IMG/VR virus record: IMGVR_UViG_3300034175_000062
Span: 1 to 64,000 of that record
Source of the DNA: a virus
Strand: one strand, 5' to 3'
Length of the DNA stretch: 64,000 nt
Below the pieces are notes generated by a model, which worked only from the letters and a program-made list of their open reading frames with translations, did not search any database and was not told the DNA's origin. How positions within the stretch are numbered: position 1 is the stretch's first letter; the number at the start of each line of letters is the position of its first letter. The position numbers were made by a program, and so were the translations under genes. This document shows positions 1 to 64,000 of this stretch, in pieces.

Positions 1-203
1 GTGTTAGAATAGGTTACCGTAACTGTGTTAGCGATAGTAACAGGAACCGGAGCCATGACAATAACAGGCTGTGGATTCGTGTTGCTGTATGGAATACCAT
101 TAGCTGATGCTGGTACTTGAACTGCGACACGGAAGCCATCCGCGCGCGTGATATCAGCAAATGAATAGGTGTTCTGCGTTGCGTCTCTAATGTTATAAGA
201 CAT
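1..203 (-). CDS. 5' part of a hypothetical protein (MSYNIRDATQNTYSFADITRADGFRV...), runs off the window
   Basis: Read manually: ATG at 203 preceded by AAAGGA RBS, open to the window edge, same strand as the head genes. Confidence 0.7.
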   Translation of the reverse strand, partial: MSYNIRDATQNTYSFADITRADGFRVAVQVPASANGIPYSNTNPQPVIVMAPVPVTIANTVTVTYSN

Positions 204-213
204 TTGTTATCCT

Positions 214-423
214 TTAAAGTGCTGAAACTTTAGCTGCGTTCTCGGCTTCCCTACGGTCGGTGTACTTGCCACCCTTGCGTTGGAAAGATTTCTTACCACT
301 ATTCCAAGAGAATCGACCATAGAACTTACGGTCGATCTTCCTGATGTAGAACTTCTTTCTTTTGGCGTCGGCTCCGCCTGTGTCGAATGATTCTGATAGA
401 ATTTCACACAGACGTTTTGCCAT
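214..423 (-). CDS. small basic protein, gp68-like position (prohead core)
   Basis: 69 aa, coupled to the upstream ORF; synteny after portal. Confidence 0.5.
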   Translation of the reverse strand: MAKRLCEILSESFDTGGADAKRKKFYIRKIDRKFYGRFSWNSGKKSFQRKGGKYTDRREAENAAKVSAL

Positions 424-671
424 TATGCCTCTTCTTCTTCCTCTTCAGCTGCGGCCTCTGGCTCTTCAGCTGGTGTTTCTACTTGTTCTTCTTCGGCTGC
501 AGCATGCACATCTTGTGCCTGGGCGAAGAAGCTTTGAGCAACTTCTTCACGCTTCGCTTCAACTCGTGCCGTTACCTTAGCTCCAAGAACGTCTAGTACG
601 GCGTCCTCAAACTCTACAGGCTTAGCATTCAGTGCGAAAGCGACTGCGTCCTTCGATTCATATTTATCCAT
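423..671 (-). CDS. acidic prohead core protein, gp67-like
   Basis: 82 aa, Glu-rich tail, directly downstream of portal as in T4-like phages. Confidence 0.65.
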   Translation of the reverse strand: MDKYESKDAVAFALNAKPVEFEDAVLDVLGAKVTARVEAKREEVAQSFFAQAQDVHAAAEEEQVETPAEEPEAAAEEEEEEA

Positions 672-2260
672 TACTTCGTATCCTCATTCGGCATTTCTGG
701 TAGTTCTGGTTGATCAGCCATTCCTTCGTGGTCTGGATCCAGAACACCTCTGTTGTATTGTGGGTTAAGTAGCTCATCAGCGATCTGCATGTCGATCTCC
801 TCGATCTCCTCATCATCCTGTCGTAGAATGTTCTTACGGATCCACTGATCCGAGAAGTAGATACCACGATAAGGGAAGACTGCCTCAAGTACACCGAGAC
901 GGTTATTGATGACTTCACTCTCCTTCAGCTCAGAGAAGTAGTTATCTCGAGCGAATTTGAAGGTGATTCCGTCCTTGATAACCAGCCAATCATCATAGGT
1001 TGCAATACCCTTTAGAATGATCTGCTTCTCAAGTACATGTAGGAATAGACGTGAGAACTTAGTACGCAGACGGTCGATGAACTTAGCGAACTTGATCTCG
1101 TCACGAGAGATTTGAGTAGCACGACCTAGATCGAACATTGCCTCAGAGTCTAGACGAGTAACAGGAACGTTGAGTGAACGGTATAGCTGCTTCTGGAAGT
1201 AAAGGACGTCATCCATCTCGCCAAGGTTCTGGCCGCCTGGAAGAGTCGTCACTTCAGTACCACGACCACCTTCACGACGAGGTAGCCAGAAGTCTTCTAG
1301 CATCGTCATGTACTTGCGATCATCACGGATCTCGCCCGAGCCGGCATCATAGACAAGACGATTCTTATGCTTCGTCATGATGTCTTTTAGATACTGCTCA
1401 CCCTTCATCTTCGGAAGGTTGCCGATGTCCACATACCAGATACGACGTTCTGGGGCGCGTGATAGACGGTAGATGATGGCTGCGTTTTCTAGAGTACGTA
1501 GCTGGTTGCACTCACGGATACACTTCTGCATGTGAGATAGAACCATCGTACCATTTGGATCAGTCAGACCTGAGCTTACAAGAACGATAGAGTCGCGAGC
1601 AATCTTCAGACCATTTTGGTTAGATACTGCAACTCCAGGAGTCTGAGACTTAGTCGCAAAACCCTGCTCATTGTAGACGTAGTACTCACTGACAGTCTTA
1701 GTAACTGCCGCATCTGACGGCATACCTGGACGACCAACAATTGGAGTCTTCTTGACTTCGCGTACTTTACGGACCTTACGAGGATCCAGATAGCGGAGCT
1801 CTTTAATTCCCAGCTTCGGATCTTCTACGATTACGTGATAGTAAAGACGGCCATCGATATACCAACGACGGAATACATCGTATGGATTGTGCTTGAACTC
1901 AAGTAGTCGGAGGACCGTCTTGAACTCTTCTGCTAGGGCTTTCTTTACTTTGTCGCTTGCCACGACATCATCTAGTACGATATCAACCACGTCCTGGTCG
2001 TCGTCTAGGGTAATAGCTTCATTGACGATCTCGTCGACAGCAGAATCTACTTCTGGCTGCTGAGCTACTTCGCGATACTTACTGATCAGATCAGCTTCAT
2101 TACGTACAGTGCCATCGAGATCGATGGCAGTTCCATAAGATCCACCGGTCGCCGTGGATGTAACAGTGACGGCACCATCGTCGTTAACTTGGGGTGCGAA
2201 TGAGACAGCCTCGTTGTCGAGCTGTGTCTTCCTCTTGAATTCGAAGCCAAATAGCTGCAT
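671..2260 (-). CDS. gp20: portal vertex protein (T4 gp20)
   Basis: Motifs WYIDGRLYYH, IYRLSRAPERRIWYVDIGNLPK, MLEDFWLPRREGGRGTEVTTLPGGQNLG. Confidence 0.98.
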   Translation of the reverse strand: MQLFGFEFKRKTQLDNEAVSFAPQVNDDGAVTVTSTATGGSYGTAIDLDGTVRNEADLISKYREVAQQPEVDSAVDEIVNEAITLDDDQDVVDIVLDDVVASDKVKKALAEEFKTVLRLLEFKHNPYDVFRRWYIDGRLYYHVIVEDPKLGIKELRYLDPRKVRKVREVKKTPIVGRPGMPSDAAVTKTVSEYYVYNEQGFATKSQTPGVAVSNQNGLKIARDSIVLVSSGLTDPNGTMVLSHMQKCIRECNQLRTLENAAIIYRLSRAPERRIWYVDIGNLPKMKGEQYLKDIMTKHKNRLVYDAGSGEIRDDRKYMTMLEDFWLPRREGGRGTEVTTLPGGQNLGEMDDVLYFQKQLYRSLNVPVTRLDSEAMFDLGRATQISRDEIKFAKFIDRLRTKFSRLFLHVLEKQIILKGIATYDDWLVIKDGITFKFARDNYFSELKESEVINNRLGVLEAVFPYRGIYFSDQWIRKNILRQDDEEIEEIDMQIADELLNPQYNRGVLDPDHEGMADQPELPEMPNEDTK

Positions 2261-2276
2261 TAGTGTCTCCAGGGCA

Positions 2277-2303
2277 ATGAGAGGGGCTTTTGGCCCCTCT
2301 CAT
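2277..2303 (-). terminator. 11-bp hairpin between gp19 and gp20
   Basis: ATGAGAGGGGC-ttttg-GCCCCTCTCAT. Confidence 0.6.
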
Positions 2304-2335
2304 CTAATCATAAAAGTGACCTTCGGATCTATTTA

Positions 2336-2881
2336 TTAGAGTCCGAAGAAGCTACCAGTTGACTCTAGATCCCACCAATCGAATGCGAAGGTGCAGTCGA
2401 AGGTCTCGATCTGGTTCTTATTGTCCCAGCTCAGCTCGATAGGACCAACGTTGGTTGGGAAGATGCCGACCATCTCATACTTACGTAGGACGTCGCCTTC
2501 CTTACCGAACTGAGTGATGACTGCATTCTTCTTGTAGTCACGATCAGTACGTAGGTTCTCTACCATTGAGTTCTGGTACGTTGACCAACGCTCAAGCATA
2601 TCACGAACTGCGAAGTCTTCATCATTCATGATGTTGACGTTCCAGTCTGGGAATGTACGGTCGCCGGATACCTTGATATCACGACCGAAGTAACCAACAG
2701 GAATCGACTCGACGATAGCTGGTGGAAGTTGGGTTGCACGGCACATGAACTTGAACTTTTCAATAGCGACGCCCGAAGCAGTTCCTGCAGGTGGATTGTT
2801 GATTTCCACCTGGAAGAGCGTAGGACGAGCACCATGGAAAGTCAGACCACGTGACTTAAAGTCTTGCACGTTAAATGCCAT
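2336..2881 (-). CDS. gp19: tail tube protein (gp19)
   Basis: ARPTLFQV, GRDIKVSGDRTFPDW, FPTNVGPIELSW motifs; synteny. Confidence 0.95.
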   Translation of the reverse strand: MAFNVQDFKSRGLTFHGARPTLFQVEINNPPAGTASGVAIEKFKFMCRATQLPPAIVESIPVGYFGRDIKVSGDRTFPDWNVNIMNDEDFAVRDMLERWSTYQNSMVENLRTDRDYKKNAVITQFGKEGDVLRKYEMVGIFPTNVGPIELSWDNKNQIETFDCTFAFDWWDLESTGSFFGL

Positions 2882-2905
2882 TGGTTTTCTCCTCTATACT
2901 ACTTA

Positions 2906-4933
2906 TTAGAACTGGCCGACGATCTCATTAAACTGAACACCGCTACGAACCGCAACGAAGTTAAGCTGAATGTTATTGATTGCCCTGTTTGGCTTGACGT
3001 AGATATCACCAACGAAGCTCTCTGAATCGATTACTTCAGCAGTGTTATTGGTAGCGTCGCAAACCACTAGGAAGTCCGTTACACCACGACGGCCCTGGAT
3101 ATCACGAAGATATGGAACGATCTTGCTGCGGAACTGTGCACGGGTGAAGTCATCATTGAACTCGAATAGTAGGCTCTTGCTGTAGTTAGCGATTGCCTTC
3201 TCGATCGTGATGAATAGACGACGTACGTTGATGTGCGCGAACGGTGAAGCCTTACGCAGTAGCGTCTTATCGCCGAACAGGATAGTACCTGAACCTGGCT
3301 GGACGATTACTGGGTTGATCGAGTGCTTGTAAAGGATGTCACGCTGAGCCTTGTTTGGGCTATACGCAAGCTTTACAGCATTCTTGATCTGTCCACGGTT
3401 CTGACCCGCTGGTGACCACCATGAGTCATTCGTGTGATCAGTACGGACACAGAGTCCAGCGATATCACCGTTTAGTGGGATCCAACGATAGATATCATTG
3501 TACTTGTCGTACATGTACTTGTAGCCTGAGTCCATGAAAGCGTATGAGCTTGCACGTACTAGGTTAGCGAACTCTACAGCAGCATCTACTTCACGTCCAA
3601 TGTTGCCAACCACAGCCTCCTTAGGAGGTGAGATGAAGCTCATGCAGTCCTTACGAACTTCAGTGATATTGTCGATGATGTAGTTGGTTAGAGTTGCATA
3701 GTCCGAAAGACGAGCCTTACCGCTTAGGATTAGACTTACGTCGATGTCCTCTGCGTTCTTAAAGATGTCGTAACCCTGTGCTAGGTTAGCAAGAGCGATA
3801 ACATCCTCGCCGTCACCATCAGTACCACCAGCCATACGGACACTTAGTGGGGCGTCGGTTGAAGGAGTAACAATAGTGTTAGCATTTGCGGCAGGAGCAC
3901 CGTCACGGTCAGAAGCAACCCAGACATACTGTGAGTCTGCGTTGATGACGGTACGGAAGTGGTTGGTTGAGTTATCAGCAGTCTTAGCACCACGAACACG
4001 AGACAGACCGAAGAAGGTCTCAAGAACAGTACCAGGAGTGCCGGTGAACTTACCAGCATCGTCGACGACTACAGCGTGAACTTCATCAACTGCAGCAGTG
4101 TTACCAAACGCAGCATTGTACGTTGAGATACCAGGAGCTGCGTCTACTAGGTCATGGAATTCCCAGTAACGGCTGATTGAGTCCGACTGCCAGTTAACAT
4201 ATAGACGATATGGAGTCGCGAAGGTAACATTGAATGACGCGATGGTTGAGTTTGAGGTAACTGGGCTGATTGCAGCAACCTTGAGGAACTGAGTTCCAAC
4301 AGTGTTGTTACCAACCTTGATGTTATCACCAACCTGTAGAGCACCACGGACAGCGAATGCCTGAGTGTTAGCAGTTAGCTGAGTGCCCGAACCGGTGAAA
4401 CCGACTGAGACAGTTGCAACGCTGCTGCCGACATTAACTGAGAAGTTAGAAGTCGTAGCAATGTCTACACCATTGACGATTGGAAGCGCCTTGAAGTAAG
4501 CATTTGGACTATCACATACAGATACACGTAGTGAGTTACCGAGATCTCCAGCATACCTAGCAACGTAACCTACGTTAGCACTGAAGGTCTTAGATGCATA
4601 TGCATCCGAGTTTAGAACAGTTTGACTATTTGCATCGGGAGCAACAGAACCTGGGAAGACAGCCATAGCTGACACACCGTTACTTACACGAACCACATGG
4701 AGTGAGTCGGCGTAAGATAGGAAGCTCGACGCGACGAACCAAGTTTCAGCGTTTAGGCTGCTTGGCTTTCCGGTCTTTGCGACTAGTTCTGGCTCAGACG
4801 TAACAAGAAACCTCTGACCAACCGGGCCCCAACGGAAGACACCAGCGATTGCTGCTTCTGTTGAAGAAACTGCTGGTACTCCAGTTGCCAGATCAATTTC
4901 AGAGATATTAACGCCTGGACTTACTTGAAACAT
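2906..4933 (-). CDS. gp18: tail sheath protein (gp18)
   Basis: SPGVNISEIDL, FRWGP, WWSPAGQNRG, INVRRLF, FEFND motifs. Confidence 0.97.
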   Translation of the reverse strand: MFQVSPGVNISEIDLATGVPAVSSTEAAIAGVFRWGPVGQRFLVTSEPELVAKTGKPSSLNAETWFVASSFLSYADSLHVVRVSNGVSAMAVFPGSVAPDANSQTVLNSDAYASKTFSANVGYVARYAGDLGNSLRVSVCDSPNAYFKALPIVNGVDIATTSNFSVNVGSSVATVSVGFTGSGTQLTANTQAFAVRGALQVGDNIKVGNNTVGTQFLKVAAISPVTSNSTIASFNVTFATPYRLYVNWQSDSISRYWEFHDLVDAAPGISTYNAAFGNTAAVDEVHAVVVDDAGKFTGTPGTVLETFFGLSRVRGAKTADNSTNHFRTVINADSQYVWVASDRDGAPAANANTIVTPSTDAPLSVRMAGGTDGDGEDVIALANLAQGYDIFKNAEDIDVSLILSGKARLSDYATLTNYIIDNITEVRKDCMSFISPPKEAVVGNIGREVDAAVEFANLVRASSYAFMDSGYKYMYDKYNDIYRWIPLNGDIAGLCVRTDHTNDSWWSPAGQNRGQIKNAVKLAYSPNKAQRDILYKHSINPVIVQPGSGTILFGDKTLLRKASPFAHINVRRLFITIEKAIANYSKSLLFEFNDDFTRAQFRSKIVPYLRDIQGRRGVTDFLVVCDATNNTAEVIDSESFVGDIYVKPNRAINNIQLNFVAVRSGVQFNEIVGQF

Positions 4934-4989
4934 TGGATTCTCCTTTCGTCCAAATTATATGCTTTCCTTTATTTATTCGATGCCGAACC

Positions 4990-6639
4990 TTACCAACTAC
5001 CCATCCAGTTCCATCCAGCAGGCGCTTGCTCTTCATCTTGCTCACCCTGGCCATCGACTAGGAATCCGAACGGAGTTAGATCTTCTTCTAGCTCAGCGTC
5101 AGTCTTTTCCCTCAATCGGATCAATGTGTTAATGTCAGTCAGCTCTTTGAAGAACGTCTGGTTAGTCATCCAAGCAAAGAATACGAGACCCATAACAAGA
5201 TCGTCGTGCTTACCTGGTTCGGCCTGATATCCATTGCCTTTACGGGAGAAGGTTGATAATTCATGGATAGTTTCAAAGTCGTGGACCACTAATTGCTGTT
5301 GCTCTATCAATAGCTTAAGCATCGCACAGCCCGCAGCTTTTAGGGGATTAGTAGTCCTAATGCCCATGTCTATGCCTTTTCCACCAAAACCTCCACAGAT
5401 TCTCTTTCCTGCTCGGCCGGCGTTCTCGGTGAATAGAACACCCTCATATTCATACTCATCGTACAGAATACGCGATACTTCTTCACCAATATCGTTAAGT
5501 TCTACCAGGACGACAGAATTATTATACGTCTGTAGAATTGGCAGAAGCATCTTAGCATAGTCAGATGGCGAGACCAGGTTGTTCCTGAACGTGACCGCCT
5601 GTTGATATGGCATCTTGGTTACATCGATGATACTGAAAGCTGAGTAGTCGAGTCCCTTACCACGAGATACGTCAACCAGAGTAACATAGACATGACCTTC
5701 GACGGGCTCCATGTACTTATTGAGACCCTGCGACGTATAGATCGGAATCTGATGGACTAGATTCTTTAGCGCCTGACCATTGATGAGAGTGTTCGAGCTA
5801 CCGAGGAACTCAACGTTATACTCCTGGTTGAACTTCTCTTCATCGTTACCCATACCCTCGATGACAGCTTTACGCCAAGCTTCATCACGACCGGGAACCT
5901 GAGTCCAGATGACCTTGATCGGGTTGTAGCTATTACGACCAGTGTTAGCTTCAGCCCAGAGTTTATGGAAGTGGTTCAGTCCATTAGGCGTAGAAACTAG
6001 TACGACCTTTGTCGTCTTACCAGATGAAATGGTTGGGAAGACCGATGTAAAGAACTCATCCCAGTTCTCGATGAACGCTGCCTCATCGATGAATAGTAGG
6101 TTGATGGTATAACCACGAATGTTATCGCTTGAAGTCGAACCAGCTAGAACACGTGATCCGTTCTCTAGTAGGATGGTTCCCTTGTTCTTCTCGACGATAC
6201 CCTGTTGCAGCCACTTCGGCAGATACTGATAAGCCAGCTGGACTTTGTTCAGAATCTCTCGAGCGGTATCACCCTTGTTGGCTAGTAGAGCTACTGTCTT
6301 CTCAGGAGTAAACAGAACATACCACAGGATGAACGCACAGGTAGTAGTCGACTTACCAGCCTGACGAGCAGTGGTAATGATCGACATACGATTCTCTACC
6401 ATCGAGCGGACCATGTCCTTCTGGTAGTCGTAGAGTTTGAAGTTAACGAGACCATCATCGACGTTGACGATCTTCATGTAGGTCTCAATGAAGTAGATCG
6501 GATCCTGTGAACACTTCAGGTATTCACTCATACGCTCTGGAGTCCAGTCTACCGACTCTCCTTCACGCTTTAGGTTAGGGTTGCCGAGATAACCCTTACT
6601 GATCTCGATGTCTTCTACTAGATTATCCGGTTTGCTCAT
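4990..6639 (-). CDS. gp17: terminase large subunit (gp17)
   Basis: YLGNPNLK, RQAGKST Walker A, FIDEAAF Walker B, STPNG, HDDLVM. Confidence 0.98.
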   Translation of the reverse strand: MSKPDNLVEDIEISKGYLGNPNLKREGESVDWTPERMSEYLKCSQDPIYFIETYMKIVNVDDGLVNFKLYDYQKDMVRSMVENRMSIITTARQAGKSTTTCAFILWYVLFTPEKTVALLANKGDTAREILNKVQLAYQYLPKWLQQGIVEKNKGTILLENGSRVLAGSTSSDNIRGYTINLLFIDEAAFIENWDEFFTSVFPTISSGKTTKVVLVSTPNGLNHFHKLWAEANTGRNSYNPIKVIWTQVPGRDEAWRKAVIEGMGNDEEKFNQEYNVEFLGSSNTLINGQALKNLVHQIPIYTSQGLNKYMEPVEGHVYVTLVDVSRGKGLDYSAFSIIDVTKMPYQQAVTFRNNLVSPSDYAKMLLPILQTYNNSVVLVELNDIGEEVSRILYDEYEYEGVLFTENAGRAGKRICGGFGGKGIDMGIRTTNPLKAAGCAMLKLLIEQQQLVVHDFETIHELSTFSRKGNGYQAEPGKHDDLVMGLVFFAWMTNQTFFKELTDINTLIRLREKTDAELEEDLTPFGFLVDGQGEQDEEQAPAGWNWMGSW

Positions 6640-7078
6640 CGTTCTTCTTATTCATATCGATCAGCATCCTCTGCAGTTCAGCTGTTGATCCTACAAATAG
6701 ATTGTTCTGTACGGAGCCTGGAACTCGTGGTGTAGTTGTCTTCTGATCTTTTGGTTGTAGTTCTTGCTTCTTCTTGTGAAGAGCTACGAAGTCATTATTG
6801 AGATCTGCACTCGTCTTCAGAAGGTTTGCAACAACTTCAAAGGCACGAGGATGCTGAGACTGCTTAGCAATTACTAGCAGCTCAGCAATAGCCTCATCGC
6901 TCTGCGCGATCAGATTGACCATGTTATCACGAGCGAATGCGATATCCTTATCGATCTCTTCGCTGTTAGTCTGCACGATCTCTTGATCTGGTTCGTATGG
7001 AGTGACAGCATTAATGTCGTCTCCACTCGATGTTAGGTTCATGCCTAACGCTTTTCTGATGATATCATCGCTCATCAT
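6623..7078 (-). CDS. gp16: terminase small subunit (gp16)
   Basis: HPRAFEV and NNLFVGSTAELQ motifs; upstream of gp17. Confidence 0.9.
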   Translation of the reverse strand: MMSDDIIRKALGMNLTSSGDDINAVTPYEPDQEIVQTNSEEIDKDIAFARDNMVNLIAQSDEAIAELLVIAKQSQHPRAFEVVANLLKTSADLNNDFVALHKKKQELQPKDQKTTTPRVPGSVQNNLFVGSTAELQRMLIDMNKKNDEQTG

Positions 7079-7868
7079 TTGGTCCTAGAATTGATACGAT
7101 ATAGCCAAAGTCCGTATTGGCTTCAATTTCCGTATACGGAATCGTATCTGAAAGATGGGTTGTTGGGTCACCGTTAGCCGTTAGGCCTGGCTGCACTCGG
7201 ACAGTATCAAACTCTGTATTACCATAGCTCTCGTCATAGAGGTTTACATTCACCCTCTTGATGATGCCACCGGTATCTGCTCCGGCAATAGGACCTGCAA
7301 ACTGAACCTTCATAGTGAAGTTCAGAGTCCAGATCAGCTTACGCCTATTCTCTTCAACACCCCAGGAGTCATTATCGAACTGGACGTTGTTTAGAACGAT
7401 CGGAATGTTAAGCTCATATCCCATCTCAGGAACTAGCTTAGATACGACGGTTAGAGCTGGAGAGAAGTATGGAAGGATGTTCTCGAGAACACGAAGACCA
7501 TCTTCCTCTTGATCAGCATAGATGAACAGCTGGAAGTCAATGTTGTATGGTACACCAACAAACTGTGACTTGTTCTCGTATCGACGAGTAAGTGTAGCCT
7601 GAACAGCACGCTCAGAATCGTATCGCGGAGAACCAGCTAGGAATGACATCGCCGGACTGACAGCAGCAACCTTTCGGTTTAGCTCAGAATCGCTATTCAC
7701 ACGAGCGAGTAACTTATCTTGAGAACCATAGATGATAGGAACTTTGACCGACTTAGTCTTAGTTCCCTCTTCTTCGTAGATTCTGCTGATGGTGATATCG
7801 TTAAAGAGCGTTCCAAAGATAGTCACGAACTTACGAGTTAGACCGAAGTAGTAGTTCTTACCAAACAT
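7065..7868 (-). CDS. gp15: tail sheath stabiliser/completion protein (gp15)
   Basis: FGTLFNDI, VKVPIIYG, ENILPYF motifs; synteny. Confidence 0.92.
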   Translation of the reverse strand: MFGKNYYFGLTRKFVTIFGTLFNDITISRIYEEEGTKTKSVKVPIIYGSQDKLLARVNSDSELNRKVAAVSPAMSFLAGSPRYDSERAVQATLTRRYENKSQFVGVPYNIDFQLFIYADQEEDGLRVLENILPYFSPALTVVSKLVPEMGYELNIPIVLNNVQFDNDSWGVEENRRKLIWTLNFTMKVQFAGPIAGADTGGIIKRVNVNLYDESYGNTEFDTVRVQPGLTANGDPTTHLSDTIPYTEIEANTDFGYIVSILGPNDER

Positions 7869-8524
7869 TATAGCCCTCCTCCCATGCTAAACGGATCTTT
7901 CTCGTCGAAGTCCAGAACCTCTGGAGTCTCGTCTTGGAACTCTTCCGTCTGGTCCATCCAATCCATCTCAACAGTCTGCTCGAGCTCATCCTGTCCAGTA
8001 GTGAACTGAGTCTCAATGTCATCGATCTCGGCGATACCGGTACGGAACAGCTGGCCGTTGTACTCAATAAGCTCACAAGTCAGATCATAAGTATTCAGCT
8101 TACCGAGCTGGTAGAACACAGCCTGGTGGTTAACATACTTGATCTCGTAGCACTTCTTATCGAGCGGAAGATATACTAGATCGCCCTCACGTGGACGTGG
8201 TAGATCTGGCAGCTGAGTTCCAAATGTCTTTTGAGCGACAGTGAAAGTGATCTGATCACGAATCTCCCAGCCGAGCTGTGCAGACATGAACTTACCGTCA
8301 CCCTGGAATCCGTCAACGCTCTTAACATAAGCCTCAAGTACGACGACACGCTCAAAGATAGACTGATCGCTCTCACGAAAGATCTCATCCATCGATGCGT
8401 TAGTACGTGGCAGATAAAATACGTTAAAACCGTAGATCTGAATGCTCTCGATAATGAGAGACTCGAGCAGATTCTGCTGTCCTGGATGTGTGTATTGATT
8501 AAAGTAGCCGTTGATAGCCATCAA
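7868..8524 (-). CDS. gp14: neck protein (gp14)
   Basis: LIIESIQIYG, YLPR, PREGDLVYLP, FYQLGK. Confidence 0.93.
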   Translation of the reverse strand: MMAINGYFNQYTHPGQQNLLESLIIESIQIYGFNVFYLPRTNASMDEIFRESDQSIFERVVVLEAYVKSVDGFQGDGKFMSAQLGWEIRDQITFTVAQKTFGTQLPDLPRPREGDLVYLPLDKKCYEIKYVNHQAVFYQLGKLNTYDLTCELIEYNGQLFRTGIAEIDDIETQFTTGQDELEQTVEMDWMDQTEEFQDETPEVLDFDEKDPFSMGGGL

Positions 8525-9268
8525 TTATCCAATCATATCAGTGACAGGCAGTGAGTAGCTGTTGATCATCTCATGCTCCATCGCCTTGATCTCTTCTTCA
8601 GCTTCGTCAAAGACTTGCTGGCCGTTAAATGTAGCACCACCTGGCATCTGCATGTTACCAAACTTCTTGAGGTTGTTACCCCACTGACGCTTGATAAGTG
8701 CAGTTGCATAACGGAGCAGCCAACGATCTGACCATGCGTCCTGATAGATGTCTGGATCTACGACTTGGTATGCTTCCACGACAAGATACTGGTTGACTTC
8801 TACGAGGTCCCAGTTCATATCGATGTTGAGCTTGTTCATGTGACGGTTGTAGCGAATAGGCTTCTCGCCGATCAGGATCTCCTGAAGGACGTTAAGGTTC
8901 TGGCGCATCATGTAGTAAGGAACGATATCCCAGCTACTGATCGCGAACATGTCATTCATAGCCATCTGGTACTGTACGTTAAACAGACCATCCTGTCCGC
9001 TAGCTAGGAAGCCGAGCTGGAACAGCTTTACTGCACCGATAATGTTCTCAGGCAGAATGATGTACTTGTTTTCTTTGTCTTCAGCTGAGATGATGTGCTT
9101 ATAGTAGATCTTCTCAGAACCATCAAAGTGGTAGTCCCAATAGTAACGCAGGGCTTCGTCCACACGATCATCGACCTGTGTGTCATCTACGTTGATCTCG
9201 ATAACAGGCTTACCGAGTGAGCGTAGGCAGTATTCTTTAAAGGCTGTACGATCTTGTGGCTTGGCCAT
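8525..9268 (-). CDS. gp13: neck protein (gp13)
   Basis: YCLRSLGKPVIEINV, YATALIKRQWGNNLKKF. Confidence 0.95.
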   Translation of the reverse strand: MAKPQDRTAFKEYCLRSLGKPVIEINVDDTQVDDRVDEALRYYWDYHFDGSEKIYYKHIISAEDKENKYIILPENIIGAVKLFQLGFLASGQDGLFNVQYQMAMNDMFAISSWDIVPYYMMRQNLNVLQEILIGEKPIRYNRHMNKLNIDMNWDLVEVNQYLVVEAYQVVDPDIYQDAWSDRWLLRYATALIKRQWGNNLKKFGNMQMPGGATFNGQQVFDEAEEEIKAMEHEMINSYSLPVTDMIG

Positions 9269-9319
9269 GGCAGTTCCCTTTATCGTATTTAGTCATACGG
9301 ATATTTAGTCACTTTTACC

Positions 9320-9348
9320 TTGACAATATATAGCTTTGATGATATAAG
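9320..9348 (+). promoter_or_regulatory. sigma70-type promoter for the glycosyltransferase gene
   Basis: TTGACA-N17-TATAAG, then AAGGA RBS before ATG 9374. Confidence 0.75.
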
Positions 9349-9373
9349 AGCTATAGCTTAAATAAGGACATAT

Positions 9374-12013
9374 ATGTTAGTAGCTATCGTAGACCTGTTG
9401 GGGTCTCCGTATGACGGCAGCACGCTTGTTCAGCGTGGGCTAGGTGGTTCAGAATCAGCAGTTATCTCTATTGCACGTGAGCTGGTTAAGGCTGGCCTGT
9501 ACGTAGACGTATATAATGACTGTACCTCTATGGATGCCACACCAGGTAATTATGGCGGCGTCTATTACAATGATCGTAATGATCTCAGTAATCCTGATGC
9601 ATATGAGGTGATGATCTCCAGCAGGTCAGTACGTCCATTCCTAGAGCCAAGGGTTAATCCTAAGCAGAAGCGTATCCTATGGATGCATGACACGTTTGCT
9701 GAGGGTGATGGCCAGCTCGAGTCGATGGTAGTCAATGGGTTGATCGATGAGATCTGGACTCTGTCTGACTTCCATACGCAGTATCTAAGCACGTGTGACC
9801 ACGGCCATAAGCGCATGGGTGAAGTACTCAAGCGTAAGATCTGGCAGACTCGTAACGGTGTTCATCTGTACAATGACCACATCGACTTTAAGAATAAGAA
9901 CCCTAATCGGTTCGTATGGAACGCCGCGACTAACAAAGGACTCGCGGTCCTACTGAATAGTGTCTGGCCACGTGTTCGTGAGCTCATTCCAACTGCTCAG
10001 CTCGATGTCATCGGCGGCTACTACAAGCTAAAGGGTGCGGCTGACGTCCAACAGCAAGAGTGGGACCTGCTCAAGAAGATGCACGCTGGTAAAGATGGCG
10101 TATGTTTTACTGGAGTCATACCGCAGGATGAGGTCGCATCTTATCTAGAGTTCGCTTCGTTCTTCATCTATCCCCAGGCGCTGCCGGAAACTTTCGGCAT
10201 CAGCACACTCGAAGCACTTGCTAATGGTGTGACTCCGATTACCGGACGCTTCGGTGCTCTCGAAGAGATAGCTATCGAAGAAGCCAGCTACCTGATGGAC
10301 TACCCAGCTGTTTCAAACACGCTCTACTCGTTTAACGATGAAGCTCATATTCAAGCCTTCGTAAACTTAGTAGTGAGCGCTTGGGATGACCAATACCTCT
10401 GGGCGCAGAAAGCAAATAAAGCGCTATCCGTTCGAGATATCTGCACGTGGGATACTATCGCCCTTCAGTGGAAGCAGCATCTCTATAATATCACTGGTCG
10501 ATACTTGCCGGTTGACGAATACCGCAAAGTTACTGAGATCAATCAACGCGTAAAGGAGGTCTTCAACACAAAGTGGAGCAATCCTGAAGAGCGTACAGTC
10601 AACGTTAGTGACCGTTTCCAAACTTGGTTCCAGGTCGTTGTCCCGTTTCGTAATGCTGAGAAGTGGATCCGTCGCTGTATCGAGTCTATCGTAGCTCAGG
10701 ACTACGAAGCATATGAAGTCACCCTGATCGCCGATGATCCGACTGATGACTCCATTGCTATCGCTGAATCAGCTATCGCGGCTCTTCCAGATCGTATTCG
10801 TCATGGCTTTACTCTAACCAAGAACTCTAAGAGTGTCGGTGCACTATCTAATCAGTGTCGTGCTATCGAGTACTTCACTGAAGAAGAGGTAGTCGTTCTT
10901 ATTGATGGTGATGATCGGCTTGCCAACGACCCTCATATTTTTAGTCGTCTAAATAGGCTATATAAGAATGGAGGTAGGTTCACCTACGGCAGTAGCTGGT
11001 CTGATGCTGACAACATTCCACTGATCGCTCAGGCATATCCACCGAATGTTCTTAAAGAGAGGACGTACCGTGACTACAAGTTCGCCTGGAACGTTCCGTA
11101 CACGCATCTTCGCACTTTTGAAGCTTCACTATATCACCGCTGCGATAAGTCTCTGCTTACTGATGAGTCTGGTGCTTTTCATCGTGCTGGGGGTGATACC
11201 GCCTTATTCTACGCGCTTATGGACGTTGTTGAGCCCGACGGCATCCGTGTTGTCAGAGACATTCTCTACCATTATAACGATATGAACCCTGAGAATGACT
11301 ACAAGATCAACTCAGAAGAACAAACAAGGACCGCAAATAAAGCTATGTCACAAAGAATAGATGATCGTACTGACAGCATTAACAATCAATACGAAGACTC
11401 GTTTCATCACAGTGATACGGTCAAGAAGATTCTGATCGCTATTCCTACGGCTAATGGGATCCACCCCGAGACCTTCAAAGCTATCTACGATCTTGATATT
11501 CCAGTCGGCTACAAAGCAGATTTTCAGTTCTTCTATGGGTACTGCGTCGATCAAGTCAGGAATCTGATCGCTGACTGGGTAGTTAGGGGATACGACTATC
11601 TGTTCTCTGTCGACTACGACATGGAGTTCCAGCCAGACACGCTACGTAAGCTTATCGAAGCTGATAAGGATATTGTATCTGGTCTATATCGTCAGCGTAA
11701 GGAAGAGGTCATCTATGAGGCATACACACTAATCAGTGCTGGCAGTCATATTAACCTACGTCCGGGTATGCTGAATACCGAAACGCTCACTAGGTGTAGT
11801 GCAGTTGGTCTTGGATGCGCTCTTATCAAGAAAGAAGTATTCGTAGAAATCGGATATCCTCAGTTCAAATACCATCATGCACTATTGATGGAGCACACCA
11901 AGTCTGAGGATGTCGACTTCTGTGAGAAGGCTACCGCTAAAGGCTTCAGTATCTGGCTAGATCCGGCTGTGGTATGCAACCACTGGGGTAAGACATCATT
12001 TAACGTTGCATAA
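9374..12013 (+). CDS. three-domain glycosyltransferase (GT-B/GT4-like + GT-A/GT2 + GT-A)
   Basis: LGGSE, WMHD, ETFGISTLEA (GT4); VVVPFRNAEKW, LIDGDD (GT2); ILIAIP, SVDYD, GLGCALIK, SEDVDFC (GT-A). Confidence 0.88.
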   Translation: MLVAIVDLLGSPYDGSTLVQRGLGGSESAVISIARELVKAGLYVDVYNDCTSMDATPGNYGGVYYNDRNDLSNPDAYEVMISSRSVRPFLEPRVNPKQKRILWMHDTFAEGDGQLESMVVNGLIDEIWTLSDFHTQYLSTCDHGHKRMGEVLKRKIWQTRNGVHLYNDHIDFKNKNPNRFVWNAATNKGLAVLLNSVWPRVRELIPTAQLDVIGGYYKLKGAADVQQQEWDLLKKMHAGKDGVCFTGVIPQDEVASYLEFASFFIYPQALPETFGISTLEALANGVTPITGRFGALEEIAIEEASYLMDYPAVSNTLYSFNDEAHIQAFVNLVVSAWDDQYLWAQKANKALSVRDICTWDTIALQWKQHLYNITGRYLPVDEYRKVTEINQRVKEVFNTKWSNPEERTVNVSDRFQTWFQVVVPFRNAEKWIRRCIESIVAQDYEAYEVTLIADDPTDDSIAIAESAIAALPDRIRHGFTLTKNSKSVGALSNQCRAIEYFTEEEVVVLIDGDDRLANDPHIFSRLNRLYKNGGRFTYGSSWSDADNIPLIAQAYPPNVLKERTYRDYKFAWNVPYTHLRTFEASLYHRCDKSLLTDESGAFHRAGGDTALFYALMDVVEPDGIRVVRDILYHYNDMNPENDYKINSEEQTRTANKAMSQRIDDRTDSINNQYEDSFHHSDTVKKILIAIPTANGIHPETFKAIYDLDIPVGYKADFQFFYGYCVDQVRNLIADWVVRGYDYLFSVDYDMEFQPDTLRKLIEADKDIVSGLYRQRKEEVIYEAYTLISAGSHINLRPGMLNTETLTRCSAVGLGCALIKKEVFVEIGYPQFKYHHALLMEHTKSEDVDFCEKATAKGFSIWLDPAVVCNHWGKTSFNVA

Positions 12014-12052
12014 ATATAAGAACAGATAACAACTTAAACGGTACTATAACTA

Positions 12053-12931
12053 ATGGCTCTACGCGATCTCGTCCGCTGCTCTGTAGTCGGAACTCCAGGC
12101 ACCGGTCCTATCACAATCGGCAATCCTGACGCGGATGCACTCTCATTCGAACTAGCTGGCGTCTTTAACGGTGAATATGTTACCTATGGCGTATCAGATG
12201 GAAACGCTCGTGAGATTGGTGTTGGTCAGTATAACACTACCACTAAGGTTCTAACGCGAGTTAAGGTTCGCAAGTCAACTTCTGCTGACACGATTCTCAA
12301 TCTTTCGGCAGCTGCTAAAGTCTTCCTTACATCTACTTCTACTGAGTCATCATTCCTTAATTACAACTACATGCCAGGGCGCTACTACACGCCAGGCAGC
12401 TGGGTCGCAACGTCCGGCGCCACCACGGCTGTAGGTCTTACAATCTTTCGCGGAGTTCAGTTCCGAGCTCCTATGAGAGCTGTATCTACCGCTACTAGGG
12501 TTGCTACCGCTCAGGCAGGTGGCTTATACCGCTATGGACTTTATGCAAGTGATCCAAAATGGTTTGCTCCAGTTGGAGCTCCAATCTTTGAGTACGAAGC
12601 CAACGGAGCAAACGCCTCGGTTATGCAAGAAATTGCATGTGATGTATTCATCGATACAGGACTCTACTTCCAAGCTTTTCAATCTAGTAACGCATCTATC
12701 ATATTATCTGGTGGTGGTATGAGCATGTGGGATACACACGGCTTCCGCGCTACTAACACTCTTCAGTTTAGTTCTACAGGATCATTCTATAAGCTTCCGA
12801 CTACGACTGGTGTCTACAGTACACTGCCGGTTCTTAACTCAACCTTTACTGGCGTTCCGGCTAACGACGCAGGTCTTGATACCGGACAAGATAATCGCGC
12901 CGGTATCGGTATTCAGTTTAAAGCTGGTTAA
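12053..12931 (+). CDS. putative virion/fibre-associated protein
   Basis: N-terminus (GTGPITIG...YGVSDGNAREIGVGQY...LNLSAAAKVFLT) resembles fibre N-terminal modules of alphaproteobacterial phages; CATAAATA late-type box near 12009. Confidence 0.6.
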   Translation: MALRDLVRCSVVGTPGTGPITIGNPDADALSFELAGVFNGEYVTYGVSDGNAREIGVGQYNTTTKVLTRVKVRKSTSADTILNLSAAAKVFLTSTSTESSFLNYNYMPGRYYTPGSWVATSGATTAVGLTIFRGVQFRAPMRAVSTATRVATAQAGGLYRYGLYASDPKWFAPVGAPIFEYEANGANASVMQEIACDVFIDTGLYFQAFQSSNASIILSGGGMSMWDTHGFRATNTLQFSSTGSFYKLPTTTGVYSTLPVLNSTFTGVPANDAGLDTGQDNRAGIGIQFKAG

Positions 12932-12935
12932 AGCG

Positions 12936-13499
12936 TTACTTCCACTTAGGTCCTTCAATCCAGCTGACGAGAGACATACGCTCTCCTGAAGTCACTGGTA
13001 GGACTCGGTGCATATAGAACGATGGGAAGATAAGCACTGAACCACGCTTCTTGAACGTTTCAGGCGGGTTTGGTGCACCCATGAATTCGAAGTCGCCTCC
13101 TTCATAGTCAGCAGGATCACTCAGCTGAACTACGATAGAGAGCTTACGATCATACGGAGATGGGTTCTCGAAGAATACGTCATGGTGCCAATCGTACTTT
13201 CCTTTAGCCGTTCCATGATACTCGGTGAACTGAATCTCGTTCATCTCGGTAACATCAAAGCCAAAGTTAGTACGATTGGACTTCTTGATGAATTGCATCA
13301 GTAGCGAAGCGACATCAGAGTCATCGCCATCAGTATCCAACCATCGAATGGTTGAAGATCGGTAAGAGTTTACTGCGGGACCATCGGGATCAAATCCGAT
13401 GGTCGCTTCGCGTGAGGGTCTAGCCTTACCCTTTTCGATGATATAGTCACATTGCTCAGGCGTAACTGCTTCAGCCCAAACTTCCCACAAATTCTTCAT
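12936..13499 (-). CDS. 2OG-Fe(II) oxygenase (prolyl-hydroxylase-like/PKHD type)
   Basis: YDWHHD (HxD), RKLSIVVQL, YEGGDF, FPSFYMHRV, R.SLVSW. Confidence 0.92.
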   Translation of the reverse strand: MKNLWEVWAEAVTPEQCDYIIEKGKARPSREATIGFDPDGPAVNSYRSSTIRWLDTDGDDSDVASLLMQFIKKSNRTNFGFDVTEMNEIQFTEYHGTAKGKYDWHHDVFFENPSPYDRKLSIVVQLSDPADYEGGDFEFMGAPNPPETFKKRGSVLIFPSFYMHRVLPVTSGERMSLVSWIEGPKWK

Positions 13500-13510
13500 T
13501 ACTTACTCAC

Positions 13511-15745
13511 TTATTTAATAAGCGCCCTTAGTTCCTTAATAGCTTCAACTAGGAGCGGGACTAGCTTTGCGTAGTCCAGTGTCATATACTGTGCATCGAT
13601 AGGAGCCGGACGGATAACCTCTGGCATGATGCTGTTCACTTCTTGAGCAGACAGACCAACATGTGTAACATCACCATCATAACCGAGATCAATAGCGGTC
13701 TGATTAGGACGGTAATAGAATCCATTCAGCGACTCAATCTTATCGAGTGCATTGTCAATCTTATTTAGACGTGTTTTCAGACGGTCATCTGAATAGAAGG
13801 CTATGATATCATTGGTCGCGTAGATCGTACCAGCCGCACCAAGAGGCGAAATAGGTCCAACCGCTAGCGTGTTAACCTGAGCATTAGAGTTAGTTGAGAA
13901 GCCGCCTGGGATACCCTGAATACCCTGCGGACCTTGAGGACCGAGCGGACCAGTTGGACCCGTAGGACCCTGAGGACCAGTCGGCCCAGACGGACCAACA
14001 CCACCCTGAATACCCTGGCCACCTTGTGAACCAACATAGCCGGTCGGACCAATCGGACCAACAGGGCCTACGGGACCAGTCGGACCTGTGAAGCCTTGTG
14101 GACCAAGCGGACCAGTTGGGCCTAGAGGACCAGTAGCGCCAAGCGAACCAGTATATCCAAGTGGACCGAGTGGACCTACAGGACCAGCGATGCCCTGAAT
14201 ACCCTGCGGACCTTGAGGACCTAGTCCACCAATGGATCCATTGTAGCCAGTTGGACCAAGAGGTCCCACAGGGCCAGTAGGGCCAGAGATGCCCTGGATA
14301 CCCTGAATGCCGGTAGAACCATTGTATCCAGTAGGACCGATAGGACCATTAGGACCGACAGGACCAGTACCGCCGCGCGAGCCGGTGTATCCCTGAGGAC
14401 CAATACCGACTGGCTGCCAAGAGCCGTCACCTCGTAGATATGTTTCTGTGTTAGCTACACCGATACCTAGACGAAGTGCTGGTACGACACCAGAGGTGAT
14501 ACGAGCCGCGTCCATCGAACCAGAAGTAAGTGTTCCGCTTAGTGCTAGGTTACTAGCCTGCACATCACCGGCGATAACTGATCCAGTCGTCTGGACACCA
14601 GTTGATGTCAACTGACTCCATGCTGTGGTATTACCAGTACGAACCAGACCACTAATGATTGAAGTACCAGCACCGACAGTAACGTTGTTAGCGATAACAG
14701 TCGGGGTATTCACACCACCGTTTAGATTAGATGCAAAGCTGACGTTAAGAGTATTTGATACATACGCATCGATAGCATATAGAGTCCAACGCTTGTTGAC
14801 CACACCCAGTGCATATGCGTTAGTCGCTGGGATGAAGTCACCAGTCGAAGTACCAGTAACGACTAGGTTACCAGCCGAGATGATGTCTCCACCAACTCGT
14901 AGAGTTCCCTGAACGTTAGCTGATGCTAGAGTCGCAAGACCGGTAGTAAGAATGAATCCACTACCAATCATGGTAGTACCGGCACCAGTCGAAACTGAGA
15001 CGCCCGCCGCATTAATACCGCCAGCAAATGATGCTAGGTTAGCAACGTATAGAGTATTACCAACCGTAGTAGCACCATTCGAGAAGAAGATGTTACTGAA
15101 CGAGGCAATACCAACTACGTTCATAGTACCAGAAACAGTAACGTTACCGGTAGCGTTCACTAGGTTAGCTAGTGTGCTTACTCCAGTGACGCTAATTGTG
15201 TTTGCGATACTTACTGAGCCGCCAATGTTGACATTAGCTGCAGTGTTGATCGTAACGGCTGAGATCTGAGTATTGACGGTAGTGTTACCGACAGTGATCT
15301 GTGCAGGACCAACAATCGTATTACCAGTTGCAAAGCTGGTCGTATTAACACTACTGATACCGAGCGAGATAGCCGTTGAATTTGCAACAAGATTACCAAG
15401 GCGGAGATCAGTTACGTCTAGCCTGGTATTAGCACCAAGTGAGATAGACGTCGCGTTAACTGTCGTCTGACTAAGGGGTGCTTTGACCGCAATAGTGGTA
15501 GTCGTTACAGATACGTTAGAGTTTGAAACACCAACAGTGACATTTGATGTAGCGATAGCAACATTAAGCGTGGTGATAGCTGTAAGTGCTACGTTGCCGG
15601 TTACATTAGCAGTACCGGTGACTGCAAGATTAGCATCTGGGTTAGCATTGTTAATGCCGACCTTACCAGTTCCACCCTTCGCTACGATAAGTGTACCGTT
15701 AGCGATTACGCCATTCTTAGCTACGAATTCTTTATCTAGTGCCAT
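13511..15745 (-). CDS. tail fibre with collagen-like Gly-X-Y region and C-terminal S74 intramolecular chaperone
   Basis: About 170-aa GPxGPxG/GYxGS run; C-terminus SDDRLK...GLSAQEV...[16 protein letters not shown]. Confidence 0.88.
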
Positions 15746-15775
15746 TGCTGGTTCCCTTTCCCCTAGGCTTTTTCG

Positions 15776-15783
15776 TATTTATA
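15776..15783 (-). promoter_or_regulatory. T4-type late promoter TATAAATA
   Basis: Exact TATAAATA on the minus strand about 30 nt upstream of the fibre gene. Confidence 0.75.
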
Positions 15784-15785
15784 AC

Positions 15786-16412
15786 TTAGGTAGCCACAAC
15801 CGTTCGTGCGATGTTGATCTGCAGCGGAGCAGACTGTGGTGAACCAACTAGACGGACGATGCCACCTGAGATATCAGCCCTGAACGTAATAAGGTTGCTC
15901 GACGTAGATAGAGTAGCATACTCAGTCGTAAACGTCGTGTTACCATTGTGAACTAGAAGCAGCTCGGTTGCCTGATACTCACCGTAGAATGTATCAGTGA
16001 TAGATACCACATACTTAGCTGAACGATAGGTAGCTGCTGGGAACGTATCTACGACGACCTCAGATGCGCTATTAGCGATCAGTGCGCGAGACCCAGTAGA
16101 TACACTGATCGAGTTAGCTCCAACAGTCACACCAGAATCAAATCGATTAGTGTTAGCCGAAAACACGGTGTTGCTAGTTACGGTTAGAACACCTGTCGAT
16201 AGAGTGTTACCACCACGTAGTTCAGTTGCAACTACAGTGTTAGCACCAAACGCGCCAATAACATAGCCTACGCCAGTTGTTACTGCACCATTGGCTGAGT
16301 TGTTAGCCGTTACGACTTCAGTGTTGCATAGGTTGACTAGACCATTCGTCTTAACGATCCATGAATAGAATGTGTCAGCATTCGTATCGATACTCGGTAG
16401 TTGCTTAGCCAT
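15786..16412 (-). CDS. virion structural protein
   Basis: DTFYSWIVKTN N-terminus and YRSAKYVV..YQATELLLVHNG..TEYA module typical of T4-like cyanophage-type structural proteins. Confidence 0.7.
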   Translation of the reverse strand: MAKQLPSIDTNADTFYSWIVKTNGLVNLCNTEVVTANNSANGAVTTGVGYVIGAFGANTVVATELRGGNTLSTGVLTVTSNTVFSANTNRFDSGVTVGANSISVSTGSRALIANSASEVVVDTFPAATYRSAKYVVSITDTFYGEYQATELLLVHNGNTTFTTEYATLSTSSNLITFRADISGGIVRLVGSPQSAPLQINIARTVVAT

Positions 16413-16605
16413 CTCTTCCGTCCAGTTTAGTTTGTAGGTCTATGACAAGACGCTCTAGTCGTTCTACACGCTCTACGAGCTCTCTGTCTTGTTGTGCTTT
16501 GGCTCGAGCAGCAAGATACTGCTCGAGTTCACCTGTGTTAGTATTTAGTATCGCACCTGACTTCTCATCGTAGACGTATCCAGCTGAGCTAGTCCTCTTC
16601 AACAT
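16405..16605 (-). CDS. small coiled-coil hypothetical protein
   Basis: D..SGAILNTN motif; translationally coupled within the late operon. Confidence 0.65.
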   Translation of the reverse strand: MLKRTSSAGYVYDEKSGAILNTNTGELEQYLAARAKAQQDRELVERVERLERLVIDLQTKLDGRDG

Positions 16606-19223
16606 TATGCAGAAACTCCGACTGCCCTGATGTTGTCTACCTTAGGCACGATTGATGCATTGTTAGACGTCATGACCAGCTTGATCTGGAAGGTGTTGTA
16701 AGTATCGAACTTCGACATAGCCGAGTTGTAGTACCTGACGATGTTGCTGTTACCCTTGTTGGTGAATGCCTGATATGGGAATCCGATCTCAGTGTTAGCA
16801 CCATTCGCCTTACGACCAATAAGATCGATCTTAAAGCCGGTGCCCGCGTAGCTAGCTCCAACAATAGGATCCGCAATCGTGATCTGAGTGTTATTAGCGA
16901 CAGCAGTTACGACAGATACCAGATAGTTCTGTGGGAACAGAGCTGAGTAGACCTTGACAACGTCATTGACCTTCAGATCATTAGTGAAAGTCGTTGATAG
17001 ACCCACAATGTTAGCTGAGCTGATAGTAGTCGTTACATCGCCAGAGATCGTGTTAACACTCGTTAGCTGACTTCCAAGACTGAAGGTGTACTCCTTGATG
17101 TCGTTCACGTTGGTTAGTGAACTGTATACACCAGCATTGTTAGACGTCAGATTGAGAAGTGTCCAATCCTTATCTTCGAATGCGTCAGGGTCTGTCCTGT
17201 TGTGTAGACGAGCATATGCCTTAACATCAGTACCAGCTGGACGATGAGCATCGACATAAACAACGATATCTTCAGCGTTACGGCTCTCAGCAAAGGTTAC
17301 CTTGGTGCTGATATGGCGAGCTAGTGCCTTACCTTGACCCTTGATCTCGCCGGTTACGTCATTGTTGATGATGTACTTGTAGTTGTACACATCATCTGTT
17401 GTAACCATTGGAAGCGAGAATGCATTGTTCGAAGTAATAGAAACTTCAAGAAGGCTCGAAGTCTGCACTGCAGTATTTACAACTGCATTGTTAGCTACGG
17501 TGATAGTCACATTGCCTGGTGTCATAACTTCATTAGAACGTGAAGCTAGAACATAGATACGACCATCGTTTACCTGAAGATCAAATGCATCATTGTTGGT
17601 GAATACATCGACTTCACGCTTCATAGCCGGTGAGTTCACCTGGATGAGGTGCTCTTGGCCTGGCATGACGTAGTAAGGATAGTGCTGGAACATGCGATAG
17701 GTGTTAGACTGATCGCTCTTGATGTGACAGTGTGGATAGTTCCTGTGGATGTTCACGTTAGTTACAACGGTATTACCGAATGCAGCATTTGAACTCTCAC
17801 TACGAAGAACCGAACCAACCTCAACCTGAAGGTTAGCGCCAGTGCCAGCCGTTGTGGTAAGTGAAAGAACTACGTTTGAAGTCAGACCAAAACCAGCGTT
17901 TCTGAACGAGATGCCAGTGATAGAACCTGATCCATTGGTCACTACGTTAGCGGTAGCATTTGCATACGACGGCAGGTAGTTGATATGAGCTGGGTTAGCA
18001 GTGTTTGCATTAACTACAGGATAGATGTTGATGACATCATTGTTACTGTAGCCAGTACCACCCTGAGCGATAGTTACACTCTGTACCATGTTGTTACAGA
18101 AGCGGACAGTCGAGTTAGCATTGGTATCGACTAGAGTCAGCATGTCGACCTTACGGCCTACGAACTGATCCATCGTGCTACCGTTCCACCAACGACCATC
18201 GTACCAGTGAAGTGACGCATTGTTGAGCTTGCCGACAGCGGTTACCGAGAAGGTAGCACTGTTGTTGCTGAAGCTTGGCAGACGATCAAGCATGATCTCT
18301 GTGTTCGACACGAGACGCACAACCTCACGGACATTAACCTGTACGCTTGGACCTACACCATTACGAAGAACGATATAGCTCTTCTGGTTGATCTCCGGCT
18401 TGTCATCAGTTGGGCTCTGTCCAAAGACAGCAGTCGGAGTGATGAGCTGCGAGAAGTTAATGCTGCCAGTAGCAAATACACTCAGATTTGACGAGTTAAC
18501 CTGAACTGCACCATATGCTACAGGAGTCTCTTGGAAGATCATCTCACCGACGCCTGGAACAGTCCTGTTCTTAGTCGCATAGTGATAACGATCATACACG
18601 ATAAACTCGGTAGGATCTGCTGGTAAAAGATACGTGGTAGTGATCTGGTTGTCAGTAATAGCAGCTGAATACACAGCAGCACGAACTACGAACTTCAGAT
18701 CGACATTGTTGATAGCCTTCCACTGGTCAGACAGAGTCGTGCCAGGGTTGTAAGACGAATCGATGACAGAAGCATACTCGTAGTAGTGACCTACGTTACG
18801 AGCGGTAGCACCACTGGTCGGCGAGTTAGTTCCGACAATAAGCTCACCTTCACGACACTTCCAAAGCTCGTAGTCTTCGTCGCCGTCATAAGACACACCC
18901 AGTGCATACGACTGGTTGGTCTTGACGATCAGAGGCTTCATGAAGTTGAAGGTAGATGGAATAGACGCATCTGCGCTTGCAAGGATTGAGTTGTACTCAA
19001 GACGAGCAGTACCAGTCTCTAGAACTGCTGCTGAGTTAGGTACATCATCGTCGCGCGTCTGCATGAGGTAGACGGTAACACCAGGCTGCTTAATGCCTGA
19101 GCGGTTAGCTGTCTCCAGTGGCTTCTTCTTAAAGTACACATCGATACTTGTAAGAGTAACATGCTCAGCGTCTCTCACGGACGATTTATCAATGTAGAAC
19201 GTCTGGGCTAGTTTGAAAGCCAT
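16605..19223 (-). CDS. large virion structural protein (baseplate-associated)
   Basis: LAQTFYID, LTSIDVYF, DLKFVV, FQIKLVM..PKVDNIRAV motifs of cyanophage-type VrlC/DUF4815-associated proteins. Confidence 0.7.
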   Translation of the reverse strand: MAFKLAQTFYIDKSSVRDAEHVTLTSIDVYFKKKPLETANRSGIKQPGVTVYLMQTRDDDVPNSAAVLETGTARLEYNSILASADASIPSTFNFMKPLIVKTNQSYALGVSYDGDEDYELWKCREGELIVGTNSPTSGATARNVGHYYEYASVIDSSYNPGTTLSDQWKAINNVDLKFVVRAAVYSAAITDNQITTTYLLPADPTEFIVYDRYHYATKNRTVPGVGEMIFQETPVAYGAVQVNSSNLSVFATGSINFSQLITPTAVFGQSPTDDKPEINQKSYIVLRNGVGPSVQVNVREVVRLVSNTEIMLDRLPSFSNNSATFSVTAVGKLNNASLHWYDGRWWNGSTMDQFVGRKVDMLTLVDTNANSTVRFCNNMVQSVTIAQGGTGYSNNDVINIYPVVNANTANPAHINYLPSYANATANVVTNGSGSITGISFRNAGFGLTSNVVLSLTTTAGTGANLQVEVGSVLRSESSNAAFGNTVVTNVNIHRNYPHCHIKSDQSNTYRMFQHYPYYVMPGQEHLIQVNSPAMKREVDVFTNNDAFDLQVNDGRIYVLASRSNEVMTPGNVTITVANNAVVNTAVQTSSLLEVSITSNNAFSLPMVTTDDVYNYKYIINNDVTGEIKGQGKALARHISTKVTFAESRNAEDIVVYVDAHRPAGTDVKAYARLHNRTDPDAFEDKDWTLLNLTSNNAGVYSSLTNVNDIKEYTFSLGSQLTSVNTISGDVTTTISSANIVGLSTTFTNDLKVNDVVKVYSALFPQNYLVSVVTAVANNTQITIADPIVGASYAGTGFKIDLIGRKANGANTEIGFPYQAFTNKGNSNIVRYYNSAMSKFDTYNTFQIKLVMTSNNASIVPKVDNIRAVGVSA

Positions 19224-19272
19224 TTAGATCTCTCCTAAGGGGTTGAATTATTTATGCTGTCCCAGCGATCCC

Positions 19273-22200
19273 TTACGGAATCGCTGTACGGCCTACGATA
19301 CCACTACGGAGACCATTGTCAGACAGCTTGTTGACCAAGATTGGTGACATAGCCTTTGCTTCAGTCTTAGTCGTAAGATAGAATGAAGCTAGTGACTGAT
19401 TATCTGGCGACCTTACCTGACATAGAATCGTAGTAGCAAGGGTGGTTGCTGACGCGCTCTGTGCCACTAGGTTGTTAACATCATTCACCGTTGAAGCATC
19501 GATGTTCATCGAGAAGTTAACGGTGCCGTACTCATCACTGGTTACCGTGCTACCTGAACCAACACCCGTACCTGCAGTGAGGGTAGGATTTACCACAACC
19601 TTAGCTGAGTAGTCAGACATCGTGACATAGTGTAGGGTACGTGGCTTTAGACCAGAGATCGATACCTGCTGAGTCGAACCAGCTGAGATATACGACAGAG
19701 CATTAAAGTTCTGACCAAGTGACTGAGCGCTGATGTATCCTGGAGTGAGTGTGTTCACCTTACCGGTATACGTTAGCGTAGACAGATTGACTTCTGGCGC
19801 AGCTGGTACTGTGTAAGTGACATCATCAACAGAGTAGTTGACAGTGTACTGCCAAGATCCACTCTTAATGATCACACGGAACGCATACCTGTTACCAGTT
19901 GCTGGATTGTGATTAAAGTACTTCGTGCCGCTCTTGGTAAGGTTACCGCTGAATAGGAACTCCTCCGTACCATCATTGTGTAGCTTAACAACAGCTAGAG
20001 CATCCTTGCCGCTCCAGAACTGGTATGCGACTGAGAACGATGAAGCAACACTCGACATCGTGACGACTAGCTCATCGTACTTCTTAGAGGTCGTTGACTT
20101 CTCTGAACGGAAGACACTTACAGCCTTAGCAGTAACAACCTTGACTGGCACGACTGGCGCAATAGGAGTTACTACAACCGGTGGTGGAACTACAACTGGT
20201 GCAGGTGCTGGCGGAGCTGGAACTGGCTCAGCAACTACAGGAGCCTCGATCACCGGAGCTGGCGTTACCACAACCGGCGGAAGCGTAGGAGGTGGCGGCG
20301 GTGGAGCTGGCGGTGGTGGTGGCTCAGACGCTAGATCCTGATTGACCAGAGTGATCGATGACATTGGGCTAGCGATACGATAACCATGGCCGTGAGTCAT
20401 CAGAGTCGACTCGGTGATAGGAACTACCTTACCATCGATGACGTCTGCCTGATACTCAAGGTTGTCGACCTCTGAGTTCTTCTTGCTGTCGTAGTTATCG
20501 ACATAGAAGCCGAACTTAAAGCGGTTGAGTGAAGGATTAACTGATGATGGGATCACCTTGTCCTTCAGCTCAGATTCGACTAGGCTAAGAGCAACTGAGT
20601 ACTCGATATCACCAATACGACGCTCAAGCTTGCCGATGTCTGACATGGTGTAGACCTTAGGCTGAGCTAGTGCGATATCAGTGTTGCTGGTCTCGCTCTT
20701 GATCGTCTTATCACGGATACGCTTGATCATCAGACGCTCAGAAGACATCTTCTTATCGAGGATCTTGAGAGTCTCACTCGAGAACTTCTCAGGAACGCAT
20801 GGGTAAGAAGGAATTACGAGCTTCTTCAGAATGATGGTATTGTTTGGTACTACTGGATCAGCATATGGCTGACTCTCACCTGGAACACCACGGATTACAT
20901 TGATCTTGTTGCTATTGTTGATAACAACGATATCCTTACGACCTAGGAAGTAAGAACGATCAAATGATACTGCGGTATCTGGTAGTGGGAACTTCTTAGC
21001 ACCTGTACCGTAGCTGATGGTTTCTGCTGGGTTAACAGATGCCGCAGCCGCAGTGATTGCACGGACAGCAGTGTTAGCCACATAAGGACGGAAGTCGATG
21101 CAGTTGATTAGATCGAAGTGAGTACCATTGGTGATGTTCAGCTCTGGGATCTCGAAGCTGTTGACCTTGTTACCAAGATTTGCGAGCGTTAGAGAGTCAT
21201 CCACGAAGCGCTGAGCGGTATTAGCCGATACATACGAGTTAACTGTGTACACACCGGCTGATGCCGTGAAAGCATCAAACTGCACTAGCAGATAAGTGTT
21301 AGCGTTGAGGTTGATGTTAGCATCATTGCGCTTGTAGAGATAGCTAAGACCGTAGTAGTCAGCAGTCTGGTTGTGATCGATATAGAACTGATCAGTTACA
21401 TCAGTGCCAGTCGTGTCGACAGATGATGAGTTACCGAGGTACACTGCACGTAGACGGAAGACGTCTGGATGTCCAAGACACCATGGACCGTTTAGGTAGC
21501 CAGTGTTGGTACCTAGTGCGATCTTAACGAACAGATTACGCTGCGGAACCTTAGCCGTTGGAGTGGTGTTGGTTACCTTTACGTCATATGTAACTGCAAC
21601 GTTAACTGGAGCAGAATCGGCAGTAGTAGCACCGATCGAGATCGTCATCGTCTTGTTGCCACCTGAGAGAGTAGCAGTACCACCAGTGACGCGGTCGAGC
21701 GATACTGGAACACCCTTCGGATATGCACGAGCAGCGAATCCAGCTGCAGCAGTCAGACCAACGTTGGTATCAACGATGATGGTATTTGCAGACTTTCCAG
21801 TTACACGACGGTAGATATAGCCGGTACCTGATGCCGAGATAGAGATGAAGTCACCGATCGCATACTTGTTAGCTTCAGCAGCGACTGAGAAGACTACCGT
21901 ATTTGATGCAGTGCTCACGTTGACAGTACCAACACCACCGTAGGTCGTGAAGATATCGGCCAGAGGCGTGATGATGATCTCTTTGATGTCGTTGTCAGTT
22001 AGGCTCGCGCTGTTATATGCGAATGACTCTGACGGATCAGATAGAAGTGCAGTGATGTTACCTGAAGACTGAAGCTGTAGGGCTTCATTGACCGTACGGT
22101 ACACGTAAGTAAGATTGGTCAGGTTGTTGGTAGCATCTGAACCAGTGTCGATCAGCAGGCTGGTGCCGCTGCTAACGTCCATGAGCTTACAGATGTTGGT

Positions 22201-24150
22201 ATTGCTAGTCGCATCATAAGTAAGTGCAACGTCAGCCATACCCTTGTTAGTACCATCGTACTGGATAGAACGGACTTCAGAGAACCCACGTGATGAGTTC
22301 ATGTTGATGTCGAATAGATACACACGATAGAGTGCAGTTGAAGTGCCAACCTCGCCACTGTCATATACAACGTTACGTACACGAGCAGTACCGATCTGGT
22401 TACCAGAGCCAGTCAGCGCGTATGCTGCTAGAGAAGCGCTATTCGATAGCTTAGTACCAGCAGTATCGAAGAGCCTGATAACAGGAGCACTCGCAAAGCT
22501 GATGACACCAACCATTTCGTTAACTAGGATGTAGTTACCGTAAGAGATAGATGCTGCTAGGTTAGACGCCGAACGAGAATCGATACCCTTGTCGACGTTC
22601 TTGTAATAGTTGGTCTGAGTCTCAACACGATAGCCGTCGATGTAACCTTTGCCTGGATCGATAACTGCAGCGAACTTCTGGCCCTCTAGAGCCTGATCGG
22701 TGCTTGAGCTAGTCGTTACTAGGAACTGGTCAAGTACGAAGTTGCCTGACTGCTCGTTAGTACGAATAGCCATCTCGTCCATGATTGAGTTGAACTGAGT
22801 GCGCTTGTTCTCACGGTAAGGATATCCCTCAGAGAACTCAACGATTGAGAAGAACTCGTTATTAGCCGATGCATCATCGCTGTTGAGAACAACTAGTCTT
22901 GGCTCTAGGTTCAGACGATCAGCACCCGGAGCAAACTCATTACGAGTGCCGCTTGAGTTGTCCAGTAGAGACTGGTCGTTGTTAGAGTCGACGATGTTCT
23001 CGACTGAGTCAAAGCCGATTGAAACCTGATCTGGGAGTGGTGAGTACTTGTCGACAATGACCGTTTGGTCATTAACACTGACGAAGTAACCCTTCTGGTA
23101 GATAACACCAGAAGTAACACTGAACGCGTAGCCAGAACCTACTGAGTTTGCCTTAGTAGATACGGTTAGCTGGGCGATGTAGTTACGGCCTGATAGACCG
23201 AGGTCGGTGTAGTTCCTAGCGCCAATCGCATTGCTGACACCAGATGACTTGATCGTTACATATGGAGTAACGTAGTAGCCAGAACCACGTGCAGAGATAT
23301 TGATCGATGCAATCTTACCGATATCTGCTGAAGTGATAGCACTTGCCTTAGCACCGTCACCGATACGCTCTAGAACGTTACCAGTTGCATTGCTTACACT
23401 TCCAACGATGTCTAGACCAGGAGTGAACTCCCAGATCGTAGCTGAGATGGCAGTGTTGGTTAGATCGGTCTGACGTGGACGGATCTTAAGAACCTTCTTA
23501 CCGTCTACGGTCGCGATGCTATCGATGATAGCGATATGCGTGTTACCAGCCTGAGTGATCGTCTCACCGACAGTGAAAGCAGCAGTTGAGCTTACATTAA
23601 CAGATAGAGCTGAACAGAATACAACAGCATCGTTGTTAGAGAAACCTGAGCTACCGTTGGTGATCACCACCTTATTGACTGAGTTCAGGTAGTCATAAAC
23701 AGTCAGCGATGCGCCAGGAGTGAACGACGTTTCAATTCCTGAGATACCTGAGTTGATGTAACGAAGGTAAAGCGTCTTGAGGTCTGGATCAGTCGACTCA
23801 TAACCATCTTGTGAGTTGATGATGTGAGCGGTTAGATTCGTGACAGGGTCAACCGCGAAGTTAGACACATAGAGCGCAGGCGCGGCAGGGATACCATCAA
23901 GCTGGCTGTCCGAGATCTTGATGTACGGATAGCTGTCATGATAGATGAAGTTAACACCATCGATGATAGTGCCACGCTTATAGATGTTGTTGCCGAACTT
24001 CTCGATCTGGTTCTGAAGGATCGTCTGGAGCTGGTTTAGCTCGCGAACCTGAACAGCAGTCTTCGGCTTGAAGAGAACCTTGTAGAAGTTCTTATCATCG
24101 CTGAAGTCATCAAAATACGGCGAGACACTTAGGTCTTTGTTAATCGGCAT
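19273..24150 (-). CDS. DUF4815/VrlC-like baseplate structural protein with Pro-rich linker
   Basis: SPYFDDF..FYKVLFKP..VQVRELNQLQTILQNQ, APGADRL, YTMSDIGKLERRI. Confidence 0.8.
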   Translation of the reverse strand: MPINKDLSVSPYFDDFSDDKNFYKVLFKPKTAVQVRELNQLQTILQNQIEKFGNNIYKRGTIIDGVNFIYHDSYPYIKISDSQLDGIPAAPALYVSNFAVDPVTNLTAHIINSQDGYESTDPDLKTLYLRYINSGISGIETSFTPGASLTVYDYLNSVNKVVITNGSSGFSNNDAVVFCSALSVNVSSTAAFTVGETITQAGNTHIAIIDSIATVDGKKVLKIRPRQTDLTNTAISATIWEFTPGLDIVGSVSNATGNVLERIGDGAKASAITSADIGKIASINISARGSGYYVTPYVTIKSSGVSNAIGARNYTDLGLSGRNYIAQLTVSTKANSVGSGYAFSVTSGVIYQKGYFVSVNDQTVIVDKYSPLPDQVSIGFDSVENIVDSNNDQSLLDNSSGTRNEFAPGADRLNLEPRLVVLNSDDASANNEFFSIVEFSEGYPYRENKRTQFNSIMDEMAIRTNEQSGNFVLDQFLVTTSSSTDQALEGQKFAAVIDPGKGYIDGYRVETQTNYYKNVDKGIDSRSASNLAASISYGNYILVNEMVGVISFASAPVIRLFDTAGTKLSNSASLAAYALTGSGNQIGTARVRNVVYDSGEVGTSTALYRVYLFDINMNSSRGFSEVRSIQYDGTNKGMADVALTYDATSNTNICKLMDVSSGTSLLIDTGSDATNNLTNLTYVYRTVNEALQLQSSGNITALLSDPSESFAYNSASLTDNDIKEIIITPLADIFTTYGGVGTVNVSTASNTVVFSVAAEANKYAIGDFISISASGTGYIYRRVTGKSANTIIVDTNVGLTAAAGFAARAYPKGVPVSLDRVTGGTATLSGGNKTMTISIGATTADSAPVNVAVTYDVKVTNTTPTAKVPQRNLFVKIALGTNTGYLNGPWCLGHPDVFRLRAVYLGNSSSVDTTGTDVTDQFYIDHNQTADYYGLSYLYKRNDANINLNANTYLLVQFDAFTASAGVYTVNSYVSANTAQRFVDDSLTLANLGNKVNSFEIPELNITNGTHFDLINCIDFRPYVANTAVRAITAAAASVNPAETISYGTGAKKFPLPDTAVSFDRSYFLGRKDIVVINNSNKINVIRGVPGESQPYADPVVPNNTIILKKLVIPSYPCVPEKFSSETLKILDKKMSSERLMIKRIRDKTIKSETSNTDIALAQPKVYTMSDIGKLERRIGDIEYSVALSLVESELKDKVIPSSVNPSLNRFKFGFYVDNYDSKKNSEVDNLEYQADVIDGKVVPITESTLMTHGHGYRIASPMSSITLVNQDLASEPPPPPAPPPPPPTLPPVVVTPAPVIEAPVVAEPVPAPPAPAPVVVPPPVVVTPIAPVVPVKVVTAKAVSVFRSEKSTTSKKYDELVVTMSSVASSFSVAYQFWSGKDALAVVKLHNDGTEEFLFSGNLTKSGTKYFNHNPATGNRYAFRVIIKSGSWQYTVNYSVDDVTYTVPAAPEVNLSTLTYTGKVNTLTPGYISAQSLGQNFNALSYISAGSTQQVSISGLKPRTLHYVTMSDYSAKVVVNPTLTAGTGVGSGSTVTSDEYGTVNFSMNIDASTVNDVNNLVAQSASATTLATTILCQVRSPDNQSLASFYLTTKTEAKAMSPILVNKLSDNGLRSGIVGRTAIP

Positions 24151-24159
24151 CTATGTCCC

Positions 24160-26211
24160 TTAAAAGTCTAGAATAAGCTTGAACGTCTCAGTGTTTTCGC
24201 CCGTACGCGTGATTGGAGTGAAGTTCTCCACGTACAGTATTTCGCCTGATCCGAAAACTAGATCTGGTAAGTATTTATTCGTCAGCTCTGCAATTGCGCC
24301 ACTAGTATATCCAACAATTTCATCAGTTAGATCTACACCATCAACAGCAGTATTAAAGATACCAGTCTGATGTGTAGTATAGATTCGTGAAGTGCCGGTA
24401 ATATCATCATGAAGGATCGAGTGGAAGTTAGCCTGAGCGACAGCATTTGCTACCTGGAATACCTTCTCATCGGCGATGAATGCTCCCTGAGTGATAGAAC
24501 CGATGTAGGTCGTGCACTGGAGGAAGGTGTTAAAGCCCTTCGTCTTATCAGTGATCTTAACACCAGTTACAACACCATGAGTACCAGTCTCAGCACCAAC
24601 GATCATGTCACCAGTCTGAATGATACCATTGAACTTGGTAACATCGACCTTGTCAGCAGAGAAGCCATCAACCAGACCATTAGCAGACGTATTAGCAAAG
24701 TATACGTTAGCGGTATATGTGCCAAGTGTATCAAAGGTCGCTGGACGATCTACAACGATAGCCGAAGCAGATACACCAGTTACGTTAGCTAGCATCTGAG
24801 CTGCACCGTACTTGAACAGAAGCGTATCACCCGCCTTCAGGTTCTCATTAGGTGTCATACCGTTCACGTTCAACTGCGCTTGAAGAACGTTGTTAGCATT
24901 CTTCATCGTAGAAACGGTACCAGCTAGCTGAACAGGGTTGACCTTGTATACTTGCTCGTTAGTACTGAACTGCTGGTTCAGACCGCTGAGTGATAGGGTT
25001 ACCTTATTGAACTGTGGATTCTTAATCAGACCCCATTGCGAGTAGTCATTATCGACGATAACAGTATTCGCCTCAGTGCCAGTTAGACTGATACCAAGAC
25101 CGACATAGTGACCACCGAGCTCAGCTGCCGAATCATATCCATGGCCATTAGTTGGCGAGTAGACTGGTAGAAGTTCAGCTAGTTCGGTTACACCAACTGA
25201 AGCAGAATACATAACAGAAGCTGAAGCTACATGGTAGTCACGGCCCTTATCTAGCATTTCTACGTGATTTACAGTATTGCCGTTAGTATCGATGATAGCA
25301 CGAGCATGAGCTTCAATAGTTTCAGATCCGTCACCCTTAATACGGACAGAAGGATAGATCTCGAATGTAGAAGTGTTCTGCGGAAGATCAGAAGAGTCAA
25401 ACGCGTCACTGAGCTCTACGAAGTTATAGGTCGTATTAGAAGAATAGCTCTCGATCATACGGAACTGGCCGGCTCCTGGACCTGAGCTGATGTACATCCA
25501 ACAGGCGTCATAGAAGCCGTTAGCTGTAGAAGCGTTCTTAGTCGAGATGCCGTAGATCTTTGGATCACCGTTTAGACGGATATCACCAACACCCAGCTTA
25601 CCTTTGATGTAGTTCGAGTAGCCCTTACCCGCACCTAGTACCGAGATGGTATCAACTGCTCCAGCAATAGCCTTAGCCTTTACGCCAGCATCGGTAAACA
25701 CTGGGAAGAAGTCTGGGGTAGCGAACGCGTTGACAGCATCTTCAGAAGCTGAATACATGTACTTCCAACGGTAACCATCATTTGGATAGTAGAAGTCGTC
25801 ATTGTCTAGTCCGACATTGCTACGTGATGGAGTGATAGTCGACACTGCGCCCTGATTGTTATCGAGGCACTTGAAGACGTCATATTGACTGCCTTCCTTG
25901 ACTATAACATAGAACGGACGCTCATATAGATTAGGATCAGTATGATCGTACTTTGCATACACCTTACCGACCACATAGTCATAGCGCTTGACCATTAGGT
26001 TCGTATTCAGCGAGGTGACACGCTTACCGAAGATCATATTGTAATACGTGCTGAGCAGCGTATCACGAGCGTTATCTGTCGGCTGAACGATGGTGTTCGG
26101 ATTGAGGTGATTACCTACGAAGAAGTAATACTGATTATCAGTCACAGACTGGATGAAACGCTCAGCCGAATCCAACCTATACCCAGTCGTTAGTAGTGAC
26201 TTTGATTCCAT
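24160..26211 (-). CDS. gp8: baseplate wedge subunit (gp8-like)
   Basis: VFKCLDNN, DGYRWKYMY, GHGYD, SGEILYVEN..ITR..ETFKLILDF. Confidence 0.88.
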   Translation of the reverse strand: MESKSLLTTGYRLDSAERFIQSVTDNQYYFFVGNHLNPNTIVQPTDNARDTLLSTYYNMIFGKRVTSLNTNLMVKRYDYVVGKVYAKYDHTDPNLYERPFYVIVKEGSQYDVFKCLDNNQGAVSTITPSRSNVGLDNDDFYYPNDGYRWKYMYSASEDAVNAFATPDFFPVFTDAGVKAKAIAGAVDTISVLGAGKGYSNYIKGKLGVGDIRLNGDPKIYGISTKNASTANGFYDACWMYISSGPGAGQFRMIESYSSNTTYNFVELSDAFDSSDLPQNTSTFEIYPSVRIKGDGSETIEAHARAIIDTNGNTVNHVEMLDKGRDYHVASASVMYSASVGVTELAELLPVYSPTNGHGYDSAAELGGHYVGLGISLTGTEANTVIVDNDYSQWGLIKNPQFNKVTLSLSGLNQQFSTNEQVYKVNPVQLAGTVSTMKNANNVLQAQLNVNGMTPNENLKAGDTLLFKYGAAQMLANVTGVSASAIVVDRPATFDTLGTYTANVYFANTSANGLVDGFSADKVDVTKFNGIIQTGDMIVGAETGTHGVVTGVKITDKTKGFNTFLQCTTYIGSITQGAFIADEKVFQVANAVAQANFHSILHDDITGTSRIYTTHQTGIFNTAVDGVDLTDEIVGYTSGAIAELTNKYLPDLVFGSGEILYVENFTPITRTGENTETFKLILDF

Positions 26212-26222
26212 TGTTAGTCCTA

Positions 26223-28805
26223 TTAGTTGAGGAAGCCCGGCAGATACATGGTGTTCTTACCTTCATCGAAGATCAGAGCATCCATACCAAACATGCTGAC
26301 GCCGAATGCAGAAGCAGTGGTCGTCTGTGAGTTTGCAGTGCTTGCCTTGAGGATCGACGAGAACGACTTAGTGCCAGTAACATGCAGGATGTTCTTAAGC
26401 ATCTCAGAATATCTATTGACGGTGATCGGTGACTTAATCTCATACGAGAAGTCCTGGTAATACTCACCATCGTACAGGTATTTATTCGAACTCAGGAAAC
26501 CAGAAGTAGTCTTATAGTAGCCGCTCGCTTTACCTTGAGTTTGAACAGTCGAGATCGCAGTACCAGACCTCAGAAGATCTAGTGATGTGAACTGTAGCTC
26601 TTCGTTATCACGGTAGTTGAAACCAGAGTCAGATACCTTCAGAGTCAGGACGGCGCTGTTAGATGAGGTAACCTTTGTGTTAACTACAGCGTTCTTACCA
26701 GCTACACCCTCGACATCCTCAGTGATCTCAATCGGAAGCGACTGGAAGCCAGACGTTTCACCTTTGATGATATACGGAGTAGTATTACCAAGCGCCCAAC
26801 GAGTCTCGTAGGTTAGTCGACGGATATGAACTTCAGAAGTGTTAGCAAACTTCACTAGACCCTTTGCGCCTTGGGCTGCCTGCGTTACTAGCTCACCGAG
26901 TGCGTATACGCCGGTTGGGTTCTTAAGACGGATAAGGTGATCCATCTTGTGAAGAGGCGCGATAAGCGGATCGATAGGAACAGCGAATGGAGCATACGAA
27001 TAACCACGACCTGGGTTAGCAAACTCAAGACGTGCAATAGTTCCAATGGTCTTAGCTTCGAATCGTAGAGCCTCGCCTAGAATTGGTGCATTTTTGTTAG
27101 CGTTATTGAGCGATGCGCCATAAGAAGCTGAGTTGATCCAGTTCCTTTGATCAGTTTCATCGAGGTGATCACGAACATAGTTCGGATTGATCATAACTGC
27201 TTCAGGGTTGAGTAGATCAGTATCGAATCCAACACTAGCACCATCACCGAATGGAACTAGCTGAACAGTACCGCTGAATAGCGAATTGTTAGAAGTGTCC
27301 TTGACTAGGTTGCCGAATATGTTGGTGAAGTTGTGGGTAACATCACGCAGACCGATATCAAAGGAAGCAGACGCGATAGCCACATTGCCATCAGCTGATT
27401 CGCCTTTGAGTGGCTGGTTAGTTAGGAACAGACCCTCGATGTTGTTCAGCTTTAGAGTAAACGTGTTCGAGGTAACATTGCCAACATCCATAACCTTCGC
27501 GCGAGCAAAGATCTGGTTGTTAGATGAAATCTGATACACAAATTCGTCCTTGGTGAACGAAGTACTCTTACCAAGGCAGCTGAGCGTAAAGGTGTTAGAC
27601 ATACCGGTGGTCGTACCAGATGCAGATACGTCTACCCAGCCAGCGTTATAGATCATAAAGCTAGCAGTGTTGCCTGCCTTATAATACGTGTAAGGAGCTG
27701 CAGTGTAAGGTGAACTATTGCCCGATATAGTCGACATCAGATAATAATTGCTAGTGTTGGTGTTACCATACTCAGCAGACAGAATCCTACTTACACCACG
27801 AACCGCTCCATTTGCCGCATAGTTGAAGACCGTATCTCCAATAGCAAATGCAGTCGTGTTTGCATACCACTGGACGTTAGCCATCGGCTGAACTATAGTA
27901 GTTAGTCGCTCGTATAGTGTAGCATTGGTGGTCGTCTGAAGCTGGACGTTAGCCAGCTGGAGAACCTTTTCAGACAGATAGATGTGTGCGTTAGAGGTAT
28001 ATCCCCAACCGCCGTCGTCTAGCCTGAAGTTAACGATACCGGTGATCGTCTCTAGGCTCTGGACGAGTGCCTTACCCTGAGCGCCAGTACGTGAGTCGAG
28101 AGAAACAACATCACCTACAGCGAATCCGTCACCACCATCAGTTACAGTAAGCGAGGTGAGAGAACCAATCATCGATGGGTACTGAGTCAGATCTTCAACG
28201 CTCTCGCCAGAGAGGCTGATGATCTCACCAGTTTTGAACTGTCCGGCAATAGCCGAGATGTAGAACACCTCGATGTAGCTCTTCTTGACCTTACGACGTA
28301 CTAGCTTCTCTACGAATGCAGTAGCGCCTGAGTACACGCCACGAATCTGACGTCCAACCATAAGACGGTTGATCGGCTCAGCAGTTACTTCGATGTAAGA
28401 TGGAATAGTCCAGTCAGCATCAGAAAGCTTGAATACATCTTCACCAGGATAGTACACCTCTGATGGAGATGAGAAGATCAGGTCGAAGAACAGCTTGATC
28501 GAGTTCTCGGTGCCCTTAGAACGGTACAAATCGATCGAGTTTTTGGTAAGCTGCTTAGTATTTGTAGCCGTGTTGAGCTGGATGTTCTTGAGATACTTCT
28601 CTTTGAAGTAGACAATGAACTTATCAACCGTAGTGTCTACGTCGTGGTCCGAAAGATAGTGACGCGCCTGAAACACTGGAGAGGTAGGATCCGTCTCCAG
28701 CCAAACATAATACTGCTTCACGAACTCAACAAGAAACTCTCCCTCCTCACGATAGATCGCTGGGAATTGCTGCTCAATGAAATTCGAGAGTGTATCTTGG
28801 TTCAT
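26223..28805 (-). CDS. gp7: baseplate wedge initiator (gp7-like)
   Basis: QFPAIYRE, YRSKGTENS, YYQDFSYEIKS, ILHVTG. Confidence 0.82.
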   Translation of the reverse strand: MNQDTLSNFIEQQFPAIYREEGEFLVEFVKQYYVWLETDPTSPVFQARHYLSDHDVDTTVDKFIVYFKEKYLKNIQLNTATNTKQLTKNSIDLYRSKGTENSIKLFFDLIFSSPSEVYYPGEDVFKLSDADWTIPSYIEVTAEPINRLMVGRQIRGVYSGATAFVEKLVRRKVKKSYIEVFYISAIAGQFKTGEIISLSGESVEDLTQYPSMIGSLTSLTVTDGGDGFAVGDVVSLDSRTGAQGKALVQSLETITGIVNFRLDDGGWGYTSNAHIYLSEKVLQLANVQLQTTTNATLYERLTTIVQPMANVQWYANTTAFAIGDTVFNYAANGAVRGVSRILSAEYGNTNTSNYYLMSTISGNSSPYTAAPYTYYKAGNTASFMIYNAGWVDVSASGTTTGMSNTFTLSCLGKSTSFTKDEFVYQISSNNQIFARAKVMDVGNVTSNTFTLKLNNIEGLFLTNQPLKGESADGNVAIASASFDIGLRDVTHNFTNIFGNLVKDTSNNSLFSGTVQLVPFGDGASVGFDTDLLNPEAVMINPNYVRDHLDETDQRNWINSASYGASLNNANKNAPILGEALRFEAKTIGTIARLEFANPGRGYSYAPFAVPIDPLIAPLHKMDHLIRLKNPTGVYALGELVTQAAQGAKGLVKFANTSEVHIRRLTYETRWALGNTTPYIIKGETSGFQSLPIEITEDVEGVAGKNAVVNTKVTSSNSAVLTLKVSDSGFNYRDNEELQFTSLDLLRSGTAISTVQTQGKASGYYKTTSGFLSSNKYLYDGEYYQDFSYEIKSPITVNRYSEMLKNILHVTGTKSFSSILKASTANSQTTTASAFGVSMFGMDALIFDEGKNTMYLPGFLN

Positions 28806-30613
28806 TATTCGCGGACCGTTTCTACGTTAATGTTGACTTCATCTAGCTCGATGCGGAAGATGTCATTACGAGCAGATGTAATGTCCTTGGTCGCTGCTAG
28901 TGCGAAAAGACGAATACTCGTACCGTCGTACTTATCTACACTCAGATTGGTCAGCTGAAGCTTACCGTTCCTATAGTCGACAGTACCAATGTCCTTAACC
29001 TTGGTGTATGTACTTCCGGTTGGTGCCATTAGACGGAGGTTACCATTGCCGTCGTCTTCGATGATAACAGTCTGATTGTTATACGTGAAGGTCGATGAAT
29101 AGATGGTGCGAAGTTCAGTTGATGCGTGCTGAGAAGCTAGCTCAGGCACGTCAGAACGTAAGCTAATACCATAGCTTACGTCGATGTTCTGTGTGATACC
29201 AAGTACTGGTGTGATCTTCTTGTACACGCGAGTATCAGTCTCGTTAGATACGATAGCTGGGTGAGCGTCATCGATAGAACGAGTAAAGCGTGAGTTATAG
29301 AGGGTCGAACTAAAGTCGTTCATCTGACCACTATTGTATTCGAAGATCTTTGCTGCCACGAGTAGACGAATCTCTTCAGGCTTTAGAGTAGTAACGTTCA
29401 GGTTGTACTTTACGTTAGTATCTACACGACAGTAGAGATAAGTTGGGTCTACAAAGACCGGCTGGATTGGACCAACCATCTTTGGCTTAATAAAGTTGTA
29501 GTATTCTTGCTTCTTCGATTCTGGGATAGCATCGATACCAGCTAGGCTTAGTGCGATGAAGACCTTGCCATAAGCAGGCGGAATAGTCGTCTCACCGCCA
29601 TAGACAGACACAGCGTCGATCTCTGGGAATCCACTCCTGAACAGATCCTCATAGTCGCCATCAGCCACAGCCCTTTCCTGAGTCTGGAAGTGACGAGGAG
29701 CATTGAACTTGATAGAAGCGATAGATTCTGGTGCGTCTCCACCTAGTGCCTTGACCGTGGTCTTGACAGATAGACGACCTGAGTTGTCGCTGGTAAGATC
29801 ACCATCAATCGTGAACAGTGTTGCACCATTTGCAATAGCACCAGTTGCAATACGATACTGGACCTGAACTACTGCACCATTCTTAGGACGACGACCAATG
29901 ATGTCATCACCAAAGATCACTTCGTACTTGTCTTGCTCAGTCGCCTGTAGGAAGAACTTAGTCGAATTGGCATCTAGACCTAGAAGCGAACTAGACTCAG
30001 TGTAGTTAACGATAGATGACTGACCATCCTCGATAGAATTGACAACTATTGAAGTCGTATCAATCATCGAGTTAGAAAGAATGAAACGCAGACTCTCATT
30101 GGTGTAGTCCATCACGAAAGTCTCAGTTACATAGAAGCCTTCGTAGATATCGAACTCATCGGTCACAAACTTGTAGGTATTGCTGACCTTATCTAGAGGC
30201 GCAAAGAAGACCTTGACCGAATCAGTAGAGAAACTGAAGGTCTGGAAGTTGTAAGTAGCCGTGAACGTAGTTCCCTTTGGGATCGTAAGTACATTGCTAT
30301 TGTTTTGCTCTAGGATCAGTTTTACAGTTGCTTTAGCTGAACGGGCAGAACGTGGACGGTAGTTTAGCTCTTTAGCATGCGATACTACAGAAGAACGAAG
30401 CTGTGCGGAATCAAGGAATGACTCAGACGCTAGCATGTTCATGTAGTGAGCGTTAAGTGATGTATTATACGCAAGGACGTCCAGCAATACCGACATGTTA
30501 GAACCGTCGAAATCGTAATCCTTGAAGATCTGTTGTGAACGAAGATGACTCTTTAGGTTAGCTTTGATCGCATCAAAGTCCAGAGTCGCCAAAGTTATTG
30601 AATTGTTAGCCAT
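28805..30613 (-). CDS. gp6: baseplate wedge subunit (gp6)
   Basis: LDFDAIK, DYDFDGS, LLDVLAYNT, ESFLDSA, QERAV..DY. Confidence 0.95.
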   Translation of the reverse strand: MANNSITLATLDFDAIKANLKSHLRSQQIFKDYDFDGSNMSVLLDVLAYNTSLNAHYMNMLASESFLDSAQLRSSVVSHAKELNYRPRSARSAKATVKLILEQNNSNVLTIPKGTTFTATYNFQTFSFSTDSVKVFFAPLDKVSNTYKFVTDEFDIYEGFYVTETFVMDYTNESLRFILSNSMIDTTSIVVNSIEDGQSSIVNYTESSSLLGLDANSTKFFLQATEQDKYEVIFGDDIIGRRPKNGAVVQVQYRIATGAIANGATLFTIDGDLTSDNSGRLSVKTTVKALGGDAPESIASIKFNAPRHFQTQERAVADGDYEDLFRSGFPEIDAVSVYGGETTIPPAYGKVFIALSLAGIDAIPESKKQEYYNFIKPKMVGPIQPVFVDPTYLYCRVDTNVKYNLNVTTLKPEEIRLLVAAKIFEYNSGQMNDFSSTLYNSRFTRSIDDAHPAIVSNETDTRVYKKITPVLGITQNIDVSYGISLRSDVPELASQHASTELRTIYSSTFTYNNQTVIIEDDGNGNLRLMAPTGSTYTKVKDIGTVDYRNGKLQLTNLSVDKYDGTSIRLFALAATKDITSARNDIFRIELDEVNINVETVRE

Positions 30614-30662
30614 GGGATCCCAGTGCGTTAGAGTCTCTTTTAGTATTTAGCACTTTTGTTAT

Positions 30663-30691
30663 TGACAATTTCCAGCACACATGATATAAGG
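30663..30691 (+). promoter_or_regulatory. sigma70-type promoter
   Basis: TTGACA-N17-TATAAG, divergent from gp6. Confidence 0.7.
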
Positions 30692-30788
30692 GTTATAGCT
30701 CCTGCAGATGTAGTATCCGTAGATAAGACCAGTATGGTCGGATAAATAATACATCCATAGGCGTAATCACTCTAACAGTAGGTGATGT

Positions 30789-31097
30789 GTGAATCCAGAC
30801 TCAGCTAAAGTAGACTCTATCCTGCATACAGTAAGTGACCAAGAGCGCTTGCGACTGGTAGGTGAGAGCCTTATTGCTGCATATGGCGAAGGCGTAGAAG
30901 CTTTCGATGATACGATGAACATGTTTACTAGCATCCTTGATGGTCTTCATTCCATCACAGCAGGCGTTCATCCTGAGACATGCAAACTAAACAGAGCTGA
31001 GAATATCCTAGAGAGGCTGATGTCCAATGGGCGAAATGAGCATATCAGTCGGGAACTTTCAGGCCTTGATGGATCTGACGGACAACCCTGCGCCTGA
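30789..31097 (+). CDS. hypothetical protein
   Basis: GTG start with AGGTGA RBS downstream of promoter. Confidence 0.55.
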   Translation: MNPDSAKVDSILHTVSDQERLRLVGESLIAAYGEGVEAFDDTMNMFTSILDGLHSITAGVHPETCKLNRAENILERLMSNGRNEHISRELSGLDGSDGQPCA

Positions 31098-31251
31098 ACC
31101 GCCTCAGGAAGACGATACAGTAGTTAAACTGCTAAGCATGGATGGCAAACAGTCGACCTTCCTTGTTAGACTAGACGACTTTACTTATAGATATGCAGGA
31201 ATTGAATACCATGAAGTACGTGGAGACGCTGACGCGTCACGAGAAGACTGA
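31027..31251 (+). CDS. hypothetical protein (start uncertain)
   Basis: Fills the gap in the + operon but overlaps both neighbours. Confidence 0.35.
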   Translation: MGEMSISVGNFQALMDLTDNPAPEPPQEDDTVVKLLSMDGKQSTFLVRLDDFTYRYAGIEYHEVRGDADASRED

Positions 31252-31477
31252 ATTCGTTACTACTGCCGTACTTGCGCTGATGGATAACCACGCGCCCATT
31301 TCTACTGCCGATCTGGATGACGATTGGTCCTCCCTGGATATCGATCCTCTTGACATGGTCGAACTGGTCATGGAGATCGAAGATCATCTCAACATTAGTA
31401 TCTCGCAAGACGATGTTGATGAGTGCGATACCCCACAGCAACTAATTGAACTGGTAGATTCTATCTATGGCTGCTAA
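31211..31477 (+). CDS. acyl carrier protein-like, phosphopantetheine Ser replaced by Pro
   Basis: LDIDPLDMVELVMEIEDHLNISISQDD matches the ACP pattern LGxDSLDxVELVMxLEExF; codon CCT at the Ser position. Confidence 0.85.
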   Translation: MKYVETLTRHEKTEFVTTAVLALMDNHAPISTADLDDDWSSLDIDPLDMVELVMEIEDHLNISISQDDVDECDTPQQLIELVDSIYGC

Positions 31478-31934
31478 TATCGTCTACAAGCAGGGCGACA
31501 TGCTGCTTGGACCTGAGTACTTCATCGCTCATGGTTGTAACGCCCAAGGCAAGATGGGCTCCGGCGTAGCTAAGGCCGTTCGAGCAAAATATCCCATCGC
31601 ATATGAAGAATACTATCAAGCCTGGGCTCGGCATCAGTTGACCCTTGGTAACGTGATCGTAGCTCATGCTAAAGATCGATGCATCTTCAATATCATCACA
31701 CAAACCTTCTATGGTCGTGATCCTAATGTCGTCTATGTCGACTATGATGCTATCCGTGATGGTATCCTCTTCATTAATGACTTCATGCGTAACTATGCAC
31801 ATCCATCTGTAGCATTCCCACGCATCGGTGCTTCGCTAGGTGGTGGCGATTGGAAAGTCATCTCATCCATCATCGAAAACGCGGCTACATTCCAGCCGGT
31901 CGTATATATCCACGAGGTCGATCCCGATGCATAA
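31467..31934 (+). CDS. macrodomain ADP-ribose hydrolase (Tk.4/DarG/TARG1-like)
   Basis: GDML, HGCNAQGKMGSGVA, FPRIGASLGGGDW. Confidence 0.92.
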   Translation: MAANIVYKQGDMLLGPEYFIAHGCNAQGKMGSGVAKAVRAKYPIAYEEYYQAWARHQLTLGNVIVAHAKDRCIFNIITQTFYGRDPNVVYVDYDAIRDGILFINDFMRNYAHPSVAFPRIGASLGGGDWKVISSIIENAATFQPVVYIHEVDPDA

Positions 31935-32202
31935 GAAGCCTGACCTGATCAAGGTCTTCAAAGTCGAAGGTCTGGTAGAACCAAAGACTCTCATTGACGA
32001 AACTAATGAGCAGGTCAACGAGAAGACTCCATTCGCTGTCACGGAAGACATCAAGGAGATCGTAGATATCCTGAATGGTTACGTCATGGCTCAAGACATC
32101 GAGAAGGCTATTAAGGCTGTCGAAGCTTTGAGCATTCGAGTCACTTCTTTGGCTCTTACGATCTATTCCATCCGTGGTATGTTTGGCGGTGACGAGAAAT
32201 GA
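31927..32202 (+). CDS. hypothetical protein
   Basis: ATG overlaps the macrodomain 3' end; coupled to NADAR. Confidence 0.6.
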   Translation: MHKKPDLIKVFKVEGLVEPKTLIDETNEQVNEKTPFAVTEDIKEIVDILNGYVMAQDIEKAIKAVEALSIRVTSLALTIYSIRGMFGGDEK

Positions 32203-32651
32203 TTAAAGGCTTCTTCGGCCAACATCGTTGGCTGAGCAACTTCTGGTATGCTCCTTTCGTTCATTGTGGTTTTGAATACGACACTGTCGAACACTACTAC
32301 CAAGCACGTAAAGCTGCCGATCCAGCAGAGGCAGAAGCTATTCGTAATGCTGAATCTCCTGCCGTCGCTAAGAGGATGGGCCAGGAAGTCACTAATTTTG
32401 CACCTAACATGCCAAAGCTGAGGCGGATGGTCATGAAGATCGGTGTAGAAGAGAAGTTTCTGCAAAATAACGATCTAAAGCAACTTCTCATCAATACTGG
32501 TGACGAATACCTAGAAGAGACTAACACGTGGGGTGATACCTACTGGGGAGTCTGTAATGGTGTTGGTACTAACCATCTCGGTTTTATGTTAATGGATATC
32601 CGTCGCAGTCTGCAGATGGATAAGTTCTGGGTTTCGATTCATGGCAATTAA
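32199..32651 (+). CDS. NADAR (YbiA/RibX-like) family protein
   Basis: LSNFW, TVEHYYQARK, KFLQN, LLINTG, WGDTYWG, NHLG..LM. Confidence 0.93.
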   Translation: MIKGFFGQHRWLSNFWYAPFVHCGFEYDTVEHYYQARKAADPAEAEAIRNAESPAVAKRMGQEVTNFAPNMPKLRRMVMKIGVEEKFLQNNDLKQLLINTGDEYLEETNTWGDTYWGVCNGVGTNHLGFMLMDIRRSLQMDKFWVSIHGN

Positions 32652-32868
32652 AGTAGTTCATCGTGGCACTCCGCCATCAGAAATCGTTTATAGCACAACA
32701 TGTATCGGCTGCAAGTCGGTACTAGAGTTTAACGAATCAGATGCTCCTATGAAGGGTGAGCAGCGCGATGGTTATGCGCACGTGCTTCAGTGTCCCGTGT
32801 GTAATATCGAAAATTGGATCTCTACTTTAAAGCGAAAGTGTGACCTGCGAAATATTGATCCATACTAA
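32641..32868 (+). CDS. zinc-ribbon protein
   Basis: CIGC...CPVC. Confidence 0.7.
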   Translation: MAIKVVHRGTPPSEIVYSTTCIGCKSVLEFNESDAPMKGEQRDGYAHVLQCPVCNIENWISTLKRKCDLRNIDPY

Positions 32869-32873
32869 TGTGG

Positions 32874-32902
32874 TTGACATTTTAGTACCTTTGTAATATA
32901 GT
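32874..32902 (+). promoter_or_regulatory. sigma70-type promoter
   Basis: TTGACA-N17-TATAGT. Confidence 0.75.
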
Positions 32903-32923
32903 GACTTATTCCTGGAGTATATA

Positions 32924-33283
32924 ATGAACACTGAACTTAAGACCAAGTGGCTTGCCGCACTCCGTAGCGGCGAATATACGCAGACTTCTGGATCTCTTCG
33001 TGATAACGATGGCCATTGCTGTCTCGGGGTCCTCTGTGATGTCATCGATCACACTGCATGGGTTGATGACTTTGATGAATCTGATGACAAAGTCTCTTCG
33101 TACTTTCAGCTTCCGACTCGCTACAATCCCAATAACGGGACTGTTGGCGGCTACTTCGATCACGACCAGCTCGAGCTTCTAGGCATTACGTCTGTTGTGC
33201 AGAGCAAAGCTATGTCGATGAACGATAGCAAGGATTTCGACTTTAATGCTATCGCTGATTATCTCGAAGAGAACCTCGCCTGA
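32924..33283 (+). CDS. hypothetical phage protein, paralogue A
   Basis: KWLAALRSGEY.Q...LR..CCLGVLCD...MND..DFNAIADYLE. Confidence 0.8.
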   Translation: MNTELKTKWLAALRSGEYTQTSGSLRDNDGHCCLGVLCDVIDHTAWVDDFDESDDKVSSYFQLPTRYNPNNGTVGGYFDHDQLELLGITSVVQSKAMSMNDSKDFDFNAIADYLEENLA

Positions 33284-33663
33284 TGGATATCGAACTCAAG
33301 AACAAGTGGCTTGCTGCACTTCGTAGTGGTGACTACAAGCAGGGCGCACATCGGTTGCGTACTGTTAATGATTGCTTCTGTTGTCTCGGTGTTCTCTGTG
33401 ACATCATTAACCCCGATGGTTGGGTCGAAGGGGATGACAAAGCTTATAGCTACGACTTTGGTAAGGTCGGTTCTGCCGGCATCCATACGGCAGATATTTC
33501 TCGAGTAATCGCACAAAATCTCGGTCTTCTAGTAGAAGACGAAGACTGTCCGATAGCTGCAAACTACGTACAGAGCATTAAGGACAATGCCATCGATATG
33601 AATGATGATGGTATGCATGACTTTAATGCTATCGCTGACTATCTCGAAGGTGCCATTAAGTGA
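33283..33663 (+). CDS. hypothetical phage protein, paralogue B
   Basis: Same motifs as 32924-33283; tandem duplicate. Confidence 0.8.
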   Translation: MDIELKNKWLAALRSGDYKQGAHRLRTVNDCFCCLGVLCDIINPDGWVEGDDKAYSYDFGKVGSAGIHTADISRVIAQNLGLLVEDEDCPIAANYVQSIKDNAIDMNDDGMHDFNAIADYLEGAIK

Positions 33664-33974
33664 TCTTTGCCAACGTCAATGCTGGCCACTACATCATCCT
33701 TGAAGCCGATGTAGTGATCGCCACTGTCAAGCGCCGCTACGAGAAGCTCGGCTACAAGGAATGGTCTCAGGCCATATACGAAGTAGTATGGAAAGATCCA
33801 TCTCTGCCGATGGAGTCCTTTAAGCGCATCTCAGACATCCAGAAGTTCTATCCGTTCGAGAACTATGGCGGGTATAACAGCGTTTTGGTCGAGAATGTCA
33901 AGTCGACTAATAGACCCAGTAAGCGCAGAATCCCAGAACGAGTTATGCGCCCCAGAAGCATCTACGTAGACTAA
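33660..33974 (+). CDS. hypothetical protein
   Basis: Coupled GTGA overlap. Confidence 0.6.
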   Translation: MIFANVNAGHYIILEADVVIATVKRRYEKLGYKEWSQAIYEVVWKDPSLPMESFKRISDIQKFYPFENYGGYNSVLVENVKSTNRPSKRRIPERVMRPRSIYVD

Positions 33975-34012
33975 TCTCTCTCCACTCGACGATTTTTCAG
34001 AAGGCCCTTTTT

Positions 34013-34252
34013 ATGGAACCGAAGACTTACATGTATGGCGCTCTGCAAGAGTCTATAGCCCAGCTGAATGCTCTGAGTGAACAGCCAAAGCCTCAGATGA
34101 CCGCTGCTGAGATCGCTGAAGATGCTAAGAAGCGCTCGATCGACGCATACAATGAAGGGATCCGTCTCGAAGACAGTGGTCTCTATAAGGATGCGAGAGA
34201 CGCCTTCAAAGAGTCTGCGCGTTTCAGCCAGATCGCGTACATGATATGGTAA
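34013..34252 (+). CDS. hypothetical protein
   Basis: ORF with AAGG RBS in the + operon. Confidence 0.6.
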   Translation: MEPKTYMYGALQESIAQLNALSEQPKPQMTAAEIAEDAKKRSIDAYNEGIRLEDSGLYKDARDAFKESARFSQIAYMIW

Positions 34253-34441
34253 TCCAGTTTGTCCCTAAGGCGCAAAGGGAAGCTCTCTCAAAAGAGAACA
34301 AGTATTTGCGCCACTTGAACCAATACCCTCGTGGTACTGAAATGCTGAAAGAAATGAAGTAATGTTTACGTTCCTCCTTGGTGCCGCACTCGGTGCCGCT
34401 GCTACGTACTACTACGATCGCCGCGACGCCTAAGAAGTCCT

Positions 34442-34478
34442 AGAGGGCGATGGGTGTAATATCTATCGCCCTCTGTTT
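34442..34478 (+). terminator. intrinsic terminator-like hairpin
   Basis: AGAGGGCGATGG...CTATCGCCCTCT then GTTT. Confidence 0.55.
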
Positions 34479-34565
34479 AGAGAGAAAATTGAATGTACTG
34501 GTTAATCGGATATCTGATCTTTATCGTTACATTCGCTGTCGCCCTAGGGACCATGGCTAAAGACA

Positions 34566-34760
34566 ATGACTGACAAAGAACGTACATATTATGCCGAGGC
34601 TCTTCAGATAGCTGTTGAAGAGTACAATGCAGCTCTGAAAGAAGCGAAGAATGAGGCCGGCCTGACTGTCGTTATGCAGACTAATACAGATGGTAGTCTT
34701 TATATCCGTAAAGTGTATGTCAATACGGTCAAGTATTTCATCGGAAAAGACGGTGCTTAA
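34566..34760 (+). CDS. hypothetical protein
   Basis: ORF track; operon context. Confidence 0.55.
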   Translation: MTDKERTYYAEALQIAVEEYNAALKEAKNEAGLTVVMQTNTDGSLYIRKVYVNTVKYFIGKDGA

Positions 34761-34926
34761 GCCCGAGATCTTCACGGTACGAGTCAAGACTCCTGTGCTG
34801 CTTCAAACGACTGATAAGGCTATGGTCTTTAGCCGATTTGGTAAGATGGCCTATCTGTACGAAGTGCGTAATCAAAACGGTGAGTTGATAGATATCGCCA
34901 GCCTTAATCCACGCCCTAAAAACTGA
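34753..34926 (+). CDS. hypothetical protein
   Basis: GTG overlapping the upstream gene end. Confidence 0.5.
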   Translation: MLKPEIFTVRVKTPVLLQTTDKAMVFSRFGKMAYLYEVRNQNGELIDIASLNPRPKN

Positions 34927-34955
34927 TTGACATTTTCTTGGCGGCCTGGTATATT
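34927..34955 (+). promoter_or_regulatory. sigma70-type promoter
   Basis: TTGACA-N17-TATATT. Confidence 0.7.
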
Positions 34956-34986
34956 CTAATCATGTAAAGTGGAAGGGGTCAATATA

Positions 34987-35163
34987 ATGGATGTAGTCTA
35001 CGTTCTCTATTCCGGAACGATCGCGACTAGTGAGGATGATGACGGATACGGCTTTACCGACGATCTAGAGCTGGCCAACGTCATCACCGACCAGAATAAT
35101 AAGACGGCTGCGGCTGATCAGTGCTTCTGGTATGAAACGATCAATCGGATCACCACAGCATGA
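34987..35163 (+). CDS. hypothetical protein
   Basis: GAAGGGG RBS after promoter. Confidence 0.55.
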   Translation: MDVVYVLYSGTIATSEDDDGYGFTDDLELANVITDQNNKTAAADQCFWYETINRITTA

Positions 35164-35336
35164 AGTGGCTCCTCCTTTTGTACATCTGGAGCGGCGATGC
35201 TCCAGTCACGGTCATCGAACTAAAGAGCAAGGCCGATTGCCTTCGAGTGGCTAACATCCACATCAAGGTTCCTCGTTATTCTGCAGACGGTGACATCAAG
35301 ATCGGTACGGCTCGATGTATCCCGGTGTCGAAGTGA
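35160..35336 (+). CDS. small exported/membrane protein (MKWLLLLYIWSG...), not in ORF track
   Basis: Read manually: 58 aa, ATGA coupling upstream and GTGA coupling downstream. Confidence 0.55.
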   Translation: MKWLLLLYIWSGDAPVTVIELKSKADCLRVANIHIKVPRYSADGDIKIGTARCIPVSK

Positions 35337-36058
35337 GGGAGAAGTTCAACAGTCGAGTAGCACGTCTCGTCGATAAGATGAAGATGTCGCAGACTCCTGT
35401 TCCCGGCTTCATTATCGGTCTGAGCGGTACGGACTCGATGTTGGCTTTTCATATCTGTTATGAAGCCTGTGCACGAATGGATATGGCTCATCGAGTCTAT
35501 GGTATCCATTACGTCGGCGAAGGTAACAAACCCGGCTGGTTTCAGAACGAGATCATGCCGTTCATGCGTGAGCAGTTTCCTGAAGCTCGTCTAGAGGTTA
35601 AGGTTCCCCTTGGCGGTAACCAAGATCAGCAGCGATGGGCAGATATCCATCTACGGTCACTCAATTTAGTCGGTGTAGACGATATCCAACCGCTAGAGCC
35701 CAAAGACCGTTACTGGGTCGTTGGCACCATGAACGCGACTGAAGCTGAGCTGGGTACGTACAGTATTCTATCCACAGCTTGTTCGGTCCAACCGATCCGG
35801 TCCCTCTGGAAGACAGAGGTCATTCGTATCTCGACGGTGCTGGAGTATCCACCCATAGCGATCGAGATGTCTCATATGCCGGACTGCTTCTGTGGTCGTG
35901 ATGAACTAGCTGCTCAGAACATCGAGATGCTAGATCTGATCCTCCGATATCGTATTCCGCATGACACCGAGGGCTCCCTCATCGTTCAGCTGGATACGTT
36001 CATCCGCGAGAACAAGGAAGCCAACGCTTTCAAGAGTAGGATACCATACGTCATATGA
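35315..36058 (+). CDS. divergent NAD synthetase (NadE)-like PP-loop ATP pyrophosphatase (probable start GTG 35333)
   Basis: FIIGLSGTDS, VVGTMNATE..LG.YS, QPIRSLWKTEV. Confidence 0.72.
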   Translation: MYPGVEVREKFNSRVARLVDKMKMSQTPVPGFIIGLSGTDSMLAFHICYEACARMDMAHRVYGIHYVGEGNKPGWFQNEIMPFMREQFPEARLEVKVPLGGNQDQQRWADIHLRSLNLVGVDDIQPLEPKDRYWVVGTMNATEAELGTYSILSTACSVQPIRSLWKTEVIRISTVLEYPPIAIEMSHMPDCFCGRDELAAQNIEMLDLILRYRIPHDTEGSLIVQLDTFIRENKEANAFKSRIPYVI

Positions 36059-36246
36059 CAGCTGTCTATAAGATATCCATCCTACGTCGCGAGGACTATA
36101 GCGGCGAACATCGGTCATGGATCGAGGAAGTCGAGCTCCCAGCTGAACTGGTCGAAAAGATCATAGCTGATGCAGCACCAACAAAGAAGAGGGGCTGGTT
36201 TTGCCGATCACGCGAACAGCTAAAGACAATTATCACGCGGAATTGA
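36055..36246 (+). CDS. hypothetical protein
   Basis: ATGA coupling. Confidence 0.55.
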   Translation: MTAVYKISILRREDYSGEHRSWIEEVELPAELVEKIIADAAPTKKRGWFCRSREQLKTIITRN

Positions 36247-36431
36247 CCAACAAGAACTACACCCTGGCCGATCTATCCGACCTACTGGTGGATCAAACGG
36301 GCGTCTGGACTCCTGATCAATTCCTTGATAAGATCGGCTATCTCGAGGTAGGCGACTCTACTCGTGCTCCGTATCCACTCATCGTCCCAAGGTCAGTAGA
36401 CTGAGGGACGATTTTTGTAAGGCCATGTTTT

Positions 36432-36668
36432 ATGACGAACGAGAATGAAAACGAAGACATTCTGCGCATCTTAGAAGAACAGGTTGCCGAACATAGTGCA
36501 CGTAATGCTCGGATCATTGCAGCTATCGAAGAGCACAAACAACGCCTGATAGCTGAAGGTCCAGAGGCATGTCTCGACTATCTGAACAAACTCGGCTTTA
36601 CAAACATTCGGATCCAGCAGGAACAGGAGGAAGACTATGTCCCCACAGTTACAACGACTCAGCGGTGA
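36432..36668 (+). CDS. hypothetical protein
   Basis: ORF with AAGG RBS. Confidence 0.55.
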   Translation: MTNENENEDILRILEEQVAEHSARNARIIAAIEEHKQRLIAEGPEACLDYLNKLGFTNIRIQQEQEEDYVPTVTTTQR

Positions 36669-36933
36669 GATCCTCAATCTGATCTCGACGTTTCTCAAAC
36701 ATGGTCTGGTTACTCCTGAAGAGATCGGAACCGTACTGATCATCGACAAGAAGACCGAGAACGATCAGGCCAATTACACACGTATTCAGCGATTTTTGCT
36801 GGATAGCGATGTCTTCAGTGAGAAGTGCGGCTTCGAGATCACTGATCAAGACGCTTACGAGACAATGTGCTCTGAACTGGCTACCGAGCTGCTCGAAAAA
36901 TTTGTCATGGTGCCTATTGTTGAAAGCGGCTGA
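36637..36933 (+). CDS. hypothetical protein
   Basis: GGAGG RBS; last gene before the convergent junction. Confidence 0.6.
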   Translation: MSPQLQRLSGEILNLISTFLKHGLVTPEEIGTVLIIDKKTENDQANYTRIQRFLLDSDVFSEKCGFEITDQDAYETMCSELATELLEKFVMVPIVESG

Positions 36934-37105
36934 GTCGCGCTGAATACAAACTGTCTTTATTCTGTGCGCCAGCTGAAAGCAACTGAACAATCAATCTGAA
37001 CATTTCGGAAAATTCTGACTAGCGCAAGGATTGAGGCTCCTTTTTGGATACCAACTCAATGGGAACCCATGGGGCCCCGCAGCGTTACACATTGCCACTT
37101 GCGAC

Positions 37106-37135
37106 AAGGGTGCCACCCTTTCGGACGACACCCTT
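37106..37135 (-). terminator. GAAA-tetraloop hairpin at the end of the leftward early block
   Basis: Minus strand AAGGGTGTCGTCC-GAAA-GGGTGGCACCCTT. Confidence 0.5.
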
Positions 37136-37167
37136 CAGTCATTGTCTGTGTGGGGCGATGCCCTGGA

Positions 37168-37503
37168 TCAGACCAGGAGCATCATCCGGGCGTCGAACTC
37201 TTCCTCGGTCTCGGTGGGCTCGGGGAGGGCTGCGTCACCCAGGACGATGAAGCCCTTGTCCGCGTCGTGGCGGATATCGTCCTGGCGGAGCCCGGCGTCG
37301 AAGGCGTCCTGGATGGTCTCGATGCCGGGGGCGAAGTAGCCCTGGAATCGCTCGTAGCTCATCGTGCCCTTCTTCTTGGGGTTCTCGGCCACCACGACCT
37401 TCAGCGGGGTCAGGAGGTAGAGGTCCTTCTTCGTCATGGTCTCGCCTTCAGCAGCGGCCAGGGCGAGGATGGACTGGGCCCAGGTTGCGTTGGTGGTCGT
37501 CAT
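37168..37503 (-). CDS. early protein with NPK-domain (paralogue of 51746-52393)
   Basis: AENPKKKGTMSYERFQGY..TIQDAFDAGLRQDDIRHDADKG; GC-rich codons; own promoter. Confidence 0.8.
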   Translation of the reverse strand: MTTTNATWAQSILALAAAEGETMTKKDLYLLTPLKVVVAENPKKKGTMSYERFQGYFAPGIETIQDAFDAGLRQDDIRHDADKGFIVLGDAALPEPTETEEEFDARMMLLV

Positions 37504-37735
37504 GGTGATTTCCCTTCCGTTTTGGAGAACCCCTTGTTCCCCTTTGATGTTACCATTCTATACAATACGCAATGCGTTGTAAACGGTTATTTTGATCGAG
37601 GCGCAAGTCTTTCTGGCCATCTGAGAGCGATCAACCATGCATGGCACGCTCCTACCATGGGACTCAGATCACCTCTGACGCCCTCAACTTTCTCCTTTAC
37701 AAAGTGGATGTATCGACTTAGAATGGGCCATCATC

Positions 37736-37924
37736 CTAAGACAATTTCGGCCTGGTCTCCCAGTCGACCTTCTCCATCGCGTACCCCATGCGGTAGGCAG
37801 CGAGTCGATGATGGTCGAGATCGGGGTTACCGAGTGGCTTGCCGGCGAGGAAGTCCTCCTGTCCCTGCTTGTACGCGTCGTGTTCTGCTGGAGCGTCGTT
37901 CCGCGGCTTTACGCTGATATGCAT
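37736..37924 (-). CDS. small early protein, weak Rmf/CrpP-like pattern
   Basis: AGGAG RBS; AYKQGQEDFLAGKP...AYRMGY. Confidence 0.6.
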   Translation of the reverse strand: MHISVKPRNDAPAEHDAYKQGQEDFLAGKPLGNPDLDHHRLAAYRMGYAMEKVDWETRPKLS

Positions 37925-38154
37925 AGCGCTGTCTCCTGGTTGTGATAGACGGCGATAGCGAGCGCCCAATACTGTAGCGACTCGTACGGCACGCCTTCGA
38001 TCTCTTTCGGTACGCCCTGTGGACGCTGACCGTGGAAGATAATTGCCCACTGATCGTGGCCCATATATCGAGCCTGAGCGTAGAGGATCTTCTCGTCGTT
38101 GCTGACGAAGTGCAGCTGGTCTTCCTTGCGGATCCAGGTGATGCTAGTCGACAT
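37909..38154 (-). CDS. hypothetical early protein
   Basis: AAGGAGG RBS, own promoter. Confidence 0.75.
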   Translation of the reverse strand: MSTSITWIRKEDQLHFVSNDEKILYAQARYMGHDQWAIIFHGQRPQGVPKEIEGVPYESLQYWALAIAVYHNQETALCISA

Positions 38155-38292
38155 CGTTATCCTCCTTGCCTTACCCTCTTATTCTATCATGAGATCAATG
38201 CCATGTAAAGGGCTATTTTAGCGCTCGCAATCAAGGCCACGCCATCAATGCCTATCTAGACGCGCAATGCGCCCGCTGGTCGATCGATCGAT

Positions 38293-38484
38293 TCAGCTGT
38301 TATACTGCACAGACTCGATACAGTCGGCCGCGATAGTGAGAGTATCGAAGGGGCTGTTGCTCTTCGATGTGTCCATGACGACCTCGTTGTGCTCCTGGTG
38401 ATAGGCGCTGATGTGTCCACGATACTCGGCACCGCTCTTGGTCCGGATGATGCACTGTAGATCGAGAAGTGGGTTCAAACGCAT
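38293..38484 (-). CDS. small early protein, possible Sm/Hfq-like fold
   Basis: GGGAG RBS; IRTKSGAEYRGHI...VVM...IAADCIESV. Confidence 0.65.
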   Translation of the reverse strand: MRLNPLLDLQCIIRTKSGAEYRGHISAYHQEHNEVVMDTSKSNSPFDTLTIAADCIESVQYNS

Positions 38485-39046
38485 TGCGCGCTCCCTAGCA
38501 GAAAAGTGGAGGGATTTTGCTCCCTTGATACACCCATTCTAATACGATTCGCAGTGAGTGTAAAGGACTATTTTTGATGCGCAATGCGCCGGCTGGCGTT
38601 TGTTCGATCCTGCAAGGGCGGATGTATAGGGTAGTCCTCATTGCGCCCTACGGAACTACATTGCAGAACATTGCATCTGCATGGCGATTTCAATAGCGAA
38701 ATATCCCGGGTCACTGAGTTCTTGCGAACAGCTGGTCGAACGCCGGGTTGAGTGAGGTGGGGTGTTTCGATAACAGGGATTAAATCCATGTCGTTCAGAC
38801 ACCATTGTTTTCTGATCATATACATCGCCTATTGACGTTTGTATGTACGTTGCATTAGAGTAATGCATCAGCCCTACGTCGTCTATAGGAATATTGTACA
38901 CGCGTCTACGCAGCGATGGATGTTTATTCTCCTATCGCTTATTAGCTATTAGATATCGTGTATGATCGTCTGAGAAATAGACGCGTAAGTATCGTTTCTT
39001 GTTATAGAAAGATTGATGGTACGTCATGAAGACGAGATGGATGATG

Positions 39047-39274
39047 TTATCCCGGATGACGACGGCTCCATTCGAGGAAGCTGATCGCTCGAGCATGCGG
39101 GTTCTGGATCAGGAAGGAGTCGCCACGATTACGGTCGCGGAAGAAGCCCCAGTACCAGTACCAGTTGAAGCGATCGCCCTTTATCTCGAAGATGTCGCTG
39201 ATCGTGAAGTCGCCGGTATTGAGGTCACCCTGGAATGCGACGACACGGATCGGCTTGTCGTGTTCTACGATCAT
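39047..39274 (-). CDS. hypothetical early protein
   Basis: Coupled to 39271-39474. Confidence 0.65.
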   Translation of the reverse strand: MIVEHDKPIRVVAFQGDLNTGDFTISDIFEIKGDRFNWYWYWGFFRDRNRGDSFLIQNPHARAISFLEWSRRHPG

Positions 39275-39474
39275 GCTACGTACTCCCCGGCTGCTTTTCT
39301 AGCTTCGACGCCACACTGATAGCAGCGAGTCTCGTCGCCTACCCGGTGTGCGTTAGGACGCGATTGGTTCATCTTCCCCACGTGGTCGCATTCTTCGAAG
39401 GAGACGAGGACGACACTAGGCGTCGCTTCGACTTTCTTCACGGTGCGAAAGATTCCACGAGGGTCGATTGACAT
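39271..39474 (-). CDS. small Cys/His (zinc-binding?) early protein
   Basis: ECDH...CYQC; RBS and promoter. Confidence 0.7.
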   Translation of the reverse strand: MSIDPRGIFRTVKKVEATPSVVLVSFEECDHVGKMNQSRPNAHRVGDETRCYQCGVEARKAAGEYVA

Positions 39475-39559
39475 TTCCTGTCTCCTTATACGCTCATTCT
39501 ATACAGTCGGCGGAAAACGTCAACAAGAATGTTACCCTTGACGTTTGTTTTTCTGCGAC

Positions 39560-39997
39560 TTAGTATGTGAGCTGATACCAGACGTCGACTTCTTCGATGA
39601 GCTGGGCTGGAGTCTTATCATCGATCGTCGTTTTGAAGATGGGAGCCGGTCCTACACCCGGAACGTGGATCGCGCTGTTCGCAGCGTAGTCCAGTTCGAT
39701 GTTGTAGAAGAACTTGTGGTCGTACTGCCAGCTCTGGTCGTCGTAGAAGTCTGGGATCGTGTGGCCATCCTCGATACCGACGACTCGATTGCGCTCCTCA
39801 CCGTCCGCCTTGTGGTCGTGTTCGACGATGATCTGACGCTCGTTGCGTGGCGCAGGGAGGGCACCAGCACTGCCCATGATCGACGGGAAGATGATGCCCC
39901 GCACGGCAGCGTTAAAGTGGTCGCCGAAGACGCCATGATGCTCGGAACCCTCGTGGGCGCCGATAGCGCCGATGAGTGCTGGATGGTGTGCCGTCAT
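39560..39997 (-). CDS. hypothetical early protein
   Basis: AAGGAGA RBS, own promoter. Confidence 0.75.
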   Translation of the reverse strand: MTAHHPALIGAIGAHEGSEHHGVFGDHFNAAVRGIIFPSIMGSAGALPAPRNERQIIVEHDHKADGEERNRVVGIEDGHTIPDFYDDQSWQYDHKFFYNIELDYAANSAIHVPGVGPAPIFKTTIDDKTPAQLIEEVDVWYQLTY

Positions 39998-40051
39998 ACC
40001 TGTCTCCTTATACGCCTATTCTATCACGTGACGGGAAATCGTCAAGGACTA

Positions 40052-40297
40052 TTATGACTCCTGCCTAATGACGAACTGTCGATCGAAGCCATTCGCTGCC
40101 AGATAGAGGAAGTCTGACGACATGCCGCCATGTTCACCCCACTCGATCGCTGGATCGAAGTCGACATAGCCAGCCTCTTCGGCCTGCTTCTGACAGTACT
40201 CGATCGCTTCGCCGGGCGTGTCGAAGGTCTTCACCTCGTCGATACGTACGCCGACCTTCGGGTCAAGATCGATGTTGACAAATGTGTAGCGGCGCAC
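40052..40297 (-). CDS. hypothetical early protein
   Basis: Operon with 40300 and 40520. Confidence 0.65.
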   Translation of the reverse strand: MRRYTFVNIDLDPKVGVRIDEVKTFDTPGEAIEYCQKQAEEAGYVDFDPAIEWGEHGGMSSDFLYLAANGFDRQFVIRQES

Positions 40298-40299
40298 TA

Positions 40300-40527
40300 C
40301 TATTCATCCTTCTCGATCAGGGCGTAGATCGAGTTCCGGGTCTCGGCGTACTGAACGCCGTCCTCTTCGAACATCGATACGACCGGCGACGTGATGATAT
40401 AGTCGCCAGTCTCTGCGCCGGCTGCTTCCTGGTTGAGCATCGCCTTACCGCGGATGCGATGATCGGCGTAGTGGCGATACTCCTTCCAGTTACGGAGGAC
40501 GTTGACGATCTTCTTGCCGTTACGCAT
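40300..40527 (-). CDS. hypothetical early protein
   Basis: GDYIITSPVV...AETRNSIY, a pattern recurrent in small phage proteins. Confidence 0.7.
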   Translation of the reverse strand: MRNGKKIVNVLRNWKEYRHYADHRIRGKAMLNQEAAGAETGDYIITSPVVSMFEEDGVQYAETRNSIYALIEKDE

Positions 40528-40708
40528 CGCGCTTTTCCCCGTTGCTGATGATGTGGACGACCTGCCACTTCTCGGTGTCGAAGATGACGAATTCCGAGGT
40601 GCCGAACTCTTTCGACGTTGCCATCGCGAAGCGGACTGCGTTGGCGTAGAGGCCGAAGCGGCCCCAGAGGACGAAGGGATTGTCCTTACGATATACGACT
40701 AGATGCAT
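40520..40708 (-). CDS. hypothetical early protein
   Basis: AAGGAGAG RBS, promoter. Confidence 0.7.
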   Translation of the reverse strand: MHLVVYRKDNPFVLWGRFGLYANAVRFAMATSKEFGTSEFVIFDTEKWQVVHIISNGEKRDA

Positions 40709-40761
40709 AACCGCTCTCCTTATACACCCATTCTAATACGATACGCCATCCTTGTAAAGGA

Positions 40762-41022
40762 CTATCTTAGCGCCTCCGTGATCATATTGTACCGACCGCG
40801 ACCGGCCGCCTTGACCGTCACCTTGTACTTCTTGCCCTCGATCTCGAACGCGAAGCCGAACGGACGCTTGTACGCCTTGATGCATGGGACGCCGGCGAAC
40901 CTGGTCGCGGCAGCACGATACTCCTCGATGTCCTCGTACTGTTTCTCGTCCTGCCAGCGCTCGTACAGGTTGAGGACCCACGGCGCCTTCATGATCTCTT
41001 CGACCTTCGCAGGGAATGGCAT
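40762..41022 (-). CDS. hypothetical early protein
   Basis: NLYERWQDEKQYEDIEEY, KRPFGF; GGAG RBS. Confidence 0.75.
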   Translation of the reverse strand: MPFPAKVEEIMKAPWVLNLYERWQDEKQYEDIEEYRAAATRFAGVPCIKAYKRPFGFAFEIEGKKYKVTVKAAGRGRYNMITEALR

Positions 41023-41024
41023 CG

Positions 41025-41144
41025 TTATTCTCCGATCTCGAACAGGGTGTTGATGAAGTTGGTGACGATGTTCGTCTTCGAGTCGATGATCAGGAGGGCG
41101 ATAGCCGCCGAACCAATTGCCATGACTACTAGAAGCGTTCCCAT
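41025..41144 (-). CDS. 39-aa membrane peptide (MGTLLVVMAIGSAAIALLII...), not in ORF track
   Basis: Read manually; GAGGG RBS after promoter. Confidence 0.6.
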   Translation of the reverse strand: MGTLLVVMAIGSAAIALLIIDSKTNIVTNFINTLFEIGE

Positions 41145-41233
41145 TGCCTATTCCCTCATTTGATAACCCATTCTATCACGATACAGAAAAACGTCAAGGT
41201 ATATTTCAACCTTGACGTTTGCTGTAGTTCGTG

Positions 41234-41476
41234 TTAGTCTTCGGTCTTAGTGATCAAAAATGGAGGCTCGAAGTCGGTATGTTCCGGAACGTGGTCGTTC
41301 AACCAGGCGATGATCTCGTCAGACTCACCTGAGACTGACTGAGTGTCCTCGTCGTAGTCTGGGTGGTGTACGAGGTAGCCATTGAACTCGTCGTTCAGAT
41401 ATTCGACGATCTCGGACTCGTTGCTGAAGTCCTCTTCGAAGTCCATCTCGTTGTCGTTGTGGACGATCTTGACCAT
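41234..41476 (-). CDS. highly acidic 80-aa early protein (DNA-mimic candidate)
   Basis: 24 D/E versus 2 K and 0 R; AAGGAG RBS; own promoter. Confidence 0.75.
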   Translation of the reverse strand: MVKIVHNDNEMDFEEDFSNESEIVEYLNDEFNGYLVHHPDYDEDTQSVSGESDEIIAWLNDHVPEHTDFEPPFLITKTED

Positions 41477-41535
41477 GCTACTATTCTCCTTACAGGAATA
41501 TACTAACACGATAGCCAGAAATGTCAATAACTAAG

Positions 41536-41775
41536 TTAGTCGACCTCCATGAAGAAGGAGATGATGACCTTCTCGTCTGCAGGCCCGCTGTCGATGACCT
41601 CTCTGTCCATGAGCAGATCGACCTCGTCCTCCTGGAGTCCGAGTTCCCGGCGACAGTACCGAAGCGCTTCAGCGAATCGTGTGAAGACCTTGATCTCGGC
41701 CTTGTTGTAGCCGCCGCCGATCAGCTCGGGCTGGTGGTTGACCGTCTCCTGCGAGACTACAGTGTACCTCTTCAT
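41536..41775 (-). CDS. hypothetical early protein
   Basis: Coupled to 41772-42128. Confidence 0.65.
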   Translation of the reverse strand: MKRYTVVSQETVNHQPELIGGGYNKAEIKVFTRFAEALRYCRRELGLQEDEVDLLMDREVIDSGPADEKVIISFFMEVD

Positions 41776-42128
41776 TTCGTCACCTTCTTTCTGAGTGGTC
41801 GTGGGATCACATTGCGCGGATTGTCGACGCGACAGGCGGTGCCACGACCACGATCGCTATCACGATTATATCGCCAGCCGGTGGTGTGCTCTTCGCCATC
41901 GAGCATGACCGTTTCTCCATCGCTGAAGCGGACACATTCGTATTTGCCGATCTCGATGCAGGTGACCTCAGTGCCATCGAGGCACTTGTACGTCTCACCG
42001 AGAACGAATGGCTCGGTCGGGTTATCGCGACGATGATCGTGGTATGCTTTCGACAACGCCATGTATGCGATATACGCATCGCCGGTGAGGGCTTCATCCT
42101 CGATGTAGAGCGTAACCGTAACCGTCAT
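41772..42128 (-). CDS. hypothetical early protein
   Basis: AAGGAGA RBS, promoter. Confidence 0.72.
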   Translation of the reverse strand: MTVTVTLYIEDEALTGDAYIAYMALSKAYHDHRRDNPTEPFVLGETYKCLDGTEVTCIEIGKYECVRFSDGETVMLDGEEHTTGWRYNRDSDRGRGTACRVDNPRNVIPRPLRKKVTK

Positions 42129-42198
42129 ACCCTGTCTCCTTATACACCCATTCTATAACGATTGGGCCACATTGTAAAGGCATTTGTTTGCCTTGACA

Positions 42199-42573
42199 TT
42201 ACCGCCAGATCGGATAGAGTGTATCGGTGAGCATGTTGATGTCCTCGAGGATCGTGTCTCGCTGGTGATCGACTTCTTCCAGTGCGCCTCTCTCAGATTG
42301 ATCCAGAGTGCCCTCTTCATGCTTCACCATGAGCTCCTCCCAATACGGAGTAATCTCACTCAGAAGGGCATTCAGCTTATCGATTTTACCCTTTGCTTCC
42401 TTCTTAGCAGCAGCCTTATCCGCCCTCTCCTGCCTCTCCCAGATCTTCTTCGTCCTGGCTCGCTCTTGCTCGGCCTCACGTTGACGCTTGATAGCGCCCG
42501 AACGGAGTGCGACGAGGTTTGCGTTGGCCTGGCGCCGAAGCTGCACGACGTCTGTTTGCTTCCAGTACATCAC
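42199..42573 (-). CDS. coiled-coil hypothetical protein
   Basis: Coupled to 42570-42857. Confidence 0.7.
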   Translation of the reverse strand: MMYWKQTDVVQLRRQANANLVALRSGAIKRQREAEQERARTKKIWERQERADKAAAKKEAKGKIDKLNALLSEITPYWEELMVKHEEGTLDQSERGALEEVDHQRDTILEDINMLTDTLYPIWR

Positions 42574-42857
42574 AGGCTCGCATCGATACGGTGGATGGTG
42601 TACGAATGAGCCCGCTTATCGGCCCGGTCGGTACGCTCGTGGTCGTCGATCTTCTTCTCGATCTCATCGAACGAGTTGCCGATGAACATGATGCCGTAGA
42701 CGTAGCACCAGAAGAACGTCGTGTTGTCCGTCCGGAAGAAGAAGCCGCCCATCGTGCAGTGGTAGACGTACTTAGCGTCCTTATCGCCGTAGACGTGCTC
42801 CGGGATCATCGGCCAGCCGATACGTTCCGCGTTCTCTGGGGTGTTAAGATAGAGCAT
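42570..42857 (-). CDS. hypothetical early protein
   Basis: AAGGAGA RBS, promoter. Confidence 0.72.
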   Translation of the reverse strand: MLYLNTPENAERIGWPMIPEHVYGDKDAKYVYHCTMGGFFFRTDNTTFFWCYVYGIMFIGNSFDEIEKKIDDHERTDRADKRAHSYTIHRIDASL

Positions 42858-42914
42858 CTCAATCTCCTTATAAAGAGATACTATAACGATTGGGCAGAAA
42901 CGTCAAGGGCTATT

Positions 42915-43382
42915 TTACCCTTGACAAATGAAGTTAGGGACATACTCCTTCTGGTAGAGGATCTTCTCGATGACTGCACGATCACGATTGACCCATTGCT
43001 GATTGCTCAGGACGAGATAGTACTCCTTCGTCTCTGGCAGGAACTGGATGAAGTAGCGATCGACGTACTTGTAGCCGGACGATGTATCGCCTTCATCGAT
43101 GCCGTAGCACTCAGCGAAGTCCTTGTCGCTCTGATCGACGAGCTTCTCCGTCATCCTGAACTCCTCGAAGGAGAGCGGCGTCAGGCCGAAGGTCATCTGC
43201 ATGATGTCGTAGAGCCGCGCCAGCGATGCGTTCGAGAGGGCGTGGACCTTATTGCGTGCTTCCTTCGCCATCAGATAGGCGTCGGTCTTCGGCATGCTGT
43301 CGGTCTTGTAGTAGAGCTGCAAGTCGTCGAACATGTTCTGGACTTTGATCGCCTTCTGATAGGTATCGAGTTCCTTACGCAT
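42915..43382 (-). CDS. hypothetical early protein (C-terminus related to 48630-48896)
   Basis: AAGGAG RBS; GYKYVD..I...YYLVL...IEKILY. Confidence 0.75.
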   Translation of the reverse strand: MRKELDTYQKAIKVQNMFDDLQLYYKTDSMPKTDAYLMAKEARNKVHALSNASLARLYDIMQMTFGLTPLSFEEFRMTEKLVDQSDKDFAECYGIDEGDTSSGYKYVDRYFIQFLPETKEYYLVLSNQQWVNRDRAVIEKILYQKEYVPNFICQG

Positions 43383-43474
43383 GGTGTTCTCCTTGCCTCT
43401 TGATACACCCATTCTAATACGATACACAGAAACGTCAAGGCATATTTTTACCTTGACGTTTGTTGTGGACTGTA

Positions 43475-43774
43475 TTAGACCGATTCAGCTAACCAAGTCT
43501 CAACGCGATGCACTAGCTCGAGGCGAGGGATCTTCGACCCGCCCATGATCACCAGCGTATTTTCTGGTCCGACCGGAGAGACGAACTGAGCGACATCAGC
43601 CTCATCGTCTACGTCGATCACACAGAAGCCGTGAGTGACGCCGCTATCGCCGGTATAAGCCGGGATGCCGTTGTTCTCGGCTTCGGAGTCGAATGGGACG
43701 TCCTCTACATGCTCATAGACGAGCTTGCCGAGTGTAGCGTTCCAGGTGTAGCTGAAGATGGCGTGTAATCGCAT
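43475..43774 (-). CDS. hypothetical early protein
   Basis: AGGA RBS; operon context. Confidence 0.68.
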   Translation of the reverse strand: MRLHAIFSYTWNATLGKLVYEHVEDVPFDSEAENNGIPAYTGDSGVTHGFCVIDVDDEADVAQFVSPVGPENTLVIMGGSKIPRLELVHRVETWLAESV

Positions 43775-43778
43775 GTCG

Positions 43779-44057
43779 TTATCCTATGATCTGGCCGGTG
43801 TCGGCGTCGATTGCCCGGACAGTTCCCGGAATGTTCTGCGAGGCGAGGTGGTCAGTCCTCCAACCAGCGTCCTTGTAGGAGCAGCGAATGACGCCGACCC
43901 AACGACCATCTGAGCCCCGTCGCTGGATCTCGGCCTTACGACCGCCTACGACCTGTGGCGTGTAACTGCCACGACTGCTCTTACCGAACAGCTTCTGGAA
44001 CAGCATGACGACCATGGCGAGGACGAAACAGACGAGGCTTAGAGCAAAGTATTCCAT
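43779..44057 (-). CDS. membrane-anchored hypothetical protein
   Basis: AAGGAG RBS; N-terminal hydrophobic helix. Confidence 0.68.
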   Translation of the reverse strand: MEYFALSLVCFVLAMVVMLFQKLFGKSSRGSYTPQVVGGRKAEIQRRGSDGRWVGVIRCSYKDAGWRTDHLASQNIPGTVRAIDADTGQIIG

Positions 44058-44081
44058 TGGACTTCTCCTTGACATTCGTTC

Positions 44082-44366
44082 TCAGGCAGGATAGCCTATA
44101 TTCCCATCAACCAGCTTGCTCTCATCGATCCCGTACATCATTTCGACGGGAATTCCGGTGATCGTCAGCTGATAGTCAGGCGAAGGAAATGCGATACGGA
44201 GTTGCGCCATCAGGGCGATCAGGTGACCGTGGTCGCTATTGGGAGTCAGCACCCGGGTGTAGTGATAGTACTGGGGTGCTGTGTTGTTCCAATTGCGACC
44301 CTTCGCTTTGGCCACGTTGACCTCGAAGTTCTTGATGAGCGGCAGCTTCTCCATGATCTTCTCCAT
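44082..44366 (-). CDS. hypothetical early protein
   Basis: RBS and promoter. Confidence 0.7.
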   Translation of the reverse strand: MEKIMEKLPLIKNFEVNVAKAKGRNWNNTAPQYYHYTRVLTPNSDHGHLIALMAQLRIAFPSPDYQLTITGIPVEMMYGIDESKLVDGNIGYPA

Positions 44367-44451
44367 CCGTCCTTATAGAGAGATACTAACACACCCGAGG
44401 GAAAATGTCAAATGGCGTGCCTACCATACGATAAGCACGCCATTCAATGGA

Positions 44452-45111
44452 TTATGCGGTCGCGTAGATGACGGACCGCTTTCTCAGTCCGTACGCCATC
44501 ATGCCGAAGCCGATCAGCATCATCGCCCAGGTCGAGGGTTCCGGGACAGCTGATGCGGTGTCGTAGACATATGTCACGGTGGACGAGATGTAATATCCCG
44601 TGCCGTGCAGATATGTCGGCTGCAGCGCGGTGCCGTCGAGTGACCCGAAGTTCAGCGAAGGAGCGCTATAGATGCTGATGAAGTCATCGTCACCCTTGCT
44701 TATGAACTGATCGATGAAGTCGCCGGTGAAGATCGATTTCACGTTGCCGCCGAAGCTGACGACCGCAGTCTCGGGATTCGCGAAATAGCTGTCAGCGATC
44801 TTGTCGATCTTGACAGATCCATAGAGCGAGTCGCCCATGGTCCCGACGATATGAACCGCCGGACCCATGATCGGTTCATAAGCGCTGATCGATGGCATAT
44901 CGAATGGTTGATATGCCGCGAACGAGAAGCTCCCGTCATAGTAGTTGTCGAAGCTGACGCTCTTCAGTGTCCCCAGCCTGCTGTCGAACTTCGACAGATA
45001 GACGGACGACGGTCCGTATTGGTATTCGGACTTCTTCATCTCCTCAGCCACAGCTGGTGCTGCGACCATGGAAAGCGAAGCGCAAATAATCAGGATGCCA
45101 TGTCGAAACAT
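44452..45111 (-). CDS. PEPxxWA-CTERM sorting-domain protein with signal peptide and choice-of-anchor E-like domain
   Basis: Signal peptide MFRHGILIICASLSMVAAPAVA; FDSRLGTLKSV; VTYVYD..AVPEPSTWAMMLIGFGMMAYGLRKR. Confidence 0.9.
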   Translation of the reverse strand: MFRHGILIICASLSMVAAPAVAEEMKKSEYQYGPSSVYLSKFDSRLGTLKSVSFDNYYDGSFSFAAYQPFDMPSISAYEPIMGPAVHIVGTMGDSLYGSVKIDKIADSYFANPETAVVSFGGNVKSIFTGDFIDQFISKGDDDFISIYSAPSLNFGSLDGTALQPTYLHGTGYYISSTVTYVYDTASAVPEPSTWAMMLIGFGMMAYGLRKRSVIYATA

Positions 45112-45176
45112 AATATATTCCTTTCTTATCACCAATCTAGTTGGTATAGTAATACTATAACGATTGAAGGAAAATG

Positions 45177-45653
45177 TCAAACGGCATTAATCTTAGCGTC
45201 TGCCTCACGAAGGAGTCTGATCTCTGTGTCACGCCGCCACGATGCTTCGCTGCGCTGCATGCTGTCCCACTTAACACGACCGTCAACGCGGACTGCCCAG
45301 CAATAGCCGTCGTCACCGTTCTCCTGACGCATCGTTACACGTCGGGTGAACTTGTCGGAGGTCGGCTTGATCGACGAGCGAAGATACTCGATACACGCTT
45401 TGATGATGGATGGCTGGGTCTCGAAGACGATGCGCTTATACGATCGGTCATAACGAAATGCCTCTGCCACGAAGTACGACTCAGTACGACGCTTACCAGG
45501 TGCCGCCGGCTTCAGCTTACGCTCAGCTACGACTTGGAACTTGCGCGATCCATACTTCACACCGATATAGGCGATGTGTGTGGTGTCGTCCTTCTTGCTG
45601 GCGCCGAGGTTGGTGACGCCTTTGAAGGTGTATTCTGGCGTAGGTTTCGTCAT
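45177..45653 (-). CDS. basic hypothetical early protein
   Basis: ORF, operon context. Confidence 0.7.
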   Translation of the reverse strand: MTKPTPEYTFKGVTNLGASKKDDTTHIAYIGVKYGSRKFQVVAERKLKPAAPGKRRTESYFVAEAFRYDRSYKRIVFETQPSIIKACIEYLRSSIKPTSDKFTRRVTMRQENGDDGYCWAVRVDGRVKWDSMQRSEASWRRDTEIRLLREADAKINAV

Positions 45654-45665
45654 GGCGTTATCTCT

Positions 45666-45980
45666 CTACCAGCGCTTGATCGCGAGGATGGACAGAACGC
45701 GACCGAGCAGGGTCGGACACGAGTTGAACGAGGTGAGGACCAGCGATCCACGACCAAAGCTGCCGAGCGGCGGATGGACTACGCCGACATCGTAGCCATT
45801 GCCTGCCTCGTTCTCGAGCCGGATGCGACCGCCGAAATTCTGCTTGACCACCACGCCCTCGTGGTGGATCGATGCGGGATAGAGGACGAACTTCTCGCCC
45901 TTATCGTTGACACCGGCTTCAGCGATGGACTCTACGATGGAGTCCCATTCGACGTCCGATACAGTGAATTCCTTGCTCAT
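45666..45980 (-). CDS. hypothetical early protein
   Basis: GGAG RBS after promoter. Confidence 0.68.
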   Translation of the reverse strand: MSKEFTVSDVEWDSIVESIAEAGVNDKGEKFVLYPASIHHEGVVVKQNFGGRIRLENEAGNGYDVGVVHPPLGSFGRGSLVLTSFNSCPTLLGRVLSILAIKRW

Positions 45981-46052
45981 GATGATCTCCATCCGTTGAT
46001 ATAGAGATACTAATACGTTTTGGCCTAGTTGTAAAGGCGAATATTCAATTGA

Positions 46053-46355
46053 CAAACAAGAACAGCCAGAGTATAACCCTGGCTGTTCCCGTGGACCTTC
46101 ATTTTGTAGGCGTTGAGATCGAGTGAGTCTGCAGTTTGTCGCAGTGAGTCAGAGATCTATTCGCCTGGGGTTTTGGCCCTATGTGCGTTGGCGCTTGACT
46201 GTTACGGTGTTAACGTCCTGCGTCGTAACAGTCTATGTCAGGACAATCCGGAAATCCACGTCATGCTTATCGTCTCCGATCGCGCCGTTGGTATTGGAAC
46301 GCCAGGCCATACTGATACTCTGTGGCCGTTACTGATACTCTATAGCCTTCCAATA
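46053..46355 (-). ncRNA. candidate structured non-coding RNA (about 300 nt)
   Basis: Promoter TTTACA-N17-TAGTAT at 46361-46389; no RBS-bearing ORF; several stems; terminator GAACAGCCAG/CTGGCTGTTC followed by TTGTTTG. Confidence 0.6.
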
Positions 46356-46492
46356 ACAAGATACTATAACGATTGGTCCTAGTTGTAAAGGACTATATTA
46401 TGGCCGTCGTGGCTCGACTGCATGCGTGAACAGGAACCACGACGGCCTTCCGACGTCGGTCGGGTCGCTCCGTAAAGCCCGACGCCGAAACT

Positions 46493-46729
46493 CTAAAGCA
46501 ATTCAACCTCGTTGATACGAAAGGACATGCAACTGCCAACGTGCGACAGCTCCTTCCGTATCGTCTCTTCATCGATTGGCTCACCACAGAAGTCGCCAGC
46601 CTCGAGAGCGCTCTTTACCGCCTTGTTGAGCGTGCCGCAGACACTCCAGATCGTCGTCTTGTCGTCAACGAGGTTCTCGACCTCTACGAGGAAGACGGTG
46701 GGTGCTTCTCTGGGTACGCCGAAAACCAT
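46493..46729 (-). CDS. hypothetical early protein
   Basis: Coupled to 46729-46914. Confidence 0.65.
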   Translation of the reverse strand: MVFGVPREAPTVFLVEVENLVDDKTTIWSVCGTLNKAVKSALEAGDFCGEPIDEETIRKELSHVGSCMSFRINEVELL

Positions 46730-46914
46730 CAGTCGTCGATCTTCAGTAGAGTGACCTCGTTTAGAACGATGGCCATCTCACCATGAACGAAGTGACTGAA
46801 TACGAAGAAACGACCCCGCCAGTCGATCACGCCAGGTGTAGCGATAGTCGCGGCTGGGACGTCAGTCTCGTGTACAGTCTGACCGTCCATCGTATTGAGG
46901 ATCAAATGATACAT
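46729..46914 (-). CDS. hypothetical early protein with structured 5' leader
   Basis: ATG 46914 after GGAAGA; leader 46928-47020 folds. Confidence 0.62.
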   Translation of the reverse strand: MYHLILNTMDGQTVHETDVPAATIATPGVIDWRGRFFVFSHFVHGEMAIVLNEVTLLKIDD

Positions 46915-47079
46915 AGTGTCTTCCATGCAGCTTATGAGGACGGTGGCGGGTACGAAACCGCAGAACCCGACAGCAAGAGGGGAGCCAGAAGCCGGGTCAC
47001 CGTCCACATAAACTGTATTATGTGGCCATTCTATCACGTGATAGGAAAATGTCAATGGCTATTTTAGTGCGCCTTGACA

Positions 47080-47205
47080 TTACCCGGGCGCCGGGATATT
47101 CTGCCGGTTCGGCTGGGTTTGGGTCATGTAAAGTTTGAGCGTGCCCTGCAGACGCTTCCGGGGAGTGGGCTGAGAGGTGATCTTCTGCTTCTTGGAGGTA
47201 TTCAT
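47080..47205 (-). CDS. 41-aa basic peptide (MNTSKKQKITSQPTPRKRL...), not in ORF track
   Basis: Read manually; AAGGAAGGAAG RBS. Confidence 0.5.
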   Translation of the reverse strand: MNTSKKQKITSQPTPRKRLQGTLKLYMTQTQPNRQNIPAPG

Positions 47206-47241
47206 TGTCTTCTTCCTTCCTTGCTCTGAGAGGGCATCAGC

Positions 47242-47439
47242 TTAAGCTGATGGAATGCCGTTGTTCATTCGATAGAGGCGAACTTGTTCTAGGACATCGT
47301 CCTCGCTCTGGAGTTCCAGCAGTGCATCGCACGTCATCATGTCGGTGACGATCTCTGCATCAGTCATTCCCTCGAACGTATAGCCATTTTCAGCTGCGTT
47401 CTCAAAGGCTTCCTTAACGAGTTCGGCGAGCGTTATCAT
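47242..47439 (-). CDS. acidic hypothetical early protein
   Basis: AGGAG RBS, promoter. Confidence 0.72.
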   Translation of the reverse strand: MITLAELVKEAFENAAENGYTFEGMTDAEIVTDMMTCDALLELQSEDDVLEQVRLYRMNNGIPSA

Positions 47440-47488
47440 GATGATCTCCTATCCAATAAAGAGATACTACCACGATATGATCAAATTG

Positions 47489-47674
47489 TCAATGACGATG
47501 TTTGATCTCTCGAATGAGTACGCAGGCCGAGAGGATGACGGCCAGGGCGAAGAACAGCATGCCAGCCGCTCCGAACCAGTTGGCCAGACTCTCGCTACCG
47601 TGTGCTAGGAACCCCGACGACATGCTGATGCAGACGAAGCTCACAACCACGGATACGATCAGTATGAAGAGCAT
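47489..47674 (-). CDS. two-TM membrane protein
   Basis: Two hydrophobic segments; coupled. Confidence 0.65.
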   Translation of the reverse strand: MLFILIVSVVVSFVCISMSSGFLAHGSESLANWFGAAGMLFFALAVILSACVLIREIKHRH

Positions 47675-47988
47675 CAGCTGGCCCTCTCCCTCATCTGCTC
47701 GATCTCTGCCAGGCCGATGACTCGTGCCGTTCCGTTCTCGATCTTGGTCTTCAACTCGGCTAGCTCGTTCGTAACGCGCTTGTCGAGGATCTCCACGATC
47801 CGGTCGGAAGTCGCACCAGCCAGCATGCTCTTGATCTCGTCTTCCGACGTCTGCTTAGCCAGCTGGAGAGCGTGCATGCATGCAGTGACGGTCAGAAAGT
47901 TTACGGCGTTGGGCCGTTGGATGAACGATTCAGACGCCGTCCGCATCTCGTTGGTGCAGATCATGATGGCGTGCTTCTTCATTCCCAT
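47674..47988 (-). CDS. hypothetical early protein
   Basis: GGGAG RBS, promoter. Confidence 0.7.
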   Translation of the reverse strand: MGMKKHAIMICTNEMRTASESFIQRPNAVNFLTVTACMHALQLAKQTSEDEIKSMLAGATSDRIVEILDKRVTNELAELKTKIENGTARVIGLAEIEQMRERAS

Positions 47989-48038
47989 TCGTAGTCTCCC
48001 TTATTTGATGACCCATTCTATCACGTGATAGGAAATTG

Positions 48039-48539
48039 TCAATCACTTTGTTCTTCGTCTGTCTCCGGCTTATAGTTTTCCCAGTCGATCTTAGGGAGGA
48101 CCATGACGTAGAATACGCCCTCGGCTTGATCGAGCCCCTTCGTGATCGTGATCAGGTTGACATCGATCCCAGCGACCTCACATTCTGCACGAATGCGTTT
48201 GTCGAGCTGATGGATGATGGTTCGTTCATCGTGCCAGTAGAAGACGCGGTTGTGCCACAACTGGATGATGGCTGGAGCGTTCTCCTTCGAGGTAAACGAG
48301 TCGCTCATCTCCCACGACTTGTAGATCTCGGCGTCCATGTGCTCCTGGATGAGCGTGGCGTCGCCGTTGTCGAACAGCTGCGCCTTATAAGGCTGGTCGT
48401 GCTCCGTCGTCCAGATCAGCCAATAGCCACCGTTCATCTCGAACTTGAAGAAGATCGACTCGCGGATGTCCCAGCTGTTGATAAACTCATCGAGACCCGG
48501 CAGCGTTGTGGTCCGAAATGCACCGTTCATATCGAGCAT
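48039..48539 (-). CDS. hypothetical early protein
   Basis: GGGAG RBS before ATG 48539, promoter. Confidence 0.72.
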   Translation of the reverse strand: MLDMNGAFRTTTLPGLDEFINSWDIRESIFFKFEMNGGYWLIWTTEHDQPYKAQLFDNGDATLIQEHMDAEIYKSWEMSDSFTSKENAPAIIQLWHNRVFYWHDERTIIHQLDKRIRAECEVAGIDVNLITITKGLDQAEGVFYVMVLPKIDWENYKPETDEEQSD

Positions 48540-48629
48540 GGTGATCTCCCTATCCAATAAGAAGATACTAATACAAACAAGAAAAAACGTCAAGGCATAT
48601 TTCAGCCTTGACGTTTGATGTAGTTCGGA

Positions 48630-48896
48630 TTAGGCTAGCTGAAGTTGCTGGGTGCTATCCCAGAGCTTTCTCTCGAGTTCCTCGAGTCCCGAGCCGTCGT
48701 ATGCAGCAATGGGGATCTTGTTGATCGTAACGATATAGAACTCTGGGCCGATCTCCTCGATCCAGCCCACGATACGATCTTGTGGGTCGCGATATATGAA
48801 GCCGATAGGTGTAACACCCGGGACATCTACATCGCGGCCTAGATTGGTTGTGTATCGTCTAAGAGCGATAAACGCATCGAAGTCGAACATAGCCAT
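48630..48896 (-). CDS. hypothetical early protein
   Basis: GGAG RBS; GFIYRD..I...FYIVTI...LEELERKLW. Confidence 0.7.
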   Translation of the reverse strand: MAMFDFDAFIALRRYTTNLGRDVDVPGVTPIGFIYRDPQDRIVGWIEEIGPEFYIVTINKIPIAAYDGSGLEELERKLWDSTQQLQLA

Positions 48897-48929
48897 GACA
48901 TTTCTCCGTCCCCCCGCATAGGTGGACGT

Positions 48930-49106
48930 TTAGAGGGACTTGTACTTCTCGCTGCCGTTCGAGCGAGCGAAGCGATCAAATACGCTCTTCGCATTGTCAG
49001 CCGAGGTAGCGCCGGACTTGAACTTGGACTTGCCGGTCGACATGGGAACCTTCATAACACGAACAGGTTTACCGTCGCGACCGATGTTGGTAATAGGCAT
49101 GCTCAT
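48930..49106 (-). CDS. 58-aa basic protein (MSMPITNIGRDGKPVRVMKV...), not in ORF track
   Basis: Read manually; GGAGAG RBS after TTTACA-N17-TAAGAT. Confidence 0.6.
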   Translation of the reverse strand: MSMPITNIGRDGKPVRVMKVPMSTGKSKFKSGATSADNAKSVFDRFARSNGSEKYKSL

Positions 49107-49170
49107 ATTTCTCTCTCCATGCTGAGGGTTTCATCTTAACACAGGATAAGGCAGATGTAAACCCACTTTG

Positions 49171-49359
49171 TTAAACGACAGGAAAATAATTTACCTGCCA
49201 AGAACGGCCAGACCGTGATATAATGGCATACTCGGTCGGCTCGTTGTGAGCGTCTAGGAGGGCGCCTGGCTTTCTATATAGCAGCCCGCCGTCCTTGACG
49301 TCGTAATGGATCGTGTAACCAGACTCGATAACGAGCTTGATGGCGTTCTTCTTCGTCAT
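49171..49359 (-). CDS. hypothetical early protein
   Basis: Coupled operon. Confidence 0.62.
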   Translation of the reverse strand: MTKKNAIKLVIESGYTIHYDVKDGGLLYRKPGALLDAHNEPTEYAIISRSGRSWQVNYFPVV

Positions 49360-49610
49360 CAGCTGATTGGCTGTTTGTACGTGAAGATGCCCTGCTTGTT
49401 CTCGACCTCATAGATCACGTTGTCGATTGTGACAGACTGCGCAACGCGGTTCTCGTCTTCACTGATCGACTGTAGGTTACCGAGAAGCGAACCCTGGATG
49501 TACCCGTCTGGGTCTTCCTTGTTGAAGTCGAGGATTCGAATAAGGTCGTTGTGTATCTCGTAAGTCATCGTCCAAACGTACGATGCGATGACCATTGCTG
49601 CTTTCTTCAA
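49359..49610 (-). CDS. hypothetical early protein
   Basis: Coupled operon. Confidence 0.6.
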   Translation of the reverse strand: MKKAAMVIASYVWTMTYEIHNDLIRILDFNKEDPDGYIQGSLLGNLQSISEDENRVAQSVTIDNVIYEVENKQGIFTYKQPIS

Positions 49611-49870
49611 ACTATTGTTCCATTTGCTTTACACACGAACTCGAGCATGACGCGATGTGCTACGTCACCAGGAAGATCGCTAAATCGATTATGATACTCC
49701 GCGCCATCGGCGTCGAAGAAGGTGAAGTGGAACTCGGTGGGATGACGATTCGATGGTATCACTTTACCAGTACGAAACGGACGCTTGAGATGATCCCATG
49801 GTCCTGTCTTCGATGGTATGAAACAGGCTCGACGATCTAGTAAGAAACGCGTCGGCACTTTAATCGTCAT
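49607..49870 (-). CDS. hypothetical early protein
   Basis: ATG overlaps the end of the ArfA-like ORF. Confidence 0.62.
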   Translation of the reverse strand: MTIKVPTRFLLDRRACFIPSKTGPWDHLKRPFRTGKVIPSNRHPTEFHFTFFDADGAEYHNRFSDLPGDVAHRVMLEFVCKANGTIV

Positions 49871-49994
49871 AGTCGAGTTCTCTCTTGAACGCACGACGGT
49901 TATAGGAGGAACCCTTGCCTTTGAACAGGGGCTCGGAACGAGGTTGGAATTGACCCTGGGAGAGGCCGGCTGCGATGACGTTACGCTTCTTCAT
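49860..49994 (-). CDS. ArfA-like alternative ribosome-rescue peptide (44 aa), not in ORF track
   Basis: MKKRNVIAAGLSQGQFQPRSEPLFKGKGSSYNRRAFKRELDYDD; AAAGGA RBS; first gene after TTGACA-N17-TAGACT. Confidence 0.68.
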   Translation of the reverse strand: MKKRNVIAAGLSQGQFQPRSEPLFKGKGSSYNRRAFKRELDYDD

Positions 49995-50064
49995 GGTGTG
50001 TTCCTTTCGAAGCTTAGTCTAACACAGCCTCCTCAAATTGTCAACCGTTGACATTCAGTTGTAT

Positions 50065-50340
50065 TTAGCTTATCTTCAACCCACGGTCAAGACGGGCTGC
50101 AATAGCCTTCGACCGTACGTAGACCTTAGATGCTGTAGTGAAGGCGTAGTTGCTTCGCTGGGCGACTAGGACACCATCTCGTGGGCCTCGTGGTCGGTAC
50201 CACCAGTGGTCCTTATCGAGCGTCCATCGACCGTACTTTTCGCCGGGATTGAACAGAGAACCGTGACCATCACGCACGTTCTTCTCACGACCAAGGCGTA
50301 GTGCCCGTTGGTCCATCGTCTCGTTCTGTATGTCGGACAT
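50065..50340 (-). CDS. basic hypothetical protein with RBS-sequestering leader hairpin
   Basis: ATG 50340 with GGAG inside a long hairpin 50340-50416. Confidence 0.65.
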   Translation of the reverse strand: MSDIQNETMDQRALRLGREKNVRDGHGSLFNPGEKYGRWTLDKDHWWYRPRGPRDGVLVAQRSNYAFTTASKVYVRSKAIAARLDRGLKIS

Positions 50341-50472
50341 TCCATGCTCCGTAGGGTGTGGGCGCCGACGAGATTGGAAAGGGGTTCGTCGGCGCCCACT
50401 GCGGTATAGCATGGAAGGAGTTCAACCGCCCATGCATTATAACACGCAGATGGGAAAATGTCAAGGGCTATT

Positions 50473-50694
50473 TTAACCCTCGACTAGCTCTCTTGCTTCG
50501 ATGTTTGTTTGTGCGAGCACCTTAACCTCGGCGAGGCGGAGCATGCTGGCAGCACCACCCGGCCAGGACTTTACGACCGCTTCGAACCGCTTGATCGCGT
50601 TCTCAGGAGTGTCACGGAATCGGCTACCAGTCGACTCCCAGCCAATCGGGTGTACGTACGTTTCGATGACATACGAGACACAGCCTTTCGCCAT
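50473..50694 (-). CDS. hypothetical early protein
   Basis: GGGAG RBS. Confidence 0.68.
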   Translation of the reverse strand: MAKGCVSYVIETYVHPIGWESTGSRFRDTPENAIKRFEAVVKSWPGGAASMLRLAEVKVLAQTNIEARELVEG

Positions 50695-50695
50695 G

Positions 50696-50974
50696 TTAGC
50701 GAGCTCCCTTATGTTCGAACCAAGCCTTAGCGATGAAGTTCTCTTCGAGGTAGGTCACGATCTTCTTCTCGGCTTCATCGTCCTCTGCGTTAGCATGAAG
50801 CTCCTCCCACGTCTTACCGCAGGCAAGCTGGAAGCCGATGATATCGTACCAGTACTCGACCCACCGCTTTGGATGAACCTCGACACCGAGCATAGCACAC
50901 AGCTCTTTGTCCACCTCTTCGAGGGGAACGACCTGTCCGGTACGCTTGGATGTTAGACTAAAGCAGTTCGGCAT
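50696..50974 (-). CDS. hypothetical early protein
   Basis: MPNCFSLT...WYDIIGF; AGGAGG RBS, promoter. Confidence 0.75.
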   Translation of the reverse strand: MPNCFSLTSKRTGQVVPLEEVDKELCAMLGVEVHPKRWVEYWYDIIGFQLACGKTWEELHANAEDDEAEKKIVTYLEENFIAKAWFEHKGAR

Positions 50975-51033
50975 AGCCGTTTCCTCCTATCCGTTACTAT
51001 GATACTAACACGATAGGAGGAAAACGTCAAGGG

Positions 51034-51414
51034 CTATTTCATACGCCAGACCATCAGGTACTTCTGCTCGAGATATCGAGTGTACCAGTGGTACTTGCCC
51101 TTCGCGTTGATCGCATAGAGCTGTTGGCGGAATCGTTGAGCCTCGTGGGGAGGCATCTCGTAGATCGAATTGGCTGCGATCGGGAGCTCCATAGCATGAG
51201 CTATGATGTTCGCATATCCCTTAATCACGCTTGGCTGAGGTGAGCTGATGCCCTGCTCAGAGGGTGAAGCTGATTGGCTGGGAGATTCTACCATAGGAGA
51301 ATACCACCTCTCGGACAAGGTCTTATCCTTGGTCCGAGCTAGTCGCTTGGCGAGGAGACGCTTGGGCTCCTTGATCCGCCGGTCAGCCACTCGATTCTGA
51401 AGTCTTAACGTCAT
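51034..51414 (-). CDS. hypothetical early protein
   Basis: GGAGG RBS, promoter. Confidence 0.72.
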   Translation of the reverse strand: MTLRLQNRVADRRIKEPKRLLAKRLARTKDKTLSERWYSPMVESPSQSASPSEQGISSPQPSVIKGYANIIAHAMELPIAANSIYEMPPHEAQRFRQQLYAINAKGKYHWYTRYLEQKYLMVWRMK

Positions 51415-51480
51415 ACATCCTCCATGCTACGTATAACCTATTTTATACACATGACTGGATAAAGTAAAGGCCTTATTACC

Positions 51481-51509
51481 TTGACAATTTACTCGATGCT
51501 GTATATAAT
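51481..51509 (+). promoter_or_regulatory. perfect-consensus sigma70 promoter
   Basis: TTGACA-N17-TATAAT. Confidence 0.85.
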
Positions 51510-51510
51510 G

Positions 51511-51725
51511 CCTATGGCCTTTCAAACACAGTAGTATGATCAGTTAGAAGGGATCTGAGAGGATCTAACTGATAGATTGTTAGTCCTACCATATCAGTGG
51601 TAAGTGACTCAGAGGGCACTCAGATTAACTACAGCATAGGGATATGAGATGTATGTACGTGTATGCTGTATCTGTCTTACGCACAAACAAAAAGAGGGAA
51701 CCCATTGCTGAGCTCCCTCTTTGTT
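51511..51725 (+). ncRNA. candidate structured non-coding RNA (about 210 nt)
   Basis: Follows the consensus promoter; stems CCTATG/CATAGG, GTAGT/ACTAC, ATCAGTTAGA/TCTAACTGAT; ends at hairpin AAAGAGGGA/TCCCTCTTT. Confidence 0.55.
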
Positions 51726-51726
51726 G
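51688..51726. terminator. likely bidirectional intrinsic terminator
   Basis: CAAAAAGAGGGA...TCCCTCTTTGTT between convergent units. Confidence 0.7.
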
Positions 51727-51745
51727 GACCGAAGTGGTGTGGCTG

Positions 51746-52393
51746 TTAGGCCGTGACCGGCTCCTTGCCGTCCACCGTCTGGCCGGGTGCGAGATCGGCC
51801 TGTTCGGCTTCCTTCTGCTCCTCGATCTTCTCGGCCACCGGCTCGGGGACCGCGACCACGAACCCAGCGAGCTTCACCGCGTAGTCGCCGAAGTCCTTGA
51901 ACTCGGCCTTGATCCAGGCGATCCGCTCTTCGTCGGTGGTGAGGGCCTGGTAAGCCGTGACCTGATCGCCGACGATCACATGGCCCCGAGCGCGATCCCA
52001 GCTGAGATCCTTACCGCGAACCCCGCGGCCGAAAGCGTCTTCGACGGTGGAGAGATTGGGCGTTTCGCCCTGGCTGTAATAATGGGCGAAGAAGTTGGCC
52101 GCCTTCGAACCAGCCCGCTTGGGGTTCTTGGCGCAGAGCACCATCAGCGGGGTCGGCTCGTTGGAAACCTCGGTGATCGGCGCCGTCTCGGTGGTGTTTT
52201 CCGATTCGACCCGCGGCGGCGGCATCAGTTCGACCGAACCGGTCTCGGTGGAAGCATCGGTCGAACCCGTGGTCTCGGTGTTCTCGGTGCCGGTGACGTT
52301 CGCCGTGGACTGGTTGAGGGCTGCCTTGCGGCTGCGCGATGCCTTGCGAGCCGAATCGGGGGTCGCGGTGGGGAGCTGATCGAGGTTTGCCAT
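51746..52393 (-). CDS. early protein with NPK-domain and disordered N-terminus (paralogue of 37168-37503)
   Basis: AKNPKRAGSKAANFFAHY..TVEDAFGRGVRGKDLSWDRARG; GC-rich codons. Confidence 0.82.
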   Translation of the reverse strand: MANLDQLPTATPDSARKASRSRKAALNQSTANVTGTENTETTGSTDASTETGSVELMPPPRVESENTTETAPITEVSNEPTPLMVLCAKNPKRAGSKAANFFAHYYSQGETPNLSTVEDAFGRGVRGKDLSWDRARGHVIVGDQVTAYQALTTDEERIAWIKAEFKDFGDYAVKLAGFVVAVPEPVAEKIEEQKEAEQADLAPGQTVDGKEPVTA

Positions 52394-52601
52394 GGTATAA
52401 TTCCTTTTCTTCTTGCCGTAGGGAGGGGTTATTCCCTTCCTATGCTCCCTTTATAACTTGCATTCCACCCCTTGTATATAACTATTTTGAAGGTCCGTGC
52501 ACTTTATTTCATGATAAGATGGTTAATAGGGATCACGCCTTATAGATCTGTGTACAAGTATACGCGTATAGGGGAATATAGGATATGATGGGAAAAAGGC
52601 C

Positions 52602-52630
52602 TTTACAGCGAGGGGTTCTCGGATTATAAG
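52602..52630 (+). promoter_or_regulatory. sigma70-type promoter, divergent
   Basis: TTTACA-N17-TATAAG. Confidence 0.65.
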
Positions 52631-52668
52631 GGCTCTAGTTAGTTGTTAGCATGGAAGGTTACAACAGC

Positions 52669-53568
52669 ATGACCACAAACATCGGCACCATCAATCGACA
52701 GTGGAAGTCGAACGCGCGAAAGCAGGGAGCCACGCAGGATACTGGCACTGCGGTCATCCAGTTGCGTCCCAACGAGCTCCCGGACTACAATCCGAAGGAA
52801 ACCGACGCCGACATCAAGAAGAAGTTGAAGGAGCGCTTCGAGATCCTCGAAGCGATGACCGAAGACGCCATCTCCGGTGAGGTTCGCGGTTTGATCGTAT
52901 CCGGTCCTCCGGGCGTCGGTAAGACGTACCAGATCGATAAGGCGCTGGAAGAATACGACGAGACCGGCGAGCTCTACACGACCTCATCTGGTTACGTCAA
53001 GGCGACCGGGCTCTACAAGCTGCTTTATAAGCATCGCCACAAGAACCAGATCGTAAAATTCGATGACGCTGACTCTGTCTGGTTCGACGAGAATGCGCTG
53101 AACTTCATGAAGATCGCGACCGATTCGATCAACAAGCGCATCCTGACATATGGCGCTGAATATAACATGGTCGATGACGACGGCACCCCGATCCCACGCT
53201 CCTTCGAGTTCGAGGGTTCGGCCATCTTCGTGACCAACCTCGACTTTGATCGCCAGATCGATCGCGGTACCAAGCTCGCTCCTCATATGGAAGCGATGAT
53301 CAGCCGGTCCCACTATATCGATCTCGGTATGAAGACTAAGCGCGATTATCTCGTCCGCATCTATATGGTCGCCGAGCAGGGGTTCCTCAAGAACATCGGC
53401 CTTGATGACGCGATGCAGTTGGAGGTGTTGAACTACATCGCCAATAACATGGGCCATCTCCGTGAGCTGTCCCTCCGCATGGCGCTGAAGATCGGCACCC
53501 TGCGCAAGTCGAAGCCGGCGTCCTGGGAGCGTATCGCTAACCTGACCTGCTGCCGCGGTATCTCGTAA
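52669..53568 (+). CDS. phage AAA+ ATPase
   Basis: GPPGVGKT Walker A, KFDDAD Walker B, FVTN sensor, LRELSLR. Confidence 0.88.
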   Translation: MTTNIGTINRQWKSNARKQGATQDTGTAVIQLRPNELPDYNPKETDADIKKKLKERFEILEAMTEDAISGEVRGLIVSGPPGVGKTYQIDKALEEYDETGELYTTSSGYVKATGLYKLLYKHRHKNQIVKFDDADSVWFDENALNFMKIATDSINKRILTYGAEYNMVDDDGTPIPRSFEFEGSAIFVTNLDFDRQIDRGTKLAPHMEAMISRSHYIDLGMKTKRDYLVRIYMVAEQGFLKNIGLDDAMQLEVLNYIANNMGHLRELSLRMALKIGTLRKSKPASWERIANLTCCRGIS

Positions 53569-53570
53569 CG

Positions 53571-53756
53571 ATGCCAAGCTATACCGGCAAGACAAAGCCG
53601 ATTAAGCGCCCTATAGTAGCGTGCTTGGGCCACCCGAACAGTCACAATCGGGTGGTCCTCGTACTGGAATGCGGTCATCGAGTGAGTCGCGATAAGCGTG
53701 GCGCACCATCGACCAACGTCGTATGTTCGGAGTGCAGCAATGGTAGAAATCGATAA
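53571..53756 (+). CDS. small zinc-finger protein
   Basis: LECGH...CSEC. Confidence 0.65.
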   Translation: MPSYTGKTKPIKRPIVACLGHPNSHNRVVLVLECGHRVSRDKRGAPSTNVVCSECSNGRNR

Positions 53757-54231
53757 CACCGAAGTCAAAAAGCTGTGGAACCTCTACGGCGGGTCGCAGC
53801 ATGGTCCCCATGTCGAGCAGTACTTCATCGAGGAGCAGAAGTTCTACATCTTCGCTCGTGAGCTGATCATCGCTGCTCAGAATAAGGCGATGGATGCGCT
53901 TGCTGAAGATCTGACCAGCCGCGATCTGCCTGGTCATATTGCTGATCAGATCCGCGACTCATGCCGTGAAGTGCTCGGCAAAGTGGTGATGATCGACGAC
54001 AGCATTAAGATCGCGGATGCTGTCGTTGCTAAGATCACTTCCATGATCGTTGATCATGCCGGTCCGCCGAAGAAGTTGTTTGAAGCTTATGCGTTGGTTG
54101 AGCGCATCGCGAAGATGGGCTGGGTCAATAGCAAGCCGAACGTCGACTTCGAAGACTTCCAGGACGAGGCAATTGCCATCACCGGTCTGGCACCGGGCGA
54201 CCAACGACACGGTAACGCAAGCGAGGTATAA
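53740..54231 (+). CDS. hypothetical protein
   Basis: GGAG RBS before ATG 53740. Confidence 0.68.
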   Translation: MVEIDNTEVKKLWNLYGGSQHGPHVEQYFIEEQKFYIFARELIIAAQNKAMDALAEDLTSRDLPGHIADQIRDSCREVLGKVVMIDDSIKIADAVVAKITSMIVDHAGPPKKLFEAYALVERIAKMGWVNSKPNVDFEDFQDEAIAITGLAPGDQRHGNASEV

Positions 54232-54232
54232 C

Positions 54233-54457
54233 ATGCACCCATACATCGGCACTATTCTGCTGATCGTGACGTTGGCTATTCAGCTTAGCCTCCACGTTCT
54301 CTGTGCGTACCTGGTCGTCCTCGCCTGGGATACGTATCGTGGGCTGCCGAAAGGCTTCCCGATCTTCACCACTGGTATCGCACTGTTGTCGGTCATCGTC
54401 GTAAACGTGCTGTACATTCCGGTGTTCGCTAACATCATGCACATGATAAGGGGATGA
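54233..54457 (+). CDS. two-TM membrane protein
   Basis: GAGG RBS; hydrophobic. Confidence 0.65.
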   Translation: MHPYIGTILLIVTLAIQLSLHVLCAYLVVLAWDTYRGLPKGFPIFTTGIALLSVIVVNVLYIPVFANIMHMIRG

Positions 54458-54460
54458 TCA

Positions 54461-54772
54461 ATGGATAGGTTACACAGCATTCCGACGTATGAGGTGTCTG
54501 CCACGCCGATGACGTACGTGCTGCTCTTCATGATGCTGCTGTTCATGTTCGTCGTGGAACGATGGGTATTCAGAGCCCTTTTCAGCAATGCATTTCACAG
54601 CATGGTATTCTCCTACCTCTTGACGGGTTTTGCCTTTCTTGCACTCCCTATGTCACTTCTTGTCCCTGCTACTAATGCACTGGGGGTGATCTGGTTGACT
54701 GTCACGTGGCCGGTATGGATGATCTTTACGTTTATGCCGAACTGGCTGATCCCGTACATCTTCACAGTCTAG
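54461..54772 (+). CDS. multi-TM membrane protein
   Basis: Three hydrophobic segments. Confidence 0.65.
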   Translation: MDRLHSIPTYEVSATPMTYVLLFMMLLFMFVVERWVFRALFSNAFHSMVFSYLLTGFAFLALPMSLLVPATNALGVIWLTVTWPVWMIFTFMPNWLIPYIFTV

Positions 54773-54820
54773 TTGACAATTTCTAGCGGCTGGTTTATCT
54801 AATAACCAGAAGGAGTGCTA

Positions 54821-55117
54821 ATGACAGAGCTGTATACGTTTGGCGACGGTAACGTTGTCGCCAAGGGCGGAATTTGGGATAAAGACGACCCCGATCTGCC
54901 AGGACTTTGCACCATCAGTTTCTTTGTGAGCGATACGCTTAATAAACTCGGTGAAGAGGTGCCGCAAGACGCATACGACGCTCTAGTCGCTGGTACGCCT
55001 GAGCTGATGCTCGGGTTCAAGAATCTCAAATCGATGGATATCTTTATCGATTGGATGGCTATGGCTCGGACGCATTACGCTCACTGGTTAGAGCATGGAG
55101 TGGTCGATGAAACCTGA
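54821..55117 (+). CDS. hypothetical protein
   Basis: AAGGAG RBS. Confidence 0.65.
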   Translation: MTELYTFGDGNVVAKGGIWDKDDPDLPGLCTISFFVSDTLNKLGEEVPQDAYDALVAGTPELMLGFKNLKSMDIFIDWMAMARTHYAHWLEHGVVDET

Positions 55118-55385
55118 GTTTAACTTCGTCGGACCAGGAGTCCATGAGGTCGATATCCTCCTCTTCATGGGTCCGATGTCCGATGACGATGGTCCGTTCC
55201 TACGGATGCCAGACAACTGGTCGTTAGCGCACGTGATGCACCACGCTGGTCTGTTTCCGAGCGTCGGCCAGGCGAAGAAGAATGGCTGGGACAAGCCGAT
55301 CGAGCCGGGCTTCTCACATTTCGTCGTAACCAAGCGGAAGATCGCCGTCTGGATACTGACTCGTTTCGAGGGTTGCTTTGAATGA
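55107..55385 (+). CDS. protein with S4-like (TyrRS C-terminal type) RNA-binding motif
   Basis: SLAHVMHHAGLFPSVGQAKKNG. Confidence 0.62.
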   Translation: MKPEFNFVGPGVHEVDILLFMGPMSDDDGPFLRMPDNWSLAHVMHHAGLFPSVGQAKKNGWDKPIEPGFSHFVVTKRKIAVWILTRFEGCFE

Positions 55386-56050
55386 TTATCGGTGTCTCGC
55401 TAGACTTCTGGGGTACGATCGCGAAGCCTAATCCGAAGTACTCTACCGCTCGAACTGCGTACTTCGCTGAGCTATTCGGTGTCGAGCCGGAGGTCGCTCA
55501 TGCCAAATACGTCCAGATCAAGCGTCACGCTGACTACGCTGCCGAACACTTCGGGACTGCGTATCATCCGATGGCTCAGATACGATCACTGTTGAACTGC
55601 GAGAAACTGACGCGCAAGGTCGATGCATGTGACGTCTATTATGATCTGATGCATCGCGTTGCTCGCTACAAACCCGTCATCTCGCCATCAATGAAAGCGC
55701 TGCTCAAGCGAGCGTCGCCGCTGTTCGTGATGGGTATCACCTCGAATACCAATTTCATACCCGGTCATGTGCTCGCGTCATTGATACCATCCACGTTTGC
55801 TGAACCGACGTGGTCTGATGTCGTCGGCATCTGCAAGCCGTCACCGGAGATATTCAACCAGACGTACCGTTCCCTCGTCACGAAGAACGGCGCTGCGATC
55901 AAGCCGTGGGAGATACTGCATATCGGTGATAACTACAGGTGTGACTACGTTGGGGCTACGCGTTTCGGCTTTCAAGGCCGTCACGTCAAGAGCGTAGAAG
56001 AAACTGAGGCTGTGCTTCAGATGATTATCGACCAGGGAGAGCTTGAATGA
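55382..56050 (+). CDS. HAD-superfamily hydrolase
   Basis: SLDFWGT (motif I variant), TSN, KPSPEIF, HIGDN..CD..GA..G. Confidence 0.88.
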   Translation: MIIGVSLDFWGTIAKPNPKYSTARTAYFAELFGVEPEVAHAKYVQIKRHADYAAEHFGTAYHPMAQIRSLLNCEKLTRKVDACDVYYDLMHRVARYKPVISPSMKALLKRASPLFVMGITSNTNFIPGHVLASLIPSTFAEPTWSDVVGICKPSPEIFNQTYRSLVTKNGAAIKPWEILHIGDNYRCDYVGATRFGFQGRHVKSVEETEAVLQMIIDQGELE

Positions 56051-56916
56051 CGACTCATATGGCTATTAAGCAGTTTGGCGATCTAACCGACCAGATGAAG
56101 CGCGAGTGGGGCAGGGCGTATTCGATGTTGAAATTCGGCGATGACACCGTTGCCAAGAACTTCGCGTACAAGATGGCTGATGCGTTCTTCGACAACTACA
56201 CCGATCTGTTCACAGACGACCAGCCTCAGCCGGTGATCATCCCGGCTCCCTGCAGCTCGAACGTGCCGATCGCGTCTAAGATGCTGGCGGATCACTTCAT
56301 GCATCGACTCAATGCGATCATGGCTGATCGCATGCTGCCGCCTGTCGAGATGACGCTGATGCAGCGGCTGAATACGTACTACAATAACTACTGCCATCTA
56401 GAAGAGAGCGAACGGGCTCGTCTGTTGGCGCAAGACACGCTCTACATCAATCGCGATTTTATCGCCGGCAAGCGGCTGATCTTCGTCGATGACTGTACGA
56501 TCACTGGCACGCACGAGAAGAACATTATCCGTTTCTTCGATGCTCACGATCTCAACAACGAGCTGTACTTCGTCTGTTACGCCAACTATACTGGCGCGGA
56601 TCCGACTATCGAGGGGCGACTCAATCACCTCTACATCAAGTCGGCGGATGACGTGCTCCGTCAGTACTGGCGGATGTCGCTGATCGGTGAGCGGTTTATC
56701 CTGACCACTCGCGCGGTGCGTCTAATCCTCGAGGCTAACGAGGATGCGTTCCGGAGGTTCATTCACGAGTTTCCGCAGACGTTCATTAACGAGCTGTTAC
56801 ATGCGGCGATATCGAAAGAGTATCACCTCTACGAAGATTACACTAACAACTTCCTTTATCTGAAGGCGTGCTGTGCAAAAGAGTTGACATTTCCAAAACA
56901 ACATGTTATAGTATAG
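56047..56916 (+). CDS. ComF-like phosphoribosyltransferase (PRTase_3, Ter-associated type)
   Basis: YSMLKFGD, VPIAS, PRPP-binding loop LIFVDDCTITGTHE, IEGRLN. Confidence 0.8.
   Translation: MTTHMAIKQFGDLTDQMKREWGRAYSMLKFGDDTVAKNFAYKMADAFFDNYTDLFTDDQPQPVIIPAPCSSNVPIASKMLADHFMHRLNAIMADRMLPPVEMTLMQRLNTYYNNYCHLEESERARLLAQDTLYINRDFIAGKRLIFVDDCTITGTHEKNIIRFFDAHDLNNELYFVCYANYTGADPTIEGRLNHLYIKSADDVLRQYWRMSLIGERFILTTRAVRLILEANEDAFRRFIHEFPQTFINELLHAAISKEYHLYEDYTNNFLYLKACCAKELTFPKQHVIV
56884..56912 (+). promoter_or_regulatory. sigma70-type promoter
   Basis: TTGACA-N17-TATAGT. Confidence 0.7.
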
Positions 56917-56974
56917 TTATTGCCTGGGTTCGTCGGCTCGATGATACTCTGGCCGACGAACCTATGGAGTTGCA

Positions 56975-57847
56975 ATGCGTCCTGATATGAAGAAGCTGCT
57001 CTGTGAGCGGCCTCGGTATGGCGGCGGTTACGATAAGCGTAATCGTGGTTACGCTAAGAACGCGTCCTTTGACGAAATGCCGACCAAACAGAGCATGTCT
57101 CGCGGTCGTCACGGCACTAAAGAGTTCGGTGAGTTCCTCGCCCCGCTGAAGCGCTTCATCAAGAAGCAGGTGGGCCGCAAGTGGAACGACGTCTTCTCCG
57201 AGATCTGTGAGCACATCAACGGTTACAATCCCGTTCAGACCCACATCCTCGAGCACGTCGATGGCTATATCTCCATCAAGGTGCAACGTGTCAGCACCAA
57301 CGAGTCGAAGACCGGCTTTGTTTCTCACGGTGGTATCCGTCCTGAGAGCAGCAGCTGGCGTCATCCTCTTCGTGCTGGTGAGTTGTACGTCGATCCGGAT
57401 GATAACATCATCAAGGTGGCTAAGAACATCGTCAAGGACAAGCCGAAGCCGCCTCCTGAGAACAAGCTGAAGGTCTTCAATCGTAATCTGATCGGTGTCA
57501 AGGAAGAGGGAATCTGGTACACGATCGATCTGAAAGACTATAAGGACGGATCGAAGTGGGACTGGTGGTACGGCATCGATCCGCCGGATAAGAACCAGGA
57601 TAACGTCGGCAATGCCAAGTACGGCCATTACACTCGGATCAAGCTGATCGACGGCAAGCAGTACAACGACTATTTGTACGGTTCCAACAAGAATCGCTGG
57701 GGCGACTACTTCGAGATCGGAGTCTATCTACCCTGGAATTGGCGTGGTCGTAAGGCGATCGGCCTTCGCGAGAATATCGTTGGACACCACAAGGTCCAGA
57801 TGACATCCAAGCTGCTTCGGCAGCATAACCTGAAGAACGACCGATGA
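56975..57847 (+). CDS. hypothetical protein (basic)
   Basis: MRPDMKKLLCERPR, LAPLKRFI..QVGRKWNDVFSEI, LYVDP. Confidence 0.8.
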   Translation: MRPDMKKLLCERPRYGGGYDKRNRGYAKNASFDEMPTKQSMSRGRHGTKEFGEFLAPLKRFIKKQVGRKWNDVFSEICEHINGYNPVQTHILEHVDGYISIKVQRVSTNESKTGFVSHGGIRPESSSWRHPLRAGELYVDPDDNIIKVAKNIVKDKPKPPPENKLKVFNRNLIGVKEEGIWYTIDLKDYKDGSKWDWWYGIDPPDKNQDNVGNAKYGHYTRIKLIDGKQYNDYLYGSNKNRWGDYFEIGVYLPWNWRGRKAIGLRENIVGHHKVQMTSKLLRQHNLKNDR

Positions 57848-58206
57848 CTATTATTCTATTGCTAGCGCTTCTGTTTACGAAGCATCTTGTATTCGACTTT
57901 ATCTATCAGCCACCGTATCAGTGGCAGAATAAAGGAACGTATGGACACCTTGGTGGAATTATCCACACTGGGCAACATGTAATTGCCTCATGGTGTATCC
58001 TATTGTTCTTTACCACTTTACCTCTCTGTGCCCTTCTCTGTGCCACAGAAGCATTGATCCATTACCATATGGATTGGTTTAAGATGTGGTATAACAAGAA
58101 GAAGGGTTGGGGAGCGACCACGCACAATGAGTTCTGGATACTGACCGGAATCGATCAGTGGGTCCATGCGATGACTTACATCCTCATGGTCGCTCTACTT
58201 CTTTAA
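57844..58206 (+). CDS. DUF3307-like membrane protein
   Basis: KHLVFDFIYQ, HYHMDWFK, GIDQWVH. Confidence 0.8.
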   Translation: MTIILLLALLFTKHLVFDFIYQPPYQWQNKGTYGHLGGIIHTGQHVIASWCILLFFTTLPLCALLCATEALIHYHMDWFKMWYNKKKGWGATTHNEFWILTGIDQWVHAMTYILMVALLL

Positions 58207-59199
58207 TTAGAAGTACGTAATAACGATAACTGCTCCAGGACCGCCGGCGCCACCAGCTCCGGCGGCACTTCCGTTTGTAGCAGAGCCACCTCCACCACCA
58301 CCTGCTGCACGTCCACCAGAGCCGCCAGCATTAGCAGCAAAAGCAAGAGCGCCACCGCCGCCGCCTCCGCCGCCACCTGGTCCCAGCGTACCAGTAGCAG
58401 AACGACCATTACCAGCACCACCGACTGCAGTTGCATCGTATCTAGCACTGCCGGCGTTACCGGTAGCAGCATATCCGAAACCTGGACCACCTGATCCACC
58501 GCTCCATGCTAGCTGAATATCACCCCAGTATCCACCACCTGCAGCGCCTCCTGGACCACCGTAAAAGTTCCAAGCGCCACCGCTTGCCTGACCAGTAGAG
58601 TTAGATCCACCACCAGCTCCTGGGCCGAATCCGTTTACCGTGCTACTCAGGTCTGACTGACTATAAAGTACTCCAGCGCCTCCGCCCATAGATCCGCCAG
58701 CTCCTACAGCGCCATTAGTGCCGTTACTGCCTCCTCCAAGAAGCCCAGCACCACCGCCACCACCAATTAGTGATGCACCGACGACTGCACCAGCTCCGCC
58801 GGCACCGCCATAAGCTATCAGAACGCTACTACCGCCGAAGTTTGATCCAGCTGCGTTACTGCCGTTAGATCCATTGCCGCCATCGACTGTTGCAGCAGCG
58901 CCGCCAGCGCCACCATTACCCGCCTGGACAGATACAGTAGCGCCAAGTTCTGCCGCGTCAAATAGACGACGAAGGAAGGCGCCGCCTCCACCGCCACCAC
59001 CGCCAGGTTGACGAGTGGTACCGCTACCGCGTAGTCCGCCTCCACCGCCTCCACCACCGCCGAAAACTAGAACCTCGACGAACTTAGCGCCCGTTGGCTT
59101 AGTCCACGTTCCAGTAAATGGTGACGTGCCAGCGCCCTGTGGGACGTATGTATCTACCTTAACTGACGCTGGTAGCTGTGAAATATCGACTGTTCTCAT
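58207..59199 (-). CDS. glycine-rich fibre/receptor-binding protein
   Basis: WTKPTGAKFVEVLVFGGGGGGG...GGPGAVIVITY glycine-rich domain. Confidence 0.82.
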   Translation of the reverse strand: MRTVDISQLPASVKVDTYVPQGAGTSPFTGTWTKPTGAKFVEVLVFGGGGGGGGGLRGSGTTRQPGGGGGGGGAFLRRLFDAAELGATVSVQAGNGGAGGAAATVDGGNGSNGSNAAGSNFGGSSVLIAYGGAGGAGAVVGASLIGGGGGAGLLGGGSNGTNGAVGAGGSMGGGAGVLYSQSDLSSTVNGFGPGAGGGSNSTGQASGGAWNFYGGPGGAAGGGYWGDIQLAWSGGSGGPGFGYAATGNAGSARYDATAVGGAGNGRSATGTLGPGGGGGGGGGALAFAANAGGSGGRAAGGGGGGSATNGSAAGAGGAGGPGAVIVITYF

Positions 59200-59211
59200 T
59201 GTTGTATCCGA

Positions 59212-60627
59212 TTAGAAGAAGTTGAGGATAGTAACACGGCCAACGGCACCATTACCACCAGAGCCAGTAACAGCAGCGGTAGTGTTTAAGTGAGCGCCAC
59301 CGCCTCCTCCGCCACCGCCTGGAGCAGCGCCATCTGCGCCGCTGCCAGATGCTACACCTGCTGTGTTTGCTGCGGGACCTCCGCCACCACCCCAGCCGGC
59401 GTCAAGCGATAGAGCTACACGGTTAGCTCCTGACGCAGGGAGACTCTGATCGTCATATATCGCTCCGTAGCTGCCGCCCCATGACATGTAGTTCATGTAG
59501 TTGATACCATCTGATCCAAGCTTGCCGCCGTTACCAGCTACGACATCAGCTTTGCCATCAGCAGCAACGCCAGCGCCTGCACCACCACCCGTTGGTGATT
59601 GATCAGTATCTCCACCAGAAATCGCTTCAGTAGCTTCAAAGTCTAAGATAGTACCAACGCCAGAGCTTCCACCCTTACCGCCCGAGAACGTGCCGAACTT
59701 GTTGGTTGGCGTGTTGATATTGATCATACCACCTCGGCCGCCTCCAGCTGAAGCAAATGATCCAAACGAGCTATTACCGCCAGCCAGAGCAGATACCGCA
59801 ACAGTACTATTTGCAGTAACACCGGACGATTTAGCTCCACCTGCGCCAACAGTGACTGTTACAGTCGGCGTTAGAAGTGCTGCAGGGATCCATGCCACAG
59901 TCTTAGCGCCACCGGCGCCACCTGCTCCGCCTTTTGCTATCGTTCCAAGAGCCTGCTTCGAGCCGCCCTGACCACCTCCACCTGCTCCATAAACGTACAC
60001 CTGAACTGCCTTTAGACCAGCACGAGCGGTCCATGTGAAAGTACCTGCTGTCGTATACGAATCAATGATGAGCGTACCGCCAGTTCCGTTAGTACCTGCA
60101 GCGCCAGCCGATCCAGTATATCCCGTGTTGCCACTAAGTGGTCGAATGGTATATCCTAGACCAGCAGCAACAGTACCAACGATAGTCACCGTAGTATCGG
60201 TCAGTGTGTAGTCAGTGGTTGGTGTTTGAATGATACCATTGAGTGTAACAATGATATCGTTGACAGTAAGACCAGTGATTGGTAGCGTTATCGTCTGGTT
60301 AGCAGTCGCTGTTGTAGTACCGACAACTGGTGTAAACGCGCTAGAGCCAGCGCTCGGACCAATTGGACCAACTGGACCCGGTACTGTCGATGCTGAACCA
60401 GTATAGCCAGTAGGACCGACCGGACCGTTAGGACCAGTCAGACCAGTTGGTCCAGTTAGGCCTGTCGCGCCAGCTGAACCGTTATATCCAGTTGGACCGA
60501 TTGGACCAGTTGGACCCGTAGGACCGATCGGTCCAGTGGCACCTTGCGATCCTGTATAACCATTGCCGGCTGGGCCGGTTGGTCCGCCTACAGCGCCGGC
60601 GACTTGTGATGCACTAAGAATTCTCAT
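59212..60627 (-). CDS. collagen-like plus glycine-rich-domain fibre protein
   Basis: N-terminal GPT/GYTGS triplets, LNGIIQTP module, Gly-rich domain. Confidence 0.82.
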
Positions 60628-63411
60628 TTATCGTATCCTGATTGCGATTAGTTCTGCGGCGTTGATAGTCACACCAGTTTGCGTATCGATGTAGACGAAT
60701 AGACGTAGTAGCTGTCCGGCAGTCAATGCCATAACTCGTCGGTTCATCTCTCCGTGTCTTACTTGAGTGCCGACTGTAAGAGCGCCTGGTGACGTCCTCC
60801 ATAGGAATGCTGGACTATCTACGTTAGAAGTGTCGATACCAATACCCCAACTGAACTTAGCGTTACTAGCTGTTCCATCGCTGAAACGTATCTTGCCCTG
60901 GATGTCGTAGATGCCAGTCTCTGGCACCGTCCACTGGCCATTGGTAGTATTGAACGCTCCGCCACCTGTGTTCGTTGTAACAGTATTTAGAACTACCGTA
61001 TTAAAGCTTCCTGCTCCGATCGCTCCAGTAGTTGTATTCGTCGACGCGATAAGAACTGGGAAGTTCGATGATGCATCGACACCGGCTGAACCAGTATAAC
61101 CAGTCGTTCCACTGAGTGGACGAACTGTGTATGTCATACCAGCTTCTGTTGGACCAACGAGCTGAAGCGTAGATGCAATGATGCTATAGTCGGTGATTGG
61201 ATTCTGAACAACACCGTTTAGCGTTACGATAACATCGTTAGCACCAAGAGTAGCAGATGGTAGGGCGATGGTGTAGTTGTTAGTACCATTTACCGAACCA
61301 GTTACAGGAACAAACTGAAGCGAACCAGCGCCCGTTCCCTGTAGTCCAGTCGGACCAGTTGGACCAGTTGGACCAGGAACAACTGAAGCCGAGCCAGTAT
61401 ATCCCATCGGACCAATCGGACCAGTTGGACCAGTCGGACCCAGTGGACCAGTCGGACCTAGTGGACCTACAGAACCAATCGAACCGTTAAAGCCGGTTGC
61501 GCCAGTTGGACCAGTAGCACCCTGAGAACCAGCGTAGCCGATCGGACCCTGAATACCCTGAGCACCGCTTGGGCCAGTTACACCTTGAATACCCTGTGAG
61601 CCATTCGGACCTACAGGTCCTGCTGGGCCAGTTGCACCGATAGAACCAGCGTAGCCGATCGGACCTTGTGGACCGACAGGACCAATCGGGCCTTGGATAC
61701 CTTGTGGACCAGCTGGACCCGTGAGACCGAGTGGACCTGTTGCGCCAATAGAACCGTTATAACCAGTGACGCCCTGCGGACCAATCGGACCAGCAGCACC
61801 AGTAATACCAATCGAACCAGTGTATCCTACAACGCCCTGTGGACCTGACGGACCGGTAAGACCTGCCGGACCAGTGAAGCCCTGCGTTCCCTGTGGTCCT
61901 GTAGCACCAATCGATCCTGTAAAGCCTGCAGTTCCTTGTGGACCAGTCGGACCAGCCGCACCAGTCGGACCTGTTAGACCCGTCGCACCAGTGACACCGA
62001 TTGGTCCAGTAAGACCAGTCGAACCAGTAAATCCGCTCGGTCCTTGTGGACCAGTCAGACCTGTGAAACCAGTCGGTCCCTGAGTACCAGCCGAACCAGT
62101 ATAACCAGTTACGCCGATGACGCCCTGGATACCCTGTGGACCAGTCGGACCTGTTGGTCCAGTCGTTCCAGGAATACCCTGTGGTCCTGCTGGACCAGTT
62201 GCGCCCTGTGGACCAGTCGGACCTGAGATGCTGCCTACGTTAGTAAATACGTTACCATCATAGACGTACAGATTACCACTGATCAGATATGCGTCGCCGG
62301 TAGCGTTACCAGTTGTTGGTAGCTGAGATGAGCTAGCGAGTGTTCCAAGAATACGAACACTAGCACCAATCGAACCAGTATAACCTAGCGATCCAGTATA
62401 ACCAATCGTGCCCTGAATACCCTGCGGGCCGGTCGGACCTACAGGACCCGTTACACCCAGCGAGCCGCTGTATCCGGTTAGTCCCATGACGCCTTGTACG
62501 CCCTGTGAACCAGTATAACCGATTACGCCCTGTGGACCTACTGCGCCGATAGAGCCGTTAAAGCCGGTTGCGCCCTGAACGCCCTGTGGACCTACTGGAC
62601 CAGCAGAACCGACCGAACCGTTAAAGCCTGTTGGACCGATAGGACCAGCAACACCCTGGATACCTTGAATGCCCTGTGGACCGACACTGCCGATTGAACC
62701 GTTAAAGCCAGTCGGACCTACTGGGCCAGTCGTACCTTGTGGACCCGGACCACCGATCGAACCATTAAAGCCTGTTACGCCTTGTGGACCGACAGGACCA
62801 GCTGGACCAAGCGAACCCTGCGAGCCAGTGAAGCCGATTAGACCCTGAGCACCAACAGGACCCTGAGCTCCGATAGGACCAGCGACACCCTGTGGTCCTT
62901 GAGGACCAACTGAACCAGTCGGACCAGTCGGACCTACAGGACCTGCTACAAGAGATGCCGAACCGGTATAACCGATGTCACCACGCGATCCGTTGTAACC
63001 TACGCCCTGGATACCTTGAATACCCTGCGGACCTTCTGGACCCGTAGGACCGACGATGCCCTGAGCGCCAACTGCGCCTTGCGATCCAGTGTATCCCATC
63101 GGACCAGTTGGGCCAACGATAGTAGACGCTGAACCGACATAACCGGTGTCACCCTTTGAACCAGTGTATCCCTGCGATCCGGTATAGCCAAGTGAACCAG
63201 TATAGCCGATGGTCGTAGATGCTGAACCAGTATAACCGATCGATCCAGTATAACCGAATGAACCAGTAAATCCACGCGAGCCACCGTAACCCTTAAGTTC
63301 GGTACTTACGAGCATAGAGTACTGAGATGACGCATCAACGACTACTACACTGCCTTCGACAGTATAGTTAAGCATCGTGACTATTAGCGTGTAGTCATTA
63401 GAAGAGGTCAT
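60628..63411 (-). CDS. long collagen-like fibre protein with C1q/TNF-like C-terminal head
   Basis: About 600 aa of Gly-X-Y in two blocks; C-terminus [18 protein letters not shown]...LTAGQLLRL. Confidence 0.85.
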
Positions 63412-63724
63412 TGTACACCTGCAGAGCTACGACGTTGTTGATGGTTACAGTGTTATCGATCTTAGAACACTGTACGGAGAGTACGTAACCAGCACCGTCT
63501 GACCTAAGAGTCGCTGTCTGTTCAGCAGTCATAGATACGATTAGACCAGATGCTTGTACTGTCCTTCCGAGCGAAAATGGAGCAGGAGTTCCCTTAGCAG
63601 TCTGATAGCTGAGCTTGAGCTGAACAACCCATGTTCCATCATTAAGATTGATGAGCGTATTGTTATGCTTGACTGCGAGAAGGAACGCTACAGGGTTACC
63701 TTTAACGACTTTTATGGCTGACAC
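63398..63724 (-). CDS. small virion/fibre attachment protein
   Basis: GAGG RBS with GTG; first gene after late promoter. Confidence 0.62.
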
Positions 63725-63751
63725 ATGCGATTCCTCTAGATACGTTTTTCA

Positions 63752-63759
63752 TATTTATA
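63752..63759 (-). promoter_or_regulatory. T4-type late promoter TATAAATA
   Basis: Exact match upstream of the collagen fibre operon. Confidence 0.75.
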
Positions 63760-63760
63760 G

Positions 63761-63789
63761 TTGACATTTTTAACCACTTGATATAGAGT
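63761..63789 (+). promoter_or_regulatory. sigma70-type promoter
   Basis: TTGACA-N17-TAGAGT. Confidence 0.65.
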
Positions 63790-63820
63790 GGCCTTATCCC
63801 TAAAGTGAGTCACATTTATA

Positions 63821-64000
63821 ATGCATACTTTCGATAGTGCTTACCGGATTGGCAAGCGCTTCAGTGGTAATGACGAGTTTACACCGATCGACGTCAAGAA
63901 CGAGCCGATGTTCTTTAACTCGAGCTTGGCATACGCCTACAACGAAGGCGGGTCGATCACCAGAGAGTTCATCAACGCGTTCTCACACGATTTCGCTATC
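63821..64000 (+). CDS. 5' part of a phage protein (MHTFDSAYRIG...VKNEPMFFNS...GGSITREF), truncated by the window
   Basis: Read manually; open to the window end after a promoter. Confidence 0.7.
   Translation, partial: MHTFDSAYRIGKRFSGNDEFTPIDVKNEPMFFNSSLAYAYNEGGSITREFINAFSHDFAI

Follow-up and report, generated by a model that had tools for sequence, protein, structure and literature searches.

A 64,000-nt stretch of DNA from an uncultured T4-like phage (IMGVR_UViG_3300034175_000062; hereafter the window) carries a locus which, on balance, probably encodes a virion-fibre finishing module, in which a prolyl-hydroxylase-like oxygenase (P0003) and a three-domain glycosyltransferase (tri-GT; P0001) would modify collagen-like fibres. 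The evidence comprises gene content, conserved catalytic residues, protein folds, gene linkage and covariation between substrate and enzyme, evaluated against about 170 other phage fragments; from these we infer every chemical step.

Organization of the fibre locus

Table 1. Features of the fibre locus and related features elsewhere in the window
Feature	Position	Strand	Basis or remark
P0001, 879-aa three-domain glycosyltransferase	9374..12013	+	
P0001 domain 1, GT-B, GT4-type	9374..10513	+	PF00534 and PF13692, residues 180-306
P0001 domain 2, GT-A, GT2-type	10616..11353	+	PF00535 (E 5.5e-18), residues 421-570
P0001 domain 3, small GT-A	11423..12010	+	phrog_1574; PF13506 in homologue; structural model
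CATAAATA	12009-12016		Noted with P0002
P0002, 292 aa, without collagen repeats	12053..12931	+	
P0003, 187-aa prolyl-hydroxylase-like 2OG-Fe(II) oxygenase	12936..13499	-	PF13640, phrog_61
P0004, tail-fibre protein, 744 aa	13511..15745	-	PF01391, PF13884, many PHROG tail-fibre families
P0004 Peptidase_S74 domain, residues 652-710	13616..13792	-	Pfam and sequence
P0004 collagen-like run, residues 449-616	13898..14401	-	Script count
TATAAATA, T4-type late promoter motif	15776..15783	-	~30 nt upstream of fibre start codon
Third collagen-like protein, 471 aa, 30 triplets	59212..60627	-	Gly_rich_2 C-terminal domain
Second collagen-like protein, 927 aa, 201 triplets	60628..63411	-	

Four genes (P0001 to P0004) have the neck gene gp13 on one flank and baseplate genes on the other. 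This placement agrees with the original prediction: gp13, gp14 and gp15 are neck genes, and the genes on the opposite flank were identified by phrog matches as baseplate wedge genes. The fibre and oxygenase genes lie on the minus strand, the glycosyltransferase gene and P0002 on the plus strand.

The predicted Gly-X-Y fibre was recovered as P0004, which matched both PF01391 (Collagen, E 8.8e-20) and PF13884 (Peptidase_S74, E 3.4e-11) and consists of an N-terminal shaft rich in Ala, Val, Thr and Asn, then the collagen-like run, with an S74 intramolecular chaperone at the C-terminus. The run contains 56 Gly-X-Y triplets without interruption. Proline occupies X in 31 of the 56, as had been anticipated; the anticipated threonine is the commonest residue at Y (15), with glutamine nearly equal to it (14), followed by Leu (8), Val (7) and Pro (1). 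The S74 domain carries a YSDDRLK Ser/Lys motif and probably nucleates trimerisation of the triple helix from the C-terminus. Two additional collagen-like proteins were confirmed near the far end of the window. The larger, in which X is Pro in 70 triplets and Y is Thr in 66 and Lys in one, is likely to be a further substrate.

Two exact copies of TATAAATA occur in the window, each preceding a collagen gene unit. The start of P0003 lies exactly 11 nt past the fibre stop codon, as predicted, and the two genes are probably co-transcribed. The claim of a single late unit probably holds for this pair but not for the glycosyltransferase, which lies outside the fibre's transcription unit because the strands are opposite. 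The original description also lacked a fourth gene, P0002, which separates the glycosyltransferase from the oxygenase. P0002 gave no Pfam or PHROG match; its N-terminal ~100 residues resemble the N-termini of collagen-like proteins preceding P0003-family oxygenases in marine phages (blastp, 30-35% identity across residues 16-103), and it is probably a fibre-anchor, fibre or whisker protein.

The three-domain glycosyltransferase

The proposed fusion of three glycosyltransferase domains was upheld, by Pfam for the GT4 and GT2 domains and by phrog_1574, a PF13506 match in a homologue and the structural model for the third. The catalytic motifs of all three domains are invariant among aligned homologues: the EX7E pair E272 and E280 in domain 1, DGDD (residues 511-514) in domain 2, and DYD (residues 747-749) with SEDVDFC in domain 3 (44-sequence alignment). 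The model of domain 3 (pLDDT 92.8) gave GT-A structural matches with Z of about 17-21. Its nearest structures (Foldseek, VIA-align) were the viral glycosyltransferase STIV A197 (Z 21.0) and the collagen-glycosylating group of LH3 (19), COLGALT1 (17.0) and R699 (16.8), while generic GT-A enzymes scored about 14.5.

Metagenomes hold more than 1,400 members of the tri-GT family, whose genes always lie within virion structural modules or at their ends. A collagen gene lies directly upstream in 15 of 42 lineages; collagen enrichment within three steps was not significant at 70% clustering, which left only 11 GT lineages. In gene order, the tri-GT marks the edge of fibre-gene blocks generally rather than collagen as such, which makes this the weaker link. 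In the collagens linked to it, Ser, Tyr and Phe are abundant at X.

Alternatively, the oxygenase alone may serve the fibres and the tri-GT may act on host envelope glycans, on a non-collagen capsid or tail protein, or on phage DNA. Besides the linkage to block edges, this rather unlikely explanation draws on the position of P0001 on the opposite strand, where it has no exact or clear late promoter, and on tri-GT loci such as L078 that lack a collagen gene within 10 kb. The family is labelled 'glycosyltransferase involved in cell wall biosynthesis' in the sources, 'cell wall synthesis and modification' is the usual reading for cyanophage glycosyltransferases, and published work takes these as host-surface or DNA modifiers (PMC12801897). 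Against it stand the constant association with structural modules, the lack of DNA-hypermodification genes among the adjacent neighbours of P0001, the absence of any membrane or export feature from its sequence, and the greater similarity of domain 3 to protein (collagen) glycosyltransferases than to generic GT2 enzymes. Furthermore, glycosyltransferase, oxygenase and fibre are contiguous in four related phages despite rearrangement. They remain together in the closest relatives (L010, L105 and L106) although the oxygenase changes strand and operon: in L010 and L105 the glycosyltransferase, an FkbM methyltransferase and the oxygenase share a strand, in that order, and the fibre is encoded on the opposite one, while in L106, as in the window, the oxygenase lies behind the fibre and the glycosyltransferase on the opposite strand. 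Identity among these relatives is 59-67% for the oxygenase and 52-53% for the glycosyltransferase.

The oxygenase and collagen composition in related phages

P0003 matched PF13640 (E 7.7e-16) and phrog_61 (E 9e-37), and its HxD...H...R set is intact, with H105, D107, H164 and R174 invariant in 51 homologues. The best PDB matches of its AF2 model (pLDDT 95.5) were all prolyl hydroxylases, namely PPHD (4iw3), PBCV-1 vCPH (5c5t; ranked second, E 2e-10, TM 0.71), PHD2 and CrP4H; by sequence, the best PDB matches were PKHD/PiuC hydroxylases. PPHD hydroxylates EF-Tu rather than collagen. At the 2OG-binding position P0003 has Arg, where the collagen P4Hs have Lys, as do PBCV-1 vCPH, CrP4H and Bacillus anthracis P4H. 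The classical animal reaction of collagen P4H on X-Pro-Gly was excluded, since with Pro at Y in a single triplet of P0004 the substrate is missing. If the target is proline, covariation among relatives points to the proline at X.

The positional survey used one locus per oxygenase lineage (50 lineages, 90% identity clusters). Collagen genes made up 34 of the 222 genes at steps -4 to +1 from the oxygenase, and none was seen beyond step +3 or before step -7. Within five steps they numbered 36 of 405 genes, against 3 of 273 beyond (Fisher p = 5e-6, a value which overstates independence, the loci being kin). At 70% clustering, 14 of 42 oxygenase lineages had no collagen gene within five genes, several of them on short contigs.

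Pro at X was the feature which best separated oxygenase-linked from oxygenase-free collagens. Its median was 62% in collagens at most five genes from an oxygenase (n=46), compared with 1.5% for collagens of tri-GT loci without one (n=64; Mann-Whitney p = 1e-18, again overstating independence among related loci). No P0003-type oxygenase occurs anywhere in two complete genomes, of 202 kb and 365 kb, whose collagens are Pro-poor. There are exceptions: Pro at X is low despite an oxygenase in L136 (2/46), L160 (1/13) and G007 (11%), in G004 the oxygenase lies behind several short Pro-poor collagen genes, and in G008, the closest complete relative, the value is only 16-23%.

An internal control was provided by lysine. 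A PLOD-like lysyl-hydroxylase/glycosyltransferase fusion (GT25, GT_PLOD and 2OG domains) is present in 7 lineages, all with at least 10% Lys at Y, and absent from 24, none of which reaches 10% (Fisher p = 4e-7, with independence overstated for kin lineages). A PLOD-like gene is missing from the window, as is Lys at Y from the P0004 run (0/56). The comparison shows that the encoded collagen composition tracks the predicted enzyme set. The prediction of a modified fibre gains partial support from linkage of oxygenase to collagen and from covariation of composition, while the glycosyltransferase link is weaker.

Both enzymes might instead act on the fibres by other chemistry, the oxygenase on Gln, Asn, Thr or a non-collagen residue and the glycosyltransferase on Ser at X or on the non-collagen shaft. 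The Pro-poor exceptions (L136, L160, G004 and G007), the abundance of Gln at Y in P0004 and its dominance in the collagens of some relatives, the Ser, Tyr and Phe at X of tri-GT-linked collagens, and the Arg of P0003 are consistent with this; the nearest solved folds, all prolyl hydroxylases, and the discriminating power of Pro at X make it distinctly unlikely. A host-directed or metabolic oxygenase (a prolyl hydroxylase for EF-Tu or a ribosomal protein, an auxiliary metabolic gene that consumes 2OG, or an enzyme of secondary metabolism, the last as proposed for cyanophage dioxygenase arrays by Iyer et al. 2010, PMC2938197), adjoining the fibre by accident in a hypervariable region, would suit the match to PPHD, the PKHD/PiuC sequence matches and the distant family members beside DNA helicase genes in cultured cyanophages, but is very improbable given the strong positional enrichment beside collagen genes recurring in many lineages, the covariation of composition with enzyme complement and the late promoter that probably serves both the oxygenase and the fibre gene.

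Proposed fibre modification and comparison with known systems

In the favoured scheme, the fibre gene would be transcribed late, probably together with the oxygenase. P0003 would hydroxylate the still unfolded collagen-like segment of three Gly-Pro-Thr/Gln-rich fibre proteins, most likely converting the proline at X to give Gly-Hyp-Y; the S74 chaperone would next nucleate trimerisation, and the triple helix would zip up. Hydroxylation and glycosylation would lend stability or shielding to a helix of Gly-Pro-Thr, a sequence that stays unfolded as a bare peptide: a passage of PMC11923368 cites Ac-(Gly-Pro-Thr)10 as a random coil unless its Thr is galactosylated. With three intact active sites per chain, P0001 most likely assembles an O-linked glycan on the fibre proteins of the virion, a short one with at most three sugars, Thr at Y being the leading candidate acceptor, and the FkbM methyltransferase, fused or adjacent in relatives, probably caps it.

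Mimivirus modifies collagen with L230, a lysyl hydroxylase/glucosyltransferase, and the GT25 enzyme R699, and animals with LH3/PLOD3 and COLGALT1. As in Mimivirus, the phage encodes collagen-like proteins together with enzymes predicted to hydroxylate and glycosylate them, and domain 3 of P0001 is structurally close to LH3, COLGALT1 and R699. The true GT25, GT_PLOD and 2OG fusion beside Lys-at-Y collagens occurs in phage relatives including the cultured cyanophages S-PRM1 and S-CAM9, which carry an S74 collagen fibre, two PF13640 oxygenases and the fusion. The window, unlike these, has a different GT4, GT2 and GT-A fusion, and in a bacterial host the chemistry would be cytoplasmic, without an ER. 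P0003 resembles PBCV-1 vCPH, CrP4H and B. anthracis P4H as a small, single-domain prolyl-hydroxylase-type 2OG oxygenase encoded by a virus or microbe, but shares only about 19-21% sequence identity with them; it presumably targets Gly-Pro-Thr/Gln, where Pro stands at X, whereas their targets are the Pro-rich (PAPK)n, (SP)n or X-Pro-Gly.

Freeman et al. reportedly found in 2023, as cited in PMC12801897, that mycobacteriophage glycosyltransferases decorate virion proteins. Those genes also lie near structural genes, but they are separate, their targets are capsid and tail-tube proteins, and neither collagen nor an oxygenase is involved. In the Bacillus BclA exosporium collagen, GPT repeats are O-glycosylated on Thr and the glycan is capped by methylated anthrose. 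BclA and Riftia cuticle collagen are likewise Gly-Pro-Thr-rich and depend on Thr O-glycans for stability or surface, and the multi-sugar glycan of BclA with its methylated cap parallels the tri-GT and FkbM methyltransferase of the relatives. As far as is known, their enzymes are unrelated, whereas in P0001 the transferases form a single polypeptide, encoded in a phage structural module and paired with a hydroxylase. Collagen peptide data for BclA and Riftia (galactosyl-Thr at Y) appear in passages of PMC11923368 and PMC8968730. P0004 has exactly the architecture of the S74 collagen tail fibres (endosialidase/T5 L-shaped-fibre type; E. coli prophage collagens, PMC3368898), which, in contrast, are regarded as unmodified, and reviews describe prokaryotic and phage collagens as generally without hydroxylation (PMC8968730, PMC11923368).

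Published collagen modification was found only for animals and giant viruses, and no paper on phage modules was found. The comparison across phage fragments suggests that the chemical finishing of phage collagen is carried out by the phages themselves.

Gene arrangement and transcription of the fibre locus

The IMG/VR virus record of which the window forms the first 64 kb has a length of 100,455 bp, is 58% complete (CheckV), and has a gene order of the T4-like myovirus type. On the minus strand the genes for portal, tube, sheath, terminase, gp15, gp14 and gp13 are followed by the locus studied here, beyond which lie large structural proteins and baseplate wedge genes. No close relative turned up among 50,697 phage records in a megablast search with the locus. 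The coordinates originally predicted for the fibre, oxygenase and glycosyltransferase (GT) genes were exact, as was the spacing of 11 nt between the fibre stop codon and the oxygenase start. The predicted layout was right as to the genes, but the GT lies on the strand opposite the fibre, and a fourth gene of the locus, encoding P0002, intervenes between the GT and the oxygenase.

Genes of the fibre locus and their principal database matches
Gene product	Coordinates	Strand	Length	Matches and features
P0001, glycosyltransferase	9374-12013	plus	879 aa	Three domains
P0002	12053-12931	plus	292 aa	First ~100 residues match N-termini of marine-phage collagen-like proteins preceding the oxygenase family
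P0003, oxygenase	12936-13499	minus	187 aa	PF13640, E 7.7e-16; phrog_61, E 9e-37; starts 11 nt past the fibre stop
P0004, fibre	13511-15745	minus	744 aa	PF01391 Collagen, E 8.8e-20; C-terminal Peptidase_S74, E 3.4e-11

Two further collagen proteins, predicted at 59.2-63.4 kb, are present and show the same bias to Pro at X and Thr at Y of the Gly-X-Y triplets. Just before this second collagen operon, at 55382-58206 (+), lie genes for a HAD-like hydrolase, a ComF-like phosphoribosyltransferase (PRTase_3, E 2e-43), a 290-aa protein and a DUF3307 protein, which may form a nucleotide or DNA-modification cassette; no further sugar or oxygenase genes were found beside the operon at 55-58 kb.

Only two exact copies of the T4 late-promoter octamer TATAAATA are present in the 64 kb, at 15776-15783 (-) and 63752-63759 (-), each immediately upstream of a collagen gene unit. 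The looser ATAAATA serves other structural genes. The late-promoter-like sequence nearest upstream of the GT, CTTAAATA, is unconvincing because it is too near the start codon, and a scan for sigma-70 promoters (1 site versus 12 expected) gave no credible one for this gene. The sequence TTGACA-N17-TATAAG at 9320-9348 (+), upstream of the GT, resembles the early promoters of this phage; since its -10 box lacks the invariant final T, early expression of the GT is not claimed.

The oxygenase and its collagen-like partners

Residues 449-616 of the fibre consist of 56 consecutive Gly-X-Y triplets, the long uninterrupted repeat of collagen-like triple-helix proteins (PF01391), and a triple helix is predicted. 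Pro occupies 31 of the 56 X positions, and Y is occupied by Thr (15), Gln (14), Leu (8), Val (7) and Pro (1), with Lys at none. The adjacent trimerisation domain of collagen-like proteins is represented by the Peptidase_S74 chaperone, which begins 36 residues past the end of the repeat and carries the Ser/Lys motif YSDDRLK. No family match was obtained for P0002, which has its own CATAAATA motif; based on its sequence, we read it as a putative fibre or whisker protein sharing a virion-anchor domain. Its N-terminal domain of ~100 aa, the only part shared with the collagen-like proteins of marine phages, seems to be a reusable unit for virion attachment, to which a collagen stalk is added or not.

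Residues H105, D107, H164 and R174 of P0003 are invariant in an alignment of 51 homologues and correspond to the HxD...H iron triad and basic 2OG-binding residue of PF13640/P4Hc oxygenases. The model (pLDDT 95.5) is a double-stranded beta-helix closest to protein prolyl hydroxylases, which make up all of the top PDB matches (4iw3, 5c5t, 6t8m, PHD2 and 3gze; E 2e-11 to 1e-9, TM 0.64-0.76); these structures include Pseudomonas PPHD bound to EF-Tu, PBCV-1 vCPH, Dictyostelium and human PHDs, and an algal P4H. Among solved proteins, the PKHD/PiuC hydroxylases and CrP4H are closest in sequence. Because of both sets of matches, P0003 is predicted to be a minimal prolyl-hydroxylase-type enzyme.

Identity with the animal-type collagen P4Hs (C-P4Hs) was considered and rejected. 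The X-Pro-Gly motif is lacking from the window's collagens, Pro being at Y in only 1/56 triplets of the fibre and 2/201 of the 927-aa collagen protein and at X instead; P0003 comprises only the 187-aa catalytic core, with no peptide-substrate-binding domain; and the residue ten positions past the distal His, in the 2OG site, is Arg174 rather than Lys. In C-P4Hs Lys is the ligand of the 2OG C5 group. Hypermodification of DNA by a TET/JBP-type oxygenase together with a GT is ruled out by the PF13640 match, the prolyl-hydroxylase structural neighbours of P0003 and the lack of adjacent DNA-modification genes.

The association of the minimal prolyl-hydroxylase-type enzyme with collagen was investigated across related phages. 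The oxygenase profile gave 381 IMG/VR matches, of which the best 80 were analyzed together with 13 earlier loci; for the linkage count one locus was taken per 90% identity cluster (50 lineages), and a collagen gene was defined by at least 10 triplets. Collagen genes were located at steps -4 to +1 from the oxygenase (fractions 0.16, 0.29, 0.15, 0.06 and 0.12), with 36/405 at five steps or fewer versus 3/273 beyond (Fisher p = 5e-6, for loci that are not phylogenetically independent). In some phages, such as G006 and G007, the oxygenase is present without an adjacent collagen gene, and collagens occur elsewhere in the genome. Judged from the comparative evidence, the relationship between oxygenase and collagen is well supported.

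For collagens encoded within five genes of the oxygenase (n=46), the median proportion of Pro is 62% at X and 2% at Y, versus 1.5% at X in collagens of oxygenase-free loci carrying the three-domain GT (tri-GT; n=64; p = 1e-18, the loci again not being phylogenetically independent). In two complete genomes with Pro-poor collagens the oxygenase is absent altogether. Exceptions to the pattern are the loci L136 and L160, the locus of genome G004, and G007, in which the oxygenase is far from a giant collagen with an intermediate 11% Pro at X. Because of these exceptions and the shared ancestry of the loci, X-position Pro is taken only as the leading candidate for the oxygenase target.

At the G004 locus (L185, G004:C1:53000-70000) a member of the oxygenase family follows four short Pro-poor collagen-like genes of 10-20 triplets each, an exception which may point to another target residue.

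Lysine-type cassettes and the three-domain glycosyltransferase

Downstream of the oxygenase in many loci, and in the cultured cyanomyoviruses S-PRM1 and S-CAM9, is a gene for a PLOD-like fusion of 585-628 aa, built like PLOD/LH3 and mimivirus L230 from GT25, GT_PLOD and a C-terminal 2OG domain. A frequent feature of the IMG/VR loci L105-L183 is an FkbM methyltransferase after the fusion; another is a DUF6065 protein encoded between collagen and oxygenase genes. Lys occupies Y in 17-38% of the triplets of the neighbouring collagen in all seven lineages with the fusion, versus 0-3% in all 24 lineages without it that had enough flank to judge; this split has no exceptions (Fisher p = 4e-7, with loci not phylogenetically independent) and holds even among oxygenases more than 70% identical (L179/L180 versus L182). 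S-PRM1 (NC_055761, gp158-gp162) and S-CAM9 (NC_031922) encode a fibre of ~1,825 aa with an S74 domain and 59 Gly-X-Y triplets, in which Pro is at X in 30 and Lys and Thr at Y in 23 and 22, respectively. It is followed by a 124-aa gene, two PF13640 oxygenases and the fusion, annotated as 'hypothetical' or '2OG-Fe(II) oxygenase'.

The present phage fits the same rule. Neither a PF25342 match nor a tblastn hit with the S-PRM1 fusion was obtained in the 100-kb record (58% complete), and Lys at Y in the three collagens of the window amounts to 0/56, 1/201 and 0/30. The combination of a GT_PLOD/GT25 and lysyl-hydroxylase fusion with a Lys-at-Y substrate, as in PLOD/LH3 and mimivirus L230, is therefore not that of the window, and PLOD-type lysine chemistry was ruled out for this phage by the lack of the gene from the 100-kb, 58%-complete record and of Lys at Y.

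The three GT domains predicted in P0001 were confirmed, two by HMM matches and the third by its model. The GT4 domain (GT-B; PF00534/PF13692, E 1e-11) has the EX7E pair E272/E280 and the GT2 domain (GT-A; PF00535, E 5.5e-18) the motif D511-G-D-D514, both conserved in a homologue, so that each has the family match and the catalytic motif. The third domain is modelled as a GT-A fold (pLDDT 92.8) with DYD and SEDVDFC motifs, D747-Y-D749 being invariant in 44 sequences. Its Z scores were 21.0 with STIV A197, 19 with LH3 residues 293-519, 17.6 with Mnn9, 17.0 with COLGALT1 and 16.8 with mimivirus R699, compared to ~14.5 for generic GT-A proteins.

The tri-GT family is unnamed, known only from metagenomes, and has more than 1,400 members, many of them forms of 1,116-1,152 aa with a fused C-terminal FkbM methyltransferase. 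A search of IMG/VR with a two-sequence alignment gave 401 matches, the best 80 all full length; a single-sequence pattern scan gave none. Directly upstream of the tri-GT, 15 of 42 lineages have a collagen gene. The tri-GT marks the end of fibre-gene blocks, since nearby collagen genes are all on one side of it and non-structural genes on the other.

The expected co-occurrence of GT, oxygenase and fibre genes was upheld in part. In the loci of three close relatives (L010, L105 and L106), in which the oxygenase and GT are 59-67% and 52-53% identical to those of the window, the genes for GT, FkbM methyltransferase, oxygenase and collagen fibre are contiguous. In L010 and L105 the GT operon ends with the oxygenase, which faces the fibre; in L106 and the window the oxygenase comes after the fibre. 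The gene set survives rearrangement. Enrichment of collagen beside the tri-GT was not significant at 70% clustering (11 lineages). The link of GT to fibre is plausible, but clearly weaker than that of oxygenase to collagen. Candidate acceptors of the GT are Thr at Y, Ser at X, Hyp and the shaft.

In one further locus (L147, IMGVR_UViG_3300002920_000062) the oxygenase has a tri-GT homologue for a neighbour, encoded on the opposite strand by two separate genes (432 and 698 aa). Collagen genes are present at the contig ends, but none within 8 kb.

Proposed fibre maturation and its implications

In the proposed scheme, the fibre and oxygenase would be transcribed together late in infection and the unfolded Gly-Pro-Thr/Gln segment would be hydroxylated. 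The single-chain triple transferase would then add a short glycan, possibly methyl-capped. Trimerisation would be nucleated C-terminally by the S74 chaperone; the helix would zip up, and the chaperone would cleave itself off. Hyp at X occurs in annelid cuticle collagens. According to Bann and Bächinger in 2000, 4-Hyp at X reportedly stabilises Gly-Hyp-Thr peptides. (Gly-Pro-Thr)10 folds only when its Thr is galactosylated, and TGP triplets are anomalously frequent among viral collagens (PMC11923368).

Tentatively, and with less than even confidence, we propose that phages possess a widespread collagen maturation code of their own, unlike the animal one, in which a minimal prolyl hydroxylase acts on the X-Pro of Gly-Pro-Thr/Gln and is combined in modular fashion either with a PLOD-like Lys hydroxylase/GT (Lys at Y) or with a one-polypeptide three-step GT (plus FkbM O-methyltransferase) that glycosylates the fibre. 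The original prediction of hydroxylated and glycosylated collagen fibres is supported in part: comparison gives good support to the link of oxygenase to collagen, and the X-Pro target and the GT acceptor are what we infer. We class the putative module with enzymatic collagen maturation, a known kind of system, here in bacteriophages, an unexpected class of host.

Textbooks and recent reviews regard bacterial and phage collagens as not hydroxylated (PMC8968730, PMC11923368); reviews also describe prokaryotic and phage collagens as generally unmodified and mimivirus as the only virus modifying collagen (PMC8968730). The 2OG-Fe(II)/'P4H' genes common in marine viromes have been called cryptic, as was the role of viral P4H in a paper on the Baltic Sea virome (PMC9301287), or assigned to host metabolism or secondary metabolites (PMC2938197), Iyer et al. 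having proposed a secondary-metabolite role for the dioxygenase arrays of cyanophages. A cyanophage study of 2025 read phage GTs as host-wall or DNA modifiers and found a 2OG oxygenase among the virion proteins, but drew no link to fibres (PMC12801897). A literature search found no publication linking phage or cyanophage collagen with hydroxylase, PLOD or 2OG enzymes.

The idea is directly testable in the cultured phages S-PRM1 and S-CAM9, whose related Lys-type cassette makes them a ready experimental system. If it is correct, bacterial viruses too would hydroxylate and glycosylate collagen, and the small soluble enzymes (187 aa; single-chain triple GT) could serve the production of modified recombinant collagen in bacteria. 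The abundant but cryptic 'P4H / 2OG-Fe(II) oxygenase' auxiliary genes found in aquatic viromes would then be genes for building virions rather than for host metabolism, and this class of viral 'auxiliary metabolic genes' would be reassigned to virion maturation.

Follow-up and report, generated by a model that had tools for sequence, protein, structure and literature searches.

The plus strand of a small-gene array in a T4-like phage carries far more -35/-10 pairs than expected, facing back into the ends of minus-strand genes, and most of these backward partners belong to one repeat family. At about even confidence, we read the plus-strand sites as the mirror half of a palindromic promoter-terminator cassette of the PeSL type. 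The backward-promoter pattern is real; the sites probably fire weakly at most, and selection for firing is less likely than not.

The window, i.e. the whole stretch of DNA analysed, covers 64 kb from the start of a contig of 100 kb, which comes from an uncultured T4-like myovirus in a biocrust metagenome. The tail sheath is 51% identical to that of Stenotrophomonas phage DLP6 and 47% identical to that of Caulobacter phage Cr30, and T4-type baseplate and fibre genes lie nearby; close relatives of the phage, and RNA runs containing its DNA, were searched for and none were found. The array is the following region, for which none of the five minus-strand proteins tested gave a PHROG match:

37100..51520, minus strand: small-gene array of approximately 30-45 small ORFan genes with approximately 24 sigma70-type sense promoters.

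The sense promoters match 9-12 of 12 consensus positions and are rated strong from sequence. Their consensus starts with AAAATAGyCC, followed by TTGACA, TTTACA or TTGACG and a spacer of N16-17 ending in ATCGTGT, and continues through TAGAAT or TAGTAT to AAGGAG and ATG, with 6-8 nt from AAGGAG to ATG. A -10 box starting with TAG is a trait of the array cassettes; TATAnT predominates in promoters outside the array. Both strands of the array together contain 37 promoter-like sites, compared to 13.3 expected in shuffles. In about 9-10 of the 24 cassettes, a stem-loop with a predicted stability of -11 to -26 kcal/mol is followed by a T run; these stem-loops are predicted to be able to terminate upstream transcription. 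The hairpins whose 3′ arm contains the sense -35 box, likewise with T runs behind them, fold at -11 to -22 kcal/mol. Two of the cassette hairpins are:

41189..41220, minus strand: AAACGTCAAGG-N10-CCTTGACGTTT with T run, predicted intrinsic terminator of gene 41234-41476.
50459..50484, minus strand: GTCGAGGG/CCCTTGAC, with full minus-strand RNA pairing via a G.U pair.

The 3′ arm of the first hairpin is the -35 box of sense promoter 41197-41170. Its stem is identical at 43430-43461 and 48585-48616 and related at 39515-39546, the four folds (41189-41220, 43430-43461, 48585-48616 and 39515-39546) being predicted at -21.3, -21.9, -19.5 and -11.4 kcal/mol, respectively. At 50459-50484, the G.U pair keeps the RNA stem and destroys the backward -35 box, since the plus strand reads CTCGAC; hairpin cassettes without a backward promoter number four, the others being 42901-42926, 44408-44447 and 40045. 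The flank common to the aligned cassettes of the main family reads (n)CTAA..CG..C.ACA.CAAACGTCAAGG, with diverged versions at 42178 and 47055.

The first-pass annotation had listed twelve plus-strand pairs. All of them are present, with hexamers and spacers as follows, and one extra site is found at 40275 (plus strand, TTGACA-N17-TACTAT):

37696..37724, plus strand: stand-alone TTTACA-N17-TAGAAT; flanks resemble those of the cassettes (atcgact ahead, ggg behind).
38832..38861, plus strand: half cassette TTGACG-N18-TAGAGT; 5′ half of the family, 3′ arm and adjoining sense promoter absent.
39538..39566, plus strand: TTGACG-N17-TAGTAT, main cassette family.
41212..41240, plus strand: backward look-alike TTGACG-N17-TAGTCT with TGn; spacer z 3.4.
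42193..42220, plus strand: TTGACA-N16-TAGAGT; flank homologous to the main family (CTA-TCCGATC versus CTAATCCGAAC).
43453..43481, plus strand: TTGACG-N17-TAGACC, main cassette family; spacer z 2.9.
44069..44097, plus strand: half cassette TTGACA-N17-TAGCCT with TGTCAAGG arm.
46049..46077, plus strand: TTGACA-N17-TATAAC, -10 look-alike without final T.
47074..47102, plus strand: TTGACA-N17-TATTCT with a CCCGG/CCGGG hairpin within the spacer.
48608..48636, plus strand: TTGACG-N17-TAGGCT, main family; overlaps the TAA of gene 48630-48896.
50048..50076, plus strand: TTGACA-N17-TATCTT, separated from the sense -35 box by only 3 nt (TGTCAAccgTTGACA); does not form a terminator.
51481..51509, plus strand: perfect TTGACA-N17-TATAAT, back to back with weak sense promoter 51468.

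The -10 hexamers had been read correctly, but those at 43453 (TAGACC) and 46049 (TATAAC) lack the key final T. Back-to-back inverted -35 boxes, reported for most sites, are found at 39538, 41212, 42193, 43453, 46049, 47074, 48608, 50048 and 51481, but not at 37696, 38832 and 44069; the gaps between them measure 3-18 nt (14 nt in six), and the -10 boxes lie 49-64 bp apart. Overlap of the -10 box with the TAA of a gene holds at 39560, 41234, 43475 and 48630, as had been noted: the gene upstream of site 41212 (41234-41476) has its stop in the TTA at 41234, gene 39560-39997 ends in ACTAA, to which TTAGTAT of site 39538 is exactly reverse-complementary, and the box of site 43453 overlaps the TAA of gene 43475-43774. 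The label 'systematic' overstates the pattern, because only 9-10 of the 24 sense promoters have a backward partner and 14 are without one.

Several sites have features of their own. At 42193, one base has been lost from the flank and, as a result, the spacer is N16 and the stop is removed; this cassette is not a terminator, given its TTTACA sense partner, a single mismatch in the inverted repeat and the lack of a T run after it. Site 47074 pairs with sense promoter 47055 across an 18-nt gap between the -35 boxes. At site 44069, the TGTCAAGG arm runs straight into the ribosome-binding site (TGTCAAGGAG) of gene 43779-44057, and the -10 look-alike of the site lies within the end of gene 44082-44366. 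The '-10' of 46049 sits in the loop of a minus-strand terminator hairpin of an ORF-less unit (46058-46352). Site 37696, whose nearest sense promoter is 113 nt away, faces the end of a small minus-strand gene (~37736-37922). Finally, 51481 is most likely a real plus-strand promoter, separate from the cassette look-alikes; downstream of it are ~200 nt without ORFs, then a two-way hairpin (51691-51722) and then a minus-strand gene.

Enrichment of N17-TAnnnT after plus-strand TTGAC, which the first-pass annotation had proposed to measure, is far above that in shuffled sequence. On the plus strand of region 37400-51600, with spacers of 5 to 40 scanned, 20 TTGAC[AG] elements are followed by TAnnnT at exactly N17 in eight cases, at N16 in one and at N18 in one, and at the other spacers from 5 to 40 in about none, with 0.23 expected per spacer. 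Among the TT[GT]AC[AG] elements of this strand, 11 of 25 qualify (TAnnnT after 16-18 nt) versus 0.9 in random plus-strand pieces and 1.4 in local shuffles, and 0 of 20,000 resamplings reached 11. Leaving out the four stop-codon cassettes and 51481, seven sites remain against 0.7 expected (arithmetic from spacer counts).

Conserved spacing combined with differing spacer sequences had been taken to argue for selection as promoters. This argument fails, since the spacers of 41212, 43453, 48608, 39538, 38832 and 42193 are homologous to each other and to the sense spacer; the fixed N17 is explained by the sites being, for the most part, repeated copies of a single cassette half. Alignment of the plus arm with the sense spacer gives z values of 3.4, 2.9, 1.9, 1.8, 1.7, 1.6 and 1.5 at seven sites, and identity to sense promoters by segment has z values of 4.1, 3.2 and -0.1 for the stretches following the -35 box, preceding the -10 box and following the -10 box, respectively. 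CG occurs at -17/-16 in 6 of 13 plus-strand sites, as in sense spacers, and the spacer of 41212 is, by eye, identical to the sense spacer of cassette 43438 at 13 of 16 positions. Because several sites share such spacer features with sense promoters, they go beyond a simple hairpin with a stop codon, and to this extent the earlier view stands. Spacer alignment found no homology to sense promoters at 40275, 44069, 46049, 47074 and 50048, a point against the mirror-half reading, in which the copies share descent.

The mirror-half reading joins these features in a single layout. On the minus strand of the main family, the end of the upstream gene with its CTAA is followed by a 13-nt flank, the 5′ arm AAACGTCAAGG and an A-rich 10-nt loop, apparently placed where the UP element of the sense promoter would be. 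The 3′ arm CCTTGACGTTT then doubles as the sense -35 box and leads into the T run, spacer, TAGAAT, AAGGAG and ATG. Termination of the upstream transcript is predicted at the inner inverted repeat, and the outer flank reads as the sense spacer and -10 box copied in inverted, degenerate form, with the TTA of the copy as the upstream stop. As the stem contains the sense -35 box, the plus-strand -35 box is forced, and the TA at N17 would be held by the stop codon and by the common descent of the copies. From this layout we infer termination, an origin by inverted duplication and weak firing: the mirror halves probably fire weakly, and low-level antisense initiation would be expected from several sites as a tolerated by-product.

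The cassette traits (promoter, stem-loop, flanking motifs and location among small genes in a T4-like genome) fit the definition of PeSLs, which are likewise repeated intergenic modules beside small ORFan genes in T4-like phages (RB49/phi1, T4/PST, KVP40/nt-1; PMC2839356, PMC4122927). Shared features are an AT-rich stretch, a strong sigma70-type promoter, a terminator stem-loop, a Shine-Dalgarno sequence with start codon, and degraded half copies. In RB49 the stem sits in the spacer that separates the -35 box from the -10 box or covers the latter, and in PST and nt-1 it is found directly upstream of the promoter (PMC2839356, PMC4122927). Here, in contrast, the 3′ arm is the -35 box itself, the promoter spacer begins with the terminator T run, and the inverted copy reaches to a -10 look-alike and stop codon. 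An antisense N17 peak was looked for in RB49 and T4 and is absent, and neither 'antisense' nor 'bidirectional' occurs as a word in PMC2839356.

Coding constraint accounts for part of the -10 look-alikes. Where the -10 box overlaps a stop codon (four cassettes), T1 and A2 come from that codon, G3 corresponds to a preferred C-ending last codon and position 5 to a G-starting codon, so that positions 1-5 result mostly from coding. The final T is unexpected, occurring in three of the four versus 11-24% expected, and it requires an A-ending codon, a class that makes up 10.9% of array codons. A further point is against the mirror-half reading: if antisense promoters are harmful, an N17 -10 box beside a forced -35 box should be purged, and the opposite is seen.

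A tentative alternative sees selected antisense promoters in the backward sites and, in each cassette that has one, a natural module of terminator and antisense promoter. A polymerase started backward, or flipped after termination, would run into the 3′ end of the upstream gene, where head-on collision could sharpen termination, or interference or antisense RNA could damp that gene. The sharp N17 peak that spares other spacers favours this explanation, as does the final T kept at the cost of a rare A-ending codon in three of four unbiased cases, but backward sites occur at only 9-10 of 24 cassettes, two of them without the final T, and as they are mostly copies of one repeat they represent few independent events. 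The backward sites combine a good -35 box and ideal spacing with a poor -10 box. T1, A2 and T6, weightiest for sigma70, are kept and positions 3-5 are free to vary, as selection would have it; however, A5 is lost (seven of the eight family members have another base there, against A in 22 of the 24 sense boxes), the A-rich upstream element is absent and a TGn extension is present in one site only. The backward hexamers match 8-11 of 12 consensus positions, which falls within the range of ordinary promoters in E. coli promoter compilations and speaks for selection; their profile scores are 2-18 bits (41212 being the top plus-strand match to the cassette promoter profile at 17.6 bits, with sense promoters at 30-56 bits in that comparison) versus 20-56 bits for all 24 sense promoters. 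The inverted -35 boxes of 42193, 46049, 50048 and 51481 cannot be ascribed to the hairpin, since these four back-to-back pairs are not terminators; in three of them TTGACA is retained in the backward arm and the sense arm is TTTACA or TTTACT. These pairs point to selected promoters, as do the perfect consensus of 51481 in the same layout and the good stand-alone site at 37696, whereas one hairpin keeps its RNA pairing and sacrifices the backward -35 box, the classical PeSL phages lack the antisense peak, and silencing would be expected where a very strong promoter converges on a weak one from a few hundred bases away.

The pattern had been presented as a regulatory layer without description, with shut-off, collision termination and dsRNA as putative roles, but precedents for selected antisense promoters are published, both modules that join a terminator to an antisense promoter and antisense initiation linked to terminators (PMC4731013, PMC6978322, 10.1101/2022.10.23.513370). 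The synthetic part of a unidirectional terminator and constitutive antisense promoter (Brophy and Voigt 2016, PMC4731013) has the same order of gene-end terminator and back-pointing promoter, and its repression scales with antisense promoter strength. An opposite-strand promoter beyond the terminator pointing into the gene is present in sequence at nine cassettes; the Brophy-Voigt part was engineered and measured, whereas here the elements overlap (-35 in stem) and the backward promoter is weak and read from sequence. Opposite-strand promoter-like sequences also lie close to intrinsic terminators in E. coli, approximately 20% of which have antisense initiation nearby, carried out by RNA polymerase after termination (Harden et al. 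2020, PMC6978322); those sites have -10 boxes with unusual -35 elements, whereas the array sites combine a consensus -35 box with a poor -10 box. Collision-driven bidirectional termination likewise places a stem-loop between converging polymerases, but at convergent gene pairs rather than gene-less backward promoters (Wang et al. 2022, 10.1101/2022.10.23.513370). Promoters made bidirectional by -10 symmetry, as summarised in PMC10268837 (Warman et al. 2021), also give divergent transcription from DNA symmetry, often with non-coding antisense RNA, from start sites 18 bp apart and one shared -10 region. In the array, two -35 boxes flank the symmetry centre and predicted starts are ~65-95 bp apart (~86 for the common 14-bp gap); we rejected such a promoter for the array, its -10 boxes being well apart rather than shared.

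Slightly less probable than selected antisense promoters is a selected two-way device, in which one stem-loop of the palindromic cassette would act as terminator and supply both -35 boxes, that of the next gene's promoter and that of a weak backward one. It is unlikely that the long imperfect palindrome acts at the level of DNA, as a recombination hot spot (cruciform or snap-back) or as an either-orientation linker shuffling PeSLs, the promoter likeness of the outer half then being incidental. The halves are homologous beyond the stem, but the outer halves are too strongly diverged, adding only 5-6 base pairs in folds. Half cassettes 38832 and 44069 look like recombination products and match the degraded half PeSLs described in PMC4122927, although as a sign of PeSL-mediated exchange they are only suggestive. 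PeSLs have been proposed for recombination and mini-circles, with the stem-loop maybe a recombination protein target (PMC2839356); against this, no array gene is inverted, and the persistence of T1, A2 and T6 in particular would be left unexplained. Chance has next to no probability: TAnnnT is a loose pattern beside hairpin-derived TTGAC and a generic scan expects 13 promoter-like matches in the region, yet the 11 of 25 sites against about one, the resamplings, the N17-only peak and the excess left after removals rule it out.

Should the two-way device be true, polymerases started at the backward promoter or flipped after termination would collide with oncoming ones, insulating neighbouring early genes or giving each gene fast negative feedback, and the array would hold a natural counterpart of the synthetic terminator and antisense-promoter part inside a mobile phage cassette.

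The array of small genes discussed here belongs to an uncultured T4-like myovirus from a biocrust metagenome, whose viral record of 100,455 bp is estimated to be 58% complete (CheckV); the window covers the first 64 kb of it. Its structural genes are of the T4 type, with baseplate wedge and fibre genes present, and its tail sheath protein is 51% identical to that of Stenotrophomonas phage DLP6 and 47% identical to those of Caulobacter phage Cr30 and the Sinorhizobium phiM12 group. Between 37.1 and 51.5 kb the DNA is packed with small genes, all on the minus strand; five of the proteins they encode were tested, and gave no PHROG match. The minus strand of this array carries about 24 highly regular sigma70-type promoters, in which AAAATAGyCC is followed by TTGACA, TTTACA or TTGACG, by 16-17 nt mostly ending in ATCGTGT, by TAGAAT or TAGTAT, by AAGGAG and, a few bases later, by the ATG. 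These units share their layout with the promoter-early stem-loop (PeSL) cassettes of T4-like phages (PMC2839356, PMC4122927).

Two promoter dialects are present in the contig: TAGAAT or TAGTAT in the array cassettes (37583-51468), and mostly TATAnT elsewhere. The promoters outside the array are as follows; none has a hairpin or a backward partner.

32874, plus strand: promoter of the TATAnT dialect
34927, plus strand: promoter with -10 sequence TATATT
52602, plus strand: promoter with -10 sequence TATAAG
56884, plus strand: promoter of the TATAnT dialect
63761, plus strand: promoter with -10 sequence TAGAGT
90240, minus strand: promoter
94903, minus strand: promoter
99609, minus strand: promoter

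Within the array, the hairpin AAACGTCAAGG-N10-CCTTGACGTTT occurs in three cassettes, and a related hairpin lies at 39515-39546. On the minus strand a T run comes next, and the predicted fold is -11 to -22 kcal/mol; the sense -35 box lies within the 3′ arm, and the loop, which is A-rich, sits where an UP element would be expected. Comparable hairpins containing the -35 box are found at 42906, 47055 and 50464, and a different hairpin, at 44411, adjoins the -35 box. A scan of 36-53 kb against Rfam returned a single match, to a microRNA and below threshold, which was put down to chance. TTTGCT, present in one spacer, was rejected as a MotA box since just one of four copies has it, and no AsiA match was obtained in this 58% complete contig, in a search whose controls gave no signal either.

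The first-pass annotation had proposed that promoter-like pairs of -35 and -10 boxes on the plus strand, named here by the start of the -35 box (37696 to 51481), face back into the upstream minus-strand genes. All of the listed pairs are present, and the enrichment that it suggested testing, of TAnnnT (a loose -10 pattern) 17 nt after plus-strand TTGAC, proved strong and above chance against random pieces and shuffles. Twenty plus-strand TTGAC[AG] sequences lie in 37400-51600; TAnnnT follows at exactly N17 in eight, at N16 in one and at N18 in one, and at other spacers between 5 and 40 nt it is found zero to one time each (expected 0.23 per spacer). With TT[GT]AC[AG], 11 of 25 sites qualify, against 0.9 in random plus-strand pieces and 1.4 in local shuffles, and 11 was reached in none of 20,000 trials. 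The sense strands of RB49 and T4, both of which carry classical PeSLs, have an N17 peak of 48 and 33 sites, respectively, and the antisense N17 peak is absent from both (5 sites against 2.2 expected in RB49, 3 against 2.5 in T4). Elsewhere in the contig, the plus-strand hits (32874, 34927, 56884 and 63761) precede plus-strand genes. The pattern is therefore real and peculiar to the array, and chance matches are excluded as its source. The idea that the backward sites serve a genuine plus-strand gene was rejected on the coding scores.

In strength, the backward sites trail the sense promoters. On a cassette profile built from the 24 sense promoters, the latter score 20-56 bits (7-53 with each left out of its own profile) and the listed backward sites 17.6, 13.7, 13.1, 11.8, 8.6, 7.2 and 6.7 bits, with 2.1 for 51481; this extended profile serves as a relative measure alone, because shared cassette descent inflates the scores. 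By plain hexamer count the backward sites match at 8-11 of 12 positions, and 51481 at 12. TGn is found at 41212 alone among them, and the loop upstream is, in the backward orientation, rich in T. Of eight family members (cassettes sharing a 13-nt flank between an upstream CTAA and the 5′ arm of the hairpin), seven have a base other than A at position 5 of the -10 look-alike, compared with A in 22 of 24 sense boxes. The final T is missing from 43453 and 46049, and the -10 box of 46049 lies within the loop of another terminator.

The family flank, read on the plus strand, resembles the spacer of the sense promoter itself: by eye, 13 of 16 positions agree between the 41212 spacer and the sense spacer in cassette 43438. 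Scored against all sense spacers, relative to 72 control TTGAC sites, the backward spacers reach z values of 3.4 (41212), 2.9 (43453), 1.9 (48608), 1.8 (51481), 1.7 (38832), 1.6 (42193) and 1.5 (39538). This similarity is limited to the interval from -35 to -10 and is gone past the -10 box. Two cassette traits recur in the backward halves, namely CG at -17/-16 (6 of 13 sites) and TAG at the start of the -10 box; non-array promoters mostly have TATAnT. Cassettes 42178 and 47055 carry diverged versions of the flank, and 42178 has lost one base, hence its N16 spacer and its lack of a stop. The cassette is most simply read as an imperfect palindrome of about 80 bp, the 5′ half of which would be an inverted, decayed promoter copy. 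Two half cassettes resemble the degraded half PeSLs described previously (PMC4122927):

38832, plus strand: half cassette with the 5′ half present, without a partner
44069, plus strand: half cassette with the 5′ arm fused to a ribosome-binding site

The first of these falls within 38570-39045, a stretch of about 470 nt between sense promoter 38564 and gene 39047-39274 that has no convincing coding frame on either strand.

As the first-pass annotation had noted, the -10 look-alike overlaps the upstream TAA at 39560, 41234, 43475 and 48630, the preceding T and the TA of the box together forming the stop. Sense -10 boxes often have a preceding T (tTAGTAT), and since the reverse complement, ATACTAA, contains TAA, the inverted box supplies a stop codon. 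G3 of the look-alike lies opposite the final C of the last codon (C-ending codons, 43% usage), and position 5 opposite a G-starting codon (36%). The final T requires an A-ending penultimate codon (10.9% of array codons, 24% at gene ends) and is nonetheless present in three of the four stop-codon cassettes, a hint, in small numbers, of something beyond coding alone. Other stops in the array coincide with different cassette elements: some are a TGA within the -35 box, some a TAA or TAG belonging to the AAAATAG box, and some a TAA immediately ahead of the 5′ arm. At 45177-45182 and 48039-48044 the upstream gene and the next promoter overlap without a spacer, because the TGA lies inside TTGACA.

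Termination at the hairpins, firing of the backward sites and effects on upstream genes are predictions from the DNA. We give roughly even chances to the reading in which the backward sites are the mirror half of a palindromic PeSL-type cassette, held in place by the terminator stem and the stop codon and through descent; weak antisense initiation would then probably be a tolerated by-product.

Selection of the backward sites as antisense promoters, which would act as terminator back-stops or in negative feedback, appears possible, if less likely. The back-to-back -35 box is kept in four pairs without a terminator (42193, 46049, 50048 and 51481), and in three of these the backward arm is the better TTGACA, the sense arm being TTTACA or TTTACT. 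The same layout at 51481-51509 contains a perfect TTGACA-N17-TATAAT on the plus strand, with about 200 nt devoid of ORFs and then a two-way hairpin (51691-51722) beyond it, which shows that a divergent promoter of perfect consensus can be accommodated; at 37696, a good backward promoter stands by itself. The two-way hairpin has T runs on the minus strand and a fold that is not unusually stable (z -1.2), and it apparently doubles as terminator for the minus-strand gene 51746-52393. Precedents include a synthetic part that joins a terminator to an antisense promoter (PMC4731013); E. coli, in which about 20% of terminators have antisense initiation close by and polymerase flipping is described (PMC6978322); and termination by collision (10.1101/2022.10.23.513370). 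Against selection, a G.U pair maintains the stem of hairpin 50464 in RNA and at the same time abolishes the backward -35 box, and the hairpin cassettes 42906, 44411 and 40045 are without a backward promoter. A palindrome acting at the DNA level in cassette recombination is improbable. Just 9-10 of the 24 sense promoters are paired with a plus-strand site whose -35 box is good, and the gap between back-to-back hexamers is 14 nt in six cases and 3, 12, 13 or 18 nt in the others, a variation on account of which a dimeric DNA-binding protein was rejected as the cause of the inverted boxes.

Two further features of the array were observed. The minus-strand segment 46058-46352 is a full cassette, with promoter 46389 and a 14-bp terminator hairpin, and has no ORF of at least 50 aa. 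The 295-nt transcript has a far better fold than shuffled sequences (z -4.0; 0 of 200), which makes it a candidate structured non-coding RNA; Rfam contains no match to it. At 44496-44552, inside gene 44452-45111, many unrelated contigs stack in all three biocrust runs, with a summed contig depth of 48.9 against about 12 around it and loose, GC-rich contig ends; a short conserved part of this gene thus appears to occur in many cellular genes of the sampled communities as well.

No close relative of the array was found in the phage collection (megablast, blastn), by hairpin and promoter motif scans of viral contigs, or by a protein-based locus search with an array protein. A blastn search with one cassette gave only two weak Acinetobacter phage matches (E 0.9), the neighbouring gene of the array protein led to one locus (36% identity, 36% GC) without such cassettes, and one metagenome scan to a single unrelated contig of 43% GC. 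Of three biocrust DNA runs compared, one is probably the source sample; the other two, represented by short low-depth contigs only, gave no variation that would inform on the backward sites. Among sequencing runs, a biocrust metagenome was the only one to contain the DNA in full, and no RNA run was listed as containing it.

PeSLs have been described before, as have antisense promoters linked to terminators. What is new is a -35 box fused into the stem of the terminator, and an inverted copy that reaches out to a -10 look-alike and serves as a stop codon. The layout also differs from that of bidirectional promoters formed by -10 symmetry, with starts 18 bp apart (PMC10268837). Should the backward halves prove active, the cassettes would provide a natural instance of antisense promoters coupled to terminators, for which measurements have to date come mainly from synthetic constructs, and inferences from end mapping in E. 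coli and B. subtilis. Scans of palindromic cassettes will call antisense promoters that are possibly by-products, a caution for annotation. The cassette would represent a very compact form of PeSL, in which a single 32-bp hairpin is the predicted terminator and -35 box, and the mirror half the upstream stop codon. Gene shuffling in T4-like phages has been proposed to depend on PeSL cassettes (PMC2839356), and a stop codon in the mirror half may help to explain how a cassette can insert behind an upstream reading frame and leave it with a clean end.
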